Shown: positions 1-64,000 of the stretch, one piece after another
Layout: each line of letters starts with the position of its first letter
How positions within the stretch are numbered: position 1 is the first letter of the stretch
Assembly: GCA_964016885.1 (NCBI GenBank)
Contig: OZ024741.1
Coordinates: forward strand, 239,506,001 to 239,570,000
Direction: 5' to 3'
DNA length: 64,000 nt
Source of the DNA: Eledone cirrhosa
Taxonomy: Eukaryota
Position numbers and translations under genes: made by a program
The notes under the pieces: generated by a model
Databases searched by the model: none
What the model was told of the DNA's origin: nothing
Seen by the model: the letters and a program-made list of their open reading frames with translations, nothing else

Positions 1-92
1 GTATAGGGATTACTCTCTTCTTTAACATGGTATGCGATATGTTCACTTAGATAACAGTGGAAGAAAGTCAGTAAAATACACAGAAATAACAT
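1..92 (-). CDS. Pcdh: Protocadherin gene A, 5' end of the large coding exon (runs off the window)
   Basis: ATG at 92-90 reads MLFLCILLTFFHCYLSEHIAYHVKEESNPY, matching the N-termini of genes B-I. Splice acceptor ttttag just upstream (exon begins at 147). Confidence 0.9.
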   Translation of the reverse strand, partial: MLFLCILLTFFHCYLSEHIAYHVKEESNPY

Positions 93-2181
93 CTCTGCTC
101 TTGATGGCAATGCAGTGTCCAGGGAAAGATGACTATGAATATTCAATCTAAAACAGAAACAGTTTCAACATATTAATGTGGTCTGCTATAATAAGTCCCG
201 TCTTCCATTTTTTTTTTTTCAAGAAAACAACATAGTGCACAGAATAGATTAAATATACATTATTAAACTATACATTGTTTTTATATTTGTTTTACAAGTT
301 TCTTGATGTGAAATTGAGTGTTGAAATAGATATTGTATTTTGAGAAGCTCATGCTGCCAATCATAACATGCGCTGGTAGATTTTTTCCTTCAGTTTTTTT
401 ATTTATCCAGTCAGTAATCCAGCAATCAAATAGTCTCTATTAAAAAATAGGCATTCTAGGAAGTTCAGAGTTATCTCTCTTGAACATTAACTAATTTCAA
501 ATATTAAATGTTTAACAATACAAACATCTTATAAAGATGGTGTGCAAAACATCATAACCAAGAATAGTAATAATGTGATATTAGTTGTAATTCACCTATT
601 GTGTATTCTTTAAAACTGGACGAAATTAGATTGAAGTTTCCCAATTATTATAATTGTTTCTACTTTTGGCACAAGGCCAGCAATTTCACAGTACATTACT
701 GGTACTTTATTTTATCGACCCTGTAAGGATGAAAGACAAAGTTAACCTCGGCGGAATTTGAACTCAGTCCATAAAGGGACGGAACTCTTTGCTACTAAAC
801 AGTATTGACATTACCACTTCAATAATTCTCTCAGAAATAACATACTTTGAAAAAACCTTTTCTTCGGATAAAGTTATAATTTTAACATCATGGATGTCAT
901 GTTAAATAGAAGAAATTCTTTAGACCAATAACATTAAGTACTTGATTTTTCAATAATAGTACACCAAAAACAAAGAACCCTTTTTTGTATATCAAGACAT
1001 AATTCCATTAAATTGTGGCAGTATTTATCTAAAAACGATAAATTTTATATTTTATAACAGAATGTGTATTTTGTTTAGATATCAAACTAATATTTAATAA
1101 AGTCACCTAATGGACAAATTTACATTTAATTAAACATAAATAAAACAAATTACTTAGCTGTAGAAAGAAAGCCAAAATCAGTTCTGTATGCACAAGACAT
1201 GGACACCTAACCTAACATTGCTCACTACAGAACAACCCATCTAACCCATATTAGCATGGAAAAATTGATGTGTAATGATGATTGTATATTTCTGTAGGAA
1301 TAGGTAGCAAGCCACAATTAGAACATCAAAATCATTTATGCAGGATTAAGGTTCAGATTCTTCACAGCTCATCTTGCTAAATGTTACTAAAAAATATAGC
1401 AGGAAATTATAGAAATATAATGGAGATATATGGGGTGCTATCCAAAGTGCATTACTGTATGTATATTTGAAACAGTTATTTACAATTTAAGATATGTCAT
1501 ATTTGCAAATATAATCTCCATAAAAATGAAAAAATAAGACATATTATAACATGAAACTAGAGGCAGTGATGGACATGTACACAGAAATAAAGATTTACAT
1601 ACACGCAATGTGTGTGCCTGTGTGTGTGTGTGTGTATGAGTGAGACATGGTCACCCGACCCAACTTGCCGCTAAATGGAACAAACCCGTCTCACTCATGC
1701 GACCGTGGAAGATAGACGTTAATCGATGATGATATATATATATAGTGTGTGAAGATATACGTGTTATAACAAATTTTGGTTTATTACTATTTACATAAAA
1801 CCTAGATTTTTCTGTATATGTCAATGTTATTCATGTTCAATATTCGGTATGTACTAAGAAATTAGAATGTCTGACTGAATAATTCAGTAAAAATATATAA
1901 TGGTGAGTTATGTTAAAATATAATAAACAATATAAATATAGTAAATATATCAAAGATGACAGCAAATATTTTGAGAAGTATGTTATATAAAACTACAATT
2001 GAACATATATTCCTCTCCCTCTGTTTCTTACAAAATACTTGATAGCCATGTTAGTAAAGAAGACATTCAATGAGAACTAACACAGATGTCCACCATTACA
2101 ATATTATATTTTGATCTTTTAATATAGCTATATATGAGGTTATTATTTTACATGACTGGATAAATAAAGAATAAAACTTAC

Positions 2182-2570
2182 ATTCATTGTGTAAAATCCT
2201 TTGTTATAAACTGAGTTGGTCCCAATGTTCTGTTGTTAATGGTTGTCTGTGTCACTGCTGCTATGGTGTGACAATGGCTTCATGTTGATGGAATAGTGTT
2301 GGTAGTGAGTCAGTGGGAACCAGCAGTTCCTGTCTTCTGTGTATGTGTGATATTTACTGAGTGTGAGTGTGTGTGAGAGAGAGAGGTGGGGGAGGGTGAT
2401 GCTTACTCCAGCCTCACTCAGACGAGATGTGTTTCCCCTCACAGAGAAGAGGGAGAGAAGACACTATATCAGCTCCACTAACAGTCAGCCATATGTCTAT
2501 ATAATACCAACATGTCTGATGTAGAGAGACTGATAGAAATACTTAGTAGAAAAGGTTATATTAACAAAAT
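2182..2570 (-). promoter_or_regulatory. Conserved promoter + putative non-coding leader exon of gene A (exon ~2358-2182)
   Basis: Block repeated upstream of every gene. Minus strand shows a CT/CA tract, an Inr-like TCAGT (~2358), TGAGTCA, and a donor ATGAAT|gtaagt at 2182/2181 that pairs with the acceptor at 147. Confidence 0.6.
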
Positions 2571-2952
2571 ATGACTGATTTTAATGTGTGTGTAATATAA
2601 AATATATTTAAAATATTGATAATAATAGTTAGTATGTGTTTGACCTCATTTTAAATTAACTTTCCTACTCAGGGTATATTTAGTAAAATCTACAGAATAA
2701 TGTGAACTAGCATCATTATCACAGTTATATTTCCTCAAATATAAAATGTACAATATATTGTAATTATTTATCTATACCACAATTCAGTTTATATCTTGAC
2801 GCATTAATTGTAAAGTTTATCTATTATTACTGAGGAAATTTCCCAATTATATTTACCTTAATTCTATCAACTAACTAATATATTTCTGTAGTTTTAATTA
2901 TTATGTTAATATTGGAGGTGATATTTCTGTTGTGTTAATTTCTCAGTCTGAC

Positions 2953-5900
2953 TTAACTAGCAACAACATCTGGTGTTGAAGGTAACTGTCTCTCTGGAGG
3001 TTTCACATATCTGTCTTGGTAATGGTCTCTCTCATTGTTGCTTGATACATCAGGTGGGGCACCATAGATTCCTGAAACAAGTACATCAACTCAACTTACT
3101 ACATAGTCGACATAGACAAACATTAGGTAATTACTGACATTAGTTATCAATCTTTTGTTCAGAACATTCAATTGACTAAGATATAACATAACAATCATTA
3201 ATGAAAATGTGTTTTATTATACCTGAAGAATTGAAATATTATTTAAGTGATCCAATTATTAGAGGTTAACTGAGAATATAAATTAATTATATTAATGATA
3301 ATAGACCCAGAGTAATATATATACTCTGGTAAAGTAGAAACTATTAAACATTACATCTGTGTAGAAACATATATTCACTTATTATAAAATTTATAAAGAA
3401 AGATTGCTAGAAATAATCTTATATTGTTTCACAGTTGTTGAAATTAGAAATTATAAAAATTGAATCCAAACAAATAGATAAATAAAATTGTTTTACCTGA
3501 CATTGCTGGTATTTCTTCATACTGTCTACTTGACCTCTCACTCCAGCACTGTCCACTACTCTTACGACTGGTCAATGTATCAGTAGGATAGTTAGCAGAT
3601 GGTCTGTTGTCTCCATAAGATGTCACCTCTATAGGTTGACTGTATTTCTGCAGTAAAATATAGGTATAATATAGATAGGGTGTAAAGATATATGGTACCA
3701 TTATCTATAAAGAAAACAAAACAATTCTATAGATGCTTCTTATCTGACAACTTTCAATCCTACCATAGAAAATGTACCCAGTATACATAATTAAAAGGCA
3801 GATGTATTGCAGATAATTATCTTATAGATCACAATTAAAAAGAGAAGTGTTAATAGCATTTTTAGACCTTTCTTTATTGGTGACAATATCAATTTAAATT
3901 CTGAGTGACTTAGTATGTTTGTAATGAAATGTAGTCATAGCTGACAGAGAATTCAGCCTATTTATTTTAGAGAGTAATCTGAATCAAACAAAGATCATAT
4001 AAATAAATGTTAGACTTGCTAAAAACAAAGTTATTTAGACTGTGCAATGTATGAATAAATCTACGATTCTTCTGGTGAGGGTCATGTAAACGAGTCACTT
4101 GCCAACAAATATTTTACAATATGCAAACAGCAATAAATCTTTGATGATTTCATATTTCTAAAAGGAACAGATTACATTTTTCATCAGAACATCATAATAT
4201 CATGTTTTCAATCAGAGATATTCTATATAAAAACTAATGGGAAAATAAACAATACTCCTAAATTAACAGAGTAACTATATAAGAAATAATATCCCTACTT
4301 AATTAAATATTTATTAACAGATAGAAAGTATATAATACAGTTTACCTTTGTAGATTTTTGAAGAGATCTATTCATTGTTGATGTCTTCCAGTCTTCAGGA
4401 TAGTAATGGCTTCTAGACTGACTATATCTGTCTGATATCTCTCCTCGATTACCTGACATCACAGATACACCGTTGTTACTTTGATAGATCAACTGTCTCA
4501 TCTCATTACGACATTGGTATGCCTGTTTCTCTTCTGTTGTTCTAGCTGAGTTATTTCTTACATTGTTACATCTCACAATACACAATGTTATAGAAACCAC
4601 AATAGCTATAGATACTATCACAGCTGCTACTACAATGATAATCAACAATGTTGCATCTATTGTGTTATCAGTTGGTACATGGACAGCTGTGAACATTGGT
4701 GATGTCTTGTTACTAACAGTCAGTGTTAAAGAGACACTAGTTGTTGCTGACAGAACTGGAGTACCACTGTCTTTCACAACAAACTCCAGTTGATATGATC
4801 CGGCATCATTTTGGTAAACTGTGCGAGAGTAAGATAAGACACCAGTGAATGAGTCCAGTTTAAATAATTGTTTCTCATTACCTGAAAGGATTTCATATCT
4901 GAGAAAAGCATTCATGTGACTGTCTATATCAGAGGCTTTCAGAAGTGTGATGTCATTCTTACTTTGTGGATGATAGTGGACATCAAGAGTCAAAGGGTCA
5001 ACACTAGGAAATGTAAAATATGGAGCATTATCATTTTTATCCAATACTTCTACTTCAACATTTACTGTGTTATTTAGAGATGGTGTTCCATTGTCTTTGA
5101 CTAAAACCTCAAAGTCATAGAAATCTCTGTGTTCTCTGTCTAAAGACTGGTTTGTTGAAATAAAGCCAGAGTTGATAATCTGGAATGGTAGACGATATTG
5201 GTGTTTATTTCTCAGATAATAACTTAATTCACCTCCCTTACCAACATCTGGGTCTGTAGCATTGATAAAACCAATAGGGAAATTAGCTTTGTCATTCTCA
5301 TAGGTAAGGAACTTGAATGTATCTTTGGTAAAGTGTGGTTTTACATCATTCACATCTAACACTTGTATTGAGAGATCTTTATCAGTTTTCAGAGAAGGTA
5401 ATCCTTTATCTTGACAGGAGACAGTAAAGTGATAATGTTCCTGTGTCTCTCTGTCTACTGCTTTCTTTAGAACTATTTTATATTCTTTAGATCCCATTGA
5501 CTGTAGTTTGAATGTATCGTGTTTAATATCACAGCTGACTTCTCCATTGTGTCCAACATCATTGTCAGTGACCATCACATAAGCAATGAAACTACCAACT
5601 TTGATATCTTCCAGAATGGTAGCTGTGTTGTGATTCTCTGTAGAAATATAGTTGACATCAATATTTGGAGGATTGTTGTGTTGGTTGATAACATTTACCA
5701 TAACAGTTGCTATGGCACTGAGTGGTGGACTGCCGTTATCTCTGGCTTCTATGTATAATTTAAAAGACTCTTCCATATCAATATCTGAAGACTTAGCTAA
5801 ATATAATTTTCCAGTATTTTCAACTAAATTAAAGTATCTTTTCATTTTTTCTGCAGTTTTCCTTGCAAAATAAAAAGATATTTTACCATTCCTGCCAATA

Positions 5901-6697
5901 TCTAAATCATTGGCAGATAATGTCACTAGTGGAATATTCTTCGTATGTTTATGCTCTATAGAGACATTGTAGATACTTTGGGTAAACTGTGGTGTGTTAT
6001 CATTTTCATCTTCTACAGATATTTTAACATTTAAAATACTTTGTTTTGGTGGAGTTCCTGCATCTTTAGCAATTACCTCAATATTGTAACTGTCTTCCTT
6101 TTCTCTGTCTAATTTTTCTTTCAAAATAATTCTTAATGTTGATATTTCATCAGTTTGTTTAGAAACTGATAAAGAAAAATATGCATTATACTTTTTTAAC
6201 TCATATTTGATTAAGCTGTTCTGATATCCAATGTCTTTATCCACAGCATTGGGTATTGACAGTGTTGATCCTCTGCCATCTCTCTCTGAAAACTGAATAT
6301 TGACTTGTTCAGTTGGAAACTCAGGTTGGTGGTCATTGATGTCTTCTATTATGACTTTAATTTTTAATATCTTCATAAATGTCTTGGATTTGTGAACAGC
6401 AACTTTCACTATTTCAAAACATTCTTTCTCATAACTACACACAGACTCAGCATCCAATGTCTGAACAGTGTACAGTTTACCTGTTTTTGTCACATTGAAC
6501 AACTGTTCTCCTTTTTGTTGTAGTTGACTAAATGTAATTAAATCCTTATTCTTTAAGGAGCTATCTGATGTCTGTAAGTCAGTAGCAATGTCCCCTACAT
6601 AAGTATAGGCATTACTCTCTTCTTTAACATGGTATGTGATATGTTCACTTAGATAACAGTGGAAGAACATCAGTAAAATACACAGAAATAACAACAT
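2953..6697 (-). CDS. Pcdh: Protocadherin gene B, 6 cadherin repeats + TM + cytoplasmic tail, ~873 aa
   Basis: Exons 6697-4346 (AAG|gtaaac, phase 0), 3647-3497 (KYSQ...PAMS, phase 1), 3071-2953 (GIYGAPPD...PDVVAS*). Cadherin motifs DINDHQP, LDRE, DENDN, DVNDVKP, DKNDNAP; hydrophobic TM LLIIIVVAAVIVSIAIVVSITLCIV; GT-AG introns keep frame. Confidence 0.93.
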
Positions 6698-7214
6698 CTC
6701 TGCTCTTGGTGTTAATACAGTGTCCTGGGAAAGATGACTATGAATATTTATTCTGAAACAGAAACAGTTTCAACATTAATACGGTATGCTATAATAAGTC
6801 TTTTCTTCCCAATTTTCTTTCCCTTCTTTTTTTCAAGAAAATAACAGATTATATACATTGTTTTTTATTTGTTTTACAAGTTTCTTGATATGAAATTGCG
6901 TGTTGAAATAGATATTGTATTTTGGGAGGTTCATACTTCCAATCATAACACATGCACTGGTTGTGTTTGACTTCAGTTTTTTTTATTTAGTAACTAATCT
7001 AGTAATCAGATAGTCCATATTAAAATATAGGCTTTGTAGGGAGTTTCGAGTTACCTCTCTTGACCACGAATTAATTTCAAATATTATAACAGTTATTTAA
7101 TATGTCATATTTGCAAATATAATTTCCATAAAAATGAAATAATTTTATAACATGAAACTATAGATATCAATGAACATATACACAGCAATAAAAATGTATA
7201 TATACATTGTGAGA

Positions 7215-7254
<40 letters not shown>

Positions 7255-7731
7255 GTGCATATGATGTATGTTAAGAAATACATGTGTGTGTATGTGTGTG
7301 TGGACAGAAGTATGTATATGATATTTCATAATTTTTTTGGTTCTATTATTATTTACATAAAACCCACATTACTCTATATACGTCACTGTTATTCATATTC
7401 ACTATTTAGTATGTCTGATTGAATAATTCAATAAAAATTAATAATGATGTGTTATGTTAAAATATAATAAACAAGATAAATATAGTAAACACATCAAATA
7501 TTTTCAGAAGTATGCTATATAAAAATTTTAATTCAACACATATTCCTCTCCCACTGTTTCTTACAAAATACATACTTGATAGCCATGTTGGTAAAGAAGA
7601 CATTCAATGAGAACTAACATAGATCTAATATGGCCACCATTACAATATTATATTTTGATATTATAATATAGCTATATATGAGGTTATTATTTTACATGAC
7701 TGGATAAATAATATAGAATAACAAAACTTAC

Positions 7732-8130
7732 ATTCATTGTGTAAAATCCTTTGTTATAAACTGTGAGTTGGTCCCAATGTTCTGTTAATGGTTGTCTGTG
7801 TCACTGCTGCTATGGTGTGACAATGGCTTCATGTTGATGGAATAGTGTTGGTAGTGAGTCAGTGGGAACCAGCAGTTCCCCTCAGTCTTCTGTGTATGTG
7901 TGATGTTTACTGAGTGTGAGTGTATATGAGAGAGAGAGGTGGGGGAGGGTGATGCTTACTCCAGCCTCACTCAGACTAGATGTGTTTCCCCTCACAGAGA
8001 AGAGGGAGAGAAGACACACTATCAGCTCCACTAACAGTCAGCCATAATATGTCTATATAATACGAACATGTCTGATGTAGAGAGACTGACATAGAAATAC
8101 TTAGAAGAGAGAGGTTATATTAACAAAAGT
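7732..8130 (-). promoter_or_regulatory. Conserved promoter + putative leader exon of gene B (exon ~7911-7732)
   Basis: Same block; donor at 7732/7731; large exon begins at 6752. Confidence 0.6.
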
Positions 8131-8509
8131 AGGCTGATGTTGTTCATGTCTATGTAAATACAATGTTAACAATAATAGTTAGTGTGTATTTGACCTAATA
8201 GTAAACTAACTCTCCTATTTAGGATATATTTAGTCAAGTTTAAAGATGATATGTAATCTATTTAAACTATATTAACATTTACAATGTATTTACTATTTAT
8301 TTATATGATAATTTAATTCATATTTATTTTAGATTATATTACACTAGGATATATCTGCTAATATTTGCCTTTTATATATAAAATATAGTCTAAAAACATA
8401 TGAAGATATACAGTTACATGTAATGAGTATTATGAATTATTTATGTAGTCCTAATTATTGTGATAATATTGAAGGTGATATTTCTGTTGTGTTAACTTCT
8501 CAGTCTGAC

Positions 8510-11500
8510 TTAACTAGCAACAACATCTGGTGTTGAAGGTAACTGTCTCTCTGGAGGTTTCACATATCTGTCTTGGTAATGGTCTCTCTCATTGTTGCTT
8601 GATACATCAGGTGGGACACCATAGATTCCTGAAACAAGTACGTCAACTCAACTTACCATATAGTTCATAAAAATGCCATATATTTACAGACGGAAATTAG
8701 TAATCAATCTCTTGTCTACTAGGTTCACGAGGTTAAGATACGAAATTAAAGAAGTATAGGTCAGTTCCGTTAATAATAGACCCAGAGTGTGACATATATA
8801 CTCTGGTAAAGTAGAAACTATTAAATATAACATCTGTGTAGAAACATATATTCACTTATAAAATTTATAAAGAAAGATTGATAGAAACAATCTTAGATTC
8901 ACAGTTGTTGAAATTAGAAATTATGAAAATTGAATTCTAATAAATAGATAAATAGAATTGTTTTACCTGACATTGCTGGTATTTCTTCATACTGTCTACT
9001 TGACCTTTCACTCCAACACTGGCCACTACTCTTACGACTGGTCAATGTATCAGTGGGATAGTTAGCAGATGGTCTGTTGTCTCCATAAGATGTCACCTCT
9101 ATAGGTTGACTGTATTTCTGCAGTAAAATATAGGTACAATATAGATAGAGTGTAAAGATATATGGTACCATCATCTATAAAAAAAAAACATCAATTCTAT
9201 AGATGCTTCTTATCTGACAACTTTCAATCCTACCATGGGAAATGTACCCAGTATACATAAGTAAAAGGCAGATGTATTGCAGATAATTATCTTATAGATC
9301 ACAATTAAAAAGAGAAGTCTTAATAGCATTTTTAGACCTTTCATTACTGGTGACAATATCAATTTACATTGTGTGTGACTTAGTATGATTGTAATGAAAT
9401 GTTGTAGTCATCGCTGACAGATTTGTCTTAGAGAGGAATCTGACTCATACAAAGATCTTATAAATCAATGTTAACTTAGACTTGCTAAAAAGAAGTTATT
9501 TAGACAACAATGTATGAATAAATCCAGGATTCTCCTGGTGATGCCTATGTGAGTCACTTGCCAACAAATGATTTATGCAAACAGCACTACTTCTTTGATA
9601 ATTTCATATTTCAAAAAGTAACAGATTACATTTTTCATCAGAACATCTTGTTTTTAATCAGAAATATTCTATATGAAAACTGATGGGAAATTAAACAGTA
9701 CTCTTATATTAAAAGAGTAACTATATAATAAATAATATCCTACTTGATCAAATATTATTTACGAACAGATAAAAAATATATAATATAGTTTACCTTTGTG
9801 GATTTTTGAAGAGATCTGTTCATTGTTGATGTCTTCCAGTCTTCAGGATAGTAATGGCTTCTAGACTGACTATATCTGTCTGATATATCTCCTCGATTAC
9901 CTGACATCACAGATACACCGTTGTTACCTTGATAGATCAACTGTCTCATTTCATTACGACATTGGTATGCCTGTTTCTCTTCTGTTGTTCTAGCTGAGTT
10001 ATTTCTTACATTGTTACATCTCACAATACACAATGTTATAGAAACCACAATAGCTATAGATACTATCACAGCTGCTACTACAATGATAATCAACAATGTT
10101 GCATCTATTGTGTTATCAGTTGATACATGGACAGCTGTGAACATTGGTGATGTCTTGTTACTAACAGTCAGTGTTAAAGAGACACTAGTTGTTGCTGACA
10201 GAACTGGAGTACCACTGTCTTTCACAACAAACTCCAGTTGATATGATCCAGCATCATTTTGGTAAACTGTGCGAGAGTAAGATAAGACACCGGTGAATGA
10301 GTCCAGTTTAAATAATTGTCTCTCATTACCTGAAAGGATTTCATACCTGAGAAAAGCATTCATGTGACTGTCTATATCAGAGGCTTTCAGAAGTGTGATG
10401 TCATTCTTACTTTGTGGATGATAGTGGACATCAAGAGTGAAAGGGTCAACACTAGGAAATGTAAAATATGGAACATTATCATTTTTATCTAATACTTCCA
10501 CTTCAACAGTCACTGTATTATTTAGAGATGGTGTTCCATTGTCTTTGACTAAAACCTCAAAGTCATAGAAATCTCTGTACTCTCTATCTAAAGACTGGTT
10601 TGTTGAAATAAAGCCAGAGTTGATAATCTGGAATGGTAGACGATATTGGTGTTTATTTCTCAGATGATAACTTAATTCACCTCCCTTACCAACATCTGGG
10701 TCTGTAGCATTGATAAAACCAATAGGGAAATTAGCTTTGTCATTCTCATAGGTAAGGAACTTGAATGTATCTTTGGTAAAGTGTGGTTTTACATCATTCA
10801 CATCTAAGACTTGTATTGAGAGATCTTTATCAGTTTTCAGAGAAGGTAATCCTTTATCTTGACAGGAGACAGTAAAGTGATAATGTTCCTGTGTCTCTCT
10901 GTCTACTGCTTTCTTTAGAACTATTTTATATTCCTTAGATCCCATTGACTGTAGTTTGAATGTATCATGTTTGATATTACAGCTGACCTCTCCATTTTGT
11001 CCAACATCATTGTCAGTGACCATCACATAAGCAATGAAACTACCAACTTTGATATCTTCTAGAATGGTAGCTGTGTTGTGATTCTCTGTAGAAATATAGT
11101 TGACATCAATATTTGGAGGATTGTTGTGTTGGTTGATAACATTTATCATAACAGTTGCTATAGAACTGAGTGGTGGACTGCCATTATCTCTGGCTTCTAT
11201 ATATAATTTAAAAGACTCTTCCATATCCATTTCTGAAGATTTAGCTAAATATAACTTTCCAGTATTTTCATCTAAATCAAAGTATCTTTTCATTTTCTCT
11301 GAAGTTGTCCTAGCAAAATAGAAAGATATTTTACTATTTCTACCAATATCTAAATCATTAGCAGATAATGTCACTACTGGAATATTCTTTTTATGTTTAT
11401 GTTCTATAGAGACATTGTAGACACTTTGAGAAAATTCTGGTTTATTATCATTTTCATCTTCTACAGATATTTTAACATTTAAAATACTTTGTTTTGGTGG

Positions 11501-12145
11501 AGTGCCACCATCTTTAGCAATGACCTCAATATTGTAGCTGTCTTTCTTTTCCCTGTCTAATTTCTTTTCTAAAATAATTTCTAATGTTGATATTCCACCA
11601 GCTTCCTTGGAAACACTTAATGAAAATTGTTCATTATTATCTTTTAGTTCATATTTAATTAATCTATTTTGATACCCAACATCTTTGTCAACAGCATTGG
11701 GTATGGCCTTCTTCATACCATCTCGATCTCCTTCCCCAAACATAAGAGTGATGTCTTTCTCAGGAAACTCAGGTTGGTGGTCATTGATGTCTTCTATTAT
11801 GACTTTAATTTTTAATATCTTCATAAATGTCTTGGATTTGTGAACAGCAACTTTAATTATTTCAAAACATTCTTTCTCATAACTACACACAGACTCAGCA
11901 TCCAATGTCTGAACAGTGTACAGTTTACCTGTTTTTGTCACATTGAACAATTGTTCTCCCTTTTGTTGTAGTTGACTAAATGTAATTAAATCCTTATTCT
12001 TTAAGAAGGAGCTATCTGATGTCTGTAAGTCAGTAGCAATGTCCCCTATATAGGTATAGGGATTACTCTCTTCTTTAACATGGTATATAATATGTTCACT
12101 TAGATAACAGTGGAAGAAAGTCAGTAAAATACACAGAAATAACAT
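8510..12145 (-). CDS. Pcdh: Protocadherin gene C, ~873 aa
   Basis: Exons 12145-9794, 9117-8967, 8628-8510; same motifs, phases and GT-AG sites as gene B. Confidence 0.93.
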
Positions 12146-14213
12146 CTCTGCTCCTGATGTTAATACAATATCCAGGGTAAATTACAGCTTCAAATGTTCA
12201 AACTACAACAGAGAAAAAATATTTTGCATATTAATGGAGTATTTTCTTATTTTCATGAAAAGAAAATTGTATCATACCTCATTTAATACTTTCTAAAATA
12301 AATACTTAAAGCATTGATTGGATAAAATGTACATATTTACATTTTGCAGTACATACATAGTATCTATTTTCAGATAAGCTGTCCGTAATAAACATACTAA
12401 CATGTGTAATTCCTAAGGTAGATTGTTTTATTAAGAAATAAATATAAGATAGCTGTATTCTGAGCAAGATGATAGCTACATCACATCAGATTTAGATGCA
12501 GATTATTTAATTGAACTTTAATGTAGGTTATTTATATTTTATATAGGAATTGAAAATTGTCTGTAATCCAGAAAATTGTTAAAATAGAGTCACAAATCAT
12601 TTGGAAACAAGTAGGGAGTTATGAATTATCTCCCTCAAATACAAGGTACACCAAAATTACATGTTAAACAAAACAAAACTCTACTGTAATATCTTGACAC
12701 TGTATATCTATTGATTGCTATTAATATCATTAAATTTTTATTTTAAACAGAAAAAAAAATTATATTGTTAAATATTCAATAAATCTCGTCCCCCAACAAA
12801 ATAAAACGTAATATTTTGTAAATAACTTTAGCTCAAGTTAAGTTATAATCTTAACGTCTTGGATATCTCCTTAAATAGGAATTCTTTAAAACAATATCAT
12901 TCATCTTCGACTTCTCTATTTACTATATAAACATGTTGCTTATGTGTGAAAAAACACTTTTATATAACCGGGCTTAATTACATTAGATTACGACACTATT
13001 TTGCTGAAACGTTTTAATTTTACATATAAAACCAAATAGTTTTTTGTATAAATAAATATCAAACTACTTTCAAATTATACCACATAATGTAACAACACAT
13101 ATTTACTGAAAATTAGATAATAAGCATTTGGTTTCCTATCATTGAAAATAGATACAAATCTATGCAAAAAAACTAAAACAAATTCTAAATAAATTTGTAT
13201 ATAACTTATTCTTAATTAGGAATAAAATATTTGGCACCATCTTTTTAAGATAATATTAGTTAGTCTTCTAGGTGAATATCTTTTATATCGAACCTACTAG
13301 AATGATGTTATTTAACCCAATGTAAGCTCCTATCAAGTAGACATATTATCAAAGGCATTCCTGTGATGACAACCTCAGTTACAAAAGGAAATACATGACA
13401 TCTTACAGTTGTGTGCATGAATGGAGAATAGGCCACAATTAATATATCAATATTCTTTATAAAGATTTAAGACTATAGATTCCTCCTTTCTTTGCTGAAT
13501 TGACTTTTTTTTTAATATAGTTGGTAATTATTAAAATATATTTCTGACATGTTACCGCAGATATATTAAGCAACATATTTTGTTGAAACAAATCATACGC
13601 TAATATATGCAAGGCAAATTTGTAAATTGCATCATGTAAAAATAATTTATAGAAAAGAAATTAATAATACTAATTTTAATATGATAGGAATTGGTAGACT
13701 TCACATAATAATAAAAATTTACACACATTCAGATTTCATGTATACACACAATCTATGATATGAAAATATTTTATTACCAATGTTCTTATCTATCAACAAT
13801 ATTTATGTAAAACTTACATTACTGTATTTCAATGATATTCTAGTTCAATATTTAGTATGTACTAAGACCCTACAATGTCTGCCTAAATAATTCAGTAAAA
13901 ATATATAATGATGAGTTATGTTAAAATGTAATAAACAAGATAAATATTGTAAATACATCAAAGATGGCAGCAAATATTTTCAGAAGTATGTTATATAAAA
14001 CTACAATTCCTCATCCTCAGTTTCTTACAAAATACTTGATAGCCATGTTGGTAAAGAAGCCATTCAATGAGAACTAACACAGATCTAATATGGCCACCAT
14101 TTCAATATTATATTTTGATGATATAATATAGCTATATATGAAGTTATTATTTTGATGATATAATATAGCTATATATGAAGTTATTATAAATAATATAGAA
14201 TAATAAAACTTAC

Positions 14214-14615
14214 ATTCATTGTGTAAAATCCTTTGTTATAAACTGTGAGTTGGTCCCAATGTTCTGTTGTTAATGGTTGTTTGTGTCACTGCTGCTATGG
14301 TGTGACAATGGCTTCATGTTGATGGAATAGTGTTGGTAGTGAGTCAGTGGGAACCAACAGTTCCTCTCAGTCTTGTGTATGTGTGATGTTTACTGAGTGT
14401 GAGTGTGTGAGAGAGGTGAGGGAGGGTGATGCTTACTCCAGCCTCACTCAGACTAGATGTGTTTCCCCTTACAGAGAAGAGGGAGAGAAAGAGAAGACAA
14501 TATCAGCTCCACTAACAGTCAGCCATAATATGTCTATATAATACCAACATGTCTGATGTAGAGAGACTGACAGAAATACTTAGAAGAGAGAGGTTATCTT
14601 AACAAAATATGGCTG
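14214..14615 (-). promoter_or_regulatory. Conserved promoter + putative leader exon of gene C (exon ~14394-14214)
   Basis: Same block; donor at 14214/14213; large exon begins at 12202. Confidence 0.6.
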
Positions 14616-14618
14616 ATG

Positions 14619-15854
14619 TATGAGGGTGGGCTGAAAAGTTCATAGACTGACTATGAAGGAATGATACTAAGCCTGTGAAATCTTGCATGCATTAATTTCA
14701 ACTCTTATTAATAACTGCCTTGTTTGGCTTCAGTTAAACTGACATCTGACTGTTCATAGAAAACTTCAAAAGTAACCAGTAGCAAATTCTCTTGAAAATG
14801 GACTAAATTTGGCATTGTGATGTTATGAAGTACCTGCAGAAAAAGGGTTTAACCACCAAGGAAATTCATGCTGACATGATTCTTACATTAGAGCAAAAGT
14901 GGGCAGCTTAATTTAAGAGGGGAAGGGAGAGTCTTGAAGATGACCCAAAGTCTGGACATCTTGCAACAGCCACCAAGGAAAAATTGATCATGTTCACATG
15001 GTGATGGATGACAAACGATTGACTATAAATCAAATAATCGATGCTATTAGTGTGTCCTGTGAGAGAGTTGAGAATATTCGGCACAATGAACTTGGCATGA
15101 TGAAGGTTTCTACTCGGTGGGTGTCACATCTCACATCTGATCAAAAGCACACCAGGCTGATCACGTCAAAAAATTCTAACATTGTTTGAGACAGATCCAG
15201 CTGGTTCCCTTGAACATTTCTTAACCCAGGATGAGTCTTGGGTTCATCATTTTAAGGTAGAAAAAATGAGACAATTCATGCATTGGAGACACCACTCCTC
15301 ACCTGCTCCAAAGAAGACCAAGGTAGTTTCATCTGCAGGAAAGGTGATAACCAGAGTTTTGGGGGATGCAAAAGATGTTTATTGACTATCTTCAAAAGGG
15401 CTACACCATCAATATAGAGTACTATGCAAAATTTCTGAGGCAGTTATGAAAGGCTATCAAGACAAAACGCCCAGGAAAACTGAAGAAAGTGGTTTTGTTT
15501 CATCACGTCAATGCTCCAGCACACAAATCCGGGGTTTCAATTGCTGCTGTACCTGACTGTAGCTTTGAACTGATTGATCATCCTCCCTATTCTCTTGGTT
15601 TGGCCCCTTCTAACTATCATGTTTCCCAGCATGAAGAAACACTTGCCTGGGAACCAGTATCACAGTGACAATTATGTCGTATCTGCTGTTGTTGACGTTT
15701 TTTTACCATCAGGATGAAAGCTTCTTCACCAATGTGATCCAAGCACTGCAAAACTGATGGAAGAAGGGAGTGGACTGTAAGGCGGACTATCTTGAAAAAT
15801 AAACACCATATGCTTACATTCCATGAAAGTATCTTGGTCAGCCTATGAAATTTT
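14619..15854 (+). mobile_element. Decayed mariner (Tc1/mariner) DNA transposon, transposase pseudogene
   Basis: Left end TA+tgagggtgggctgaaaagttcatagactgac; partial inverted copy gtcagcctatgaaatttt at the right end. Broken ORFs carry WVSHL (WVPHEL), TQDESWVHH (TGDETW), HHVNAPAH (HDNA), HPPYSLGLAPSNY (YSPDLAPSDY) and end GDYLEK*; stops and frameshifts present. Confidence 0.9.
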
Positions 15855-16226
15855 GTAAATATAAATAGAAAATTAACAATAATAGTTAGTGTGTGTCTGA
15901 CTAAATTCTAAACTATCTTTCCAATTCAGGATATACCAGAGAAAAGTTTAAAGATGATATGTAGTCTATGTGAAATATATTTCCTCAGTTATTAATATTT
16001 GCAATATAATTATTTTATTTAGTAATTTATATGATAATTCCATACATATGTTCAATTTTAAATTGTATTTTACCAGGACATATCTACCTATAATTTCTTA
16101 CAATATATTTTCTGAAAACATTCAGTTATGTATAAGGAATAGCATTAACTAATATATTTATGTTGTTTTAAATATAATGTGAATGATGAAGGTGATATTT
16201 CTGTTGTGTTAATTTCTCAGTCTGAC

Positions 16227-19200
16227 TTAACTAGCAACAACATCTGGTGTTGAAGGTAACTGTCTCTCTGGAGGTTTCACATATCTGTCTTGGTAATGGT
16301 CTCTCTCACTGTTGCTTGACACATCAGGTGGGACACCATAGACTCCTGAAACAAGTACATCAACTCAACTTACCACATAGTTCATATAAATGCTATACAG
16401 TTACTGACAGAAATTAGTAATCAACCTCTTGTCAACAAGGTTCACAGAGTTAACATATAAAATAACAATTATTAAAGAAGTTATATTTTCCCAACCCTAA
16501 TGTCCTTAGATATAATACTTTCAATGATCCAATGATTAGTGGTTGACGGAGAATATAGGTCAGTTTCATTAATGATAATAGACCCAGAGTATGATGTATA
16601 TAAGGTGATGAAGTAGAAACTATTAAACATTATATCTATGTAGAAACATATATTCATTTATTATAACATTTATAAAGATTGATAGAAATATCAGATTGTT
16701 TCATAATTGTGGAAATTAAAAATTATGAAAAGTAAATTAAAATAAATAGATAAAAGAATATATTGTTTTACCTGACATTGCTGGTATTTCTTCATACTGT
16801 CTACTTGACCTCTCACTCCAGCATTGTCCACTCTTACGACTGGTCAATGTATCAGTGGGATAGTTAGCAGCTGGTCTGTTGTCTCCATAAGATGTCACCT
16901 CTATAGGTTGACTGTATTTCTGCAGTACAATATAGTTAAAATATAGATAGGGTGTAAACATATCATTAAAGACAATATATCTAATATATACTAAATTTCC
17001 TATATTGATAGGTACATGAATATTGATAAAATATTAGACAATTGTATACAAAAGTATCAACTACATAGACCCTTCTACTTGATCATTTTCATTTATACCA
17101 TAGAAGATGTATACAGTACATTTTATTTTATGGCTTACTCTAAGGTATAAACATTTCCTTTCTAGTTCTTCCTTTCTTAGTGATAAGTTCATATTGTGTG
17201 TGAGTTTGTGATACAAGGTTGTAGTCATACCAGGCTGGAAATTTGAAAAGTAGCATTACAGAAGAACTGTTTACAGAACAATCTGAATCCCAAAAAGATA
17301 GCTAATATCTTATTGACATAGTATAAAAGAGACTGTCTAAAAACAAAGTGTCTGAATACACCATTGATATTCCTGATGGGCTTTTTAAAGGTTCATTAAA
17401 CAAAATATAATTTAAAACATGAAAAAACAGTAAATCTTGGATTATCTCAGATTTTAAAAACAAACAAAATTCATTTCTCATCTACAGATCAAAATGCTAT
17501 TTTTTCAACCAGAAATAGTCAATTACTAAAGAATACTCATAAATTGATAATTTTAACTGAGCAAGATATTTATTGAAATATTTCTGACTAAGAGATAGGA
17601 AATATATAATATAATTTACCTTTGTGGATTTTTGAAGAGATCTGTTCATTGTTGATGTCTTCCAGTCTTCAGGATAGTAATGGCTTCTAGACTGACTATA
17701 TCTGTCTGATATCTCTCCTCGATTACCTGACATCACAGATACACTGTTGTTACCTTGATAGATCAACTGTCTCATCTCATTACGACATTGGTATGCCTGT
17801 TTCTCTTCTGTTGTTCTAGCTGAGTTATTTCTTACATTGTTACATCTCACAATACACAATGTTATAGAAACCACAATAGCTATAGATACTATCACAGCTG
17901 CTACTACAATGATAATCAACAATGTTGCATCTATTGTGTTATCAGTTGGTACATGGACAGCTGTGAACATTGGTGATGTCTTGTTACTAACAGTCAGTGT
18001 CAAAGAGACACTAGTTGTTGCTGACAGAACTGGAGTACCACTGTCTTTCACAACAAACTCCAGTTGATATGATCCAGCATCATTTTGGTAAACTGTGCGA
18101 GAGTAAGATAAGACACCAGTGAATGAGTCCAGTTTAAATAATTGTCTCTCATTACCTGAAAGGATTTCATACCTGAGAAAAGCATTCATGTGACTGTCTA
18201 GATCAGAGGCTTTCAGAAGTGTGATGTCATTCTTACTTTGTGGATGATAGTGGACATCAAGAGTGAAAGGGTCAACACTAGGAAATGTAAAATATGGAGC
18301 ATTATCATTTTTATCTAATACTTCCACTTCAACATTCACTGTGTTATTTAGAGATGGTGTTCCATTGTCTTTGACTAAAACCTCAAAGTCATAGAAATCT
18401 CTGTGTTCTCTGTCTAAAGATTGGTTTGTTGAAATAAAACCAGAGTTGATAATCTGGAATGGTAGATGATATTGGTGTTTATTTCTCAGATAATAACTTA
18501 ATTCACCTCCCTTACCAACATCTGGGTCTGTAGCATTGATAAAACCAATAGGGAAATTAGCTTTGTCATTTTCATAGGTAAGGAACTTGAATGTATCTTT
18601 GGTAAAGTGTGGTTTTACATCATTCACATCTAAGACTTGTATTGAGAGATCTTTATCAGTTTTGAGAGAAGGTAATCCTTTATCTTGACAGGAGACAGTG
18701 AAGTGATAATGTTCCTGTGTCTCTCTGTCTACTGCTTTCTTTAGAACTATTTTATATTCCTTAGATCCCATTGACTGTAGTTTGAATGTATCATGTTTAA
18801 TATTACAGCTGACCTCTCCATTGTGTCCAACATCATTGTCAGTGACCATCACATAAGCAATGAAACTACCAACTTTGATATCTTCCAGAACGGTAGCTGT
18901 GTTGTGATTCTCTGTAGAAATATAGTTGACATCAATATTTGGAGGATTGTTGTGTTGGTTGATAACATTAACCATAACAGTTGCTATGGAACTGAGAGGT
19001 GGATTGCCATTATCTCTGGCTTCAATATATAATTTAAAAGACTCTTCCATATCAATTTCTGAAGATTTAGCTAAATATAACTTTCCAGTATTTTTATCTA
19101 AATCAAAGAATCTTTTCATTTTCTCTGAAGTTGTCCTCGCAAAATAGAAAGATATTTTACCATTTCTACCAATATCTAAATCATTAGCAGATAATGTCAC

Positions 19201-19971
19201 TACTGGAATATTCTTTTTATGCTTGTGCTTTATAGAGACATTGTAGATACTTTGGGAGAATTTTGGTATATTATCATTTTCATCTTCTACAGATATTTTA
19301 ACATTTAAAATACTTTGTTTTGGTGGAGTTCCACCATCTTTAGCAATGACCTCAATATTGTAACTATCTTTCTTTTCCCTGTCTAATTTCATTTCTAAAA
19401 TAATTCTTAATGTTGATATTCCACCAGCTTCTTTTGAAACACTTAATGAAAATTGTCTTTCATCATCTTTCAGTTCATATTTAATTAATCTGTTTTGATA
19501 TCCCACATCTTTATCAATGGCACTGGGAATAGCCTTCTTCAAACCTCTACCATCTCCTTCCCCAAACACTAGAGTGATTTCTTTCCCTGGAAACTCAGGT
19601 TGGTGGTCATTGATGTCTTCTATTATGACTTTAATTTTTAATATCTTCATAAATGTCTTGGATTTGTGAACAGCAACTTTCACTATTTCAAAACATTCTT
19701 TCTCATAACTACACACAGACTCAGCATCCAATGTCTGAACAGTGTACAGTTTACCTGTTTTTGTCACATTGAACAATTGTTCTCCCTTTTGTTGTAGTTG
19801 ACTAAATGTAATTAAATCCTTATTCTTTAAGAAGGAGCTATCTGATGTCTTTAAGTCAATAGCAATGTCCCCTACATAAGTATAGGGATTACTCTCTTCT
19901 TTAACATGGTATGTGATATGTTCACTTAGATAACAGTGGAAGAAAGTCAGTAAAATACACAGAAACAACAT
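16227..19971 (-). CDS. Pcdh: Protocadherin gene D, ~872 aa
   Basis: Exons 19971-17620, 16919-16772 (one Ser shorter), 16345-16227; intact frame. Confidence 0.93.
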
Positions 19972-20154
19972 CTCTGCTCTTGATGTTAATTCAGTATCCT
20001 GGGCAAAAACAGTTTTGAATATTCAATCTGAAATAGAAATAGATTTAACATATTAATGAAATCTGCTACACTAAGTTTGTCTTCCCTTTTTTCATTAAAG
20101 AAAATTATATAATCGATCAAATTGTTTGAGATATTAGAGTCACCTTAGAAATAC

Positions 20155-20291
20155 AAAACTATTACAATGATTAATATGGATTGTTTTACATTTTTTCTTT
20201 TTTACACCATTCTAGATCCATAAATGGATCTAGAATGGTGTAAAAAAGAAAGAAATGTAAAACAATCCATATTAATCATTGTAATAGTTTT
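20155..20291. repeat. Near-perfect inverted repeat (arms ~67 bp, 2-nt loop, one bulge)
   Basis: aaaactattacaatg...tctagatccat aa atggatctaga...cattgtaatagtttt. Confidence 0.92.
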
Positions 20292-22586
20292 ATAATAGAC
20301 ACAAAGTTGCTATAATAGACAAATAAAATTTATAATAGACATCATGTGTCTATTATAAATTTTAAAATAAAAATGGGACCTATTTTCAAATACAGAGTCT
20401 GAACTTTACTTTAACTACAACTAACGAGGAGATAACAGTATAATGGGAAAGATGGTAGCAGCAGCATATCAGATTTAGATACATTTTCCCGGAATATTTA
20501 ATTAAACTGTCACATGTATTATCATTTACTGCGATATTTTAGTATCAAATACTAAAGTTGGAAATGAATAAAATATAGCCGCGATACAGTAGGAAATTTG
20601 GAATGATTGAATTATCTCCCCCTTAATAAAAACAAATTACTACCTTGACAGAAATTAGTCTATAAACAATTTATTTTATATAGTCTTGAAAATATTCTAA
20701 AGAAAAAAACAAAAAAAAACAAAAAAAAACATAACTAAAGGATTGAAGACAATAGAAATAATAGAAATAATTGTTTCTCCTTATGGCACAAGGCCATCAA
20801 TTACTCAGTGCATTACTGGTACTTTATTTTATCGACCCCGTAAGGATGAAAGGCAAAGTTATGAGTCACCTTCTGTTGTGTATTTTGTAGAACTGGGGGA
20901 AATTAGAGTTTGATGTTTATCATATAATCCATATCAAATACAGATTGAAATACAAAACTAAATATTTCCAATTGTTATCATTTTATGCTCAATACTTTTC
21001 TATCCATAATTAATATATACAATTTCTCAATATATCTACCGTAGGTCAAGGAACATTAATTTGTAACGTCCTGTACCACACCAAACCGAATTAGCAAAAC
21101 ATTCTTGAAAAGTATAAAACAGCACTGACTGCATCACATTAAAAGTTGAAGTCTAATACAGCGAGTTTTTCACAATAAGCTATCCACTAGTAAAGACACT
21201 ATACACATTTGAATTAACAAACCTATTTTTCAAGTTATTTCCTGCTAAATCATTATAAGACATCACATTAAATAGAATGAATTCTTTAAAACAGAATCAT
21301 TCATTACTAAACTCATCTACTTTACACAAACAGCTTGCTGATTTATGAAAAGACAAATTTATTCTTTAAATAATAATAAACTTTATATTATAGCAGCATG
21401 TCATTACATTACATTACTTGGGTAGTTTAGCTTTGAACATATGCAACAGAATATCATATGTTCTTGAGATCTCAAATTAATATTAAATAGATATATAATA
21501 AGGACATTTATGTTTGTTTCCTGTCAATAAAAATGAAAATAAAATTATGTAAAACTTTAAAACAAATTCTAAATGAAGTTGATTATAATTTCTTATTCTC
21601 AAATTGGAATCAAATATTTAATGCCAACATTATTAGTGAATTATCTAATTAGTTCTAAGGCCTACTGGATTGCTGTTAAACAATCATGATTGACACTCCC
21701 ACTTTTAGATATAGAACAATTAAAAGAAATTGGAAGATTTAATACTTAAATAAAAGATTAAAAAAAAAAACAATTGTAATAAATAATTAAGTATAAATAG
21801 GATGTGATAGTATATCTATAAACATTGGTTAGTTTTACACCACTAAAATTACAGAATAACCTATCAAAAGGAAGTCACACAAAGTAACATTATTTCATAA
21901 AACAAGTCTATAAAAATAATCACTGGCATAGTTTGTTGATACATAATTACATAATTTAATAATATAAAATTAAAAAAATCAAATTTAATAATTAATTAAA
22001 ATTATTAAAAATATACTTTATAGATTATCATCCAAAATAAATGTTGAAGATATACATAATATTTGAATATTTAGTTGATGATATATTAATGTGGAAATAT
22101 TGTTATAGCACACACATTCCCTAAGCACTTACACACAGATTACACAAATTTGCTAAAATCTAAACAATATATCAATATAAAATTACTTAATATTCTATAG
22201 TAATATTCTTTCCTATGTAAAATTAAATATTTTCACTAGAGAATATCTCAGATAAACAATTATTTTGCTCAGAAAAATTCTAGAATTTTTCATTCAACTG
22301 CCAGCAAACTAGAGGAATCATACATTAAATATGAATAAAGGTTTCACAAGAATACCATGAAGTAGTCATCTGTAAGAACTAGCAAAGTGATATATCATCT
22401 AACTCTTTTTTATGCATTGCTACCAAACATAAACTGGCCATGTAGGAAAAGTAGACATACAATGAGAACTAACACTGATCTAATATGACCACCATTATAA
22501 TATTATATTTTGATGTTATAATATAGCTATATATGAAGTTATTATTTTACATGACTAGATAAATAATATAGAATAATAAAACTTAC

Positions 22587-23000
22587 ATTCATTGTGTAAA
22601 ATCCTTTGTTATAAACTGTGAGTTGGTCCCAATGTTCTGTTGTTAATGGTTGTCTGTGTCACTGCTGCTATGGTGTGACAATGGCTTCATGTTGATGGAA
22701 TAGTGTTGGTAGTGAGTCAGTGGGAACCAGCAGTTCCTCTCAGTCTTTGGTGTATGTGTGATGTTTACTGAGTGTGAGTGTGTGTGAGAGAGAGAGAGGT
22801 GGGGGATGGGGAGGCTTACTCCAGCTTCACTCAGACTAGATGTGTTTCCCCTCACAGAGAAGAGGGAGAGAGAAGACACAATGTCAGCTCCACTAACAGT
22901 CAGCCATAATATGTCTATATAATACTAACATGTCTGATGTAGAGAGACTGACATAGAAATACTTAGAAGAGAGAGGTTATATTAACAAAATATGGCTGAT
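22587..23000 (-). promoter_or_regulatory. Conserved promoter + putative leader exon of gene D (exon ~22769-22587)
   Basis: Same block; donor at 22587/22586; large exon begins at 20027. Confidence 0.6.
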
Positions 23001-23317
23001 GTTGTTCATGTGTTTAATATAAAATGTAAATAAAATATTGACAATAATACTTAGTGTGTGTCTGACCTAATTATAAACTAACTATTCTATTCAGGATGAA
23101 TGTAAGAGAATTTACATGTGATATGTTACCTATGTAAAATATATTTTCTAAAATATTAACATTTACAATATAAGGTATTTGTTATTAATTTATACCATAA
23201 TTCAATTCATATTTTCAAATTTAAAGGTGATGATGATGATTTCACTCCAAAATCCATTATTACCATACAAATTTCCCTTAATATTTTCCATTAACTAATA
23301 TATTTCTATAGTGTTAA

Positions 23318-23592
23318 TGGAGGCACATGGCTTAGTGGTTAGAGCATTGGCCTTGCAATCGAAAGGTTGTGAGTTCAATTCTTGAGCAAGACACTTTATT
23401 TCACATTGCTCCAGTTCACTCAGCTGTAGAAATGAGATGATAGGGACTGCAAAGTGGTCGTGGAGGTGCCACGGCAAAATGAGGTTGGTGTTAGGAAGGA
23501 CATCCAGTTGTAGAAATCAAATCAAGAATCAGTTGCCGTCCCACCCTTGCAAGCAGGGAAAAGCAGACGTAAAATGATGATGATGATGATGA
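23318..23592 (+). mobile_element. tRNA-derived SINE with RTE-like (GAT)n tail
   Basis: A box tggcttagtgg, B box gagttcaattc, tail shared with the RTE at 41419-41976, flanking tgttaa repeat; absent at the paralogous site near 39790. Confidence 0.75.
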
Positions 23593-23658
23593 TGTTAAAT
23601 ATTGTATTGTATGAATGTTGTAGGTGATATTTCTGTTGTGTTAACTTCTCAGTCTGAC

Positions 23659-26600
23659 TTAACTAGCAACAACATCTGGTGTTGAAGGTAACTGTCTCTC
23701 TGGAGGTTTCACATATCTGTCTTGGTAATGGTCTCTCTCATTGTTGCTTGACACATCAGGTGGGACACCATAGATTCCTGAAACAAGTACATCAACTCAA
23801 CTTACTACAGAGTTCATATATATGATATTTACTGACTGCACGAATACTGTTAACTGGTGACATTAGGAGTTTCAGGTTTTTTAACATCAGATACTCTCAC
23901 CCAGGTGCCTCAGCCAGAATTTGTGGCCATGTGTCTCTTCCCATACATAGTGTGCATCTTCAAAATTACAGCTATTTTGAAGCAACTTCTGCTACCTCAG
24001 TGTGGTTAATGTGATGGTCCTTTGACAACTGGCTCCTGTAAAACCCAATAACATGTGGCTGTGTTAAGGGGATGGCCTAAAACCATCCTACCTCAATGGA
24101 CTTACACCTCATTTACTACCCATTGCTCTGGCAAACTTTCACAAGCCATGTATACATCATCCTCATCTTCTCATTGGCTTCCTTAATGCAATACTGTGAG
24201 GAAATGGAGAGTTCTATAAGAACTACCTGCTTGGAAGCTTCTGAGGACAGCAGTATGTCTGACCTTAGTGAAGCTGTGGTCAGTTTCTAGAAAGTTAAGT
24301 TATTTCCCCAAATCATTATGGATTGCATTACAACCTCCAGAAGATGGTCATAGCATCTACAGTGACACCCATTGTTCAGGGATTTGGGGCAGCTACTGAA
24401 GATGTGAACCAAGGTCAATTTTCCCTTGTACAAAGGGCAGGTTGGAGACTCCATCTTCCCCCAGCAGAACAAGTCTGTTGAGTTAGCAGAATGGCAATAC
24501 ACTGACAAAACTAAGAGGTTAATTTGATGGGGGGTTGGCTTTCCAAAGCTCAGGTCATAAAACTTTCCACATCAATGCTTAATCCCATCTTGTCTAGGCT
24601 CTCTATTGCTACATTCCAACCATCCTGCTGGGTCACTCCTTAATAAATATGTGTACCTCATTCTGGATCAACAATCATTAGTCCTTCACCTGAACTTTTC
24701 CATAGTGATATGTGCTGCTTCTTAGGTCAGCCCTTCCATGAGGCACTATACCCCCAAACACCTCGTGCTGTAGTCATGACTTTGCAGTATCCACAGACTA
24801 CACTAGCCTCTATTTCCATCTTGTCTTGACCCCAATACATACCTAAATGTCTTTTAGGTCACAAGACTCACAATATTGTTGAATCCCCATAATATGAGCA
24901 ACCATGAAGTCATGCTTCAGGCTACTGAAAGAGAATTTCAGTTTATGGTAATGCTTAAAGAGAGTGATGATTAAAACTTAATGACAGATTGTTTTGAAAT
25001 TGTTGAAACTATATGTTATAATGGCAAACATGAGTGTGTGAAATTGTTTTACCTGACATTGCTGGTATTTCTTCATACTGTCTACTTGACCTTTCACTCC
25101 AGCACTGTCCACTCTTACGACTGGTCAATGTATCAGTGGGATAGTTTGAAGATGGTCTGTTGTCTCCATAAGATGTCACCTCTATAGGTTGACTGTATTT
25201 CTGCAGTACAGTATAGTTAAATATATAGATAGGATGTAAACATATCATTTAAGACAATATATCTAATACATGCTAAATTTCCTATATTAATAGGTAAATG
25301 AATATTGTTAAAATATTAGACAATTGTATACAAAAGCATCAATTATATAGACCCGTCTACTTGATCATTTTCATTTATACCATAGAAAATGTATACAGTA
25401 CATTTTCTTTTATGGCTTACTCTAAGGTATAAAAGTCAACATTTCCTTTCTAGTTCTTCCTTTCTTAGTGATAAGTTCATATTGTGTGAGTTTGTGATAC
25501 AAGGTTGTAGTCATACCAGGCAGGAAATTTGAAAGGTATCCTTACAGAAGAACTGTTTACAGAGCAATCTGAATTCCAAAAAGATAGTCTCTTTTATAAT
25601 ATGTCAATAAGATATTACCTGTCTAAAAATGAAGTGATTCATAGGCTGTAATGTCTGAATACATCATTGATATTCCTGATGGGATTTTTAAAGGTTCATT
25701 AAACAAAATACATCTTAGAACATATAAACTACAGTAAATCTTGGATTATCTCAGATTTTAAAAACCAACAAAGTTCATTTCTCATCCCCACATCATAACC
25801 CTATTTTTCTAACAAAATAATAGTCTATATCATATATATCAATCAGTAAAGAATACTCATAAATTGATAATTTAAACTGTGCAAACTGAAATATTCAGCT
25901 TCATGATTCTTATTGAAATATTTCTGACTAACAGATAGAAAATATATAATATAGTTTACCTTTGTGGATTTTTGAAGAGATCTGTTCATTGTTGAGGTTT
26001 TCCAGTCTTCAGGATAGTAATGACTTCTAGACTGACTATATCTGTCTGATATCTCTCCTTGATTACCTGACATCACAGATACACTGTTGTTACCTTGATA
26101 GATCAACTGTCTCATCTCATTACGACATTGGTATGCCTGTTTCTCTTCTGTTGTTCTAGCTGAGTTATTTCTCACATTGTTACATCTCACAATACACAAT
26201 GTTATAGAAACCACAATAGCTATAGATACTATCACAGCTGCTACTACAATGATAATCAACAATGTTGCATCTATTGTGTTATCAGTTGGTACATGAACAG
26301 CTGTGAACATTGGTGATGTCTTGTTACTAACAGTCAGTGTTAAAGAGACACTAGTTGTTGCTGACAGAACTGGAGTACCACTGTCTTTCACAACAAACTC
26401 CAGTTGATATGATCCAGCATCATTTTGGTAAACTGTGCGAGAGTAAGATAAGACACCGGTGAATGAGTCCAGTTTAAATAACTGTCTCTCATTACCTGAA
26501 AGGATTTCATACCTGAGAAAAGCATTCATGTGACTGTCTATATCAGAGGCTTTCAGAAGTGTGATGTCATTCTTACTTTGTGGATGATAGTGGACATCAA

Positions 26601-28311
26601 GAGTGAAAGGGTCAACACTAGGAAATGTAAAATATGGAGCATTATCATTTTTATCTAATACTTCCACTTCAACATTCACTGTGTTATTTAGAGATGGTGT
26701 TCCATTGTCTTTGACTAAAACCTCAAAGTCATAGAAATCTCTGTGTTCTCTGTCTAAAGATTGGTTTGTTGAAATAAAGCCAGAGTTGATAATCTGGAAT
26801 GGTAGACGATATTGGTGTTTATTTCTCAGATGATAACTTAATTCACCTCCCTTACCAACATCTGGGTCTGTAGCATTGATAAAACCAATAGGGAAATTAG
26901 CTTTGTCATTCTCATAGGTAAGGAACTTGAATGTATCTTTGGTAAAGTGTGGTTTTACATCATTCACATCTAACACTTGTATTGAGAGATCTTTATCAGT
27001 TTTGAGAGGAGGTAATCCTTTATCTTGACAGGAGACAGTAAAGTGATAATGTTCCTGTGTCTCTCTGTCTACTGCTTTCTTTAGAACTATTTTATATTCT
27101 TTAGATCCCATTGACTGTAGTTTGAATGTATCATGTTTGATATTACAGCTGACTTCTCCATTGTGTCCAACATCATTGTCAGTGACCATCACATAAGCAA
27201 TGAAACTACCAACTTTGATATCTTCCAGAATGGTAGCTGTGTTGTGATTTGGTGTAGAAATAAAGTTGACATCTATATTTGGAGGATTGTTGTGTTGGTT
27301 GATAACATTTACCATAACAGTTGCTATGGAACTTAGTGGTGGACTGCCATTATCTCTGGCTTCTATATATAATTTAAAAGACTCTTCCATATCAATTTCT
27401 GAAGATTTAGCTAAATATAACTTTCCAGTATTTTCAACTATATTAAAGTGCTTTTTCATTTTCTCTGCAGTTTTTCTAGCAAAATAGAAAGATATTTTAC
27501 CATTCCTACCAATATCTAAATCATTGGCAGATAATGTCACTACTGGAATATTCTTTTTATGTTTATGTTCTATGGAGACATTATAGATACTTTTGGAAAA
27601 TTGTGGTGGATTATCATTTTCATCTTCTACAGATATTTTAACATTTAAAATACTTTGTTTTGGTGGAGTTCCTCCATCTTTAGCAATGACTTCAATATTG
27701 TAACTATCTTCCTTTTCTCGGTCTAATTTCTTCTTCAAAATAATTCCTATTGTTGATATTTCATCTGTTTGTTTAGAAACTGATAAAGAAAAGTATGCAT
27801 TATCATTTTTTAATTCATATTTAATTAAGCTGTTCTCATATCCTACATCTTTGTCAATGGCGCTGGGAATGGGTCTCTTCTTACCATCTCGATCTCCTTC
27901 ACCAAACATTAGATTGATGTCTTTCTCAGGAAACTCAGGTTGGTGGTCATTGATGTCTTCTATTATGACTTTAATTTTTAATATCTTCATAAATGTCTTG
28001 GATTTGTGAACAGCAACTTTAATTATTTCAAAACATTCTTTCTCATAACTACACACAGACTCAGCATCTAATGTCTGAACAGTGTACAGTTTACCTGTTT
28101 TTGTCACATTGAACAATTGTTCTCCCTTTTGTTGTAGTTGACTGAATGTAATTAAATCCTTATTCTTTAAGAAGGAGCTATCTGATGTCTGTAAGTCAGT
28201 AGCAATGTCCCCTACATAAGTATAGGGATTACTCTCTTCTTTAACATGATATGTGATATGTTCACTTAGATAACAGTGGAAGAAAGTCAGTAAAATACAC
28301 AAAAATAACAT
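23659..28311 (-). CDS. Pcdh: Protocadherin gene E, ~872 aa
   Basis: Exons 28311-25960, 25200-25053, 23777-23659; intact frame; last intron enlarged by a retroelement. Confidence 0.93.
23840..24945 (-). mobile_element. Decayed non-LTR retrotransposon fragment with zinc knuckle and restriction-like endonuclease remnant
   Basis: Minus strand reads CPLYKGKLTLVHIFSSC (CCHC-like), then SLRSDILLSSEASKQVVLIELSI (PD..E-type RLE). Absent from the same intron in most paralogs. Ends approximate. Confidence 0.7.
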
Positions 28312-30975
28312 CTCTGCTCCTGATGGTAATACAGTATCCTGGAGAAGTTACAGCTTCAAATATTCTATCTGAAACGGAAACAATTTCAATATATTAATGG
28401 AGTCTGATGTATTAAGTCTTGTCTTGCTTTTTTCATGAAATTCTCAGATTAAACTTAACATCTTGTACTTAGGAAATATCTGCTGTATCCTCAATATATT
28501 CTGGAAATACAGAGTGACAATTACAGTGATTTTGTCCTGCACTGAACATCCCAGTATTCTTCGACAGTAAAGGCTGTGCTGTCTGGGCCACATCCAACAC
28601 ATGAGCTGGCACCTGGCAGAAGGTTCGTAGACCAACCCAAGCTGCACAAAAATGATGCCTACATGAGAAATATGAAGGCACTCAATATTAATACAGAATT
28701 CTGGGCAATGCTATCGGATGACTAGTACCCTGAACTGGTAACATAAAATTATTGAAGCAAATCTGTTGGACATTGCAGAAGTAAAGTAAGCATAAAGAAA
28801 ATAGCACAGAAGTACCAACAGACCAACAAACACAGATAGGTGTGACCTCTATTTTAAATATAAAATAAACAAATTTAAACCTGCATCTATGTGTATTCTT
28901 TTGTTTTTAAATTAAAGTAAATTTTTAGTAAGATGATATCTACGTAATATTGGATTCAACTCACATATATTCCTCCTATTTTACATGAGATATTAAAATA
29001 GGAGTTCAGCGTGGAAACATGGACGTTAACCGATGATGATGAGGAGGATGATATCAAATTTTAATGGATAATATTAAGTTGGGAGACCTTTAAAATATAG
29101 ACATTACTTAGGATGACGTCCTGAGTTATCTCTCTTGAATAAGAAATAATTTCAGATATTACACAATTTTCAACAAAAACATTCTATAAAGGAAGAATAC
29201 AAATCAACATCATAACGAAGATATTAACCAATAATAGTAATAAGGATGAAAGGCAAAGTTAACCTCGGCGGGATTTGAACTCAAGACCGTCAAGGGACGT
29301 ATCTATGCTGGAAAGCATGGCGTCTGACTCCACCAATACTGCCAAACCAATAATAGTAATAATGTTGTGATGTTAGTCACCTATTGTGTATTCTGTAAAA
29401 CTGGACGGAATTACAGAATGAAATTTTTCAAGTATTATAATTTATATTAAATAGTATTGACAAGATATCTGTTGTCAAACTGCTACTGATATATTCAGGT
29501 ATATATTAAAAACTGAATCACATTTGATATTGTTAATATTACCACTTCAGTCATTGTTCACTTAGAAATAACACATAACATTTTATCAAAACCTGTAGTT
29601 AAATTAACGTTATAATTGAAATGTCATGGGAGTTGCCTTAAATAGAAATATTATTTTGACTGCATGAACTAATTGATTTTTAAAATTTGTTATATCAGCA
29701 ACTTGTAGTCTTTTTCATTTTGCTTATAAAATATTTATGAAATTAGAAATAAAATATGAAACAAGAGATAACCCTTTTTTAATAACAGGACTTCATAACA
29801 TTAAATTGTAACAGTATTTATCTGAATACATTATATTTAACATTTTATAACAGAATATATTTTAATCAAATTTCAAACTAATTTTTATAAAGTCACCAAA
29901 TTAACAAATTTCTATTTAACTGTTTTCTACAGTAGAAAATAAATAAAATGATGTGAAAAGAAAATCTAAAATAAATTCTTAATGAACTTCTTTTTCTAAT
30001 TATTTCTGAAAGATGAATAAAAAATATTTTGTGTCAACATTGTTAGTCACATATTAAATTGGTCCATCATGTGAATATTTGTTATAAAAGATTTACAACA
30101 TTGTTGTGATATAACCCTATGTAATCTACTCTACAGCAGATCTATAATCAAAAACATTTCTGCCACAACCATCCATAATTTGTGTTATGTTGCAAAAGAA
30201 AATATTTGACAGATTGAAATACATGTATGAATAGATAGCAAGCCACAATTAATACATCAATATTGCTTATGTAGGGTTAAAGCTAAAGAATCCTTATATC
30301 TTGTCTTCCTAAATGTTAATAAAAATTATAGCAGGAAATTATAGAAATAGAGGGGATAAATTTGTCCTATCTAAAACATATAAATGAGAGTATATTTAGA
30401 ACACTAAACATAATTTCAAAAATAGAATTCATAGAAATCAAATTAATACCCTCCTATAAGCTTCAATAGACATATACACAGAAATAAAGACTTACACACA
30501 CATTGTATATACACACATATACATATAAGTAAATATGCATGGGTGTATGTAGACATACAGCATTTTGTATATAATCTTATAATACTCTTACCAACATTAC
30601 TGTATATATTTCACAATCATTCTTGTTCAATATTTAGTATGTACTAAGAGCATACAATGTATGATTGAATAATTCAGTAAAAATATATAATGATGAATTA
30701 TGTTAAAAGATAATAAACAGGATAAATATTGTAAATACATCAAAGATGACAGCAAATATTGTGAGAAGTATGTTATATAAAACTACAATTCAACATATAT
30801 TCCTCTCCCTCACTGTTTCTTACAAAATACTTGATACCCATGTTGGTAAAGAAGACATTCAGTGAGAACTAACACGGATCTAATATGGCCACCATTATAG
30901 TTTGATAATATAATATAGCTATATATGAAATTATTATTTTACATGACTGGATAAATATGAAATAATAGAACTTAC

Positions 30976-31390
30976 ATTCATTGTGTAAAATCCTTTGTTA
31001 TAAACTGTGAGTTGGTCCCAATGTTCTGTTGTTAATGGTTGTCTGTGTCACTGCTGCTATGGTGTGACAATGGCTTCATGTTGATGGAATAGTGTTGGTA
31101 GTGAGTCAGTGGGAACCAGCAGTTCCTCTCAGTCTTCAATGTGTATGTGATGTTTACTGAGTGTGAGTGTGTGTGAGTATGAGAGAGAGGTGGGGAAGGG
31201 TGATGCTTACACCAGCTTCACTCAGAATAGATGTGTTTCCCCTCACAGAGAAGAGGGAGAGAGAGAGAAGACACAATATCAGCTCCACTAACAGTCAGCC
31301 ATAATATGTCTATATAATAAAAAACATGTCTAATGTAGAGACTGACATAGAAATACTTCGAGAGAGGTTATATTAACAAAATATGGCTGA
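30976..31390 (-). promoter_or_regulatory. Conserved promoter + putative leader exon of gene E (exon ~31158-30976)
   Basis: Same block; donor at 30976/30975; large exon begins at 28368. Confidence 0.6.
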
Positions 31391-31726
31391 TGTTAATATG
31401 TGTGTAATTTAAAATGTAAATAAAATATTAACAATAATAGTTAACATGTCTGACCTAATTACAAACTAACTTTCCTATTCAGAATATATTTAGAAAATTT
31501 TAAAGATGATATGTAATCTATGTAAAATATATTAACATTTACAATAATGTATTTACTATTTATTTAGATTTAAATTCAATTTACCAGGGAAGTAGTCTAT
31601 TATTCCTAAACAAATTTCACTTACATTTCCATTAATATTATCAACTAACTAATATATTTTTGTTGTTTTAACTATTCTCTGAAGATTGAAGGTGATATTT
31701 CTGTTGTGTTAACTTCTCAGTCTGAC

Positions 31727-33786
31727 TTAACTAGCAACAACATCTGGTGTTGAAGGTAACTGTCTCTCTGGAGGTTTCACATATCTGTCTTGGTAATGGT
31801 CTCTCTCATTGTTGCTTGACACATCAGGTGGGACACCATAGATTCCTGAAACAAGTACATCAACCCAACTTACTATATAGTTCACAAAGACAGTCAATAG
31901 TTATTTACTGACCTCAGTTATCAATCTTTTATCCACTAGATTCACTGGATTAAGATATATAATATCAATCATTAAAGAATTAATAGTACACCATACAATT
32001 ACATCTTTACAATCTTAAACACATCAATAAACCACTGACTAGTTGAATAAAACAATAGATTTAGTAATTTAAAATCAATATAAAATTCATCAAAATATTA
32101 GTCATATATTAGTAGAAATATATTGACAAAATGAATAAAAATAACAAATTATGAACATCAGAACACAATGTTTTGTTTAAAGCATACTTTGATATGTAAC
32201 ACTGAGAAAGATGATCAAGATATTGTTTTACCTGACATTGCTGGTATTTCTTCATACTGTCTACTTGACCTTTCACTCCAGCACTGTCCACTACTCTTAT
32301 GACTGGTCAATGTATCAGTAGGATAGTTAGAAGATGGTCTGTTGTCTCCATAAGATGTCACCTCTATAGGTTGACTGTATTTCTGATTTAAAATAGTTAC
32401 AAGATAGAGTATAGGGATATTTAGGACAATGTACCTAAAATATACTAAATTTTGAGATATTGATGAGCACATGTATACTTTTGAAATATTCAATTATTTA
32501 TTATAAAAGAATCAACTATGTAGATCCTCTTTATTTGATCCTTTTTCATCATACCAAAGAACATGTTGCAAATAATTATTTCATAGCTTACTCTGAAAAA
32601 TTTAACTACTTATACCTATTTTCAGTGCAAATTTGGAGGTATAACAGGTAGGAAATTTGACATGTTTGTCAACAGAAATACAGTTTCCTAAACAATCTGA
32701 AATTATCCAAAATAGATGATAGAGTTAAAATCCTATTGACAAAGTTACACTGGCAACAAATGTCAAGATTCTGGCTCCACAGTGTATGACTGCATCCTTG
32801 ATTCTGTTGACATTGCACTCATTAAATTTACCAAAAAAATATGTACAACATCGATTATCTCATATTTTAAACATAAACTGAACACCATATGATAATGTTA
32901 TTTTTTTGCCATCAGGTATTCTATATTAAAATCAATCAAAAATTAAACAGCAACCTTAAATTGGTAATTCAAACAGTACTATAAAATACTAGCTGATGTA
33001 CCCGACTTAGGCTGGGAGAACAATTAAGAGAAAACAGATAATAGAGAAAACGATTGTATTTGATGTGTTGTCTGGTTTACAGTATGAGGTGAGACTGTGT
33101 GTGTGAGAGAGAGAGAGACATAAAAAAAAAATAATAAAACTTCCTTATTAGGCTGGGTGAGTAAACTGCTGATTAAATGGCAGCATTGGCCTTGGATTTT
33201 AAATGTGAAATAAGCACAGTTAGCATGACCTTTTTCAGCTGCAAAAGACATCATCTGAAACGCAGCAATATACTGCATAATATTGCTTCTGAAGTGTTTA
33301 GTTTCGTTAGTATGGTCTGTAAGCAGTATATGGATAAAAGCTGAAGGGTCCTCTATCAGTGGAAGTCTGACATTTCCTCCTAAAGAACATATGCCAAGTG
33401 TAATATCCATGCTACCAATCGCAACTTTAGGATCATTTCTATAATTCTTCAATGGCTCATATGAAAATGTAGCTCTTAGCCAGTATATTCTGCCTTGAAG
33501 AGTCGTTTGGGCTCGTCGAGTTTGCATCATTTGCATACTGAGCGAGTTACGGCTGGCCTTGCCGAATATAGAAAATAAAATTGGAATTTTATTTCTCGCC
33601 CTAGCAGACTTTAATTGTATCGCTCTCTGTATAACGGCCTATCTCTGCCTCTCTCTCTCACTTTAGATGTGTGTGTGTTCATTATGTCAGTCGTCAGTGT
33701 GTACGCACACACACACACTCTCACATACACACACACACATATACTTGTCAGTCATCACATTTATATGTATGTGTAGATGTGTATGT

Positions 33787-33852
<66 letters not shown>

Positions 33853-36557
33853 ATTCTCTGTGCAACTTACTAAGGCCGAAAGTATGTAACGAACGCACAA
33901 ACCCATACACAATCATATACAAAATGTGACATTGTCGTGGTGGTGGGGATGGTGTTTATGTTATAAAATGTCATTAACTATAGTTGACTGTAGAAATATT
34001 AGTTTGTTTTAATCCAAATGAAAATAAAAATTACATGTTAATCTTGGGATCTAATACCTTGTAAAATTTGATTTGATTTTGTCAAGCTGTTTGAGAATGT
34101 ATAAGGAACAGGCAAACAGAGAGACAAATAATTTTATATACATAGAGATTAGGTTTTATCATAGAGTCAAACATTATTAATAGAAAGAAAATATGAAAAA
34201 TAGGTTACCTTTGTGGATTTCTGAAGAGATCTGTTCATTGTTGATGTCTTCCAGTTTTCAGGATAGTAATGGCTTCTAGACTGACTATATCTGTCTGATA
34301 TCTCTCCTCGATTACCTGACATCACAGATACACTGTTGTTACCTTGATAAATCAACTGTCTCATCTCATTACGACATTGGTATGCCTGTTTCTCTTCTGT
34401 TGTTCTAGCCGAGTTATTTCTCACATTGTTACATCTCACAATACACAATGTTATAGAAACCACAATAGCTATAGATACTATCACAGCTGCTACTACAATG
34501 ATAATCAACAATGTTGCATCTATTGTGTTATCAGTTGATACATGGACAGCTGTGAACATTGGTGATGTCTTGTTACTAACAGTCAGTGTTAAAGAGACAC
34601 TAGTTGTTGCTGACAGAACTGGAGTACCACTGTCTTTCACAACAAACTCCAGTTGATATGATCCGGCATCATTTTGGTAAACTGTGCGAGAATAAGATAA
34701 GACACCAGTGAATGAGTCCAGTTTAAATAACTGTCTCTCATTACCTGAAAGGATTTCATACCTGAGAAAAGCATTCATGTGACTGTCTAGATCAGAGGCT
34801 TTCAGAAGTGTGATGTCATTCTTACTTTGTGGATGATAGTGGACATCAAGAGTGAAAGGGTCAACACTAGGAAATGTAAAATATGGAGCATTATCATTTT
34901 TATCTAATACTTCCACTTCAACATTCACTGTGTTATTTAGAGATGGTGTTCCATTGTCTTTGACTAAAACCTCAAAGTCATAGAAATCTCTGTGTTCTCT
35001 GTCTAAAGATTGGTTTGTTGAAATAAAGCCAGAGTGGATAATCTGGAATGGTAGACGGTATTGGTGTTTATTTCTCAGATAATAACTTAACTCACCTCCC
35101 TTACCAACATCTGGGTCTGTAGCATTGATAAAACCAATAGGGAAATTAGCTTTGTCATTCTCATAGGTAAGGAACTTGAATGTATCTTTGGTAAAGTGTG
35201 GTTTTACATCATTCACATCTAACACTTGTATTGAGAGATCTTTATCAGTTTTGAGAGGAGGTAATCCTTTATCTTGACAGGAGACAGTAAAGTGATAATG
35301 TTCCTGTGTCTCTCTGTCTACTGCTTTCTTTAGAACTATTTTATATTCTTTAGATCCCATTGACTGTAGTTTGAATGTATCATGTTTGATATCACAGCTG
35401 ACCTCTCCATTGTGTCCAACATCATTGTCAGTGACCATCACATAAGCAATGAAACTACCAACTTTGATATCTTCCAGAATGGTAGCTGTGTTGTGATTCT
35501 GTGTAGAAATATAGTTGACATCAATATTTGGAGGATTGTTGTGTTGGTTGATAACATTTACCAGAACAGTTGCTATGGAACTGAGTGGTGGATTGCCATT
35601 ATCTCTGGCTTCTATGTATAATTTAAAAGACTCTTCCATATCAATTTCTGAAGATTTAGCAAAATATAACTTTCCAGTATTTTCATCTAAATCAAAGAAT
35701 CTTTTCATTTTCTCTGACGTTGTCCTTGCAAAATAGAAAGATATTTTAGCATTCCTGCCAATATCTAAATCATTGGCAGATAATGTCACTACTGGAATAT
35801 TCTTTTTATGATTATGTTTTATAGACACATTGTAGATACTTTTGGCAAATTCTGGTTTATTATCATTTTCATCTTCAACAGATATTTTAACATTTAAAAT
35901 ACTTTGTTTTGGTGGAGTTCCTCCATCTTTACCAATGACTTCAATGTTGTAGCTGTCTTTTTTTTCTCTGTCTAATTTCTTTACTAAAATAACTTCTAAT
36001 GTTGATATTCCACCAGCTTCATTGGAAACACTAAGTGAAAATTGTCCTTCATTATCTTTTAGTTCATATTTAATTAATCTGTTTTGATATCCCACATCTT
36101 TATCAATGGCACTGGGAATAGCCTTCTTCAAACCTTTACCATCTCCATCTCTAAACACTAGAGTGATTTCTTTCCCTGGAAACTCAGGTTGGTGGTCATT
36201 GATGTCTTCTATTATGACTTTAATTTTTAATATCTTCATAAATGTCTTGGATTTGTGAACAGCAACTTTCACTATTTCAAAACATTCTTTCTCATAACTA
36301 CACACAGACTCAGCATCCAATGTCTGAACAGTGTACAGTTTACCTGTTTTTGTCACATTGAACAATTGTTCTCCTTTTTGTTGTAGTTGACTGAATGTAA
36401 TTAAATCCTTATTCTTTAAGGAGCTATCTGATGTCTGTAAGTCAGTAGCAATGTCCCCTACATAAGTATAGGGATTTCTTTCTTCTTTAACATGGTATGT
36501 GATATGTTCACTTAGATAACAGTGGAAGAAAGTCAGTAAAATACACAGAAACAACAT
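31727..36557 (-). CDS. Pcdh: Protocadherin gene F, ~872 aa
   Basis: Exons 36557-34209, 32382-32232, 31845-31727; intact frame; Helitron in the intron after the large exon. Confidence 0.93.
32989..34148 (-). mobile_element. Non-autonomous Helitron with an N-terminal Rep-associated fragment
   Basis: Minus strand 5'-TC...CTAG-3' inserted between A and T with no TSD (empty site in gene H at 51291/51292). Imperfect GC hairpin ~33001-33016. ORF 33536-33024 has KHFRSNIMQYIAAFQMMSF...FKIQGQCCHLISSL, like the Helitron N-terminal domain. Internal (TG)n. Confidence 0.85.
33793..33850. repeat. (TG)n microsatellite inside the Helitron
   Basis: Uninterrupted TG run. Confidence 0.95.
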
Positions 36558-36600
36558 CTCTGCTCTTGATGTTAATACAGTATCCAGGGAAAAAACAGTT

Positions 36601-36698
36601 TTGAATATTCAATCTGAAATAGAAATAGATTTAACATATTAATGAAATCTTGAATATTCAATCTGAAATAGAAATAGATTTAACATATTAATGAAATC
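36601..36698. repeat. 49-bp tandem duplication covering the splice acceptor of the gene F large exon
   Basis: ttgaatattcaatctgaaatagaaatagatttaacatattaatgaaatc occurs twice; single in gene D. Confidence 0.9.
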
Positions 36699-39013
36699 TG
36701 CTACACTAAGTTTGTCTTCCCTTTTTTCAGTAAGCAATGTTATATAATCGATCAAATTGTTTGAGATATTACAGTCACCTTAGAAATGCAAAACTATTAC
36801 AATGTTTAATATGAGTTACATCTGAACCACATTTTTCTTACTATTTCTCACTAACATGGAATGTTTTTCTTTTTTTCTTTTACGCCATTTTACATCCATT
36901 AACTGCATCATCAGTCTATTATACATTTTAAAATAAAAGTGGGACCTATTTTCACATACAGTCTGAACTTTAACTGCAACTAACAAGGAGATAACAGTAT
37001 AATGGGAAAGATGGTAGCAGCATCATATCAGATTTAAATACATTTTTATCGAACATTTAATTAAACTGTAACATGTATTATCATTTACTGTTATATTTTA
37101 ATAGCAAATATTAAAGTTGGAAATGAATGAAATATAGCCGTGATGCAGTAGGAAATTTGTAGGAATAATTGAATTATCTCCCCCTTAATAAAAAAAATTA
37201 GTACCTTGACAGAAATTACAATCTTTAACAAACAATTTATTTCACATAGTCTGGAAGATATTCTAAAGATTATGTAAAAAAAAAAAACAAACACATCATA
37301 ACTAAAGTATTGACGAAACAATAATAATGTTATAATAGTTGCAATAAGTCATCTTCTGTTGTGTATTTTGTAGAGCTGGGGGAAATTAGAGTTTGATGTT
37401 TATCATATAATCCATATCAAATAGATTGAATACAAAACAAAATATTTCCAATTGTTATCATTTTATGCTCAATACTTTTCTATCCATAATTAATATATAC
37501 AATTTCTCAATATATCTACCGTAGGTCAAGTTACATTAGCAAAACGTTCTTGAGAAGTATAAAACAGTACTGACTGCATCACATTAAAAGTTGAAGTCTA
37601 ATACAGCGAGTTTTTCACAATAAGCTATCCACTAGTAAAGACACTATACACATTTGAATTAACAAACCTATTTTTAAAGATATTTTCTGCTAAATCATTA
37701 TAAGACATCACATTAAATAGAACAAATTCTTTAAAACAGAATCATTCATTACTAAACTCATCTACTTTAAACAAGCAGCTTTCTCATTTATGAAAAGACA
37801 AATTTATTCTTTAAATAATAATAAACTTTATATTATAGCAGCATGTCATTACATTACATTACTTGGGTAGTTTAGCTTTGAATATATGCAACAGAATATC
37901 ATATGTTCTTTAGATCTCAAATTAATATTAAATAGATATATGATAAGGACATTTATGTTTGTTTCCTGTCAATAAAAATGAAAATAAAATTATGTAAAAC
38001 TTTAAAACAAATTCTAAATGAAGTTGATTATAATTACTTATTCTCAAATTGGAATCAAATATTTAATGCCAACATTATTAGTGAATTATCTAATTAGTTC
38101 TAAGGCCTACTGGATTGCTGTTAAACAATCATGATTGACACTCCCACTTTTAGATATAAAACAATTAAAAGAAATTGGAAGATTTAATACTTAAATAAAA
38201 GATTTAAAAAAACAAACAATTGTAATAAATAATTAAGTATAAATAGGATGTGATAGTATATCTATAAACATTGGTTAGTTTTACACCACTAAAATTACAG
38301 AATAACCTATCAAAAGGAAGTCACACAAAATAACATTTCTTAAAACAAGTCTATAAAAATAATCACTGGCATAGTTTGTTGATACATAATTACATAATTT
38401 AATAATATAAAATTAAAAAAATCAAATTCAATAATTAATTAAAATTATTAAAAATATACTTTATAGATTATCATCAAAAATAAATGTTGAAGATATACAT
38501 AATATTTGAATATTTAGTTGATATATTAATGTGGAAATATTGTTATAGCACACACATTCCCTAAGCACTTACACACAGATAACACAAATTTGCTAAAATC
38601 TAAACAATATATCAAATATTCTATAGTAATATTCTTTCCTATGTAAAATTAAATATTTTCACTAGAGAATATCTCAGATAAACAATTATTTTGCTCAGAA
38701 AAATTCTAGAATTTTTTCATTCATCTGCCAGAAAACTAGAGGAATCATACATTAAATATGAATAAAGGTTTCACAAGAATACCATGAAGTAGTCATCTGT
38801 AAGAACTAGCAAAGTGATATATCATCTAACTCTTTTTTATGCATTGCTACCAAACATAAACTGGCCATGTTGGTAAAGAAGACATTCAATGAGAACTAAC
38901 ACAGATCTAATATGGCCACCATTACAATATTATATTTTGATGGTATAATACAGCTATATATGAAGTTATTATTTTACATGACTGGATAAATAATATGAAG
39001 TAATAAAACTTAC

Positions 39014-39415
39014 ATTCATTGTGTAAAATCCTTTGTTATAAACTGTGAGTTGGTCCCAATGTTCTATTGTTAATGGTTGTCTGTGTCACTGCTGCTATGG
39101 TGTGACAATGGCTTCATGTTGATGGAATAGTGTTGGTAGTGAGTCAGTGGGAACCAGCAGTTCCTCTCAGTCTTCTATGTATATGTGATGTTTACTGAGT
39201 GTGAGTGTGTGTGAGAGAGAGAGAGGGTGGGGGAGGGTGATGCTTACTCCAGCCTCACTCAGACTAGATGTGTTTCCCCTCACAGAGAAGAGGGAGAGAG
39301 AGAGAGAAGACACAATGTCAGCTCCACTAACAGTCAGCCACTAACATGTCTTATGTAGAGAGACTGACATAGAAATACTTAGAAGAGAGAGGTTATATTA
39401 ACAAAATATGGCTGA
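39014..39415 (-). promoter_or_regulatory. Conserved promoter + putative leader exon of gene F (exon ~39196-39014)
   Basis: Same block; donor at 39014/39013; large exon begins at 36613 (duplicate acceptor at 36662). Confidence 0.6.
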
Positions 39416-39856
39416 TGTTGTTCATGTGTTTAATATAAAATGTAAATAAAATATTGACAATAATACTTAGTGTGTGTCTGACCTAATTATAAACTAACTA
39501 TTCTATTCAGGATATATTTAAGAGAATTTACATGTGATATGTTACCTATGTAAAATATATTTTCTAAAATATTAACCCTGTCTAACCTATGCTAGTATGG
39601 AAGAACGGACGTAAAAGGGTGATGATGATGATGATTAACATTTACAATATAAGGTATTTGTTATTAATTTACACCATAATTCAATTCATATTTTCAAATT
39701 TAAAGGTGATGATGATGATTTCACTCCAAAATCCATTATTACCATACAAATTTCCCTTAATATTATCCATTAACTAATATATTTCTATAGTGTTAAATAT
39801 TGTATTGTATGAATGTTGTAGGTGATATTTCTGTTGTGTTAACTTCTCAGTCTGAC

Positions 39857-42800
39857 TTAACTGACAACATCTGGTGTTGAAGGTAACTGTCTCTCTGGAG
39901 GTTTCACATATCTGTCTTGGTAATGGTCTCTCTCATTGTTGCTTGAGACATCAGGTGGGACACCATAGATTCCTGAAACAAGTACATCAACTCAACTTAC
40001 TACAGAGTTCATATATATAATATTTACTGACTGCACGAATACTGTTAACTGGTGACATTAGGAGTTTCAGGTCTTTTAACATCAGATACTCTCACCCAGG
40101 TGCCTCAGCCAGAATTTGTGGCCATGTGTCTCTTCCCATACATGGTGTGCATCTTCAAAATTACAGCTATTTTGAAGCAACTTCTGCTACCTCGGTGTGG
40201 TTAATGTGATGGTCCTTTGACAACTGGCTCCTGTAAAACCCAACAACATGTGGCTGTGTTAAGGGGATGGCCTAAAACCATCCTACCTCAATGGACTTAC
40301 ACCTCATTTACTACCCATTGCTCTGGCAAACTTTCACAAGCCATGTATACATCATCCTCATCTTCTCATTGGCTTCCTTAATGCAATACTGTGAGGAAAT
40401 GGAGAGTTCTATAAGAACTACCTGCTTGGAAGCTTCTGAGGACAGCAGTATGTCTGACCTTAGTGAAGCTGTGGTCAGTTTCTAGAAAGTTAAGTTATTT
40501 CCCCAAATCATTAAGGATTGCATTACAACCTCCAGTAGATGGTCATAGCATCTACAGTGACACCCATTGTTCAGGGATTTGGGGCAGCTACTGAAGATGT
40601 GAACCAAGGTCAATTTTCCTTTGTACAAAGAGCAGGTTGGAGACTCCATCTTCCCCCAGCAGAACAAGTCTGTTGAGTTAGCAGAATGGCAATACACTGA
40701 CAAAACTAAGAGGTTAATTTGATGGGGGGTTGGCTTTCCAAAGCTCAGGTCATAAAACTTTCCACATCAATGCTTAATCCCATCTTGTCTAGGCTCTCTA
40801 TTGCTACATTCCAACCATCCTGCTGGGTCACTCCTTAATAAATGTGTGTACCTCATTCTGGATCAACAATCATTAGTCCTTCACCTGAACTTTGCCACAG
40901 TGATATGTGCTGCTTCTTAGGTCAGCCCTTCCATGAGGCACTATACCCCCAAACACCTCGTGCTGTAGTCATGACTTTGCAGTATCCAGACTACACTAGC
41001 CTCTATTTCCATCTTGTCTTGACCCCAATACATACCTAAATGTCTTTTAGGTCACAAGACTCACAATATTGTTGAATCCCCATAATATGAGCAACCATGA
41101 AGTCATGCTTCAGGCTACTGAAAGAGAATTTCAGTTTATGGTAATGCTTAAAGAGAGTGATGATTAAAACTTAATGACAGATTGTTTTGAAATTAGATGT
41201 TATCATAGAAAAATTGAATGAATGAAATTGCTTTACCTGACATTGCTGGTATTTCTTCATACTGTCTACTCGACCTTTCACTCCAGCACTGTCCACTCTT
41301 ACGACTGGTCAATGTATCAGTGGGATAGTTAGAAGATGGTTTGTTGTCCCCATAAGATGTCACCTCTATAGGTTGACTGTATTTCTGCAGTACAATATAG
41401 TTAAAATATAGATAGCATAAGAGAAATCAAATGCTGTGTGCAGGAGAGGCGGTTGCGCTGGTATGGACATGTGATGCGTATGAAGGATGAAAGCTGCATA
41501 AAAAGGTGCAGAGCACTAGAAGTTGATGGAAACCGCGGAGTGGAGAGACCCAAGATGACCTGGGATGAGGTGATAAAAGCCGACCTTACCCAATTACACC
41601 TCTCAAAGGCAATGACACACGACCGTGACCTCTGGCGTCACGCAGTAATACAGAGTACCCGACCTCCCATGGGTACAAGCTGAAGCATATAGACAATATG
41701 CCCCCACCGCAAGGTGGTCGTGGAGGTGCCACGGCAAAAAAGCACCACCCAGCCCACACTGTAAAGTGGACGTGTAGGCGCCACGAAAAAGCACCCAGCA
41801 CTCACTGTAAATGAGGTTGGTGTTAGGAAGGGCATCCAGCTGTAGAAATCAAGCCAAATCAGTTCCTGTATGAGCAAGGCATGGTCAGCCGACCAGACAC
41901 TGCCCACAACAGGACAACCCGTCTCACCCATGCTAGCGTGGAAGAACGGACGTAAAACGGTGATGATGATGATGATGATAGCATGTAAACATATCATTAA
42001 AGACAATATATCTAATATATACTAAATTTCCTATATTGATAGGTACATGAATATTGTTAAAATATTAGACAATTGTATACAAAAGCATCAATTATATAGA
42101 CCCTTCTACTTCATCATTTTCATTTATACCATAGAAAATGTATACAGTACATTTTATTTTATGGCTTACTCTAAGGTATAAACATTTCCTTTCTTGTTCT
42201 TCCTTTCTTAGTGATAAGTTCATATTGTGTGTGAGTTTGTGATACAAGGTTGTAGTCATACCAGGCTGGAAATTTGAAAAGTACCATTACAGAAGAACTG
42301 TTTACAGAACAATCTGAATTCCAAAAAGATAGCTAATATCTTATTGACATAGTATAAAAGAGACTGTCTAAAATCAAAGTGATTCATAGACTGTAATGTC
42401 TGAAAACATCATTGATATTCCTGATGGGATTTTTAAAGGTTCATTAAACAAAATACAACTTAGAACATGAAAACAACAGTAAATCTTGGATTATCTCAGA
42501 TTTAAAAAAAAAAACAAAAATTCATTTCTCATCTCCACAACATAATGGGTTTTTTTTTCAACCAGAAATAGTTTATATTATATAAATCAATTAGTAAAGA
42601 AATTAGTAATTTAAACTGTGCAAACTAAAATATTCATGTTCATGATACTTATTGAAATATACACACGTGGACATGCCAACAAAGTCAGAAAACAACACAG
42701 CTCCCATGACTTTCGGAAACATTTTTTCACACTCAGAGTTGCTGAATCATGGAACAAACTATCTGCATCAGTTGTTAGCTGTCGAGACACTGCATCCTTT

Positions 42801-45379
42801 AAAACCTCCATGCATCCTGAGATTCGCCAGCACTGCACCTGATGTCCCCCCTCCATACACACGCACACGTATTTCATGACTCATACACTATTCAATACAC
42901 TGTTCATTATCAAGACATTTAAACATTATTCTATGTACTATACATGCACCTTTGATGAGCTATAGTGCACCTGAGCACTGTACACACTAATTTCATTATT
43001 ATTATTAAAATATATAATATAGTTTACCTTTGTGGATTTCTGAAGAGATCTGTTCATTGTTGATGTCTTCCAGTCTTCAGGATAGTAATGACTTCTAGAC
43101 TGACTATATCTGTCTGATATCTCTCCTCGATTACCTGACATCACAGATACACTGTTGTTACCTTGATAGATCAACTGTCTCATCTCATTACGACATTGGT
43201 ATGCCTGTTTCTCTTCTGTTGTTCTAGCTGAGTTATTTCTTACATTGTTACATCTCACAATACACAATGTTATAGAAACCACAATAGCTATAGATACTAT
43301 CACAGCTGCTACTACAATGATAATCAACAATGTTGCATCTATTGTGTTATCAGTTGATACATGGACAGCTGTGAACATTGGTGATGTCTTGTTACTAACA
43401 GTCAGTGTTAAAGAGACACTAGTTGTTGCTGACAGAACTGGAGTACCACTGTCTTTCACAACAAACTCCAGTTGATATGATCCGGCATCATTTTGGTAAA
43501 CTGTACGCGAGTAAGATAAGACACCAGTGAATGAGTCCAGTTTAAATAATTGTTTCTCATTACCTGAAAGGATTTCATACCTGAGAAAAGCATTCATGTG
43601 ACTGTCTAGATCAGAGGCTTTCAGAAGTGTGATGTCATTCTTACTTTGTGGATGATAGTGGACATCAAGAGTGAAAGGGTCAACACTAGGAAATGTAAAA
43701 TATGGAGCATTATCATTTTTATCTAATACTTCCACTTCAACATTTACTGTGTTATTTAGAGATGGTGTTCCATTGTCTTTGACTAAAACCTCAAAGTCAT
43801 AGAAATCTCTGTGTTCTCTGTCTAAAGATTGGTTTGTTGAAATAAAGCCAGAGTTGATAATCTGGAATGGTAGACGATATTGGTGTTTATTTCTCAGATA
43901 ATAACTTAATTCACCTCCCTTACCAACATCTGGGTCTGTAGCATTGATAAAACCAATAGGGAAATTAGCTTTGTCATTCTCATAGGTAAGGAACTTGAAT
44001 GTATCTTTGGTAAAGTGTGGTTTTACATCATTCACATCTAACACTTGTATTGAGAGATCTTTATCAGTTTTGAGAGGAGGTAATCCTTTATCTTGACAGG
44101 AGACAGTAAAGTGATAATGTTCCTGTGTCTCTCTGTCTACTGCTTTCTTTAGAACTATTTTATATTCCTTAGATCCCATTGACTGTAATTTGAATGTATC
44201 ATGTTTGATATTACAGCTGACCTCTCCATTATGTCCAACATCATTGTCAGTGACCATCACATAAGCAATGAAACTACCAACTTTGATATCTTCCAGAATG
44301 GTAGCTGTGTTGTGATTCTCTGTAGAAATATAGTTGACATCAATATTTGGAGGATTGTTGTGTTGGTTGATAACATTTACCATAACAGTTGCTATGGCAC
44401 TGAGAGGAGGGCTGCCTTCATCTCTAGCTTCAATATATAATTTAAAAGACTCTTCTATATCCATTTCTGAAAATTTAGCTAAATACAACTTTCCAGTATT
44501 TTCATCTAAATTGAAGTGTTTTGTCACCTTTTCAATAGTTTTCCTAGCAAAATAGAAAGATATTTTACCATTCCTGCCAGTATCTAAATCTTTTGCAGAT
44601 AATGTCACTACTGGAATATTCTTTTTATGGTCATGTTTTATAGAGACATTGTAGATACTTTTGGAAAATTGTGGTGGGTTATCATTTTCATCTTCTACAG
44701 ATATTTTAACATTTAAAATACTTTGTTTTGGTGGAGTTCCTCCATCTTTAGCAATGACTTCAATATTGTAGCTGTCTTTTTTTTCTCTGTCTAATTTATC
44801 TTTCAAAATAATTCCTATTGTTGATATTTCATCAGTTTGTTTAGAGACTGATAAGGAAAAATATTCATTATGCTTTTTTAATTCATATGTAATTAAGCTG
44901 TTCTCATATCCCACATCTTTGTCAACAGCATTAGGTATGGCTTTCTTCATACCTTTACCATCTCCTTCCCTAAAATTAAGTGTGATGTCTTTCTCAGGAA
45001 ACTCAGGTTGGTGGTCATTGATGTCTTCTATTATGACTTTAATTTTTAATATCTTCATAAATGTCTTGGATTTGTGAACAGCAACTTTAACTATTTCAAA
45101 ACATTCTTTCTCATAACTACACACAGACTCAGCATCCAATGTCTGAACAGTGTACAGTTTACCTGTTTTTGTCACATTGAACAATTGTTCTCCCTTTTGT
45201 TGTAGTTGACTAAATGTAATTAAATCCTTATTCTGTAAGAAGGAGCTATCTGATGTCTGTAAGTCAGTAGCAATGTCCCCTATATAAGTATAGGGATTAC
45301 TCTCTTCTTTAACATGGTATGTGATATCTTCACTTAGATAACAGTGAAACAAAGTCAGTAAAATACACAGAAATAACAT
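39857..45379 (-). CDS. Pcdh: Protocadherin gene G, ~871 aa (ends PDVVS*)
   Basis: Exons 45379-43028, 41384-41237, 39972-39857 (3 nt shorter); intact frame. Confidence 0.93.
40035..41140 (-). mobile_element. Second copy of the RLE-type retrotransposon fragment (co-duplicated with the gene)
   Basis: Nearly identical to 23840-24945 and at the same position in the last intron. Confidence 0.7.
41419..41976 (+). mobile_element. 5'-truncated RTE-clade LINE
   Basis: QERRLRWYGHVMRM...GNRGVERPKMTWDEVIKADL is typical of the RTE C-terminus; (GAT)n tail; flanking direct repeat gatagcat; absent from the same intron of genes D and E. Confidence 0.8.
42660..43006 (+). mobile_element. 3' fragment of a CR1/L2-like LINE
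   Basis: TRGHANKVRK...RKHFFTLRVAESWNKL...FK, a CR1-group C-terminal signature; (ATT)n tail. Confidence 0.75.
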
Positions 45380-46339
45380 CTCTGCTCTTGATGGTAATAC
45401 AGTATCCTGGAAAAATTACAGCTTCAAATATTCTATCTGAAACGGAAACAATTTCAATATATTAATGGATTCTGATAAGTTAGGGCTTATCTTGCCTTTT
45501 TCATGAAATTCTCATTGATCAAACTTAACATCTTGTAATTAAGAAATATCTGCTGTATCCTTAATATATTCTGAAAATACAGAGTGACAATTACAGTTAT
45601 GATGCCTGCATGAGAAACATGACAGCACTCAATATTAATACAAAATCTGGGAGAGCCTATCATATGACTAGTACCTTGAACTGGTAAAAAAAATTATTGA
45701 AGCAAATCTGTTGGGCATTGCAGGAGAAAAGCAAGCATGAAGAAAACAGCACAAAAGTACTAACAGACCAATGAACACAGATAGGTGAGACCTCTGCATG
45801 GATTAGACTTTTCACCCACAAGCAGCACTACTTTTAAATATAAAATGAACAAATTTAAACCTGCATCAATGCTTTCTCTTTTGTTTTTAAATAAAATATA
45901 TTTTTAGTAAGATGATATCTACGTAATATTGGATTCAACTCACATATATTACTTCTATTTTACATGAGATATTGAAATAGGAGTTCAACATGGAAACATG
46001 GAGGTTAACCGGTGATGATGATGATATCAAATATTAATGGGAAATATCAAGTTGGGAAACTATTAAAATATAGACGTTACTTAAGATGGCGTCCTGAGTT
46101 ATCTCTCTTGAATAAGAAATAATTTCAGATGTTACACAATTTTCAACAAAACAATAATAATAATAATTGTTTCTACTTTTGGCACAAGGCCAGCAATTAC
46201 CTCAGTGCATTACTGGTAATTTTATTTTATCGACCCCGTAAGGATGAAAGGCAAAGTTAATCTCGGTTGTGATGTTGGTCACCTATTGTGTATAACTGGG
46301 TTTAATTACATATTGAAATTTCTCAAGTTTTATCTATAT

Positions 46340-46638
46340 TATTTCGGAAACATTTTTTCACGCTCAGAGTTGCTGAAGCATGGAACAAACTACCTGCATC
46401 AGTTATTAGCTGTTGAAACACTGCATCCTTTAAAACCTCCATGCTTCCTGAGATTCGCCAACACTACACCTAATATTCACCATCCATACACATACACACA
46501 TGTATATCATGACTCGTACACTATTCACTTCTCTGACATTTGTATATTATTCTATGTACTATACATGCACCTTTGACGAGTTGTAGTGCACCTGAGCACT
46601 TTACACAATAATTTCATTATTATATTATTCATTATTAT
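46340..46638 (+). mobile_element. 3' fragment of the same CR1/L2-like LINE family
   Basis: High similarity to 42700-43006; ATT-rich tail. Confidence 0.7.
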
Positions 46639-48385
46639 TAAACAGTATTGATGTCTATTGACTAACTGCTATTGATATATTCAGATATATATTAAAAACT
46701 AAATCAGATTTGATATTGTTAACATTACTACTTTAATAATTCTTCTCTCAAATATGATACATAATATTCTCCACTAATACTGCCAAACCAATAATAGTAA
46801 TAATGTTGTGATGTTAGTCACCTATTGTGTATTCTGTAAAACTGGACGGAATTACAGAATGAAATTTTTCAAGTATTATAATTTATATTAAATAGTATTG
46901 ACAAGATATCTGTTGTCAAACTGCTACTGATATATTCAGGTATATATTAAAAACTGAATCACATTTGATATTGTTAATATTACCACTTCAGTCATTGTTC
47001 ACTTAGAAATAACACATAACATTTTATCAAAACCTGCAGTTAAAATACTTTATAATTGAAACGTCATGGAAGTCACCTTAAATAGAAAGAATTATTTCGA
47101 CTGCATGAACTAATTAATTTTTAAAATTTGTTATATCAGCAACTTGCAGCTTTTTTTCATTTTGCTTACAAAGTATTTATGAATTAAAGTATGAAACAAG
47201 AGATAATGCATTTTTCGTAACAGGACTTCATAACAATAAATTGTGGAAGTATTAATCTGAATATATTAAATTTAACACTATAACAGAATATATATATTTT
47301 GTTTAAATATCAAACTAACAAATTTCCATTTAACTGTTTTCTACAGTAGAAAATAAATAAAATGATGTGAAAAGAAAATCTAAAATAAATTCTTAATGAA
47401 CTTCTCTTTCTAATTACTTTTGAAGTATGAATAAAAAAATTTTGTGTCAAACATTGTTAGTCACATATTAAATTGGTCCATCATGTGAATATTTGTTATA
47501 TAAGATTTACAAGATTATTGTAATTTAACCCAATGTAAACTACTCTACAGTAGATCTAGGTTCAAAAACATTTCTGCCACAACCATCCATAATTTGTGTT
47601 ATGTTGCAAAAGAAAATATTTGGCAGATTGAAATACATGTATGAATAGATAGCAAGCCACAATTAATACATCAATATTGCTTATGTAGGATTAAAGCTGA
47701 AGAATCCTTATATCTTGTCTTCCTAAATGTTAATAAAAATTATAGCAGGAAATTATAGAAATAACAGGGATATATTTGGCCTACTATCTAAAACATATAA
47801 ATGAGAGTATATTTAAAACACTAAAGATAATTTCAAAAATAGAATTCATAGATATCAAATTAATATCTTCCTATAAGCTTCAATAGACATGTACACAGAA
47901 ATAAAGACTTACACACACATACACATATGTGTATGTGTGTGCGTGTGTGTATAGACATACAGAATTTTGTATATAATTTTATAATACTCTTATCAACATT
48001 ACTGTATATATTTCACAATCATTCTTGTTCAATATTTAGTATGTACTAAAACCATATAATGTCTAACTGAATAATTCAGTTGAAATATATATTGAGTTAT
48101 GTTAAAATATAATAAACAAAATACATATTGTAAATACATCAAAGATGATAGCAAATATTTCCAGAAGTATGTTATATAAAACTACAATTCAACATATATT
48201 CCTCTCCTTCATTGTTTCCTACAAAATACTTGATAGCCATGTTGGTAAAGAAGCCATTCAATGAGAAATAACAAAAATCTAATATGTCCACCATTGCAAT
48301 ATTATATTTTGATGTTTTAATATAGCTATGTATGAAGTTATTATTTTACATGACTGGATAAATAATATAGAATAATAAAACTTAC

Positions 48386-48795
48386 ATTCATTGTGTAAAA
48401 TCCTTTGTTATAAACTGAGTTGGTCCCAATGTTCTGTTGTTAATGGTTGTCTGTGTCACTGCTGCTATGGTGTGACAATGGCTTCATGTTGATGGAATAG
48501 TGTTGGTAGTGAGTCAGTGGGAACCAGCAGTTCCTCTCAGTCTTCTGTGTATGTGTGATGTTTACTGAGTGTGAGTGTGTGAGAGAGAGAGATGTGAGGG
48601 AGGGTGATGCTTACTCCAGCCTCACTCAGACTAGATGTGTTTCCCCTCACAGAGAAGAGGGAGAAAGAAGACACAATATCAGCTCCACTAACAGTCAGCC
48701 ATAATATGTCTATATAATACCAACATGTCTGATGTAGAGAGACTGACATAGAAATACTTAGAAGTGAGAGGTTATATTAACAAAATATGGCTGAT
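48386..48795 (-). promoter_or_regulatory. Conserved promoter + putative leader exon of gene G (exon ~48566-48386)
   Basis: Same block; donor at 48386/48385; large exon begins at 45436. Confidence 0.6.
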
Positions 48796-49102
48796 GTTAA
48801 TCTTTGTGTAATATAAAATATAAATACAATATTGACAATAATGGTTAGTGTGTCTGACCTAATTCAGGATATACTTAGAAAATGTTAAAGATGACATGTA
48901 ATCTATGTAAAATATAATGTATTTTGTATTTATTTAAATTTATATTAAAATTCAATTTACCAGGGAAGTAGTCTATATTATTCCTATACAAATTTCACTT
49001 ACATTTCCCTTATTATTATCAACTAACTAATATACTTTTGTTGTTTTAACTATTCTCTGAAGATTGAAGGTGATATTTCTGTTGTTAATTTCTCAGTCTG
49101 AC

Positions 49103-52100
49103 TTAGTTACCTTCAACACCAGATGTTGTTGCTAGTTGTCTCTCTGGAGGTTTCACATATCTGTCTTGGTAATGGTCTCTCTCATTGTTGCTTGACACAT
49201 CAGGTGGGACACCATAGATTCCTGAAACAAGTACATCAACCCAACTTACTATATAGTTCACAAAGACAGTCAATAGTTATTTACTGACATCAGTTATCAA
49301 TCTTTTGTCCGCTAGATTCACTGGATTAAGATATATAATATCAATCATTAAAGAATTAATAGTACACCATACAATTACATCTTTACAATCTTAAACACAT
49401 CAATAAACCACTGACTAGTTGAATAAAGCGATATATTTAGTAATTTAAGACAAACATTAAATTATCAAAATATTAGTCATATATTAGTAGTAATATAGTG
49501 ACAAAATGAGTAAAAATAATTATGAACATCAGAACACAATGCTTTTTTTAGATAATACTTTGATATGTAACACTGAGAAAGACGATAAACACAGTAATAA
49601 AGATATTGTTTTACCTGACATTGCTGGTATTTCTTCATACTGTCTACTTGACCTTTCACTCCAGCACTGTCCACTACTCTTACGACTGGTCAATGTATCA
49701 GTGGGATAGTTAGAAGATGGTCTGTTGTCTCCATAAGATGTCACCTCTATAGGTTGACTGTATTTCTGATTTAAAATACAGTTACAAGATAGAGTATAGG
49801 GATATTTAGGACAATGTACCTAAAATATACTAAATTTTGAGATATTGATGAGCACATGTATACTTTTGAAATATTCAATTATTTTTTATAAAAGAATCAA
49901 CTATGTAGATCCTCTTTATTTGATCCTTTTTCACCATACCAAAGAACAAGTGTACCACCATGCATTTTGGTGGTAAAAACCCAGCGTCCACATACACCCT
50001 CCACAACACTAATATCAAGAAGTCTTCTTGTGAACGTGACCTGGGTATTACTGTCAGCAGCGATTTGCGTTGGATTAAGCACGTCTCTAGCATTGTCAAG
50101 AAGGCTGAGGGTGTCTTAGCATCACTCAACAAGACTTGTCAGCCGCTCTCCAGCTATCTATTTAAAGCTGTCATCATCATCATCTTTGTTTAACGTCCAT
50201 TTTCCATACTACCATGGGTTATAGCTATAGTGCGGCCACACTTAGAATTTGAATCACCAGTCTGGAACCCGTATCTTGCTCAGAACATTGATGGCCTGGA
50301 AACTGTTCAGAGATGTGCAACCAAGTGAATACCCTCCATCAGGCATCTACCTTACTCTGAACGCCTTGCTTCCCTGGGCATGGATACATTGAAGCTCCAA
50401 CGTCTGGCAACTGACTTGGTAAACACCCACAAAATTATTAACCATCTTGCCAACAACAACCCTGAGTACCTTTTTGACTTCCATGTGGACATGCCTACAA
50501 AGTCAGAAAATAGCACAGCTCCCATGACTTTCAGAAAGATTCTTTCACACTCAGAGTTGCTGAAGCATGGAACAAACTACCTGCATCAGTTGTTAGCTGT
50601 CGAGACACTGCATCCTTTAAAACCTCCATGCTTCCTGAGATTCACCAACACTACAGCTAATATCTCCTCCCCATACACACGCACACATGTATATTATGGC
50701 TCATACACTATTCACTTCCCTGACATTTGTATATTATTCTATGTACTATACATGCACCTTTGGTGAGTTGTAGTGCACCTGAGCACTACACAATAATTTC
50801 ATTATTATTATATAACATATTCCAAATAATTATTTCATAGCTTATTCTGAAAAATATATCTAAATATACCTTTTTTAGGTCTATCTTAATATTGTGGGTG
50901 AGTATGTAGGTTTTTAGTGCAAATTTGGAGGTATAACAAATTTAGCATGTTTGTCAACAGAAGTACATTTTCCAAAACAATCTGAAATTATCCAAAATAG
51001 ATGATACCAGTGTTAAAATCCTAGTGACAAAGTTGCTCTGGCGACAAATGTCAAGATTCTGGCTCCAGTGTATGACTGCACCCTTTTTTTACAATTCTGT
51101 TCACATTGTACTCGTTAAATATTAATTTACAAAAAAATAGGTATAACATGGATTATCTCATATTTTAAACAAACTGAAAATATCAGCACCTGATAATGTT
51201 TTTTTTTTTTTCCACCAGATATTCTATATTAAAATCGATCAGAAATTAAGCAGCAACCATAAATGGGTAATTCAAACAGTAATATAAAATATTAGGTTTT
51301 ATCATACAAAGTTAAACATTATTTATTAATAGAAAGAAAATATAAAAAATAGGTTACCTTTGTGGATTTCTGAAGAGATCTGTGCATTGTTGATGTCTTC
51401 CAGTCTTCAGGATAGTAATGGCTTCTAGACTGACTATATCTGTCTGATATCTCTCCTCGATTACCTGACATCACAGATACACTGTTGTTACCTTGATAGA
51501 TCAACTGTCTCATCTCATTACGACATTGGTATGCCTGTTTCTCTTCTGTTGTTCTAGCTGAGTTATTTCTCACATTGTTACATCTCACAATACACAATGT
51601 TATAGAAACCACAATAGCTATAGATACTATCACAGCTGCTACTACAATGATAATCAACAATGTTGCATCTATTGTGTTATCAGTTGGTACATGGACAGCT
51701 GTGAACATTGGTGATGTCTTGTTACTAACAGTCAGTGTTAAAGAGACACTAGTTGCTGCTGATAGAACTGGAGTACCACTGTCTTTCACAACAAACTCCA
51801 GTTGATATGATCCGGCATCATTTTGGTAAACTGTGCGAGAATAAGATAAGACACCAGTGAATGAGTCCAGTTTAAATAATTGTTTCTCATTACCTGAAAG
51901 GATTTCATACCTGAGAAAAGCATTCATGTGACTGTCTATATCAGAGGCTTTCAGAAGTGTGATGTCATTCTTACTTTGTGGATGATAGTGGACATCAAGA
52001 GTGAAAGGGTCAACACTAGGAAATGTAAAATATGGAGCATTATCATTTTTATCTAATACTTCCACTTCAACATTCACTGTGTTATTTAGAGATGGTGTTC

Positions 52101-53709
52101 CATTATCTTTGACTAAAACCTCAAAGTCATAGAAATCTCTGTGTTCTCTGTCTAAAGACTGGTTTGTTGAAATAAAGCCAGAGTTGATAATCTGGAATGG
52201 TAGATGATATTGGTGTTTATTTCTCAGATAATAACTTAATTCACCTCCCTTACCAACATCTGGGTCTGTAGCATTGATAAAACCAATAGGGAAATTAGCT
52301 TTGTCATTCTCATAGGTAAGGAACTTGAATGTATCTTTGGTAAAGTGTGGTTTTACATCATTCACATCTAACACTTGTATTGAGAGATCTTTATCAGTTT
52401 TAAGAGAAGGTAATCCTTTATCTTGACAGGAGACAGTAAAGTGATAATGTTCCTGTGTCTCTCTGTCTACTGCTTTCTTTAGAACTATTTTATATTCTTT
52501 AGATCCCATTGACTGTAGTTTGAATGTATCATGTTTGATATTACAGCTGACCTCTCCATTGTGTCCAACATCATTGTCAGTAACCATCACATAAGCAATG
52601 AAACTACCAACTTTGACATCTTCCAGAATGGTAGCTGTGTTGTGATTCTGTGTAGAAATATAGTTAACATCAATATTTGGAGGATTGTTATGTTGGTTAA
52701 TAACATTTACCATAACAGTTGCAATGGAACTAAGAGGAGGGCTGCCTCCATCTCTGGCTTTTATGTATAATTTAAAAGACTCTTCCATATCAATTTCTGA
52801 TGATTTAGCTAAATACAACTTTCCAGTATTTTCATCTAAATCAAAGAATCTTTTCGTTTTCTCTGAAGTTGTCATTGCAAAATAGAAAGATATTTTACCA
52901 TTGCTGCCAACATCTAAATCTTTGGCAGATAATGTCACTACTGGAATATTCTTTTTATGTTTATGTTTTATAGAGACATTGTAGATACTTTGAGAGAATT
53001 TTGGTATATTATCATTTTCATCTTCTACAGATATTTTAACATTTAAAATACTTTGTTTTGGTGGAGTTCCTCCATCTTTAGCAAGGACATCAATGTTGTA
53101 ACTGTCTTTTTTTTCCCTGTCTAATTTCTTTTCTAGAATAATTCTTAATGTTGATATTCCACCAGCTTCCTTGGAAACACTTAACGAAAAGTGTTCCTCG
53201 TCATGTTTCAGTTCATACTTAATTAATCTGTTCTGATACCCAACATCTTTATCCACAGCATTTTCTATTGATCTCTTGGTGCCTTTTCCATCAGTTTCAG
53301 AAAACTGAATATTCACTTGTTCAGTTGGAAACTTAGGTTGGTGGTCATTGATGTCTTCTATTATTACTTTAATTTTTAATATCTTCATAAATGTCTTTGA
53401 TTTGTGAACAGCAACTTTCACTATTTCAAAACATTCTTTCTCATAACTACACACAGACTCAGCATCCAATGTCTGAACAGTGTACAGTTTACCTGTTTTT
53501 GTCACATTAAACAATTGTTCTCCCTTTTGTTGTAATTGACTAAATGTAATTAAATCCTTATTCTTTAAGAAGGAGCTATCTGATGTCTGTAAGTCAGTGG
53601 CAATGTCCCCTACATAAGTATAGGGATTACTCTCTTCTTTAACATGGTATGTGATATGTTCACTTAGATAACAGTGGAAGAAAGTCAGTAAAATACACAG
53701 AAATAACAT
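49103..53709 (-). CDS. Pcdh: Protocadherin gene H, ~873 aa, variant C-terminus QLATTSGVEGN*
   Basis: Exons 53709-51358, 49765-49615, 49221-49103; terminal exon carries a 33-bp in-frame inversion. Confidence 0.92.
49948..50813 (+). mobile_element. Longer 5'-truncated CR1/L2-like LINE
   Basis: KCTTMHFGGKNP...ERDLGITVSSDLRWIKHV, VRPHLEF, VWNPYL and the same 3' end and ATT tail as the other copies. Empty site in gene F near 32560. Confidence 0.8.
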
Positions 53710-55760
53710 CTTGCTCTTGATGTTAAAACAGAGTCCATGGAAAATTACAGCTTCAAATATTCAATCTAAAACAAAGAACAAATATTTTTCATGTTAATGA
53801 AGTATTGTTTTATTTGCATAAAGAGAAGATTGTATTATACCACATTTAACTGTTTGTAAAATAAATATATTAATCAATGAAAGTGATTGTACAAAATTTC
53901 AATATTTGTATTGTTATTTATGGATATAAACCAGTCACAATTTTGTGGTCTTTCTATTATAACATTTCCAGTATATGGTGTATAGGTTTAGATAAGAAGT
54001 CTGTAGTAAACTTATTAACATGTGTAATTCCTAAGGTAGATTACTTTATCGTGTAATAAATATAAGATAGCCATATTCTGAGCCAGGTGATAGCTACATC
54101 ACATCAGATTTAGATGAATTTCTGCAGATTGTTTAATTAAACTTCAACGTAGCTTATTTATATTCTATATAGGAATTGAAAATTGGTTGCAATCCAGAAA
54201 ATTGTTAAAATATAAACACAATTCATAGGGAAACTAGTAGGAAGTTATGAATTATCTCCCTTATATATACTATAAAGTACACCTAAATTATGTTTAACAA
54301 AACAAAAATCTACAGGAAGATCTTTGTCACTGTTGATCCATTGATTTATTACTATTAATAAAATTAGATTTCTATTTTAAACTGAAAAAAAAAAATTTTA
54401 TATTGTTAACATTTATATTCAATAAAATTATAGACTTAATATCTTGGATATCTCCTTCAATAGGAATTCTTTAAAACAATATCAATTATCACTTGACACC
54501 TCTATTTACTACATAAACAGCTTCCTTATGTGTCAAAACCACTTTTATATAACAGAGGTTCATTAGATTAAAATCTAACAATATTTAGCAGAAACCTTTT
54601 AATTTTTCATATAAAACCCAAATATATTTTTTGCATAAATATCAAACTAATTTTAAATCATACCACCTAATGTAAGATATATTTACTGAAAATAAAGTAT
54701 TTGTTTTCTATAATTGAAAATAGATGTAAAAATAGGGAAAAATCTAAAACAAATTTTTTTATGACTTATTCTGAAGTAGAAATAAAATATTTGGTACCAT
54801 CTTTTTAAGTCATACTGTTATTTAGTCATGTAGATATTTTTTACATCAAACCTACCAGATTGATGTTATTTAACCCTATGTAAGCTCCTATCTAGCAGAC
54901 ATTATCAAAAGCATTTCAGTCAAGACCACAACCTCTATTTTTCTAAATATAATTTTGTGTTACAAAAGGAAATATATGATATCTTACAGTAGTATCTAAA
55001 TAGATAACAGGCCATAATTAATATATCTATATTCTTTACAAAGATTTAAGACTACAGATTCCTCATTTTTTACTGAATTAATGAATATTAATTTTTGTAA
55101 TTATTCAAATATACTTCTGACATGTTACCATAAAAGTATAAAGATACATATTTTGTTGAAACAAATCATACACAAATATATGTAAGGCAAATTTGTAAAT
55201 TTTAACAAGTAAAACTAATTTATATAAAAGAAACTATTAACACTAATTTTCACATGATATTATAGCAATGAGTAGACATATACAAAAAATATACACAGTT
55301 ATTTCAGATATGAAAATACTAATATTTTATAACAAATTTTCTTATCTATCAAGAATATTTAGGTAAAACCTATATTATTGAATGTATTTCAATAATATTC
55401 TAGTTCAATATTTAGTATGTAATAAGACCATACAATGTCAGACTGAATAATTTAGTAAAAATATATAATGATGAGCTATGTTAAAATATGATAAACAAGA
55501 TAAATATAGTAAACAAATCAAAGATGACAGCAAATATTTTCAGAAGTATGTTATATTAAACTATAATCCAACATATATTCCTCTCTCTCACTGTTTCTTA
55601 CAAAATAGTTGATAGCCATGTTGGTAAAGAAGACATTCAATGAGAACTAGCACAGATCTAATATGGCCACCATTACAATATATTTTGATGTTATAATATA
55701 CTATGTATGAAGTGATTATTTTACATGACTTGATAAATAATAAGCAATGATAAAACTTAC

Positions 55761-56170
55761 ATTCATTGTGTAAAATCCTTTGTTATAACTGTGAGTTGGT
55801 CCCAATGTTCTGTTAATGGTTGTCTGTGTCACTGCTGCTATGGTGTGACAATGGCTTCATGTTGATGGAATAGTGTTGGTAGTGAGTCAGTGGGAACCAG
55901 CAGTTCCTCTCAGTCTTCAATGTGTATGTGTGATGTTTACTGAGTGTGAGTGTGTGTGAGAGAGAGAGGTGGGGGAGGGTGATGCTTACTTCAGCCTCAC
56001 TCAGACTAGATGTGTTTCCCCTCACAGAAAAGAGGGAGAGAGAGAGAAGACACAATATCAGCTCCACTAACAGTCAGCCAAATGTCTATATAATAATATG
56101 TCTGGTGTAGAGAGACTGACATAGAAATACTTAGAAGAGAGAGGTTATATTAACAAAATATGGCTGATGT
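55761..56170 (-). promoter_or_regulatory. Conserved promoter + putative leader exon of gene H (exon ~55941-55761)
   Basis: Same block; donor at 55761/55760; large exon begins at 53765. Confidence 0.6.
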
Positions 56171-56765
56171 TGTTAATGTGTAATATGTAATATAAATACA
56201 AAATTAATAATAATAGTTAGTGTGTGTCTGGCTTAATTATAAACTAACTTTGCCACAGAAGATATATTTCAGAAAATTTATAGATGTTATATTACCAATA
56301 TCAAATTTATTTTCTGAAATAACAAAATTTACAATATCATATATTTATTATTTATTAGCAGGGTGGTGGATTATCTGTCATTAGAGTGTGAGACAAATGC
56401 TTAGCAGTATTTAGTCTGACTCTATACAGTCTGAGTTGAAATCATGCCTTTCATCTTCTGAGGTTGATAAAATAAAGTAACAATCAAGTACCATCGTCAA
56501 TATACTCAAATTGCCCTTCACCTAAATTACTGATTTTGTGCCGGAATCATTATCTATTAGCAGAGAAAACAGTCATTAAATGATGATGATAATTCAATCC
56601 ATATTTTCAAATTTAAATTGTATTTTCTGAAGATTTATTACTATTCTAAACACTTGATATTAAATTCCCCATAATTATATCATTTAACTAACATATTTCT
56701 GTTGTTTTAAATATTGTGTTACTGTTGAAGGTGATATTTCTGTTGTGTTAACTTCTCAGTCTGAC

Positions 56766-59700
56766 TTAACTAGCAACAACATCTGGTGTTGAAGGTAACT
56801 GTCTCTCTGGAGGTTTCACATATCTGTCTTGGTAATGGTCTCTCTCATTGTTGCTTGACACATCAGGTGGGACACCATAGATACCTGAAAGAAATAATTC
56901 AATTCAACTTACCACATAGTTCACATAGACAATAGATATCTTCTGACATTAATAATCCATCTCTTGTCCAGTCTGATATAAAATGACAATTATTAAAAAG
57001 GTTCTTTTTGACCATCCCTAAAATTCTTCAAAATTATAAACATAAATTATTATAATGATAATAATAAACATGGAAAATGAAATGTTTTTACCTGACATTG
57101 CCGGTATTTCTTCATACTGTCTACTTGACCTTTCACTCCAGCACTGTCCACTACTCTTACGACTAGTCAGTGTATCAGTGGGATAGTTAGACGATGGTCT
57201 GTTGTCTCCATAAGATGTCACCTCTATAGGCTGACTGTATTTCTGCTGTAAAGTTAGTTAAAACAGATTGTAAAGGTATTTATAATATTGGATATGAAAT
57301 GTATGCAATATCTAGGTAAAAATCAGTACATGTTAACTGTTGAAATATGGTACAACCATCTACAAAAATATCAATTGTCTTTTACAAATATTCTAATGAT
57401 TCCACTACATTATTGTCAAATTTCTGCAGGACAATTCACAAGGGGATTTCAAACTTCCAACTTAAATCCTTCCTTCCAATCCTACCACACAAAATGGATT
57501 CATTATACATTAGTCAAAGTCTTATGTATTGCAAATAATTATTTCATAGCACACTGTAAGTGTGGTTGGTGTTAGCAAGGGCTTCCAGCCATAGAAAACC
57601 AGCCAGAAACACCCCTATATGAGCGAAACACTGTCACCCGACAACTTGCCTCAAAATAGGATCCACCTAACCCATGCTAGTGTGGAAGATATACGCTAAT
57701 CGATGATGATGATGATGATGACTTTTAATGAATAAAGGTTCACATGGTCTTTTGACCTCACCGTTAATGGTGATAATATAAATTTATATTGTGCATGAGT
57801 TTGCAGTGCAAGGTAGGAATGACAAGAGGTACAGAATTAAGGAGATGTGTCTTCTGGATAACAGGTTAGAAGAATCTGAATAGTACAAAGTAGGGAGGTT
57901 CCACAATTTTAGACAACAACCTATTGAGAAATAAATTGCATTCTGCAATGTAATATGTAATATATATATGAATCTTCTAGTGGTATCCTTCTTAAACATT
58001 CTTTTACCAACAAATAGCTTACAATTAGCAAACAGCAGTAAATCTTGGATTAACACACATTTAAAACATAACCCGTCTAAACCCATGCTAGCATGGAAGA
58101 TAGACGTTAAACGAATATATACAATATTTATTTCTATATCATAACAATTATTTCTAACAAGACATATTCTTTTAAAAACTCTGGAGACATAAAATTTGCC
58201 TAAATTGGTAATTTAAATAGTAACTAAGAGAATAAACATTATTTAATAGCAGATAAAAGATATTGAATAGACTTTACCTTTGTAGATTTTTGAAGAGATC
58301 TGTTTATTGTTGATGTCTTCCAGTCTTCAGGATAGTAATGGCTTCTAGACTGACTATATCTGTCTGATATCTCTCCTTGATTACTTGACATCAGAGATAC
58401 ACTGTTGTTACCTTGATAGATCAACTGACTCATCTCATTACGACATTGGTATGCCTGTTTCTCTTCTGTTGTTCTAGCTGAGTTATTTCTTACATTGTTA
58501 CATCTCACAATACACAATGTTATAGAAACCACAATAGCTATAGATACTATCACAGCTGCTACTACAATGATAATCAACAATGTTGCATCTATTGTGTTAT
58601 CAGTTGATACATGGACAGCTGTGAACATTGGTGATGTCTTGTTACTAACAGTCAATGTTAAAGAAACACTAGTTGTTGCTGACAGAACTGGAGTACCACT
58701 GTCTTTCACAACAAACTCCAGTTGATATGATCCGGCATCATTTTGGTAAACTGTGCGAGAGTAAGATAAGACACCGGTGAATGAGTCCAGTTTAAATAAT
58801 TGTTTCTCATTACCTGAAAGGATTTCATACCTGAGAAATGCATTCATGTGACTGTCTATATCAGAGGCTTTCAGAAGTGTGATGTCATTCTTACTTTGTG
58901 GATGATAGTGGACATCAAGAGTGAAAGGGTCAACACTAGGAAATGTAAAATATGGAGCATTATCATTTTTATCTAATACTTCCACTTCAACATTCACTGT
59001 GTTATTTAGAGATGGTGTTCCATTGTCTTTGACAAAAACCTCAAAGTCATAGAAATCTCTGTGTTCTCTGTCTAAAGACTGGTTTGTTGAAATAAAACCA
59101 GAGTTGATAATCTGGAATGGTAGACGATATTGGTGTTTATTTCTCAGATAATAACTTAATTCACCTCCCTTACCAACATCTGGGTCTGTAGCATTGATAA
59201 AACCAATAGGGAAATTAGCTTTGTCATTCTCATAGGTAAGGAACTTGAATGTATCTTTGGTAAAGTGTGGTTTTACATCATTCACATCTAACACTTGTAT
59301 TGAGAGATCTTTATCAGTTTTCAGAGAAGGTAATCCTTTATCTTGACAGGAGACAGTGAAGTGATAATGTTCCTGTGTCTCTCTGTCTACTGCTTTCTTT
59401 AGAACTATTTTATATTCCTTAGATCCCATTGACTGTAATTTGAATGTATCATGTTTGATATTACAGCTGACCTCTCCATTATGTCCAACATCATTGTCAG
59501 TGACCATCACATAAGCAATGAAACTACCAACTTTGATATCTTCCAGAATGGTAGCTGTGTTGTGATTCTCTGTAGAAATATAGTTGACATCAATATTTGG
59601 AGGATTGTTGTGTTGGTTGATAACATTTACCATAACAGTTGCTATAGAACTGAGTGGTGGACTGCCATCATCTCTGGCTTTTATGTATAATTTAAAATCT

Positions 59701-60626
59701 TCCATATCAATTTCTGAAGATTTAGCTAAATATAACTTTCCAGTATTTTTATCTAAATCAAAGAATCTTTTCATTTTCTCTGAAGTTGTCATTGCAAAAT
59801 AGAAAGATATTTTACCATTCCTGCCAATATCTAGATCATTGGCAGATAATGTCACTACTGGAATATTCTTGTTGTGCTTATGTTTTATAGAGACATTGTA
59901 AATACTTTGAGAAAATTCTGGTTTATTATCATTTTCATCTTCAACAGATATTTTAACATTTAAAATACTTTGTTTTGGTAGAGTGCCACCATCTTTAGCA
60001 ATAATTTCAATATTGTAACTATCTTTCTTTTCCCTGTCTAATTTATTTTCTAAAATAATTTCTAATGTTGATATTCCACCTGCTTCCTTTGAAACACTTA
60101 ATGAAAATTGTCCTTCATCATCTTTCAGTTCATATTTAATTAATCTGTTTTGGTATCCCACATCTTTGTCAACAGCATTGGGTATGGCCTTCTTCATACC
60201 TCTACCATCTCCTTCCCTAAACACTAGTGTAATGTCTTTCTCAGGAAACTCAGGTTGGTGGTCATTGATGTCTTCTATTATGACTTTAATTTTCAATATC
60301 TTCATAAATGTCTTGGATTTGTGAACAGCAACTTTAATTATTTCAAAACATTCTTTCTCATAACTACACACAGACTCAGCATCCAATGTCTGAACAGTGT
60401 ACAGTTTACCTGTTTTTGTCACATTGAACAATTGTTCTCCCTTTTGTTGTAGTTGACTAAATGTAATTAAATCCTTATTCTTTAAGGAGCTATCTGATGT
60501 CTGTAAGTCAGTAGCAATGTCCCCTACATAAGTATAGGGATTACTCTCTTCTTTAACATGGTATGTGATATATTCACTTAGATAACAGTGGAAGAAAGTC
60601 AGTAAAATACACAGAAATAACAACAT
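56766..60626 (-). CDS. Pcdh: Protocadherin gene I, ~872 aa
   Basis: Exons 60626-58278, 57242-57092, 56884-56766; intact frame. Confidence 0.93.
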
Positions 60627-60819
60627 CTCTGCTCTTGATGGTAATACAGTATCCTGGAAAAATTACAATTTCAAAAATGCAATCTGAAACAGAAAAAAAT
60701 TTAATATATTAATCGAGTCTAGAATATTAAGTTTTGTCTTTCATGAAATTCTCAGATTAAACTTAACATCTTGTACTTGAGAAATATTAACTAAATATCC
60801 TAAATACAATGACAAATGC

Positions 60820-61195
60820 AGTGGTTCAGTCTTGCACTGAACATCCCAGTATGTACACCTTTCTCAAGCAGTGAAACTTATGCTGTCTGGGCCACATCCA
60901 AAATGTGATGAGCTGCCAAGATTCATTGGCCAGCATGAACTACAGTACAATGATGCCTGCATCAGAAACATGAAAGCACTCAATACAGAATTCTTGGAGA
61001 GGCAGATGACTAGTGCCTTGAATGGTAAATTAAAATTATTGAAGCGAATCTGTTGGCCATTGCAGCAGTAAAGCAACGATGAAGAAAATAGCAGAGCCAT
61101 ATCAACAAACCGATTAACACACATGGATGTGACTACATCAGAAACTATCACTACTGCACTAGACTTTTAAGCTACAAAGCAGCACTGCTTTAGCC
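60820..61195 (+). mobile_element. Old, decayed RTE-like LINE remnant in the first intron (related copies ~28520-28850 and ~45590-45830)
   Basis: Reads YNDACIRNMKALNTE, resembling the C-terminal region of RTE-group ORFs; same position in genes E, G and I. Confidence 0.45.
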
Positions 61196-61269
61196 CCAAA
61201 AATAAAGAAATATTTTGAACCTACATCAAGGACTTCTTTTTTCCTATTAATGTAAAGAATCTTTTGAGT

Positions 61270-61760
61270 TACGCCTTTCTTTCCTGGCATGGATACATTA
61301 AAGCACCGATATCTGGCAACTGACTTGGTAGACACCGATAAGATTATTAATCATCTTTCCAACAACAACCCTGGGCAGCTTTTTGAATTCCATGTCTAAC
61401 ACCCATGGACATGATTACAAAATCAGAAGAAGTACAGCTCACATGACTTTCGGAAACATTTTTTCAAGCTCAGAGTTGCTAAAGCATGGAACAAACTACC
61501 TGCATCAGTTAGCTGTTGGGGCACTGCATCCTTCAAAAATTCCATACTTCCCAAAATTCACCAACACTACACCTCATATTCCTCCTCTATACACACACAT
61601 GCATGTGTGTGTGTCTGTGTGTATATCATGACTCATATACTGTTCACTTTCAAGACATTTGTACATTATTCTATGTACTCTCCATGCACCTTTGATGAGT
61701 TATAATGCACCTGAACACTACACAATAATTTCTATTATTATTATTATTATTATTATTATT
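61270..61760 (+). mobile_element. 3' fragment of the CR1/L2-like LINE family
   Basis: Similar to 50360-50813; long (ATT)n tail. Confidence 0.7.
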
Positions 61761-62672
61761 TTAAATAATACTGGATTCAACTAACATATACGACTTCTAT
61801 TTTACATGAGATATTAAAATAGGAGTTTTATTAAATAGGTATCAAATTTTAAAGGGAATTGTTAACTTGGGGAACTATTAAAATATAGACATTACTTAGG
61901 AGGACGTTTTGGGTTATCTTTCTCGACTAAGAAATAAATTCACATATCACACAATTTTCAACAAAACTGAAAATCTTGTGAAGGGAGTGTAATCAACACT
62001 AGACAAACTAATTAAGAACAATAATAATTGTTTCTACTTTTGGCACAAGGCCAGCAATTACCAAGTACATTACTGGTACTTTATATTATCGACCCCGTAA
62101 GGATGAAAGGCAAAGTTAACTTCGGCGGGATTAGAACTCAGAATGGCAAGGGCCGTAACTATGCGTCAAATCATGGCGTCCGGCAGTCTACCAATACTGC
62201 CAAAATGCTGTGATGTTAGCCACCTATTGTGTATTCTGTATAACTGGGCTTACAGATTTGAAATTTCTCAAGTATTATAATTTATATTAAACAGTATTGA
62301 CAAGATATCTATTTACTAACTGATATTGATACATTCAGATATATATATACTAAACTGAATAACATTTGATGTTGTTTACATTATCACTTCAATAATTCTT
62401 CTCTCAGAAATAACATTTTATTAAAACCTGTCGTTCAGATAAAGTTATAATTTTAACATCTTGGATGTCACCTTAAAAACAGTAAATTATTTTGACTCAT
62501 TCTCTACATGATTCTTCATTTCTTATATCAGCAGTTTGAAGCCTTTTTCATTTTGTTTATGTAAAGTATTTATCATATTATAATTAAAATATGAATCATG
62601 AGAGCATGCTTTTCTTATAACAGGACTCCATTACAATAAATTAAGACTATTTATCTGATTATATTAAATTTA

Positions 62673-62858
62673 GGGCAGTGGTTTGGCAGTATCGGCAGAG
62701 CGTCAGACACCATGTTTTGCAGCATAGTTATGGTCCTTTGCGTTCTGAGTTCAAATCCGCCGAGGTTAACTTTGCCTTTCATCCTTACGAGGTCGATAAA
62801 ATAAAGTACCAGTGATGCACTGGGGTAATCTCTGGTTTTGTGCCAACAGTAGAAACTC
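62673..62858 (+). mobile_element. tRNA-derived SINE, apparently full length
   Basis: A box tggcagtatcgg, B box gagttcaaatcc, core gcctttcatccttacgaggtcgataaaataaagtacc; 13-bp TSD tatattaaattta. Related partial copies near 655-790, 20770-20860, 29240-29340, 46170-46268, 56360-56545 and 62028-62205. Confidence 0.8.
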
Positions 62859-63493
62859 TATATTAAATTTAACACTTTAACAGAATATATATTTTATTTA
62901 AATATCAAACTAGTTTTTTATAAAATCACCAAATTAACAGATTTCCATTTAACTATTTTCTACAGTTGAAAATAAATAAGATTCTGTAAAAAGAAAACCT
63001 GAATCAAATACTTCATGAAACAAATTGTTAATAAATGTCTTTGTGTAATAACCTTTGAAATATTCAGGTGAATATTTGTTACATAAGGTGTTATACATTG
63101 TTGTGATTTAAACCTATGTAATCTACTCCACACCAGACCTTTTTTCAAAAGCATTTCAGCCACAACTCTCCATAATAAGCAGCAAGTTGCTTCATGTTAC
63201 AAAAGTATGACAGATTGAATATTTCTGTATTAATAGCTAGCAAGCCACAATTAGTACATGAATATTGTTAATACAGATTAAGGTTACAGACTCCTTATAT
63301 CTCTTCCTAAATGTTACAAAACTTATAATAGGGATATATTTGGCCTGTTATCTAAAATGTATTAATGATTGTTTATTAAAAACACTAAAGATGCATCATA
63401 TAAGAAAATATAATTTCAAATTTTCAATTCATACAAATCAAATTAATAAAACAATAAAACATTTTCTATGGGCATCAATAAAGATTTACACAC

Positions 63494-63495
<2 letters not shown>

Positions 63496-63528
<33 letters not shown>
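63496..63528. repeat. (TA)n microsatellite (another at ~7224-7250)
   Basis: Uninterrupted TA run. Confidence 0.9.
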
Positions 63529-63531
<3 letters not shown>

Positions 63532-63990
63532 TGTATATGTCAGCATGTGTGTGTATACATATACAGAATTATGGTATATAACATTAAAAATTATTTCAAT
63601 GATAATATTTACACAAAACCTACACTACTGTATATATGTAAATGGTATTCTTGTTCAATATTTAGTATGTACTAAGACCATATAATGTCTGACTGAATGA
63701 TTCAATATTAATATATAAAAATGTGAAAATAAAATAAAAAGATAAATATGGTGATAATGAAGGATGACTGCAAATATTTTGAGAAGTGTGTTATATAAAT
63801 CTACAATCAAACATATATTCCTCTCCCTCATTGTTTCTTACAAAATTCTTGATAGCCATGTTGGTAAAGAAGACATTCAGTGAGAACTAACACGGATCTA
63901 ATATGGACACCATTACAATATTATATTTTGATGTTATAATATTAGAGGTTATTATTTTACATGACTTGATAAATAAAGAATAAAACTTAC

Positions 63991-64000
63991 ATTTATTGTG
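63991..64000 (-). other. 3' end of putative leader exon of gene I (runs off the window)
   Basis: Donor ATAAAT|gtaagt at 63991/63990, next to the conserved intronic block at ~63850-63990; large exon begins at 60683. Confidence 0.55.

Follow-up and report, generated by a model that had tools for sequence, protein, structure and literature searches.

Paired tyrosine and proline motifs, candidate SH2 and SH3 ligands, in the tails of an octopod protocadherin sub-array

A protocadherin sub-array in Eledone cirrhosa

We analysed a stretch of 64,000 nucleotides from Eledone cirrhosa (GCA_964016885.1, contig OZ024741.1, positions 239,506,001 to 239,570,000, forward strand), hereafter the window, which contains eight complete protocadherin genes and the first codons of a ninth, all on the minus strand (Table 1). 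Each of the eight gene models consists of three coding exons with GT-AG introns and an open protein of 871-873 residues. In Pfam searches, exon 1 was found to encode a Cadherin_2-type first repeat followed by further cadherin repeats, full-length relatives showed six cadherin stretches and one transmembrane helix, and the catenin-binding domain PF01049 was absent from these relatives at E values up to 10. Six repeats, a Cadherin_2-type EC1 and whole multi-exon genes placed head to tail, by which cephalopod clustered protocadherins are recognized, were thus all found, and the same arrangement, arrays of whole-gene duplicates without shared constant exons, has been described for cephalopod protocadherins (PMC9068888). 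The window is an octopod protocadherin sub-array made of whole-gene duplicates. In gene 8, exon 1 encodes the signal peptide, the six cadherin repeats, the transmembrane helix and the first ~75 residues of the tail, exon 2 encodes both a degron-like block and the Tyr motif, and exon 3 encodes a variable linker and then an invariant block terminating in the SH3 motif, 5 residues before the C-terminus.

Table 1. Positions of the gene 8 features and of the paralogous genes in the window
Feature	Position	Strand	Basis or content
Gene 8, exon 1 (motif-bearing gene)	4346..6697	-	long ORF; Pfam Cadherin_2 and 5 Cadherin stretches; donor at 4346
Gene 8, exon 2 (50 codons + 1 nt)	3497..3647	-	splice sites in the sequence; contig joints
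Gene 8, SSGQCWS, betaTrCP-degron-like block	3540..3560	-	alignment; consensus from PMC10317156
Gene 8, YEEIP, predicted SH2 ligand, also fits YxxPhi	3507..3521 (YEEI 3521-3510)	-	six-frame scan
Gene 8, exon 3, coding part with stop	2953..3071	-	gene model; contig joints
Gene 8, RQLPSTP, predicted class I SH3 ligand	2971..2991	-	six-frame scan
Gene 7 (paralog)	8510..12145	-	YEEI 8991-8980, RQLPSTP 8548-8528
Gene 6 (paralog)	16227..19971	-	YEEI 16796-16785, RQLPSTP 16265-16245
Gene 5 (paralog)	23659..28311	-	YEEI 25077-25066, RQLPSTP 23697-23677
Gene 4 (paralog)	31727..36557	-	YEEI 32256-32245, RQLPSTP 31765-31745
Gene 3 (paralog)	39857..45379	-	YEEI 41261-41250, RQLPSTP 39892-39872
Gene 2 (paralog)	49103..53709	-	YEEI 49639-49628; exon 3 (49221-49103) reads RQLATTS
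Gene 1 (paralog)	56766..60626	-	YEEI 57116-57105, RQLPSTP 56804-56784

A six-frame scan of the window recovered YEEI in all eight genes and RQLPSTP in seven of them, as an earlier note on this DNA had reported, and the spacing of about 30 residues given there was right, with 35 residues from the Tyr to the Arg in gene 8. We then examined contigs from four RNA-like runs, whose type is guessed or unrecorded and which derive partly from related organisms. The exon joint 3070/3496 was found in three of the four runs (the fourth gave loose ends only), the joint 3647 or 3650/4346 likewise in three of the four, and the contigs covered the exons with little or no depth in the introns. These joints show the splice form of the subfamily, not of this exact gene. 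In a check for RNA editing, the differences listed for the same contigs, again partly from related organisms, included none at the Tyr codon (3519-3521). A database search with exon 2 yielded 37 proteins, from Octopus bimaculoides, O. sinensis, O. vulgaris and Argonauta hians, that share 92-98% identity with it, and 36 of the 37 carry both motifs on one chain. When the 165-residue tail of gene 8 was shuffled 200,000 times, Y[ED][ED][ILV] arose in 1.6% of the shuffles, [RK]xLPxxP in 0.2% and both in 0.0055%, for patterns picked after the sequence was seen.

The eight genes are closely alike, with protein identities of 97% in exon 2 and 93% in exon 3, ~1.1 kb of 3' non-coding DNA that is 80-87% alike, and divergence confined to residues about 120-300 (EC2-EC3, 74-85%). 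Conservation within the window was accordingly ruled out as evidence for motif function, since copies with 93-97% identity over exons 2 and 3 are not independent, and the test must rest on distant paralogs.

The two motifs in divergent octopod tails

Residues 640-876 of a full-length relative served as the query, and the best 120 of 146 matching proteins were used. The tails of the matched relatives are mostly unlike those of the window, yet the Tyr motif and the terminal proline motif recur. The octopod set was narrowed from 107 full-length proteins to 74 with a tail of at least 157 residues and then to 27 tails less than 60% identical, chosen by tail length. In this set, the Tyr motif Y[EQ][ETQ][IL], of the YE[E/T][I/L] type, occurred in 24 of the 27 tails, the SH3 motif [R/K]xLPxxP in 16 and both in 14, against shuffled means of 0.56 and 0.21 tails for the Tyr and SH3 motifs, respectively, and the ectodomains of the same 27 proteins contained neither. 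A wider set of 47 tails less than 50% identical, drawn from 118 after 8 short or fused proteins were skipped and including truncated models and decapod-type proteins, gave YE[ETQ][IL] in 26 tails (shuffled 0.38) and [RK]xLPxxP in 15 (0.29), while plain PxxP, YxxPhi and PP1 patterns were not above chance in these 47 tails.

Alignment of the 27 tails placed the Tyr and the +1 Glu as the top two of 236 columns, each with an identity of 0.89 against a median of 0.33, followed at the same site by the +3 Leu (0.78) and the +4 Pro (0.74). The Leu-Pro columns of the SH3 motif reached 0.70 and 0.81 and its last Pro 0.67, and every other Tyr column stayed at or below 0.63. To limit search bias, we also considered the 15 of the 27 representatives whose best BLAST match to the query stops before the motifs, dropping P0137 and P0150, which had been found via a tail profile; the Tyr motif was present in 12 of these 15, the SH3 motif in 10 and both in 8, in a check whose search words still come from the whole region. 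The motifs are thus better conserved than the flanking tail in distant paralogs, by the counts from all three sets and by the column identities, so that, for paralogs, the refuting outcome named in the earlier note did not arise here. As judged from these comparisons, the two-motif tail is a real feature and is apparently under selection.

The form of the proline motif is informative in itself. In most paralogs it reads KPLPAVP or similar. When RQLPSTP of the window is aligned to the KPLPxxP form of distant paralogs, it shows an insertion of four residues, which brings in a new Arg at the spacing that the consensus needs. The SH3 consensus outlasts the insertion by drawing on another basic residue (K in KPLPxxP, R in RQLPxxP), which suggests that selection acts on the pattern itself. 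Within the 29-member subfamily of the window, the linker between the motifs varies, both motifs are fixed and exon 2 is nearly invariant throughout. In the 47-tail set, 114-144 residues separate the Tyr from the membrane and 2-21 residues separate the proline motif from the C-terminus; the two motifs are 27-133 residues apart, and the Tyr precedes the SH3 motif in every tail carrying both. An AlphaFold model of one paralog tail contained no secondary structure elements (mean pLDDT 58.5, pTM 0.15), and the protocadherin tail is predicted to be disordered.

Motif losses and taxonomic reach

The Tyr motif occurred alone in 10 of the 27 tails, an upper bound, because the models of some tails stop at the end of exon 2 or may include an incorrect final exon. 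Two tails have a Cys in place of the Tyr and keep the proline motif, and one has neither motif. The Cys form was also found in an Argonauta protein; an editing artefact was ruled out as its origin, since two genera show it in proteins derived from genomes (P0060 and P0139). In gene 2 of the window, 13 substitutions within 31 nt (about 49136-49106) remove both prolines of the SH3 motif with the frame and the stop position kept, YEEI is retained, and the flanks of the cluster match the neighbouring genes. The resulting RQLATTS variant was found in none of the collected proteins.

A clade of nine proteins includes two from the cuttlefish Acanthosepion pharaonis (SH-aLRT 100, in a quick tree without bootstrap and with a midpoint root), the other members being placed with the cuttlefish proteins by inference. 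The homologous Tyr was absent from all five spliced tail types of this clade, and a cephalopod-wide Tyr motif is therefore not supported. One of the four complete tails of the clade ends in RPLPPVP, and the SH3 motif persists in P0188, a tail of this clade without the Tyr. Among the complete tails, YQEI spans the junction of exons 1 and 2 in two, and eight YxxP occur in one. A tail profile searched against 1.84 billion representative proteins gave 28 matches. Ten of these were looked up: five were octopod, four carried no name and one was an unrelated repeat protein, which we judged a chance match; five further matches were octopod. No gastropod, bivalve or vertebrate protein was among the named matches (15 of the 28 considered). 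The same profile gave 43 matches in a word-indexed search, all octopod, and none in the PDB. On present data, which would fit either a gain or a loss, the Tyr motif appears to be octopod.

Candidate partners and comparison with known systems

We then considered which proteins might read the two motifs. YEEI matches pYEEI, the best ligand of the Src SH2 domain, which reads it at +1 and +3 (PMC7337045), and a Src-type SH2 ligand pattern (Tyr, acidic residues at +1/+2, a hydrophobic residue at +3) is present in 8 of 8 genes and 24 of 27 tails. RQLPSTP fits the class I SH3 pattern of VSL12 and FAK (PMC4140816) and of RPLPSPP, through which p130Cas recruits and activates Src (PMC2956669), and this pattern is present in 7 of 8 genes and 16 of 27 tails, the tail being predicted to be disordered. 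In VSL12, the Arg, the Leu-Pro and the Pro are the residues recognized by Src-family SH3 domains; occupation of the SH3 domain switches the kinases on, and in FAK an SH3 site and an SH2 site in tandem activate c-Src (PMC4140816). The positions conserved in the octopod tails are those that a single kinase family reads through its SH2 and SH3 domains. We therefore favour docking of a Src-family kinase at two points, and YE[E/T][I/L]P together with the C-terminal [R/K]xLPxxP is, in our modestly confident estimate, a docking module of this kind. The Gln and Pro that flank YEEI in QYEEIP are those of the hamster polyoma middle-T peptide; the passages cited here show pYEEI alone. The residue before the last Pro is Thr in the window type, Pro in p130Cas (PMC2956669) and, in 12 of a set of 15 non-redundant tails, one of Val, Ile and Leu; because VSL12 has Leu at this position, the window-type SH3 motif is likely a weaker ligand. 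Of the Src coupling proposed in the earlier note, the motif match and the conservation above the flanks therefore stood, with a Src-family kinase as a candidate partner; nothing relevant on cephalopod phosphotyrosine was found in our literature search.

Such a docking site would bring a Src-family kinase to the membrane and switch it there to its open form. The SH3 domain of the kinase would bind the proline motif constitutively and weakly, and upon clustering of the receptors at cell contacts the kinase would phosphorylate the Tyr. The SH2 domain would then bind pTyr-Glu-Glu/Thr-Ile/Leu, this two-point binding would displace the autoinhibitory contacts, as described for FAK, and the output may pass to the cytoskeleton or to receptor turnover. 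The octopod tail resembles FAK and p130Cas in that one disordered chain holds a class I proline motif together with a Tyr motif of the acidic-hydrophobic type, and RPLPSPP of p130Cas is nearly matched by RQLPSPP and RKLPSPP of the octopod paralogs P0006 and P0039. In FAK and p130Cas, the SH3 site lies N-terminal to the phosphotyrosine at a short fixed distance. In contrast, the putative octopod module lies in a receptor tail with the Tyr first; this order, the loose spacing of 27-133 residues, the loss of each motif alone in some paralogs and the absence of the homologous Tyr from the cuttlefish-clade tails count against a Src module. The reversed order could be accommodated by a linker that is disordered and at least 27 residues long; the difference is real nonetheless. 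A more far-reaching and somewhat unlikely proposal is that the octopod protocadherins carry a second, intracellular code, in which each ectodomain identity is wired to a Src-activating, Src-tethering or silent tail. Since each gene has its own tail, either half of the module, SH2 or SH3, would be acquired, lost or rebuilt in a paralog independently of the other, and the proposal draws on the proline loss of gene 2, the Cys-for-Tyr lineage of Octopus and Argonauta, and the SH3 motif rebuilt around the insertion.

The main rival to Src docking is a receptor-turnover module, composed of an unphosphorylated YxxPhi sorting signal for AP adaptors, a betaTrCP phosphodegron and an endocytic SH3 site for SNX9/18/33. 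YE[E/T][I/L] fits YxxPhi (PMC4389405), and in gene 8 the Tyr is preceded by SSGQCWS, which is homologous to DSGHGWS and DSGRGWS of paralogs in the alignment; such degron-like blocks lie 7-13 residues before the Tyr, and the broad pattern fits five of the eight window genes. In 5 of 24 tails a strict DSGxx(x)S was found among the 17 residues that precede the Tyr, and in 6 of 24 the broad form, as compared with 1% of other 17-residue windows. Furthermore, vertebrate PAPC is under GSK3 and betaTrCP control through a D/S-rich block (PMC4291225), and SNX proteins, as well as nephrocystin, bind the class I motifs of ADAM tails (PMC4380453). However, YxxPhi does not require the near-invariant +1 Glu, which is as conserved as the Tyr itself, and the degron pattern, missing in 18 of 24 tails and in three of the eight window genes, is much less conserved than the Tyr motif. 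On both counts we hold the turnover module to be unlikely as the main reading. The turnover and docking readings can coexist as a phospho-switch.

The motifs may also dock other or separate proteins instead of one Src-family kinase bound at two points; Tec/Btk29A, Nck/Dock, PI3K p85, Fes/Fer, Frk-like kinases and nephrocystin are candidates. The independent loss of the motifs, their free spacing and reversed order, and P0188 with its SH3 motif alone would all fit separate partners. SH2 specificity is loose, conservative changes costing about threefold (PMC7337045), and RxLPxxP, a high-affinity nephrocystin SH3 motif, and the ADAM motifs bind the SH3 domains of nephrocystin, Tec and SNX proteins (PMC4380453). 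On the other hand, each motif taken by itself fits what one and the same kinase family binds best, the two stand together in 14 of 27 tails, and other signalling patterns were not enriched in the 27 tails, with ITAM in none, ITIM in 8 versus 7.4 shuffled, and class II SH3 in 2 versus 3.1 by chance, which makes separate partners, in our view, quite unlikely. WIRS (Phi-x-T/S-F, PMC8209697; PMC11799376 supplied background on WIRS only) occurred in 5 of 27 tails versus 4.2 shuffled, and the looser F-x-S/T-Y/F in 9 versus 1.35, yet no more commonly than in the ectodomains. Finally, the match would be incidental if recent duplication or gene conversion kept the whole tail alike, or if a fold or an LC3-interacting (LIR) motif were what is conserved. 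Within the window everything is indeed conserved, including the 3' non-coding DNA, Y-x-x-I/L fits the LIR core, and for two tails the ESM Atlas placed first a cadherin cluster with a Y-type LIR (0.78-0.79). These scores are, however, below the level that shuffled proteins attain a third of the time, and typical LIRs have acidic residues before the core, whereas the residues preceding the Tyr are not acidic in the 47-tail set. As no fold was predicted for the paralog tail and the motifs stand out against the median column identity in divergent paralogs, an incidental match is highly improbable, and docking of a Src-family kinase remains the reading that we prefer.

Among vertebrate systems, Pcdh-alpha (CNR) resembles the octopod array in its tandem arrangement, in ectodomains that have diversified and in a nearly shared tail with links to tyrosine kinases, and differs in that the octopod genes are whole-gene duplicates without shared constant exons. 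The earlier note regarded the octopod tails as unrelated to, and convergent with, the Pcdh-alpha/Fyn system, and both parts are conjectural. The Fyn link is supplied by one sentence of PMC6339937, citing Kohmura 1998, and a 2020 review (PMC7339444), whose interactor table lists FAK, Pyk2 and WAVE, gave no match for Fyn or Src in its accessible text. As for an unrelated tail, the DSGxxxS-like block upstream of the Tyr resembles the DSR domain of vertebrate PAPC (PMC4291225). PAPC/PCDH8 thus shares with the octopod proteins a D/S-rich DSG block of the CM1 type in a protocadherin tail, kept also in the cuttlefish-clade tails, although only 5-6 of 24 octopod tails have it and the likeness is one of pattern. 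In a check for CM1-CM3, strict DSGxx(x)S occurred in 5 of 27 tails versus 0.28 shuffled, none of the vertebrate tail families of Pfam matched the motif region of full-length relatives (E up to 10), and the pattern search described in Styfhals 2019 found no CM1-3. ADAM12/15 are likewise membrane proteins with RxLPxxP class I motifs in their tails, and they are unrelated proteins whose sites bind nephrocystin avidly (PMC4380453), from which it follows that RxLPxxP is not Src-specific.

Octopods have 150-170 protocadherins (PMC9068888, PMC9795677). PMC6339937, in the parts available, describes the intracellular partners of these protocadherins as unexplored and reports no analogy to the motifs of vertebrates, and its Table S2 of octopus-specific motifs holds EC, TM and PP1 patterns only; the available text of PMC9795677 gave no match for cytoplasmic, intracellular or motif. 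Our literature search returned no paper on these motifs in cephalopods, with Albertin 2015 and Wang & Ragsdale 2017, which may describe them, outside its coverage. The parts themselves are textbook; what is new is that an expanded receptor family carries them in its tails, in the opposite order and with losses specific to single paralogs. The difference from the cuttlefish-containing clade suggests that the octopus and squid expansions also diverged in signalling. The conserved short signals lie inside the otherwise fast-changing tails of brain-wiring receptors, and an intracellular code, if true, would set octopods apart from vertebrates, in which many ectodomains share one constant tail. By naming a candidate class of partners and the exact residues, the two-motif module makes the signalling question testable, and provides a first testable lead on signalling by the large octopus protocadherin family.

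Altered and repeated sequence at the ends of the genes

We compared exon 3 of gene 2 with that of the neighbouring copies, and a stretch of 31 nt was found to carry 13 substitutions, which remove both prolines of the predicted SH3 ligand (RQLPSTP type) and alter the C-terminus, while the reading frame and stop are preserved and the flanking sequence is that of the neighbours. This cluster may be a conversion tract with an unseen paralog as the donor, or else may reflect focused selection. Furthermore, the non-coding DNA downstream of the genes (~0.65-1.2 kb) shows 80-87% identity between copies within the window and is partly covered by contigs of the RNA-like runs. This similarity may mark a 3' UTR element under conservation, or it may be the trace of gene conversion.

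Features located in the window
Feature	Position	Strand
Gene 2 exon 3 substitution cluster, from comparison with neighbouring copies	49136-49106	(-)
βTrCP-degron-like DSG/SSG block, N-terminal to the YEEI-type Tyr	3560-3540	(-)
Similar downstream non-coding DNA	~1790-2960, counterparts behind 8/8 genes, 63603-64000	
Gene 1 exon 2 acceptor, tandem NAGNAG	57245-57242	(-)
Ninth paralog, start only, cut by window end	1-140	
EC2-EC3	within exon 1, residues ~120-300 of each encoded protein (about 6340-5800 in gene 8)	(-)

Tail variation among paralogs

Use of the tandem acceptor of exon 2 adds or omits a single Gln (joints 3647/3650), and the database proteins as well as the RNA-like contigs include the two variants. 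The degron-like block also occurs in the database paralogs P0093, P0101, P0087, P0071, P0137 and P0089, and its pattern is lost in genes 3, 5 and 6, where one Ser codon is missing. Long-tail paralogs (for example P0064, P0077, P0092 and P0101) share two extra conserved blocks, DVIDLKS and WNLPxRNSF, neither of which is present in the window type. WNLPxRNSF, immediately N-terminal to KPLP, bears a loose likeness to WIRS.

In P0175 and P0201, of the cuttlefish-containing clade, the octopod Tyr is missing and the exon 1/2 joint creates YQEI, a possible independent SH2-type site. There are eight YxxP in the 500-aa tail of P0122 (Acanthosepion pharaonis); seven belong to DY[LV]EP and TYSQP repeats that alternate, resembling a Cas substrate domain.

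Ectodomain divergence

Among the eight paralogs, EC2-EC3 is the sole strongly divergent part, with 74-85% identity versus 92-99% elsewhere. In vertebrate clustered protocadherins, the region that confers specificity diverges in a similar way.

Follow-up and report, generated by a model that had tools for sequence, protein, structure and literature searches.

Vertebrate clustered protocadherins reportedly undergo regional gene conversion, an observation attributed to Noonan et al. in 2004 and to Wu in 2005. Passages in three papers on these clusters describe 3' ectodomains and a tail that are homogenised, dS and diversity that are highest in EC2/EC3, and an EC2/EC3 region that is spared by conversion (fugu, PMC1852091; Xenopus, PMC4978886; PCDHB11, PMC4828864). 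Octopod sub-arrays are presented, in passages of the papers concerned, as head-to-tail multi-exon genes derived from whole-gene duplication, with gene conversion suggested (Albertin et al. 2022, PMC9068888; Styfhals et al. 2019, PMC6339937). Those passages treat homogenisation in general terms and contain no domain-level picture, sub-domain mosaic or cross-species block alleles; the supplements (2015, 2022) or Wang and Ragsdale 2017 could hold a domain-level analysis. Relative to the vertebrate clusters, the octopod expansion is independent and lacks variable/constant splicing.

In the Eledone array described here, EC2-3 are likewise spared homogenisation, yet are mosaic inside. We put at roughly 65% the probability that the locus belongs to a tandem array of whole octopod protocadherin genes evolving in concert, in which old patches are re-dealt, taking all four steps of the mechanism proposed below together.

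The array and its homogenised regions

The window, the whole 64,000-nt stretch of DNA that was analysed, holds eight intact octopod protocadherin genes, B to I, all on the minus strand (coding spans 2953..6697 for B, 8510..12145 for C, 16227..19971 for D, 23659..28311 for E, 31727..36557 for F, 39857..45379 for G, 49103..53709 for H and 56766..60626 for I). Each consists of a large first coding exon (6697-4346, 12145-9794, 19971-17620, 28311-25960, 36557-34209, 45379-43028, 53709-51358 and 60626-58278, in the same order) and two 3' exons of its own, which lie at about 3650-3495 and 3069-2953 in B. The first 92 bases of a ninth first coding exon, that of gene A, fall inside the window (1..92, minus strand; tblastn match 59-3) and the remainder outside. 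The large exons of B-I encode 783-784 aa up to a GT donor, with all eight frames open; by the annotation of gene B and the alignment, they comprise the signal peptide, EC1-6, the transmembrane segment and part of the tail. A vertebrate-style shared constant exon was rejected, since each unit has its own copies of both tail exons.

The products are protocadherins by their signal peptide, six cadherin repeats, Cadherin_2-type EC1, single transmembrane helix and cytoplasmic tail, and Pfam assigns PF08266 and five PF00028 stretches. The best fold matches of the predicted structure are protocadherin EC1-4 structures, and the modelled fold appears to be that of vertebrate protocadherins (TM-score up to 0.77 at about 30% identity). 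The best 35 protein matches all come from Octopus and Argonauta (71-87% identical); the nearest relatives, at 82-87%, are in O. sinensis, O. bimaculoides, O. vulgaris and A. hians. Tandem, same-strand, complete genes with a large ectodomain and transmembrane exon and their own 3' exons make this an octopod clustered sub-array, a type that the published passages likewise describe as same-strand, closely related genes with no shared constant exon.

A promoter-like element and a 5' non-coding exon precede all eight genes whose upstream DNA lies in the window, in copies 90-96% identical (exon donors at 2182, 7732, 14214, 22587, 30976, 39014, 48386 and 55761). For H the two together occupy 55761..56140 on the minus strand, and in one public-run record (record 24, run X4) the H donor sequence runs on into the acceptor at 53765. 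An exact 33-base micro-inversion in the final H exon (49105..49137, minus strand) turns the C-terminus LPSTPDVVAS into LATTSGVEGN.

Outside EC2-3 the B-I proteins are 97-98% identical. The domain profile (0.97, 0.79, 0.86, 0.98, 0.98, 0.98) resembles that of the mouse alpha genes as given in the published excerpt (0.96, 0.69, 0.59, 0.85, 0.98, 0.84). dS is 0.48 in EC2 and 0.26 in EC3, and 0.055-0.08 in EC1, EC4-6 and the tail; dN/dS, at 0.27 in EC2 and 0.26 in EC3, indicates no overall excess of amino-acid change. As in concerted evolution, low dS is restricted to certain regions and the homogenised regions group by lineage: across octopods, the largest within-lineage distance for EC4-6 (0.031) is smaller than the smallest between-lineage distance (0.041), with an Fst-like value of 0.87. 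A test for raised third-position GC in converted regions gave GC3 of 0.28-0.32 versus 0.20-0.24, and GC at fourfold sites showed no conversion-linked rise or pattern. The 5' flanks fall into the groups DF, EGI and CH, from which the 3' groups differ (BC, DE and FH in intron 1; BCD, EG and FH in intron 2). Flanks have also been exchanged, and unequal crossing-over therefore acts beside short-tract conversion.

The mosaic inside EC2-EC3

The sequence-only reading had split EC2-EC3 into four blocks, and every one of its assignments is literally present in the B-I alignment. Block 1 is TEQVNIQFSE in B and H, EKDI.L.F in C, E, G and I, and GKEITLVF in D and F. Block 2 is PSAI in D, E and F, ENAV in H, and PNAV in B, C, G and I. 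Block 3 is NSLI..KQTDEIST in B, E and G and NRLI..EAGGIST in C, D, F, H and I. Block 4, which is weak alone at two to three sites per group, is PQF in B, E and G, KPEF in C, F and I, and IPKF in D and H. All four combinations of block 1 (T/E) with block 3 (Q/E) do occur among B-I. On the minus strand, EC2-EC3 of B (5672..6328) pairs T with Q, those of E (27286..27942) and G (44354..45010) pair E with Q, that of C (11120..11776) pairs E with a G-type block 3, and that of H (52684..53340) joins a T block 1 to a remainder of C/D/F/I type; the corresponding stretches of D, F and I are 18946..19602, 35535..36191 and 59604..60257.

Among 116 informative sites in EC2-3, 14 back the split BEG and nine the incompatible split BH, and both sets are clustered along the gene (p=5e-5 and 8e-5). 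Five of the 14 BEG sites are synonymous, including a TCA/AGT serine switch. The PSAI tract of E (27856..27870, minus strand) has four consecutive informative sites common to D, E and F only, two of them synonymous, within less than about 20 bases between discordant sites (cluster p=0.003, uncorrected). The blocks are not the free combinatorial code that they had been likened to: there is a strong association between block 3 and the type of EC3 loop (MI 0.46, p=2e-4), and block 1 is weakly tied to block 3 (MI 0.13, p=0.024) and to the EC3 loop (MI 0.10, p=0.085). In each gene most segments carry private changes, so that, for the most part, the exchanges are not recent.

A single duplication tree is inadequate for EC2-3, as had been proposed; PHI, AU tests and simulations all agree. 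PHI is significant in EC2-EC3 (p=2e-4), and remains so when each codon is represented by a single site (all 20 draws, p<=0.001), after removal of any one of the eight genes or of the pairs BH, EH or BE, and at the 31 synonymous EC2-3 sites (p=4e-4 at w=100; 0.006 at w=30). No significance is reached in EC4-tail (p 0.37-0.86), nor when the synonymous sites are taken from EC3 alone or from the entire exon (p 0.07-0.74). With boundaries picked after the blocks were known, EC2 segments 125-148, 149-159 and 160-199 mutually reject each other's trees (6/6 pairs, AU p<=0.033), and the first two also reject the whole-gene tree. Segment 160-199 rejects neither the whole-gene tree nor the EC3 tree (AU p=0.10); most of EC2-EC3 therefore follows one history, BEG versus CDFHI. 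Simulations without recombination, under nucleotide models with site-rate variation and without amino-acid selection, matched the observed conflict in 1/300 and 0/300 runs. Painting under a copying model with arbitrary penalties beat all 200 shuffles for seven of the eight genes (not I). Recurrent mutation can distort a count of 11 recombination intervals, on which nothing here rests.

These results support the mosaic as statistically real, with recombination between paralogs as its best explanation. The earlier proposal of short-tract conversion holds in that sense, and has to share the ground with unequal crossing-over. A GENECONV-like test survives correction in EC2-3 for D-F, just one of 28 pairs and one of sister duplicates. 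Part of the block sharing is plain duplication, given the related upstream flanks of D/F and of E/G.

The block alleles are old, a point out of reach of the sequence-only reading: Octopus and Argonauta have them too. Among 21 units of O. sinensis and 18 of A. hians the alleles recur together with all four combinations (protein-level PHI-like p=3e-4 in each species), so the blocks did not originate afresh in the Eledone array. Blocks 1 and 3 are not grouped by lineage (Fst-like 0.09 and 0.02), and lineage-specific alleles sit on both backgrounds, EAGG in the window and QTDLIS in Argonauta. Blocks 1-2 of H carry a cross-species 'SETD..ENA' allele (53254..53325, minus strand), whose block 1 differs by 5% from that of an O. 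sinensis unit and by 25% from that of the nearest window paralog. Its block 3 is the EAGG allele (53131..53235, minus strand), which among 57 units is confined to window genes. In 13 proteins of a neighbouring subfamily the domain pattern recurs, with a mosaic that is not significant (p=0.07). A control on fused models resembling vertebrate clustered protocadherins was of insufficient size, two of 149 proteins having at least four units (p=0.43 with six units, 0.053 with four); as a guide to power in small samples, window subsets of four or five genes gave p<0.05 in only 19/40 and 32/55 scorable subsets.

Explanations for the mosaic

In the mechanism that we propose, ectopic recombination holds EC1, EC4-6, the tail and the promoter-like element near-identical within a lineage, while EC2 and EC3 escape wholesale overwriting and keep a small pool of divergent motif alleles that predates the Argonauta-Octopus split. 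These alleles are then re-dealt among copies, separately in each lineage, by unequal crossovers and by short tracts of conversion, for which the conserved strands between patches are the probable starting points. We are confident of these three steps: the first two are borne out by the data, the re-dealing is statistically shown, and its division between conversion and crossover is what we infer. In a fourth step, to which we give slightly less than even odds, the patches (EC2 first and second strands, EC2 beta4-beta5 loop and an EC3 Phe-X10-Phe-type loop) would be the binding surface, and selection for distinct isoforms would keep the alleles alive. Because the matching patches form the EC2:EC3 contact in vertebrate antiparallel dimers, a new block combination probably alters which neighbours bind. 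More tentatively, octopods may maintain EC2/EC3 surface-patch alleles that go back at least 29 million years and re-deal this pool among the tandem genes by micro-recombination, new homophilic identities arising through germline shuffling of sub-domain modules on a standardised scaffold, with the EC2 beta4-beta5 loop and the EC3 loop coupled by their fit across the dimer.

The recombination could instead be real and its outcome neutral, EC2-3 having been spared through early divergence that blocks heteroduplex or through relaxed constraint, with patches that have no effect on binding and are not selected. This would accord with the EC2 dN/dS of 0.27 and with the placement of the variable patches, in the structure model, on surface strands and loops, which tolerate change; binding data for octopus protocadherins were not found in the literature searched. 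A homodimer prediction for EC1-4 of H, made without an alignment, scored 0.01 and carries no evidential weight. Yet Eledone, Octopus and Argonauta retain the same few alleles while the domains next to them were overwritten independently in each lineage, and the most variable position is the homologue of a vertebrate specificity residue. That residue, E111 of mouse gammaB7, is named in a passage of PMC5106212 and aligns gap-free to column 136, which varies more than any other in EC2-3. Under an approximate EC3 mapping, columns 283 and 324 lie close to the published partners 257 and 294 and rank at the 95th and 96th variability percentiles; columns 150 and 151, also mapped vertebrate positions, are not especially variable (46th and 65th percentiles). 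We consider the neutral account unlikely, while granting it real weight.

Much less probable is that the four types go back to a few recombinations in the octopod ancestor and have since been passed on as orthologues, with no later reshuffling. All four combinations are already present in O. sinensis and A. hians, some types are intact across species (EADGLSSL with the RKTP loop in three), and private changes lie on both sides of junctions. In H, however, the cross-species block 1 is joined to a block 3 and an EC3 loop that come closest to those of window paralogs (distances 0.00 and 0.07), the Argonauta-own QTDLIS allele is on both backgrounds, and O. vulgaris P0125 and P0121 have combinations that, in an incomplete sample, no O. 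sinensis or O. bimaculoides unit has.

Recurrent or convergent substitution at hypervariable sites on a single tree is very improbable. None of the nine BH sites is in a column synonymous across all eight genes, and the B and H copies of segment 125-148 are 22% apart, as that account would have it; against it stand the synonymous-only PHI result (p=4e-4), the rarity of the conflict in the simulations (1/600, nucleotide models with site-rate variation and without amino-acid selection) and a 20-residue block within 5% across lineages.

Chimeric assembly of collapsed paralogs is scarcely credible, hard as such arrays are to assemble: no gene is a patchwork copied from the rest (private bases of H number 6 in segment 125-148, 3 in 149-159 and 6 in 160-199, and no two genes agree over more than 93 consecutive bases of EC2-3), every one of the eight reading frames is open, and independent assemblies of other species have the same pattern. 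Among the 32 of 760 pieces listed from four public runs against 52500-54300, no contig spans the H junction; the listed contigs carry H-private letters at 52699 and 52968 at about single-copy depth and lack others, for example at 53185-53205, with the H-own letters of EC2 not seen, and the contig-building tool, by its own statement, drops rare variants.

Relation to known recognition gene families

Under our preferred reading, of old patches re-dealt within a homogenised array, the locus would represent known concerted evolution with a new twist, a sub-domain mosaic inside EC2-3 with a putative recognition function. Arrays of this type have been assigned a burst at 8-14 Ma (PMC9795677). By our own reasoning, whole-gene trees and pairwise-distance dates of this kind may date homogenisation and not duplication. 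Isoform-specific binding by cephalopod protocadherins is called unknown in a passage of PMC6339937. Eight natural proteins differing by defined blocks are a ready panel for addressing it. Any specificity in the Eledone genes must come from EC2:EC3, because EC4 is almost invariant. If our reading is true, octopods and vertebrates converged not just on large arrays but on the same rule, a standard scaffold with a variable EC2-EC3, to which octopods add reshuffling within the EC2-EC3 surface.

Trans-species motif patchworks occur in MHC class I genes, with their micro-conversion, and in plant NLR and other recognition-gene clusters. The Eledone array is alike in having short tracts moved among paralogs in a putative recognition surface, and motifs older than species: the short D/E/F tract with synonymous co-transfer at two of four sites and the cross-species motifs form such a patchwork. 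It differs from MHC and NLR genes in that the variation lies among paralogs of a presumed homophilic adhesion protein, in which both partner surfaces must stay compatible.

Mosaicism in EC2-EC3

Recombination between paralogs is well supported by the sequence data as the source of the EC2-EC3 mosaic, in the second and third cadherin repeats of the eight intact genes B-I. The sequence-only reading had sorted these genes by four short patches (blocks 1-4), and alignment found every assignment correct. It had also claimed that a simple duplication tree could not yield the pattern without recurrent multi-residue change, and our tests bear this out. EC2-3 contains 116 informative sites, of which 14 favor a BEG split and 9 an incompatible BH split; a run of four such sites, including two silent ones, unites E with D and F. 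Our own implementation of the PHI test gave p=2e-4 for EC2-3 and p=4e-4 for its 31 synonymous sites, and the signal persisted with one site per codon (20/20 draws) and when any single gene was dropped. PHI was not significant from EC4 to the tail, nor when only synonymous sites were used for EC3 by itself or for the entire exon. In AU tests on segments picked after the data were seen, three EC2 segments (columns 125-148, 149-159 and 160-199) rejected each other's trees; segment 160-199 rejected neither the EC3 tree nor the whole-gene tree. When we simulated evolution on the best single tree, with rates varying among sites, conflict as strong as that observed arose in 1/300 and 0/300 runs, and PHI p<0.01 in 3/100 and 0/100. 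A GENECONV-like test was weaker, with 1 of 28 pairs significant after correction within EC2-3. A neighboring subfamily (13 proteins) had the same domain profile but no significant mosaicism (p=0.07).

Amino-acid identity among B-I is 0.97-0.98 in EC1 and EC4-6, 0.79 in EC2 and 0.86 in EC3. Values of dS are 0.48 in EC2, 0.26 in EC3 and 0.055-0.08 in EC1, EC4-6 and the tail, with dN/dS of 0.27 in EC2. Because silent and replacement changes are both raised, EC2-3 is older, beyond any effect of weaker constraint. In vertebrate clusters, homogenization by gene conversion has been documented by domain, with EC2/EC3 described as spared in the accessible text of PMC4978886, PMC1852091 and PMC4828864; that of PMC9068888 and PMC6339937 already suggests such homogenization in octopus arrays.

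Age of the blocks and routes of exchange

Homologs and cluster members yielded 61 distinct EC2-3 units; adding the window genes made 69, of which we excluded 12 (divergent subfamily members, truncated or gapped models). The remaining 57 comprise 21 from O. sinensis, 18 from A. hians, 5 each from O. vulgaris and O. bimaculoides, and 8 from the window; block types were set by our own patterns, using protein sequence alone, and the gene models behind some of the units are fused or unplaced. All four combinations of block 1 and block 3 types occur in O. sinensis and likewise in A. hians, and a protein-level incompatibility test gave p=3e-4 in each. EC4-6 separates window, Octopus and Argonauta units completely (Fst-like 0.87; 51 units with full EC4-6), whereas block 1 (0.09) and block 3 (0.02) show no lineage sorting. 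The shared alleles are therefore older than the divergence of Argonauta from Octopus, which the accessible text of PMC12682272 constrains with a fossil minimum of ~29 Ma. Recombination has also proceeded separately in each lineage, since block 1 of H differs by 5% from one O. sinensis unit but by 25% from B, the closest relatives of its block 3 and EC3 loop are window paralogs, the EAGG allele is confined to window genes among the 57 units, and Argonauta's own QTDLIS allele is found on both backgrounds.

Block 3 is associated with EC3 loop type (MI 0.46, p=2e-4, a generous value as units are not independent), which may reflect selection for matching surfaces or merely gene ancestry; block 1 is weakly tied to both. 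A subfamily only ~58-60% identical to the window genes (P0050, P0057, P0038, P0077) likewise carries block 1 alleles of the FSETD.KGTK and FREGDGRG types, which may thus have an even earlier origin or pass between subfamilies. The EC3 loop is of a single class (RKTxEK-like) in 8/8 window genes and of three or four classes in the O. sinensis, O. bimaculoides, O. vulgaris and A. hians units; a partial EC3 sweep may have occurred in this lineage, or other classes may lie outside the window.

Upstream flanks group D-F, E-G-I and C-H; intron 1 groups B-C, D-E and F-H; intron 2 groups B-C-D, E-G and F-H. Given the flank kinship of D with F and E with G, the sharing within these pairs is partly plain duplication. 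The flank groups differ from the intron groups, so entire halves of genes have been swapped between copies, a sign of unequal crossing-over. The sequence-only reading had proposed short-tract conversion. Tracts flanked by unlike sequence, such as the PSAI patch of E (under ~20 bases), fit this mechanism, but it did not act alone, as flank and intron groups indicate unequal crossing-over too; how much each of them contributed is something we infer. Through both, an old pool of surface motifs has very probably been re-dealt over a homogenized scaffold. Internal sequence evidence speaks against assembly chimeras: the frames are open, private bases flank the junctions of H on both sides, no two genes are identical over more than 93 bases in EC2-3, and assemblies of other species contain the same patchwork.

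Gene structure and a repeated upstream element

Translated in all six frames, the window shows eight long open frames on the minus strand, each encoding a protocadherin (Pfam Cadherin_2 plus five Cadherin stretches); a ninth minus-strand gene, A, starts at base 92 and continues beyond the window edge. The closest proteins (82-87% identity) are from Octopus sinensis, O. bimaculoides, O. vulgaris and Argonauta hians, which marks the DNA as octopod. In each of the eight genes the large exon ends at a GT donor past KSTK and is followed by two small, gene-specific tail exons. The first tail exon starts with CAG at its acceptor (e.g. window 3650 and 57245; tandem CAGCAG in I), and KSTKKYSQ and KSTKQKYSQ both occur among Octopus database proteins. 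Together, the two tail forms and this acceptor suggest one-residue alternative splicing. One serine encoded by the first tail exon is missing from D, E and G. The last exon of H carries an exact 33-base micro-inversion (49105-49137) that keeps the frame open and changes the final ten residues from LPSTPDVVAS to LATTSGVEGN. In F, a perfect 49-base tandem duplication (36601-36699) doubles the splice acceptor before the start codon. Octopus models P0124, P0135, P0146, P0148 and P0154 (1,786-4,439 residues) fuse several array units; they are probably annotation artefacts, the alternative being read-through splicing. In public runs X1 and X2, contig depth across 52500-54300 is ~140-233 over EC1 and ~5-11 in unique flank, which suggests more subfamily copies than the nine in the window, although contig depth is a rough guide.

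A contig from run X4 contains coding sequence, lacks the upstream intron, and splices the AG acceptor at 53765 onto a sequence present once per unit. Every copy is followed by GTAAG, and each gene therefore has a 5' non-coding exon. This exon sits within a promoter-like element at 2182-2560, with one copy per unit; seven further copies have donors at 7732, 14214, 22587, 30976, 39014, 48386 and 55761. The copies are 90-96% identical, far closer than the introns (~55-95%), and lie mostly 0.7-1.1 kb past the preceding gene's stop (2.0 kb in one case). The element includes a 15-codon upstream reading frame and is a candidate shared regulatory element, comparable to the conserved promoter motif of vertebrates.

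Surface positions and known protocadherin arrays

A predicted model of H EC1-4 (pLDDT 85) matches protocadherin EC1-4 structures. In it, block 1 forms the first EC2 strand and next loop, block 2 the second EC2 strand, block 3 extends to the EC2 beta4-beta5 loop, and block 4 lies at the start of EC3. Vertebrate dimer specificity regions in the accessible text of PMC5001838 are the EC2 beta4-beta5 loop, EC3 beta1b and the EC3 Phe-X10-Phe loop; that of PMC5106212 names residue pairs 111:294, 125:253 and 128:257. Alignment to gammaB7 confirmed E111, which falls on column 136, the most variable of all columns in the 57 units. Columns 283 and 324 lie at the 95th and 96th variability percentiles, EC3 positions being approximate, and columns 150 and 151 are unremarkable in the same units. 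From these structural positions and their mapping onto vertebrate specificity residues, it is reasonable to infer that new block combinations could create new specificities. The literature searched contained no binding study of octopus protocadherins.

Homogenization of protocadherin arrays by conversion is already known from vertebrates and suggested for octopus. What we add, well supported at the sequence level, is that old surface motifs appear reshuffled within EC2-3 of an octopod array. For cephalopods, no account of a mosaic below the domain level or of block alleles shared between species appeared among the mostly open-access papers that our searches listed. The window array is of the whole-gene-duplication type described for octopod arrays in the accessible text of PMC9068888. 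Unlike the vertebrate clustered protocadherins, with their variable/constant design, it gives each gene its own tail exons. The array can also be compared with MHC and NLR clusters.

What the first reader, a model, noticed from the sequence alone, without database searches (positions are those of the whole stretch)
4346..60626. Paralog diversity is confined to EC2-EC3; EC1, EC4-6, TM and tail are almost identical
Seen: across the eight proteins, differences begin just after DINDHQP(E/K)F at the start of EC2 and end at VINQHNNPP at the end of EC3 (in gene B ~6315-5700). The other ~550 aa of the large exon differ at only a few positions, and even silent sites are similar, while introns are much more diverged. 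Known: EC2-EC3 determine homophilic specificity in vertebrate clustered protocadherins, and the cephalopod expansion is independent. Inference: a convergent neuronal identity system in which gene conversion homogenises the scaffold while the specificity domains diversify. Cephalopod Pcdh arrays are known; I cannot confirm whether this domain-level pattern has been described.
Basis: partly seen in the sequence, partly recalled or inferred. Interest (0 to 1): 0.8.

Follow-up and report, generated by a model that had tools for sequence, protein, structure and literature searches.

The report
Octopus protocadherin array keeps charge-matched locks
A row of 46 octopus-type cell-adhesion genes has near-identical membrane-side halves but a patchwork of old variants in two outer domains, where distant opposite charges vary together in three lineages, likely because gene conversion evens out the scaffold while selection keeps surfaces predicted to let each protein recognise its own kind.

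Summary
Observation confirmed. The eight genes belong to a 46-gene octopod protocadherin array. Among them EC2 and EC3 are 79% and 86% identical (dS 0.45, 0.25); EC1 and EC4-to-tail are 96-99% (dS 0.01-0.08). Introns are near background. Concerted evolution is shown: across subfamilies dS is 1.0-1.6 in EC1-3 but 0.01-0.11 in EC4-tail, and EC4-6 trees group by species while EC1-3 trees pair orthologues across Octopus and Argonauta. Corrections: EC1 is uniform only within a subfamily; EC2-3 is a mosaic of short cassettes shared between species, with dN/dS about 0.3, not fast divergence; each gene has its own near-identical 5' exon and tail exons. Added here: charge-complementary pairs (172-218, 165-224, 164-262/300, 144-263) co-vary in three lineages without shared intervening sequence, and two map on or beside known vertebrate trans contacts. 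Binding and neuronal function are untested. The same domain pattern is known in vertebrate clusters and conversion was suggested for cephalopod arrays; eight searches found no domain-level description for cephalopods, but three key papers were not seen. The scan noted a like pattern on another sub-array (e1-9545755).

The parts
4346..6697 (-).
5672..6328 (-). G1 EC2-EC3, the variable mosaic region (EC2 6328-5996, EC3 5995-5672)
4346..5671 (-). G1 EC4-EC6, TM and tail: scaffold homogenised across the array and by species
6329..6646 (-). G1 EC1: homogenised within the 32-gene core subfamily only
6131..6217 (-). G1 EC2 codons that co-vary with EC3: mature residues 144 (6217), 164 (6157), 165 (6154), 172 (6133)
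5747..5995 (-). G1 EC3 partner codons: mature residues 218 (5995), 224 (5977), 262 (5863), 263 (5860), 300 (5749)
3497..3650 (-). G1 second coding exon (tail; acceptor within 3 nt of 3650), 97% identical among the eight
2953..3071 (-). G1 third coding exon to the stop codon
7732..8100 (-). G1 non-coding 5' exon and conserved upstream block (likely promoter), spliced from 7732 to about 6724; upstream limit approximate
9794..12145 (-). G2 (P19) large exon; tail exons about 9120-8966 and 8627-8510; 5' exon donor near 14190
17620..19971 (-). G3 (P18) large exon; tail exons about 16922-16771 and 16344-16227; 5' exon donor 22587
25960..28311 (-). G4 (P17) large exon; tail exons about 25203-25052 and 23776-23659; 5' exon donor near 30980
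34209..36557 (-). G5 (P16) large exon; tail exons about 32385-32231 and 31844-31727; 5' exon donor 39014
43028..45379 (-). G6 (P15) large exon; tail exons about 41387-41236 and 39971-39857; 5' exon donor 48386
51358..53709 (-). G7 (P14) large exon; tail exons about 49768-49614 and 49220-49103; 5' exon donor near 55765
58278..60626 (-). G8 (P13) large exon; tail exons about 57245-57091 and 56883-56766; 5' exon donor near the window end (about 64005)
1..92 (-). Start of a ninth gene (P21); its 5' exon donor lies near 2188

Best explanation
This is part of a tandem array of 46 protocadherin genes whose EC4-to-tail sequence is shared within each species and whose EC2-EC3 is a mosaic of short variants shared between species, likely through ectopic gene conversion, with selection likely keeping charge-matched EC2/EC3 surfaces that are predicted to form an isoform-specific antiparallel dimer between cells. 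Shown: the array, the exon structure, species-wise homogenisation of EC4-6, subfamily-wise homogenisation of EC1, mosaicism of EC2-3, and covariation of four sets of residues. Inferred: DNA-level conversion as the mechanism; long tracts spread freely through exons that all paralogues can share (scaffold, tail exons, 5' exon block), stop where introns have lost homology, and survive in EC2-3 only as short tracts, because a tract that makes two paralogues alike or breaks a matched pair is selected against. Inferred by homology: the pairs sit in the trans EC2:EC3 interface and a common EC4-6/tail lets isoforms be interchangeable in cis and in signalling. Untested: binding, specificity, expression per neuron, self-avoidance.
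For: Core (32 genes) versus the P38-43 subfamily, 192 pairs: dS 1.56, 1.36, 1.03 in EC1-3 against 0.064, 0.056, 0.048, 0.012, 0.106 in EC4, 5, 6, TM, tail. Within-species EC4-6 identity 98-100% (95% for EC6 in O. vulgaris) against 91-96% between this genome, Octopus and Argonauta. 17 near-fixed lineage-diagnostic columns in EC4-6, 0 in EC1-3. On 28 chosen rows, holding 10 genes of this genome together is rejected for EC1-3 (p-AU 1.4e-6) and is already the best tree for EC4-6 (support 99). Identity falls from 0.94-0.98 to under 0.5 within 40 nt of the large exon's donor and of both ends of the next exon. Site incompatibility rises with distance in EC2-3, p = 0.001 of 1000 permutations; the same short variants recur in all lineages. 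In 69 de-duplicated core genes: acidic 172 goes with basic 218 in 25 of 25, basic 172 with basic 218 in 0 of 12; acidic 165 with basic 224 in 5 of 5; basic 164 with net negative 262+300 in 11 of 11; 13 of 864 EC2xEC3 pairs pass family-wise p < 0.05 for cross-lineage concordance. Carriers of the 172-218 pair are no more alike between the two sites (0.80 vs 0.82). By the gamma-B4 alignment 165-224 maps to 156-215, beside the gamma-B3 trans contact L156:M216 (10.1101/493106), and 164-262 joins the EC2 D-E loop and EC3 C-D loop named as the variable top of the interface (PMC7082078, PMC5001838). A second array repeats the domain pattern with its own scaffold.
Against: dN/dS stays under 1 in both domains and in every 30-codon window of EC2-3. 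The EC2 A and A-B segments are highly variable yet show no linkage with EC3 (r2 0.033-0.035, the independence level), and vertebrate pairs mapped in advance gave no signal: 118-306 z -1.6, 118-304 1.4, 130-262 1.9, two more not variable. Two other top pairs (139-292, 152-262) have positive charge correlation and look like shared history. The permutation null treats genes as independent; 165-224 rests on 5 genes, and its three carriers here are slightly more alike overall (0.69 vs 0.62). One O. sinensis model breaks 144-263. P25 and P27 have identical EC2-3 and 8 of 496 core pairs exceed 90%, so not every gene is a distinct code. O. vulgaris neurons express about 21 protocadherins each, some broadly and some by cell type (PMC9712504), which does not show stochastic choice.
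Confidence: 0.66

Rival explanations
1. Conversion is real, but EC2-3 variation is old, tolerated polymorphism: divergence itself lowers conversion there, and covariation reflects shared history or contacts inside one molecule or in cis. The array mainly supplies dose of a generic adhesion protein.
For: dN/dS about 0.3; no covariation for the EC2 A and A-B segments; near-identical upstream blocks in 43 of 46 genes could give co-expression; delta-protocadherins show heterophilic binding within subfamilies (PMC7082078).
Against: A neutral island should be erased from its edges, yet the same short variants persist in this genome, Octopus and Argonauta; charge rules hold in each lineage separately and without shared intervening sequence; by cadherin topology (own knowledge) the EC2 B-C and D-E loops and the EC3 C-D loop lie at opposite ends of the two-domain unit.
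Confidence: 0.18
2. Homogenisation is templated by reverse-transcribed mRNA rather than by DNA-DNA conversion, which would explain why it stops at splice sites; the recognition role is as in the best explanation.
For: Identity drops within 20-40 nt of three splice junctions; large exon, both tail exons and the 5' exon are all homogenised; RNA contigs also cover part of the upstream block at low depth; reverse-transcriptase-like fragments are common in the region (recognised from own knowledge).
Against: Pairs of genes share intron pieces at 97-99%, with partners changing from piece to piece; about 150 nt of intron after the 5' exon is still about 90% identical in core genes; no intron-less copy was seen among 46 genes, though tail exons of P45 and P46 were not located.
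Confidence: 0.1
3. Recent lineage-specific duplications or unequal crossovers copied one 3' gene half onto many 5' halves; no ongoing conversion is needed.
For: Some recent duplicates exist (P25/P27, P23/P26); PMC9795677 dates a burst of octopod protocadherin duplication at 8-14 Ma from sequence distance.
Against: A copied 3' half would carry its introns, which are near background; single-copy members have EC1-3 orthologues in Octopus or Argonauta but a species-specific EC4-6.
Confidence: 0.04
4. The uniform scaffold is an assembly artefact: reads of many paralogues collapsed to one consensus.
For: Near-identical repeats do collapse in short-read contigs (deep single contigs over EC4-tail).
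Against: Every pair among the eight differs by 11-21 silent and 5-14 replacement changes in EC4-tail; unique flanks match DNA contigs with 0-1 differences (that run may be the assembly's own source); the pattern recurs in public models of three other species.
Confidence: 0.02

Closest known systems
Coleoid protocadherin sub-arrays (Albertin et al. 2022, PMC9068888; Styfhals et al. 2019, PMC6339937; PMC9795677)
   Same: Head-to-tail multi-exon genes made by full gene duplication, no shared constant exons; orthologous arrays in O. sinensis, O. vulgaris, O. bimaculoides and Argonauta hians (best hits 82-87%); gene conversion suggested in one sentence.
   Different: The passages read give no domain-level analysis, no EC1-3 versus EC4-6 tree conflict, no cassette mosaic and no covarying pairs. 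The 8-14 Ma burst in PMC9795677 may partly date conversion, since this array has orthologous members in Argonauta.
Vertebrate clustered protocadherins, above all Pcdh-alpha (Noonan et al. 2004 as cited in PMC4978886; PMC5001838; PMC5106212)
   Same: Six EC repeats, TM and part of the tail in one large exon; highest dS in EC2-3 and lowest in EC5-6; mouse alpha identities 96, 69, 59, 85, 98, 84% for EC1-6 (PMC4978886 Table 1) resemble this profile; variable EC2 D-E loop and EC3 C-D loop.
   Different: Not orthologous (about 30% identity). A common tail is reached by homogenising separate tail exons in each gene, not by splicing to shared constant exons. Each gene has a non-coding 5' exon. PMC4978886 says vertebrate EC2-3 appear not to be converted; here they are shuffled in short tracts.
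Non-clustered delta-2 protocadherins (Pcdh18, 19, 10, 17; PMC7082078)
   Same: Best structural matches of the EC1-4 model; antiparallel EC1-4 dimer with subtype-specific contacts, including a salt bridge, from the EC2 D-E loop.
   Different: Single dispersed genes with partial heterophilic binding; no tandem array.

Membership tests
Protocadherin (cadherin superfamily) | Six extracellular cadherin repeats with protocadherin-type first repeat, one TM, cytoplasmic tail | tested here: met
   Pfam Cadherin (6 stretches) and Cadherin_2 at residues 20-99; solved protocadherins lead both searches apart from CELSR1
Coleoid clustered protocadherin sub-array | Tandem same-strand multi-exon genes from full duplication, each with its own 3' exons | tested here: met
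   46 intact large exons on the minus strand; tail exons clear in 43 of 46, diverged in P44, not located for P45, P46; splice joints in RNA-type contigs
Coleoid clustered protocadherin sub-array | Orthologous array in other octopods | tested here: met
Concerted evolution by gene conversion | Paralogues closer within than between species in the converted region, orthologues paired in the spared region, silent sites included | tested here: met
   cross-species part on proteins only
Concerted evolution by gene conversion | DNA-templated, non-reciprocal tracts seen directly | tested here: inconclusive
   Mosaic intron sharing favours DNA tracts; sharp edges at splice sites leave an RNA template open
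Vertebrate clustered protocadherins (alpha, beta, gamma) | Variable exons spliced to shared constant exons (alpha, gamma) or single-exon genes (beta) | tested here: not met
   Each gene has its own four exons
Vertebrate clustered protocadherins (alpha, beta, gamma) | Orthology to the vertebrate cluster | tested here: not met
   27-31% identity to both clustered and non-clustered vertebrate proteins; independent expansion per PMC9068888; no tree with vertebrate rows was built
Vertebrate clustered protocadherins (alpha, beta, gamma) | Strictly homophilic antiparallel EC1-4 trans dimer with EC2:EC3 specificity | tested here: inconclusive
   Indirect only: covarying charge pairs in an antiparallel register; pairs mapped in advance negative; no binding data
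Vertebrate clustered protocadherins (alpha, beta, gamma) | Promiscuous EC5-6 cis dimers | not tested
   Near-identical EC5-6 is compatible with it, nothing more
Vertebrate clustered protocadherins (alpha, beta, gamma) | Stochastic promoter choice per neuron, CTCF-dependent | not testable with these tools
   Upstream blocks are about 95% alike in core genes; contigs cannot rank expression

The most novel reading that the evidence does not exclude
Octopods build a neuronal recognition code by gene conversion: a pool of short, ancient EC2 and EC3 cassettes is reshuffled among dozens of genes on a common scaffold, and selection admits only combinations whose charges match across the cell-cell interface (172-218, 165-224, 144-263, 164 with 262 or 300). 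The code can then be read from sequence and reprogrammed by two-residue swaps, and published young ages for these arrays date conversion, not gene birth.
Probability: 0.45. Interest if true: 0.78.

Novelty: new variant of a known kind. Interest (0 to 1): 0.58.

Why it matters
Whether cephalopod protocadherins recognise self as vertebrate ones do is open; no binding study appeared in the searches. This array shows the vertebrate evolutionary signature arising independently in a different gene architecture, and it names residue pairs for a direct test. It also warns that whole-gene distances mis-date these arrays, and that reads from the scaffold, tail exons or 5' exon cannot tell paralogues apart in expression studies.

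Tried and rejected
No site-level test of positive selection was obtained; only domain and 30-codon ratios, all under 1 in EC2-3. Shared constant exons at the array end: rejected, each unit has its own. The conserved block downstream of each gene was first read as 3' UTR; RNA-type contigs join it to the next gene's large exon. A guessed 20-base pattern missed most of this array but pointed to the second one. Mutual information per lineage (20 of 861 pairs above z 2 in all three lineages, 5.2 expected) did not require the same alleles and was replaced by the concordance test. Vertebrate pairs mapped in advance gave no signal. Distance-dependent incompatibility was not significant for EC1 or, among the eight, for EC3 and EC4-tail. 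Runs X1, X5, X8 hold small shares and other organisms; they were used only for splice joints. Rows dropped: one truncated O. sinensis model and 8 near-duplicates (77 to 69) for covariation; P26 and P27; P46 and its orthologue from the diagnostic-column count. Albertin 2015 and Noonan 2004 are not held; Wang and Ragsdale 2017 was not sought; of the Albertin 2022 supplements only one 3,805-character file was searchable. Any of these may describe the domain pattern.
Full report
Observation. The window (G000:C2:239506001-239570000) holds eight intact minus-strand exons of 783-784 codons, each followed by a GT donor, and the first 92 bases of a ninth gene. They encode a signal peptide, six cadherin repeats, a TM segment and part of a tail. 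Over 28 pairs, EC2 and EC3 are 79.4% and 85.8% identical with dS 0.45 and 0.25; EC1, EC4, EC5, EC6, TM and tail are 96-99% identical with dS 0.007-0.077. Variable columns are 83 of 219 against 39 of 549. Intron ends align at 70-79%, shuffled controls at 64-67%.

The array. In 664 kb fetched around the window, 46 intact large exons lie on one strand between 239.13 and 239.66 Mb. Thirty-two (P02-P33, including the eight) form a core subfamily; P01 and P34-P46 have divergent N-termini. Each gene is complete: two tail exons are clear in 43 of 46, and a conserved upstream block is found for 43 of 46. Contigs of RNA-type runs join that block to the large exon (7732 to about 6724) and the large exon to both tail exons. 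So these are four-exon full duplicates, in line with Albertin et al. 2022. Closest proteins are from O. sinensis, O. vulgaris, O. bimaculoides and Argonauta hians at 82-87%: an octopod.

Concerted evolution. Core against the P38-43 subfamily (192 pairs): dS 1.56, 1.36, 1.03 in EC1-3 and 0.012-0.106 from EC4 to tail. Protein-level selection cannot make this contrast in silent sites. EC1 is uniform only within a subfamily (54-66% between). Among 64 de-duplicated units of four other species, core-type EC4-6 is 98-100% identical within a species (95% for EC6 in O. vulgaris) and 91-96% between this genome, Octopus and Argonauta; EC2-3 is 68-78% within species. EC4-6 has 17 near-fixed lineage-diagnostic columns (two are gap columns), EC1-3 none. 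The EC1-3 tree pairs P34, P35, P36, P37, P38-43, P44 and P45 with genes of other species; the EC4-6 tree groups by lineage. On 28 rows that I chose after seeing that tree, a clade of 10 genes of this genome is rejected for EC1-3 (p-AU 1.4e-6) and present for EC4-6 (support 99). P46 and its orthologue stand mostly outside the homogenised pool. Identity drops to under 0.5 within 40 nt of three splice junctions, which rules out copying of whole 3' halves; pairs of genes share intron pieces at 97-99% with changing partners, which favours DNA tracts but does not exclude an RNA template. A second array about 0.6 Mb away (16 intact exons in 200 kb) repeats the profile (90, 79, 76, 95, 97, 97% for EC1-6) with a scaffold only 65-68% identical to this one in EC5-6.

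EC2-3 is a mosaic. dN/dS is 0.28-0.36 there against 0.13-0.20 in EC1 and EC4-6: raised, but under 1. Incompatibility between sites rises with distance (0.18 at 1-10 nt to 0.55-0.60 beyond 100 nt among the eight; p = 0.001), and each gene's nearest relative changes from one 25-codon block to the next. The same short variants of the EC2 A strand, B strand, D-E loop and EC3 C-D loop recur in this genome, Octopus and Argonauta in other combinations. Diversity is thus old and reshuffled. The 32 core genes give 31 distinct EC2-3 sequences.

Covariation. Numbers count from the first residue of EC1. With 69 de-duplicated core genes (29 here, 21 Octopus, 19 Argonauta), 13 of 864 EC2xEC3 column pairs show the same allele association across lineages at family-wise p < 0.05; the top three are 165-224, 164-262 and 172-218, and the EC2 D-E loop is the only EC2 block with a broad signal. 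Charges match: acidic 172 with basic 218 in 25 of 25 genes, basic with basic in 0 of 12, p at most 0.0034 in each lineage; acidic 165 with basic 224 in 5 of 5; basic 164 with a net negative 262+300 in 11 of 11; 144-263 has r = -0.93, the strongest of 1088 pairs. These charge tests were chosen, so their p-values are not independent of it. In this genome all 8 genes with K300 have E164, and basic 144 goes with T263 in 9 of 9, S144 with K263 in 23 of 23. Linkage decays to about 0.06 beyond 25 codons, and carriers of 172-218 or 164-300 are no more alike between the sites than other genes (0.80 vs 0.82; 0.68 vs 0.66). By the gamma-B4 alignment (counted by hand) 164, 165, 172, 218, 224, 262 correspond to 155, 156, 163, 209, 215, 253. 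L156:M216 is a trans contact of gamma-B3 in simulations (10.1101/493106), 253 a specificity residue (PMC5106212), and the EC2 D-E and EC3 C-D loops form the variable top of the EC2:EC3 interface (PMC7082078, PMC5001838). As EC2 numbers rise (165 to 172) the EC3 partners fall (224 to 218): an antiparallel register. Against: the variable EC2 A and A-B segments show no linkage to EC3, pairs mapped in advance gave nothing, some top pairs lack charge logic, genes are not independent samples, and no dimer model or binding data exist. The single-chain EC1-4 model (pLDDT 85) matches vertebrate protocadherin EC1-4 structures but gives no contacts.

Literature. Passages read: PMC9068888 (one short supplement file searched), PMC6339937 (with supplement passages), PMC4978886, PMC5001838 (section 7), PMC5106212 (section 10), 10.1101/493106, PMC8901172, PMC7082078, PMC9712504, PMC9795677. 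Noonan 2004 and Albertin 2015 are known only as cited there. The domain pattern is established for vertebrate clusters; conversion in cephalopod arrays is suggested without domain analysis. Eight searches showed no cephalopod domain-level or binding study; the library lacks most subscription papers. Strand topology of cadherin domains is from my own knowledge.

Verdict. The feature is real and concerted evolution of the scaffold is close to certain; the recognition code is likely but untested. It works like a vertebrate alpha cluster but is not a member of that family. New variant of a known kind; interest 0.58.

Noticed in passing
window 7732-8100 and 42 equivalent blocks in the array: A non-coding 5' exon plus upstream block is about 95% identical among core genes and sits only 400-1700 nt after the previous gene's stop codon; the last 150 nt of the exon are 95-99% alike even in divergent subfamilies. 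Its regulatory motifs were not analysed.
   Followed up: partly
G000:C2:238.35-238.52 Mb (L061-L080): A second protocadherin array, at least 16 intact large exons on the same strand, with the same domain profile, a more variable EC1 and EC4, and its own scaffold.
   Followed up: partly
window 5672-5995 (EC3 and the EC3-EC4 linker, all eight genes): Several of the usual acidic calcium-binding motifs at the EC3-EC4 junction look degenerate (judged by eye against recalled cadherin motifs); this junction may be more flexible than in vertebrate protocadherins.
   Followed up: no
G000:C2:239672389-239673227, 239238715-239238945, 239434804-239434914: Fragments: a broken EC4-to-tail copy beyond the 5' end of the array, an isolated TM/tail piece, and a duplicated N-terminal piece upstream of P28.
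   Followed up: no
G000:C2:239440322-239478323 (P23-P27): P25 and P27 have identical EC2-3 proteins and P23/P26 are 98% alike there: a recent block duplication or long conversion tract.
   Followed up: partly
G000:C2:239129947-239132325 (P46): The last gene has escaped homogenisation except in EC6 (92%), while P45, 80 kb from its neighbour, is still converted in EC5-TM: a gradient at the array's edge.
   Followed up: partly
window about 23800-25000 and 40000-41200; 20100-22300 and 36700-38900 approximate: G4 and G6 share intron insertions at 94-97% that occur in no other spacer of the array; the second pair of ranges is estimated from spacer offsets.
   Followed up: no
window 3647-3650 and equivalents: Many paralogues have tandem AG acceptors three bases apart at the second coding exon, which would add or drop one residue; O. 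sinensis models list isoforms that differ by one residue.
   Followed up: no
window 33024-33638 (-), 50329-50763 (+), about 480-960: Transposon-like remnants (recognised from own knowledge, not scanned) and a very high-copy repeat in the spacers.
   Followed up: no
window 49103-49220 (G7 last exon): G7 has a different last eight residues from the other core genes.
   Followed up: no

Follow-up and report, generated by a model that had tools for sequence, protein, structure and literature searches.

The window, by which we mean the whole 64-kb stretch of DNA analysed here, is an octopod clustered-protocadherin array carried on the minus strand. Eight genes (B-I), all on the minus strand, are complete in the window, and a ninth is represented by its beginning; each gene has four exons, the first non-coding, the second 2.35 kb long and the last two short, encoding the tail. 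The genes are head-to-tail whole-gene duplicates, with exons 2-4 of their own in 8/8 complete genes; open frames of 871-873 codons are found in all eight, and there is no N in the window. The gene of interest, H, consists of the following parts, listed together with its closest sister, F:

55761..56060, minus strand: conserved, non-coding block of gene H taken as its first exon and putative promoter
51358..53709, minus strand: large exon of gene H (signal peptide, cadherin repeats, TM and proximal tail; 784 codons)
49615..49765, minus strand: exon 3 of gene H, 151 nt
49625..49639, minus strand: YEEIP codons, a Src-family SH2 ligand predicted by motif match, intact in H
49103..49221, minus strand: exon 4 of gene H, the last coding exon, 119 nt, with the stop TAA at 49105-49103
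46769..49951, minus strand: 3' block of H in common with gene F (29328-32566), used to date the inversion
31727..31845, minus strand: exon 4 of gene F, the closest sister of the H tail, in standard orientation

The splice predicted between exons 3 and 4 of H (49220/49614) is seen, with GT..AG ends, in contigs assembled from sequencing runs of relatives (X1, X2). In the large exon, a Pfam Cadherin_2 domain at 19-99 is accompanied by five Cadherin stretches, and a TM motif lies at 686 of the protein. When the octopus-specific protocadherin patterns for EC1, EC5, EC6 and TM were compared with H (PMC6339937, Table S2, from the part of the supplement available), 6/7 ectodomain and TM patterns matched, the first EC1 pattern being the one that failed. 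Homologues were taken as the best 120 of 2425 hits, from 8000 scored candidates; among the matches listed, the top places go to protocadherins of Octopus sinensis (87%), O. bimaculoides, O. vulgaris and Argonauta hians, with 84-87% identity in O. sinensis, O. bimaculoides and A. hians. The source of the window would thus be an octopod distinct from these four. According to the excerpted text of Albertin et al. 2022 (PMC9068888), octopod arrays consist of duplicates of entire genes and have been moulded by both duplication and gene conversion. The present array agrees with such clusters in its head-to-tail, multi-exon, homogenised duplicates (PMC9068888; Styfhals et al. 2019, PMC6339937; both in part), but differs from them in that the last 9 residues of H match no homologue in the protein set examined.

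Homogenisation is uneven along the genes. Mean pairwise identity amounts to 97-98% for EC1, the 3' two-thirds of exon 2 and exons 3 and 4, to 85% for EC2 and to 71-76% for the intron ends. Diversity is confined to EC2-EC3 (codons about 100-350, e.g. 52660-53410), where siblings differ pairwise by 9-18% and changes are rich in non-synonymous ones; EC1 and the part from EC4 to the tail are 96-99% identical among siblings. In vertebrate clustered protocadherins EC2-EC3 is the specificity region, which the octopod EC2-EC3 diversity recalls. The non-coding first-exon/promoter block of 320 bp is 92-95% identical among the eight genes (e.g. 55761-56060, 48386-48681, 2182-2471), and these blocks carry short upstream ORFs, one of which ends across the first splice junction. 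A 3-bp deletion (one Ser) common to exon 3 of genes D, E and G (16772-16919, 25053-25200, 41237-41384) serves as a conversion marker.

In this setting, the end of gene H stands apart. The features of the change are:

49105..49137 (minimal form 49106-49136), minus strand: in-place micro-inversion of 31-33 bp, covering the last 9 codons of gene H
49114..49128: hairpin with a 5-bp stem and a 5-nt loop, at the exact centre of the inverted segment
49138..49140, minus strand: weak inverted repeat of 3 bp flanking the segment, left arm (GAC)
49100..49102, minus strand: the same flanking repeat, right arm (GTC), 2 nt off the inversion edge

The segment 49105-49137 reproduces, base for base in reverse complement, the 33-mer that stands on the plus strand at 2955, 8512, 16229, 23661, 31729 and 56768. 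A search of the window with the standard 33-mer gave seven matches (six on the plus strand, one on the minus strand) without a single mismatch, compared with 0 expected in 100 shuffles, which confirms the exact reversal noticed in the preliminary description. Six of the eight tail exons are thus standard, one (H) is inverted and one (G) has a 3-bp deletion within the segment. The reversal changes QLPSTPDVVAS into QLATTSGVEGN, 7 of the last 9 residues being altered; translation thereby bears out the earlier claim of a rewritten C-terminus with frame, length and TAA stop preserved. The segment being quasi-palindromic about a 5-bp hairpin, the inversion alters only 13/33 bases, and 20/33 positions read the same in both orientations. 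Were the 13 differences separate substitutions, the probability that all of them would match the reverse complement by chance would be ~6e-7. The end bases, A and T, are complementary; therefore, the breakpoints are ambiguous and the event spans 31-33 bp, the minimal form (49106-49136) leaving the TAA stop untouched. No substitutions private to the inverted segment were found. Across 136,146 aligned paralogue columns (159 HSPs), this was the sole in-place inversion of 8-60 bp. The statement that it is the only large change in a homogenised tail holds in this sense, and has to be narrowed in another, since 3-bp in-frame deletions are also present in tails (exon 4 of G; exon 3 of D, E and G).

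The preliminary description had proposed looking for the inverted form in related species. Among 173 homologous proteins from three Octopus species and Argonauta, matches to an anchor just upstream of the inversion gave 89 tails, a count that includes isoforms and duplicate models and hence does not represent independent observations; the tail residues of H occurred in 0/89. The pattern [RK]xLPxxP is kept in 85/89 tail occurrences of this set, and the remaining four lack it through point changes and form one apparent orthologous group in O. vulgaris, O. sinensis, O. bimaculoides and A. hians. A protein search with the last exon of H returned ten longer proteins, none aligned over more than 88% of the query, and gave no match among proteins of 23-76 residues. 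As the standard tail is present in 6/8 paralogues and in homologues from four other octopods, outgroup comparison shows the inverted tail of H to be the derived state.

Sequencing runs were searched with 49030-49221 (19 sampled words). The search returned 24 runs from 11 studies, with a best share of 0.16 and none at half or more. No RNA run was among those listed, which says nothing for or against expression of H. In contigs of four runs from relatives (X6, X1, X2, X9), loose ends in the standard orientation occur at the inversion edges, and among the contig pieces listed from these runs, which show presence only, none bridges the inversion in the H orientation. Pieces of run X6 over the H intron differ at 12/112 and 27/167 letters, and none of the four runs was shown to be conspecific. 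Such results could be expected if the inversion were an assembly or library artefact, absent from the animal: the inverted tail is seen neither in the proteins examined nor in the listed contig pieces of four relatives, and H has three other private deletions, of 1-2 bp, in non-coding conserved blocks. We nevertheless regard an artefact as unlikely. The absence of N and the open frames in 8/8 genes speak for high base accuracy, flanking repeats of 1-3 bp would give a graph-based mis-orientation no anchor, and polishing with paralogue reads would be expected to push the sequence towards the standard form. Moreover, the human short template-switch candidates that were inspected were all confirmed as reliable assembly, according to the excerpted text of PMC5453318.

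The age of the change can be approached through gene F. H and F differ at 7/384 flanking bases, whereas the other siblings differ from H by 15-30% in non-coding flanks. Broken down by part, the differences from F number 3/200 in the final 200 nt of intron 3 (1.5%), 0/84 in exon 4 before the inversion and 4/100 after the stop; for the other six siblings, 45-54 differences from H were counted in roughly 190 intron bases and 13-28 beyond the stop. Marks specific to H in these flanks are a 2-bp deletion in the 3' UTR near 49085 and a repeat junction near 49950. The block common to F and H is 3.2 kb long and takes in the last part of intron 2, the two tail exons, intergenic sequence and the first exon of the following gene, yet the EC2 regions of the two genes are only 80% identical. 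Judged from this distribution, the block is the product of a recent long exchange, by conversion or unequal crossover. As the flanks of H are ~98% like those of F, and F is in standard orientation, the inversion most simply postdates the exchange and is likely young. F may have been converted back later, which would void this dating; a conversion-type site 13 nt after the stop already differs between F and H. The suggestion that the variant had so far escaped gene conversion is thus better replaced by one in which it is too young to have been overwritten: H's flanks are 98% identical to those of standard-orientation F, and escape need not be invoked because youth suffices. The inverted tail is probably near-neutral and liable to overwriting by conversion.

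How could such a segment be turned round in place? It is quasi-palindromic, with 10/16 symmetric positions complementary, among them those of a CAACA/TGTTG stem that encloses a 5-nt loop precisely in the middle; the hairpin folds on the gene strand in the standard copy, and on the plus strand in H. At the centre of the segment 6/7 inner pairs are complementary, and this is the sole such centre among 343 in exon 4 and its flanks; the same value is reached by 0.23% of centres in the big exon and by 0.35% of those in the window. With the ambiguous end pair left out, 9/15 pairs remain, a figure reached by 0.9-1.4% of centres. The flanking inverted repeat consists of 1 bp (A/T) abutting the segment, followed by the 3-bp GAC/GTC with a 2-nt offset. 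A strong cruciform was considered and rejected, as the 71-nt region folds no better than shuffles (z -1.2 to +0.6).

The preliminary description had attributed the event to a template switch. The exact reverse complement and the centring on the exon's best hairpin support a single-step inversion, by template switch or related repair. One plausible course would begin with a stall or break at the hairpin. The weak homology at the ends (GAC/GTC and A/T) might then let the nascent or broken strand pair with the opposite one, 31-33 bases would be copied backwards from the latter, and re-annealing in register could be helped by the 20 positions that are identical in both orientations. A replication switch and microhomology-mediated break-induced repair (MMBIR) are indistinguishable here. 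It may also be imagined that two close breaks excised the fragment, which was then re-ligated blunt by end joining. The near absence of flanking repeats and the clean junctions would fit such an event; on the other hand, it leaves the hairpin centring unexplained, and two breaks about 20-30 nt apart were judged highly unlikely in the available text of PMC8755829. We hold end joining to be very improbable.

Events of the inferred kind, i.e. single-step inversions by copying, have been described elsewhere. In the excerpts of PMC8755829, 59 definite human-chimp microinversions of 17-33 nt are reported, 45 of them exact copies; 0/59 were coding and all had flanking inverted repeats, and microhomology-mediated break-induced repair was argued for where the repeats are short. 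The event in H is likewise an in-place, length-neutral, exact reverse complement within the 17-33-nt range, and the bubble that defines microinversions there (>=15 nt matching the ancestral reverse complement) is 31-33 nt long in H, with 0 mismatches. It departs from that set in being coding, in having its best stem inside the segment and in its flanks, the human-chimp repeats being 3-75 nt long and usually abutting, as against 1 bp abutting and 3 bp offset in H. The four-point template-switch model includes pure fragment inversion (Loytynoja and Goldman 2017, PMC5453318; Walker et al. 2021, PMC7954356), and, as in that model, one event accounts here for a cluster of 13 apparent substitutions. 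In the gold-standard set of these papers, as far as excerpted, length-neutral events make up 5.5%, the median copied length is 12 and events are scarcer than expected in coding sequence, whereas the change in H is 31-33 nt long and coding. In S. cerevisiae, spacer inversions by template switch within coding DNA replace up to 5 residues (Abraham and Hazkani-Covo 2021, PMC8604942, in part); like the one in H, they exchange adjacent amino acids in a single event. However, the yeast cases have arms of >=10 bp in the derived strain, spacers of 2-5 bp and <=5 residues replaced (PMC8604942), and H has 7 residues replaced, without long arms, in an animal tandem array. For avian microinversions of 5-38 bp, the excerpted text of PMC3123225 gives no stem-loop association at hotspots. 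The mutation class is known; an animal example that lies in coding sequence and alters 7 residues is a rarity. Our literature search found no earlier in-frame exonic micro-inversion changing amino acids, and no octopus case among the papers listed.

The consequence for the protein depends on what the tail does. In the standard tail YEEIP is followed, about 35 residues later, by RQLPSTP, both being predicted ligands by motif match. Phosphorylated YEEIP is an optimal Src-family SH2 ligand (PMC4140816, in part), and the class I SH3 ligand pattern is +xxPxxP (PMC3658277, in part); the form R/K-x-x-P-x-x-P is present in RQLPSTP of the standard copies and absent in H. The preliminary description was thus right that the RxLPxxP motif is lost and YEEI kept, YEEIP being intact in exon 3. 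The PxTP overlapping the predicted SH3 ligand, which we take to be a proline-directed kinase consensus, is lost in H as well. The pair of YEEIP and RQLPSTP is conserved in the subfamily across three Octopus species and Argonauta (e.g. 56766-56884), and suggests Src-family SH2/SH3 docking as an intracellular pathway. KPLPA[VLI]P or KPLPKVP forms the end of other octopus protocadherins (9/120, among the best 120 of 2425). The intracellular partners of octopus protocadherins were called unexplored in PMC6339937, and the motif table in the available part of its supplement does not contain YEEIP or RQLPSTP. The pair was also not found in our literature search, although Albertin et al. 2015 and Wang and Ragsdale 2017 may note tail motifs. 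With the predicted SH2 ligand kept and the predicted class I SH3 ligand lost, the H tail is likely to represent a partial loss of function, which would be buffered by at least seven sister genes.

It is tempting to see selection in the retention of frame and stop. Length is kept because any in-place inversion preserves it, and when inversions of 17-33 nt were simulated in exon 4, 1001/1530 (65%) remained open to the same stop, 397 of these losing the motif. Since this outcome is expected in 65% of cases by chance, it is no sign of selection, and we rejected that argument. A selected signalling variant, in which H would be retained as an SH2-only, SH3-less isoform resisting gene conversion, could still draw on other observations. 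The coding sequence of H is intact, with an 873-codon frame free of stops and frameshifts; its private changes are 12 synonymous and 4 non-synonymous, and dN/dS over codons 351+ is 0.17, compared with 0.12-0.17 in siblings. By these measures H is under purifying selection and as constrained as its siblings. Motif-less tails have been tolerated long-term in the family, in the orthologous group of four species mentioned above (4/89), and in 44/77 YEEI-bearing homologues among the best 120 of 2425 the final 40 residues contain no class I motif. In addition, conversion tracts could be held up by 13 mismatches within 31 bp. Against this stand the frequency of frame retention by chance, and the 0 own substitutions of the segment in flanks ~98% like F, which leave little time for selection to show; template switches are also described, in the excerpted text of PMC8604942, as mimicking positive selection without adaptation. 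Taken together, these points make a selected variant quite unlikely.

A decaying gene might also be imagined. An upstream ATG at 53738, present in H alone and accompanied by a private 1-bp deletion just before the ATG, opens a 17-codon out-of-frame ORF over the true start (53685-53738, minus strand), which might lower translation of H. If H were an early-stage hypomorph or silent copy, the tail change would be unconstrained passenger damage, and the upstream ATG with its deletion, as well as the repeat insertions in intron 2 of H, would find their place. However, private changes show no excess of non-synonymous ones (12:4), and the splice sites and first-exon block are intact, even if conversion could mask decay. 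We consider such a state of H very unlikely.

In the light of these comparisons, the tail of H, known here from the assembly, shows a real-looking and derived micro-inversion, probably young and probably made by template switch or MMBIR seeded at the hairpin; it is likely to be a loss-of-motif allele buffered by its sisters. A further-reaching version, in which the hairpin-seeded micro-inversion made a fixed and expressed SH2-only isoform of a two-part Src-family tail, shielded from conversion by the 13 mismatches, we think improbable. If a fixed SH2-only isoform did exist, it would open a route to intracellular diversity in an array with otherwise homogenised tails, and would provide a natural mutant ready for testing cephalopod protocadherin signalling. 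What the evidence describes so far is a single allele, probably young, of a redundant array rather than a new system. It offers a teaching example of one mutation posing as 13 substitutions, which would mislead dN/dS estimates or variant calling. The YEEIP and RQLPSTP pair may matter more, since it points to Src-family kinase docking as a testable idea about the intracellular partners of octopus protocadherins.

A separate matter is gene G (exon 39857-39972), where a 3-bp net deletion within 39857-39890 (minus strand) turns VVAS into VVS before the stop, a second change at the same hairpin arm. A template-switch origin of this deletion was dropped, as it would be simpler for a VVVS-type tail to have lost a single GTT unit; VVVS-type is the commonest homologous tail ending (33/89). 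Fragments of a repeat element, presumably LINE-like by eye, are common to intron 2 of H, intron 2 of G and the region upstream of I (50361-50811; 42661-43013; 61271-61746). In intron 2 of gene F, a 204-codon stop-to-stop frame at 33024-33638 (minus strand) is putatively transposon-like, as judged by eye.
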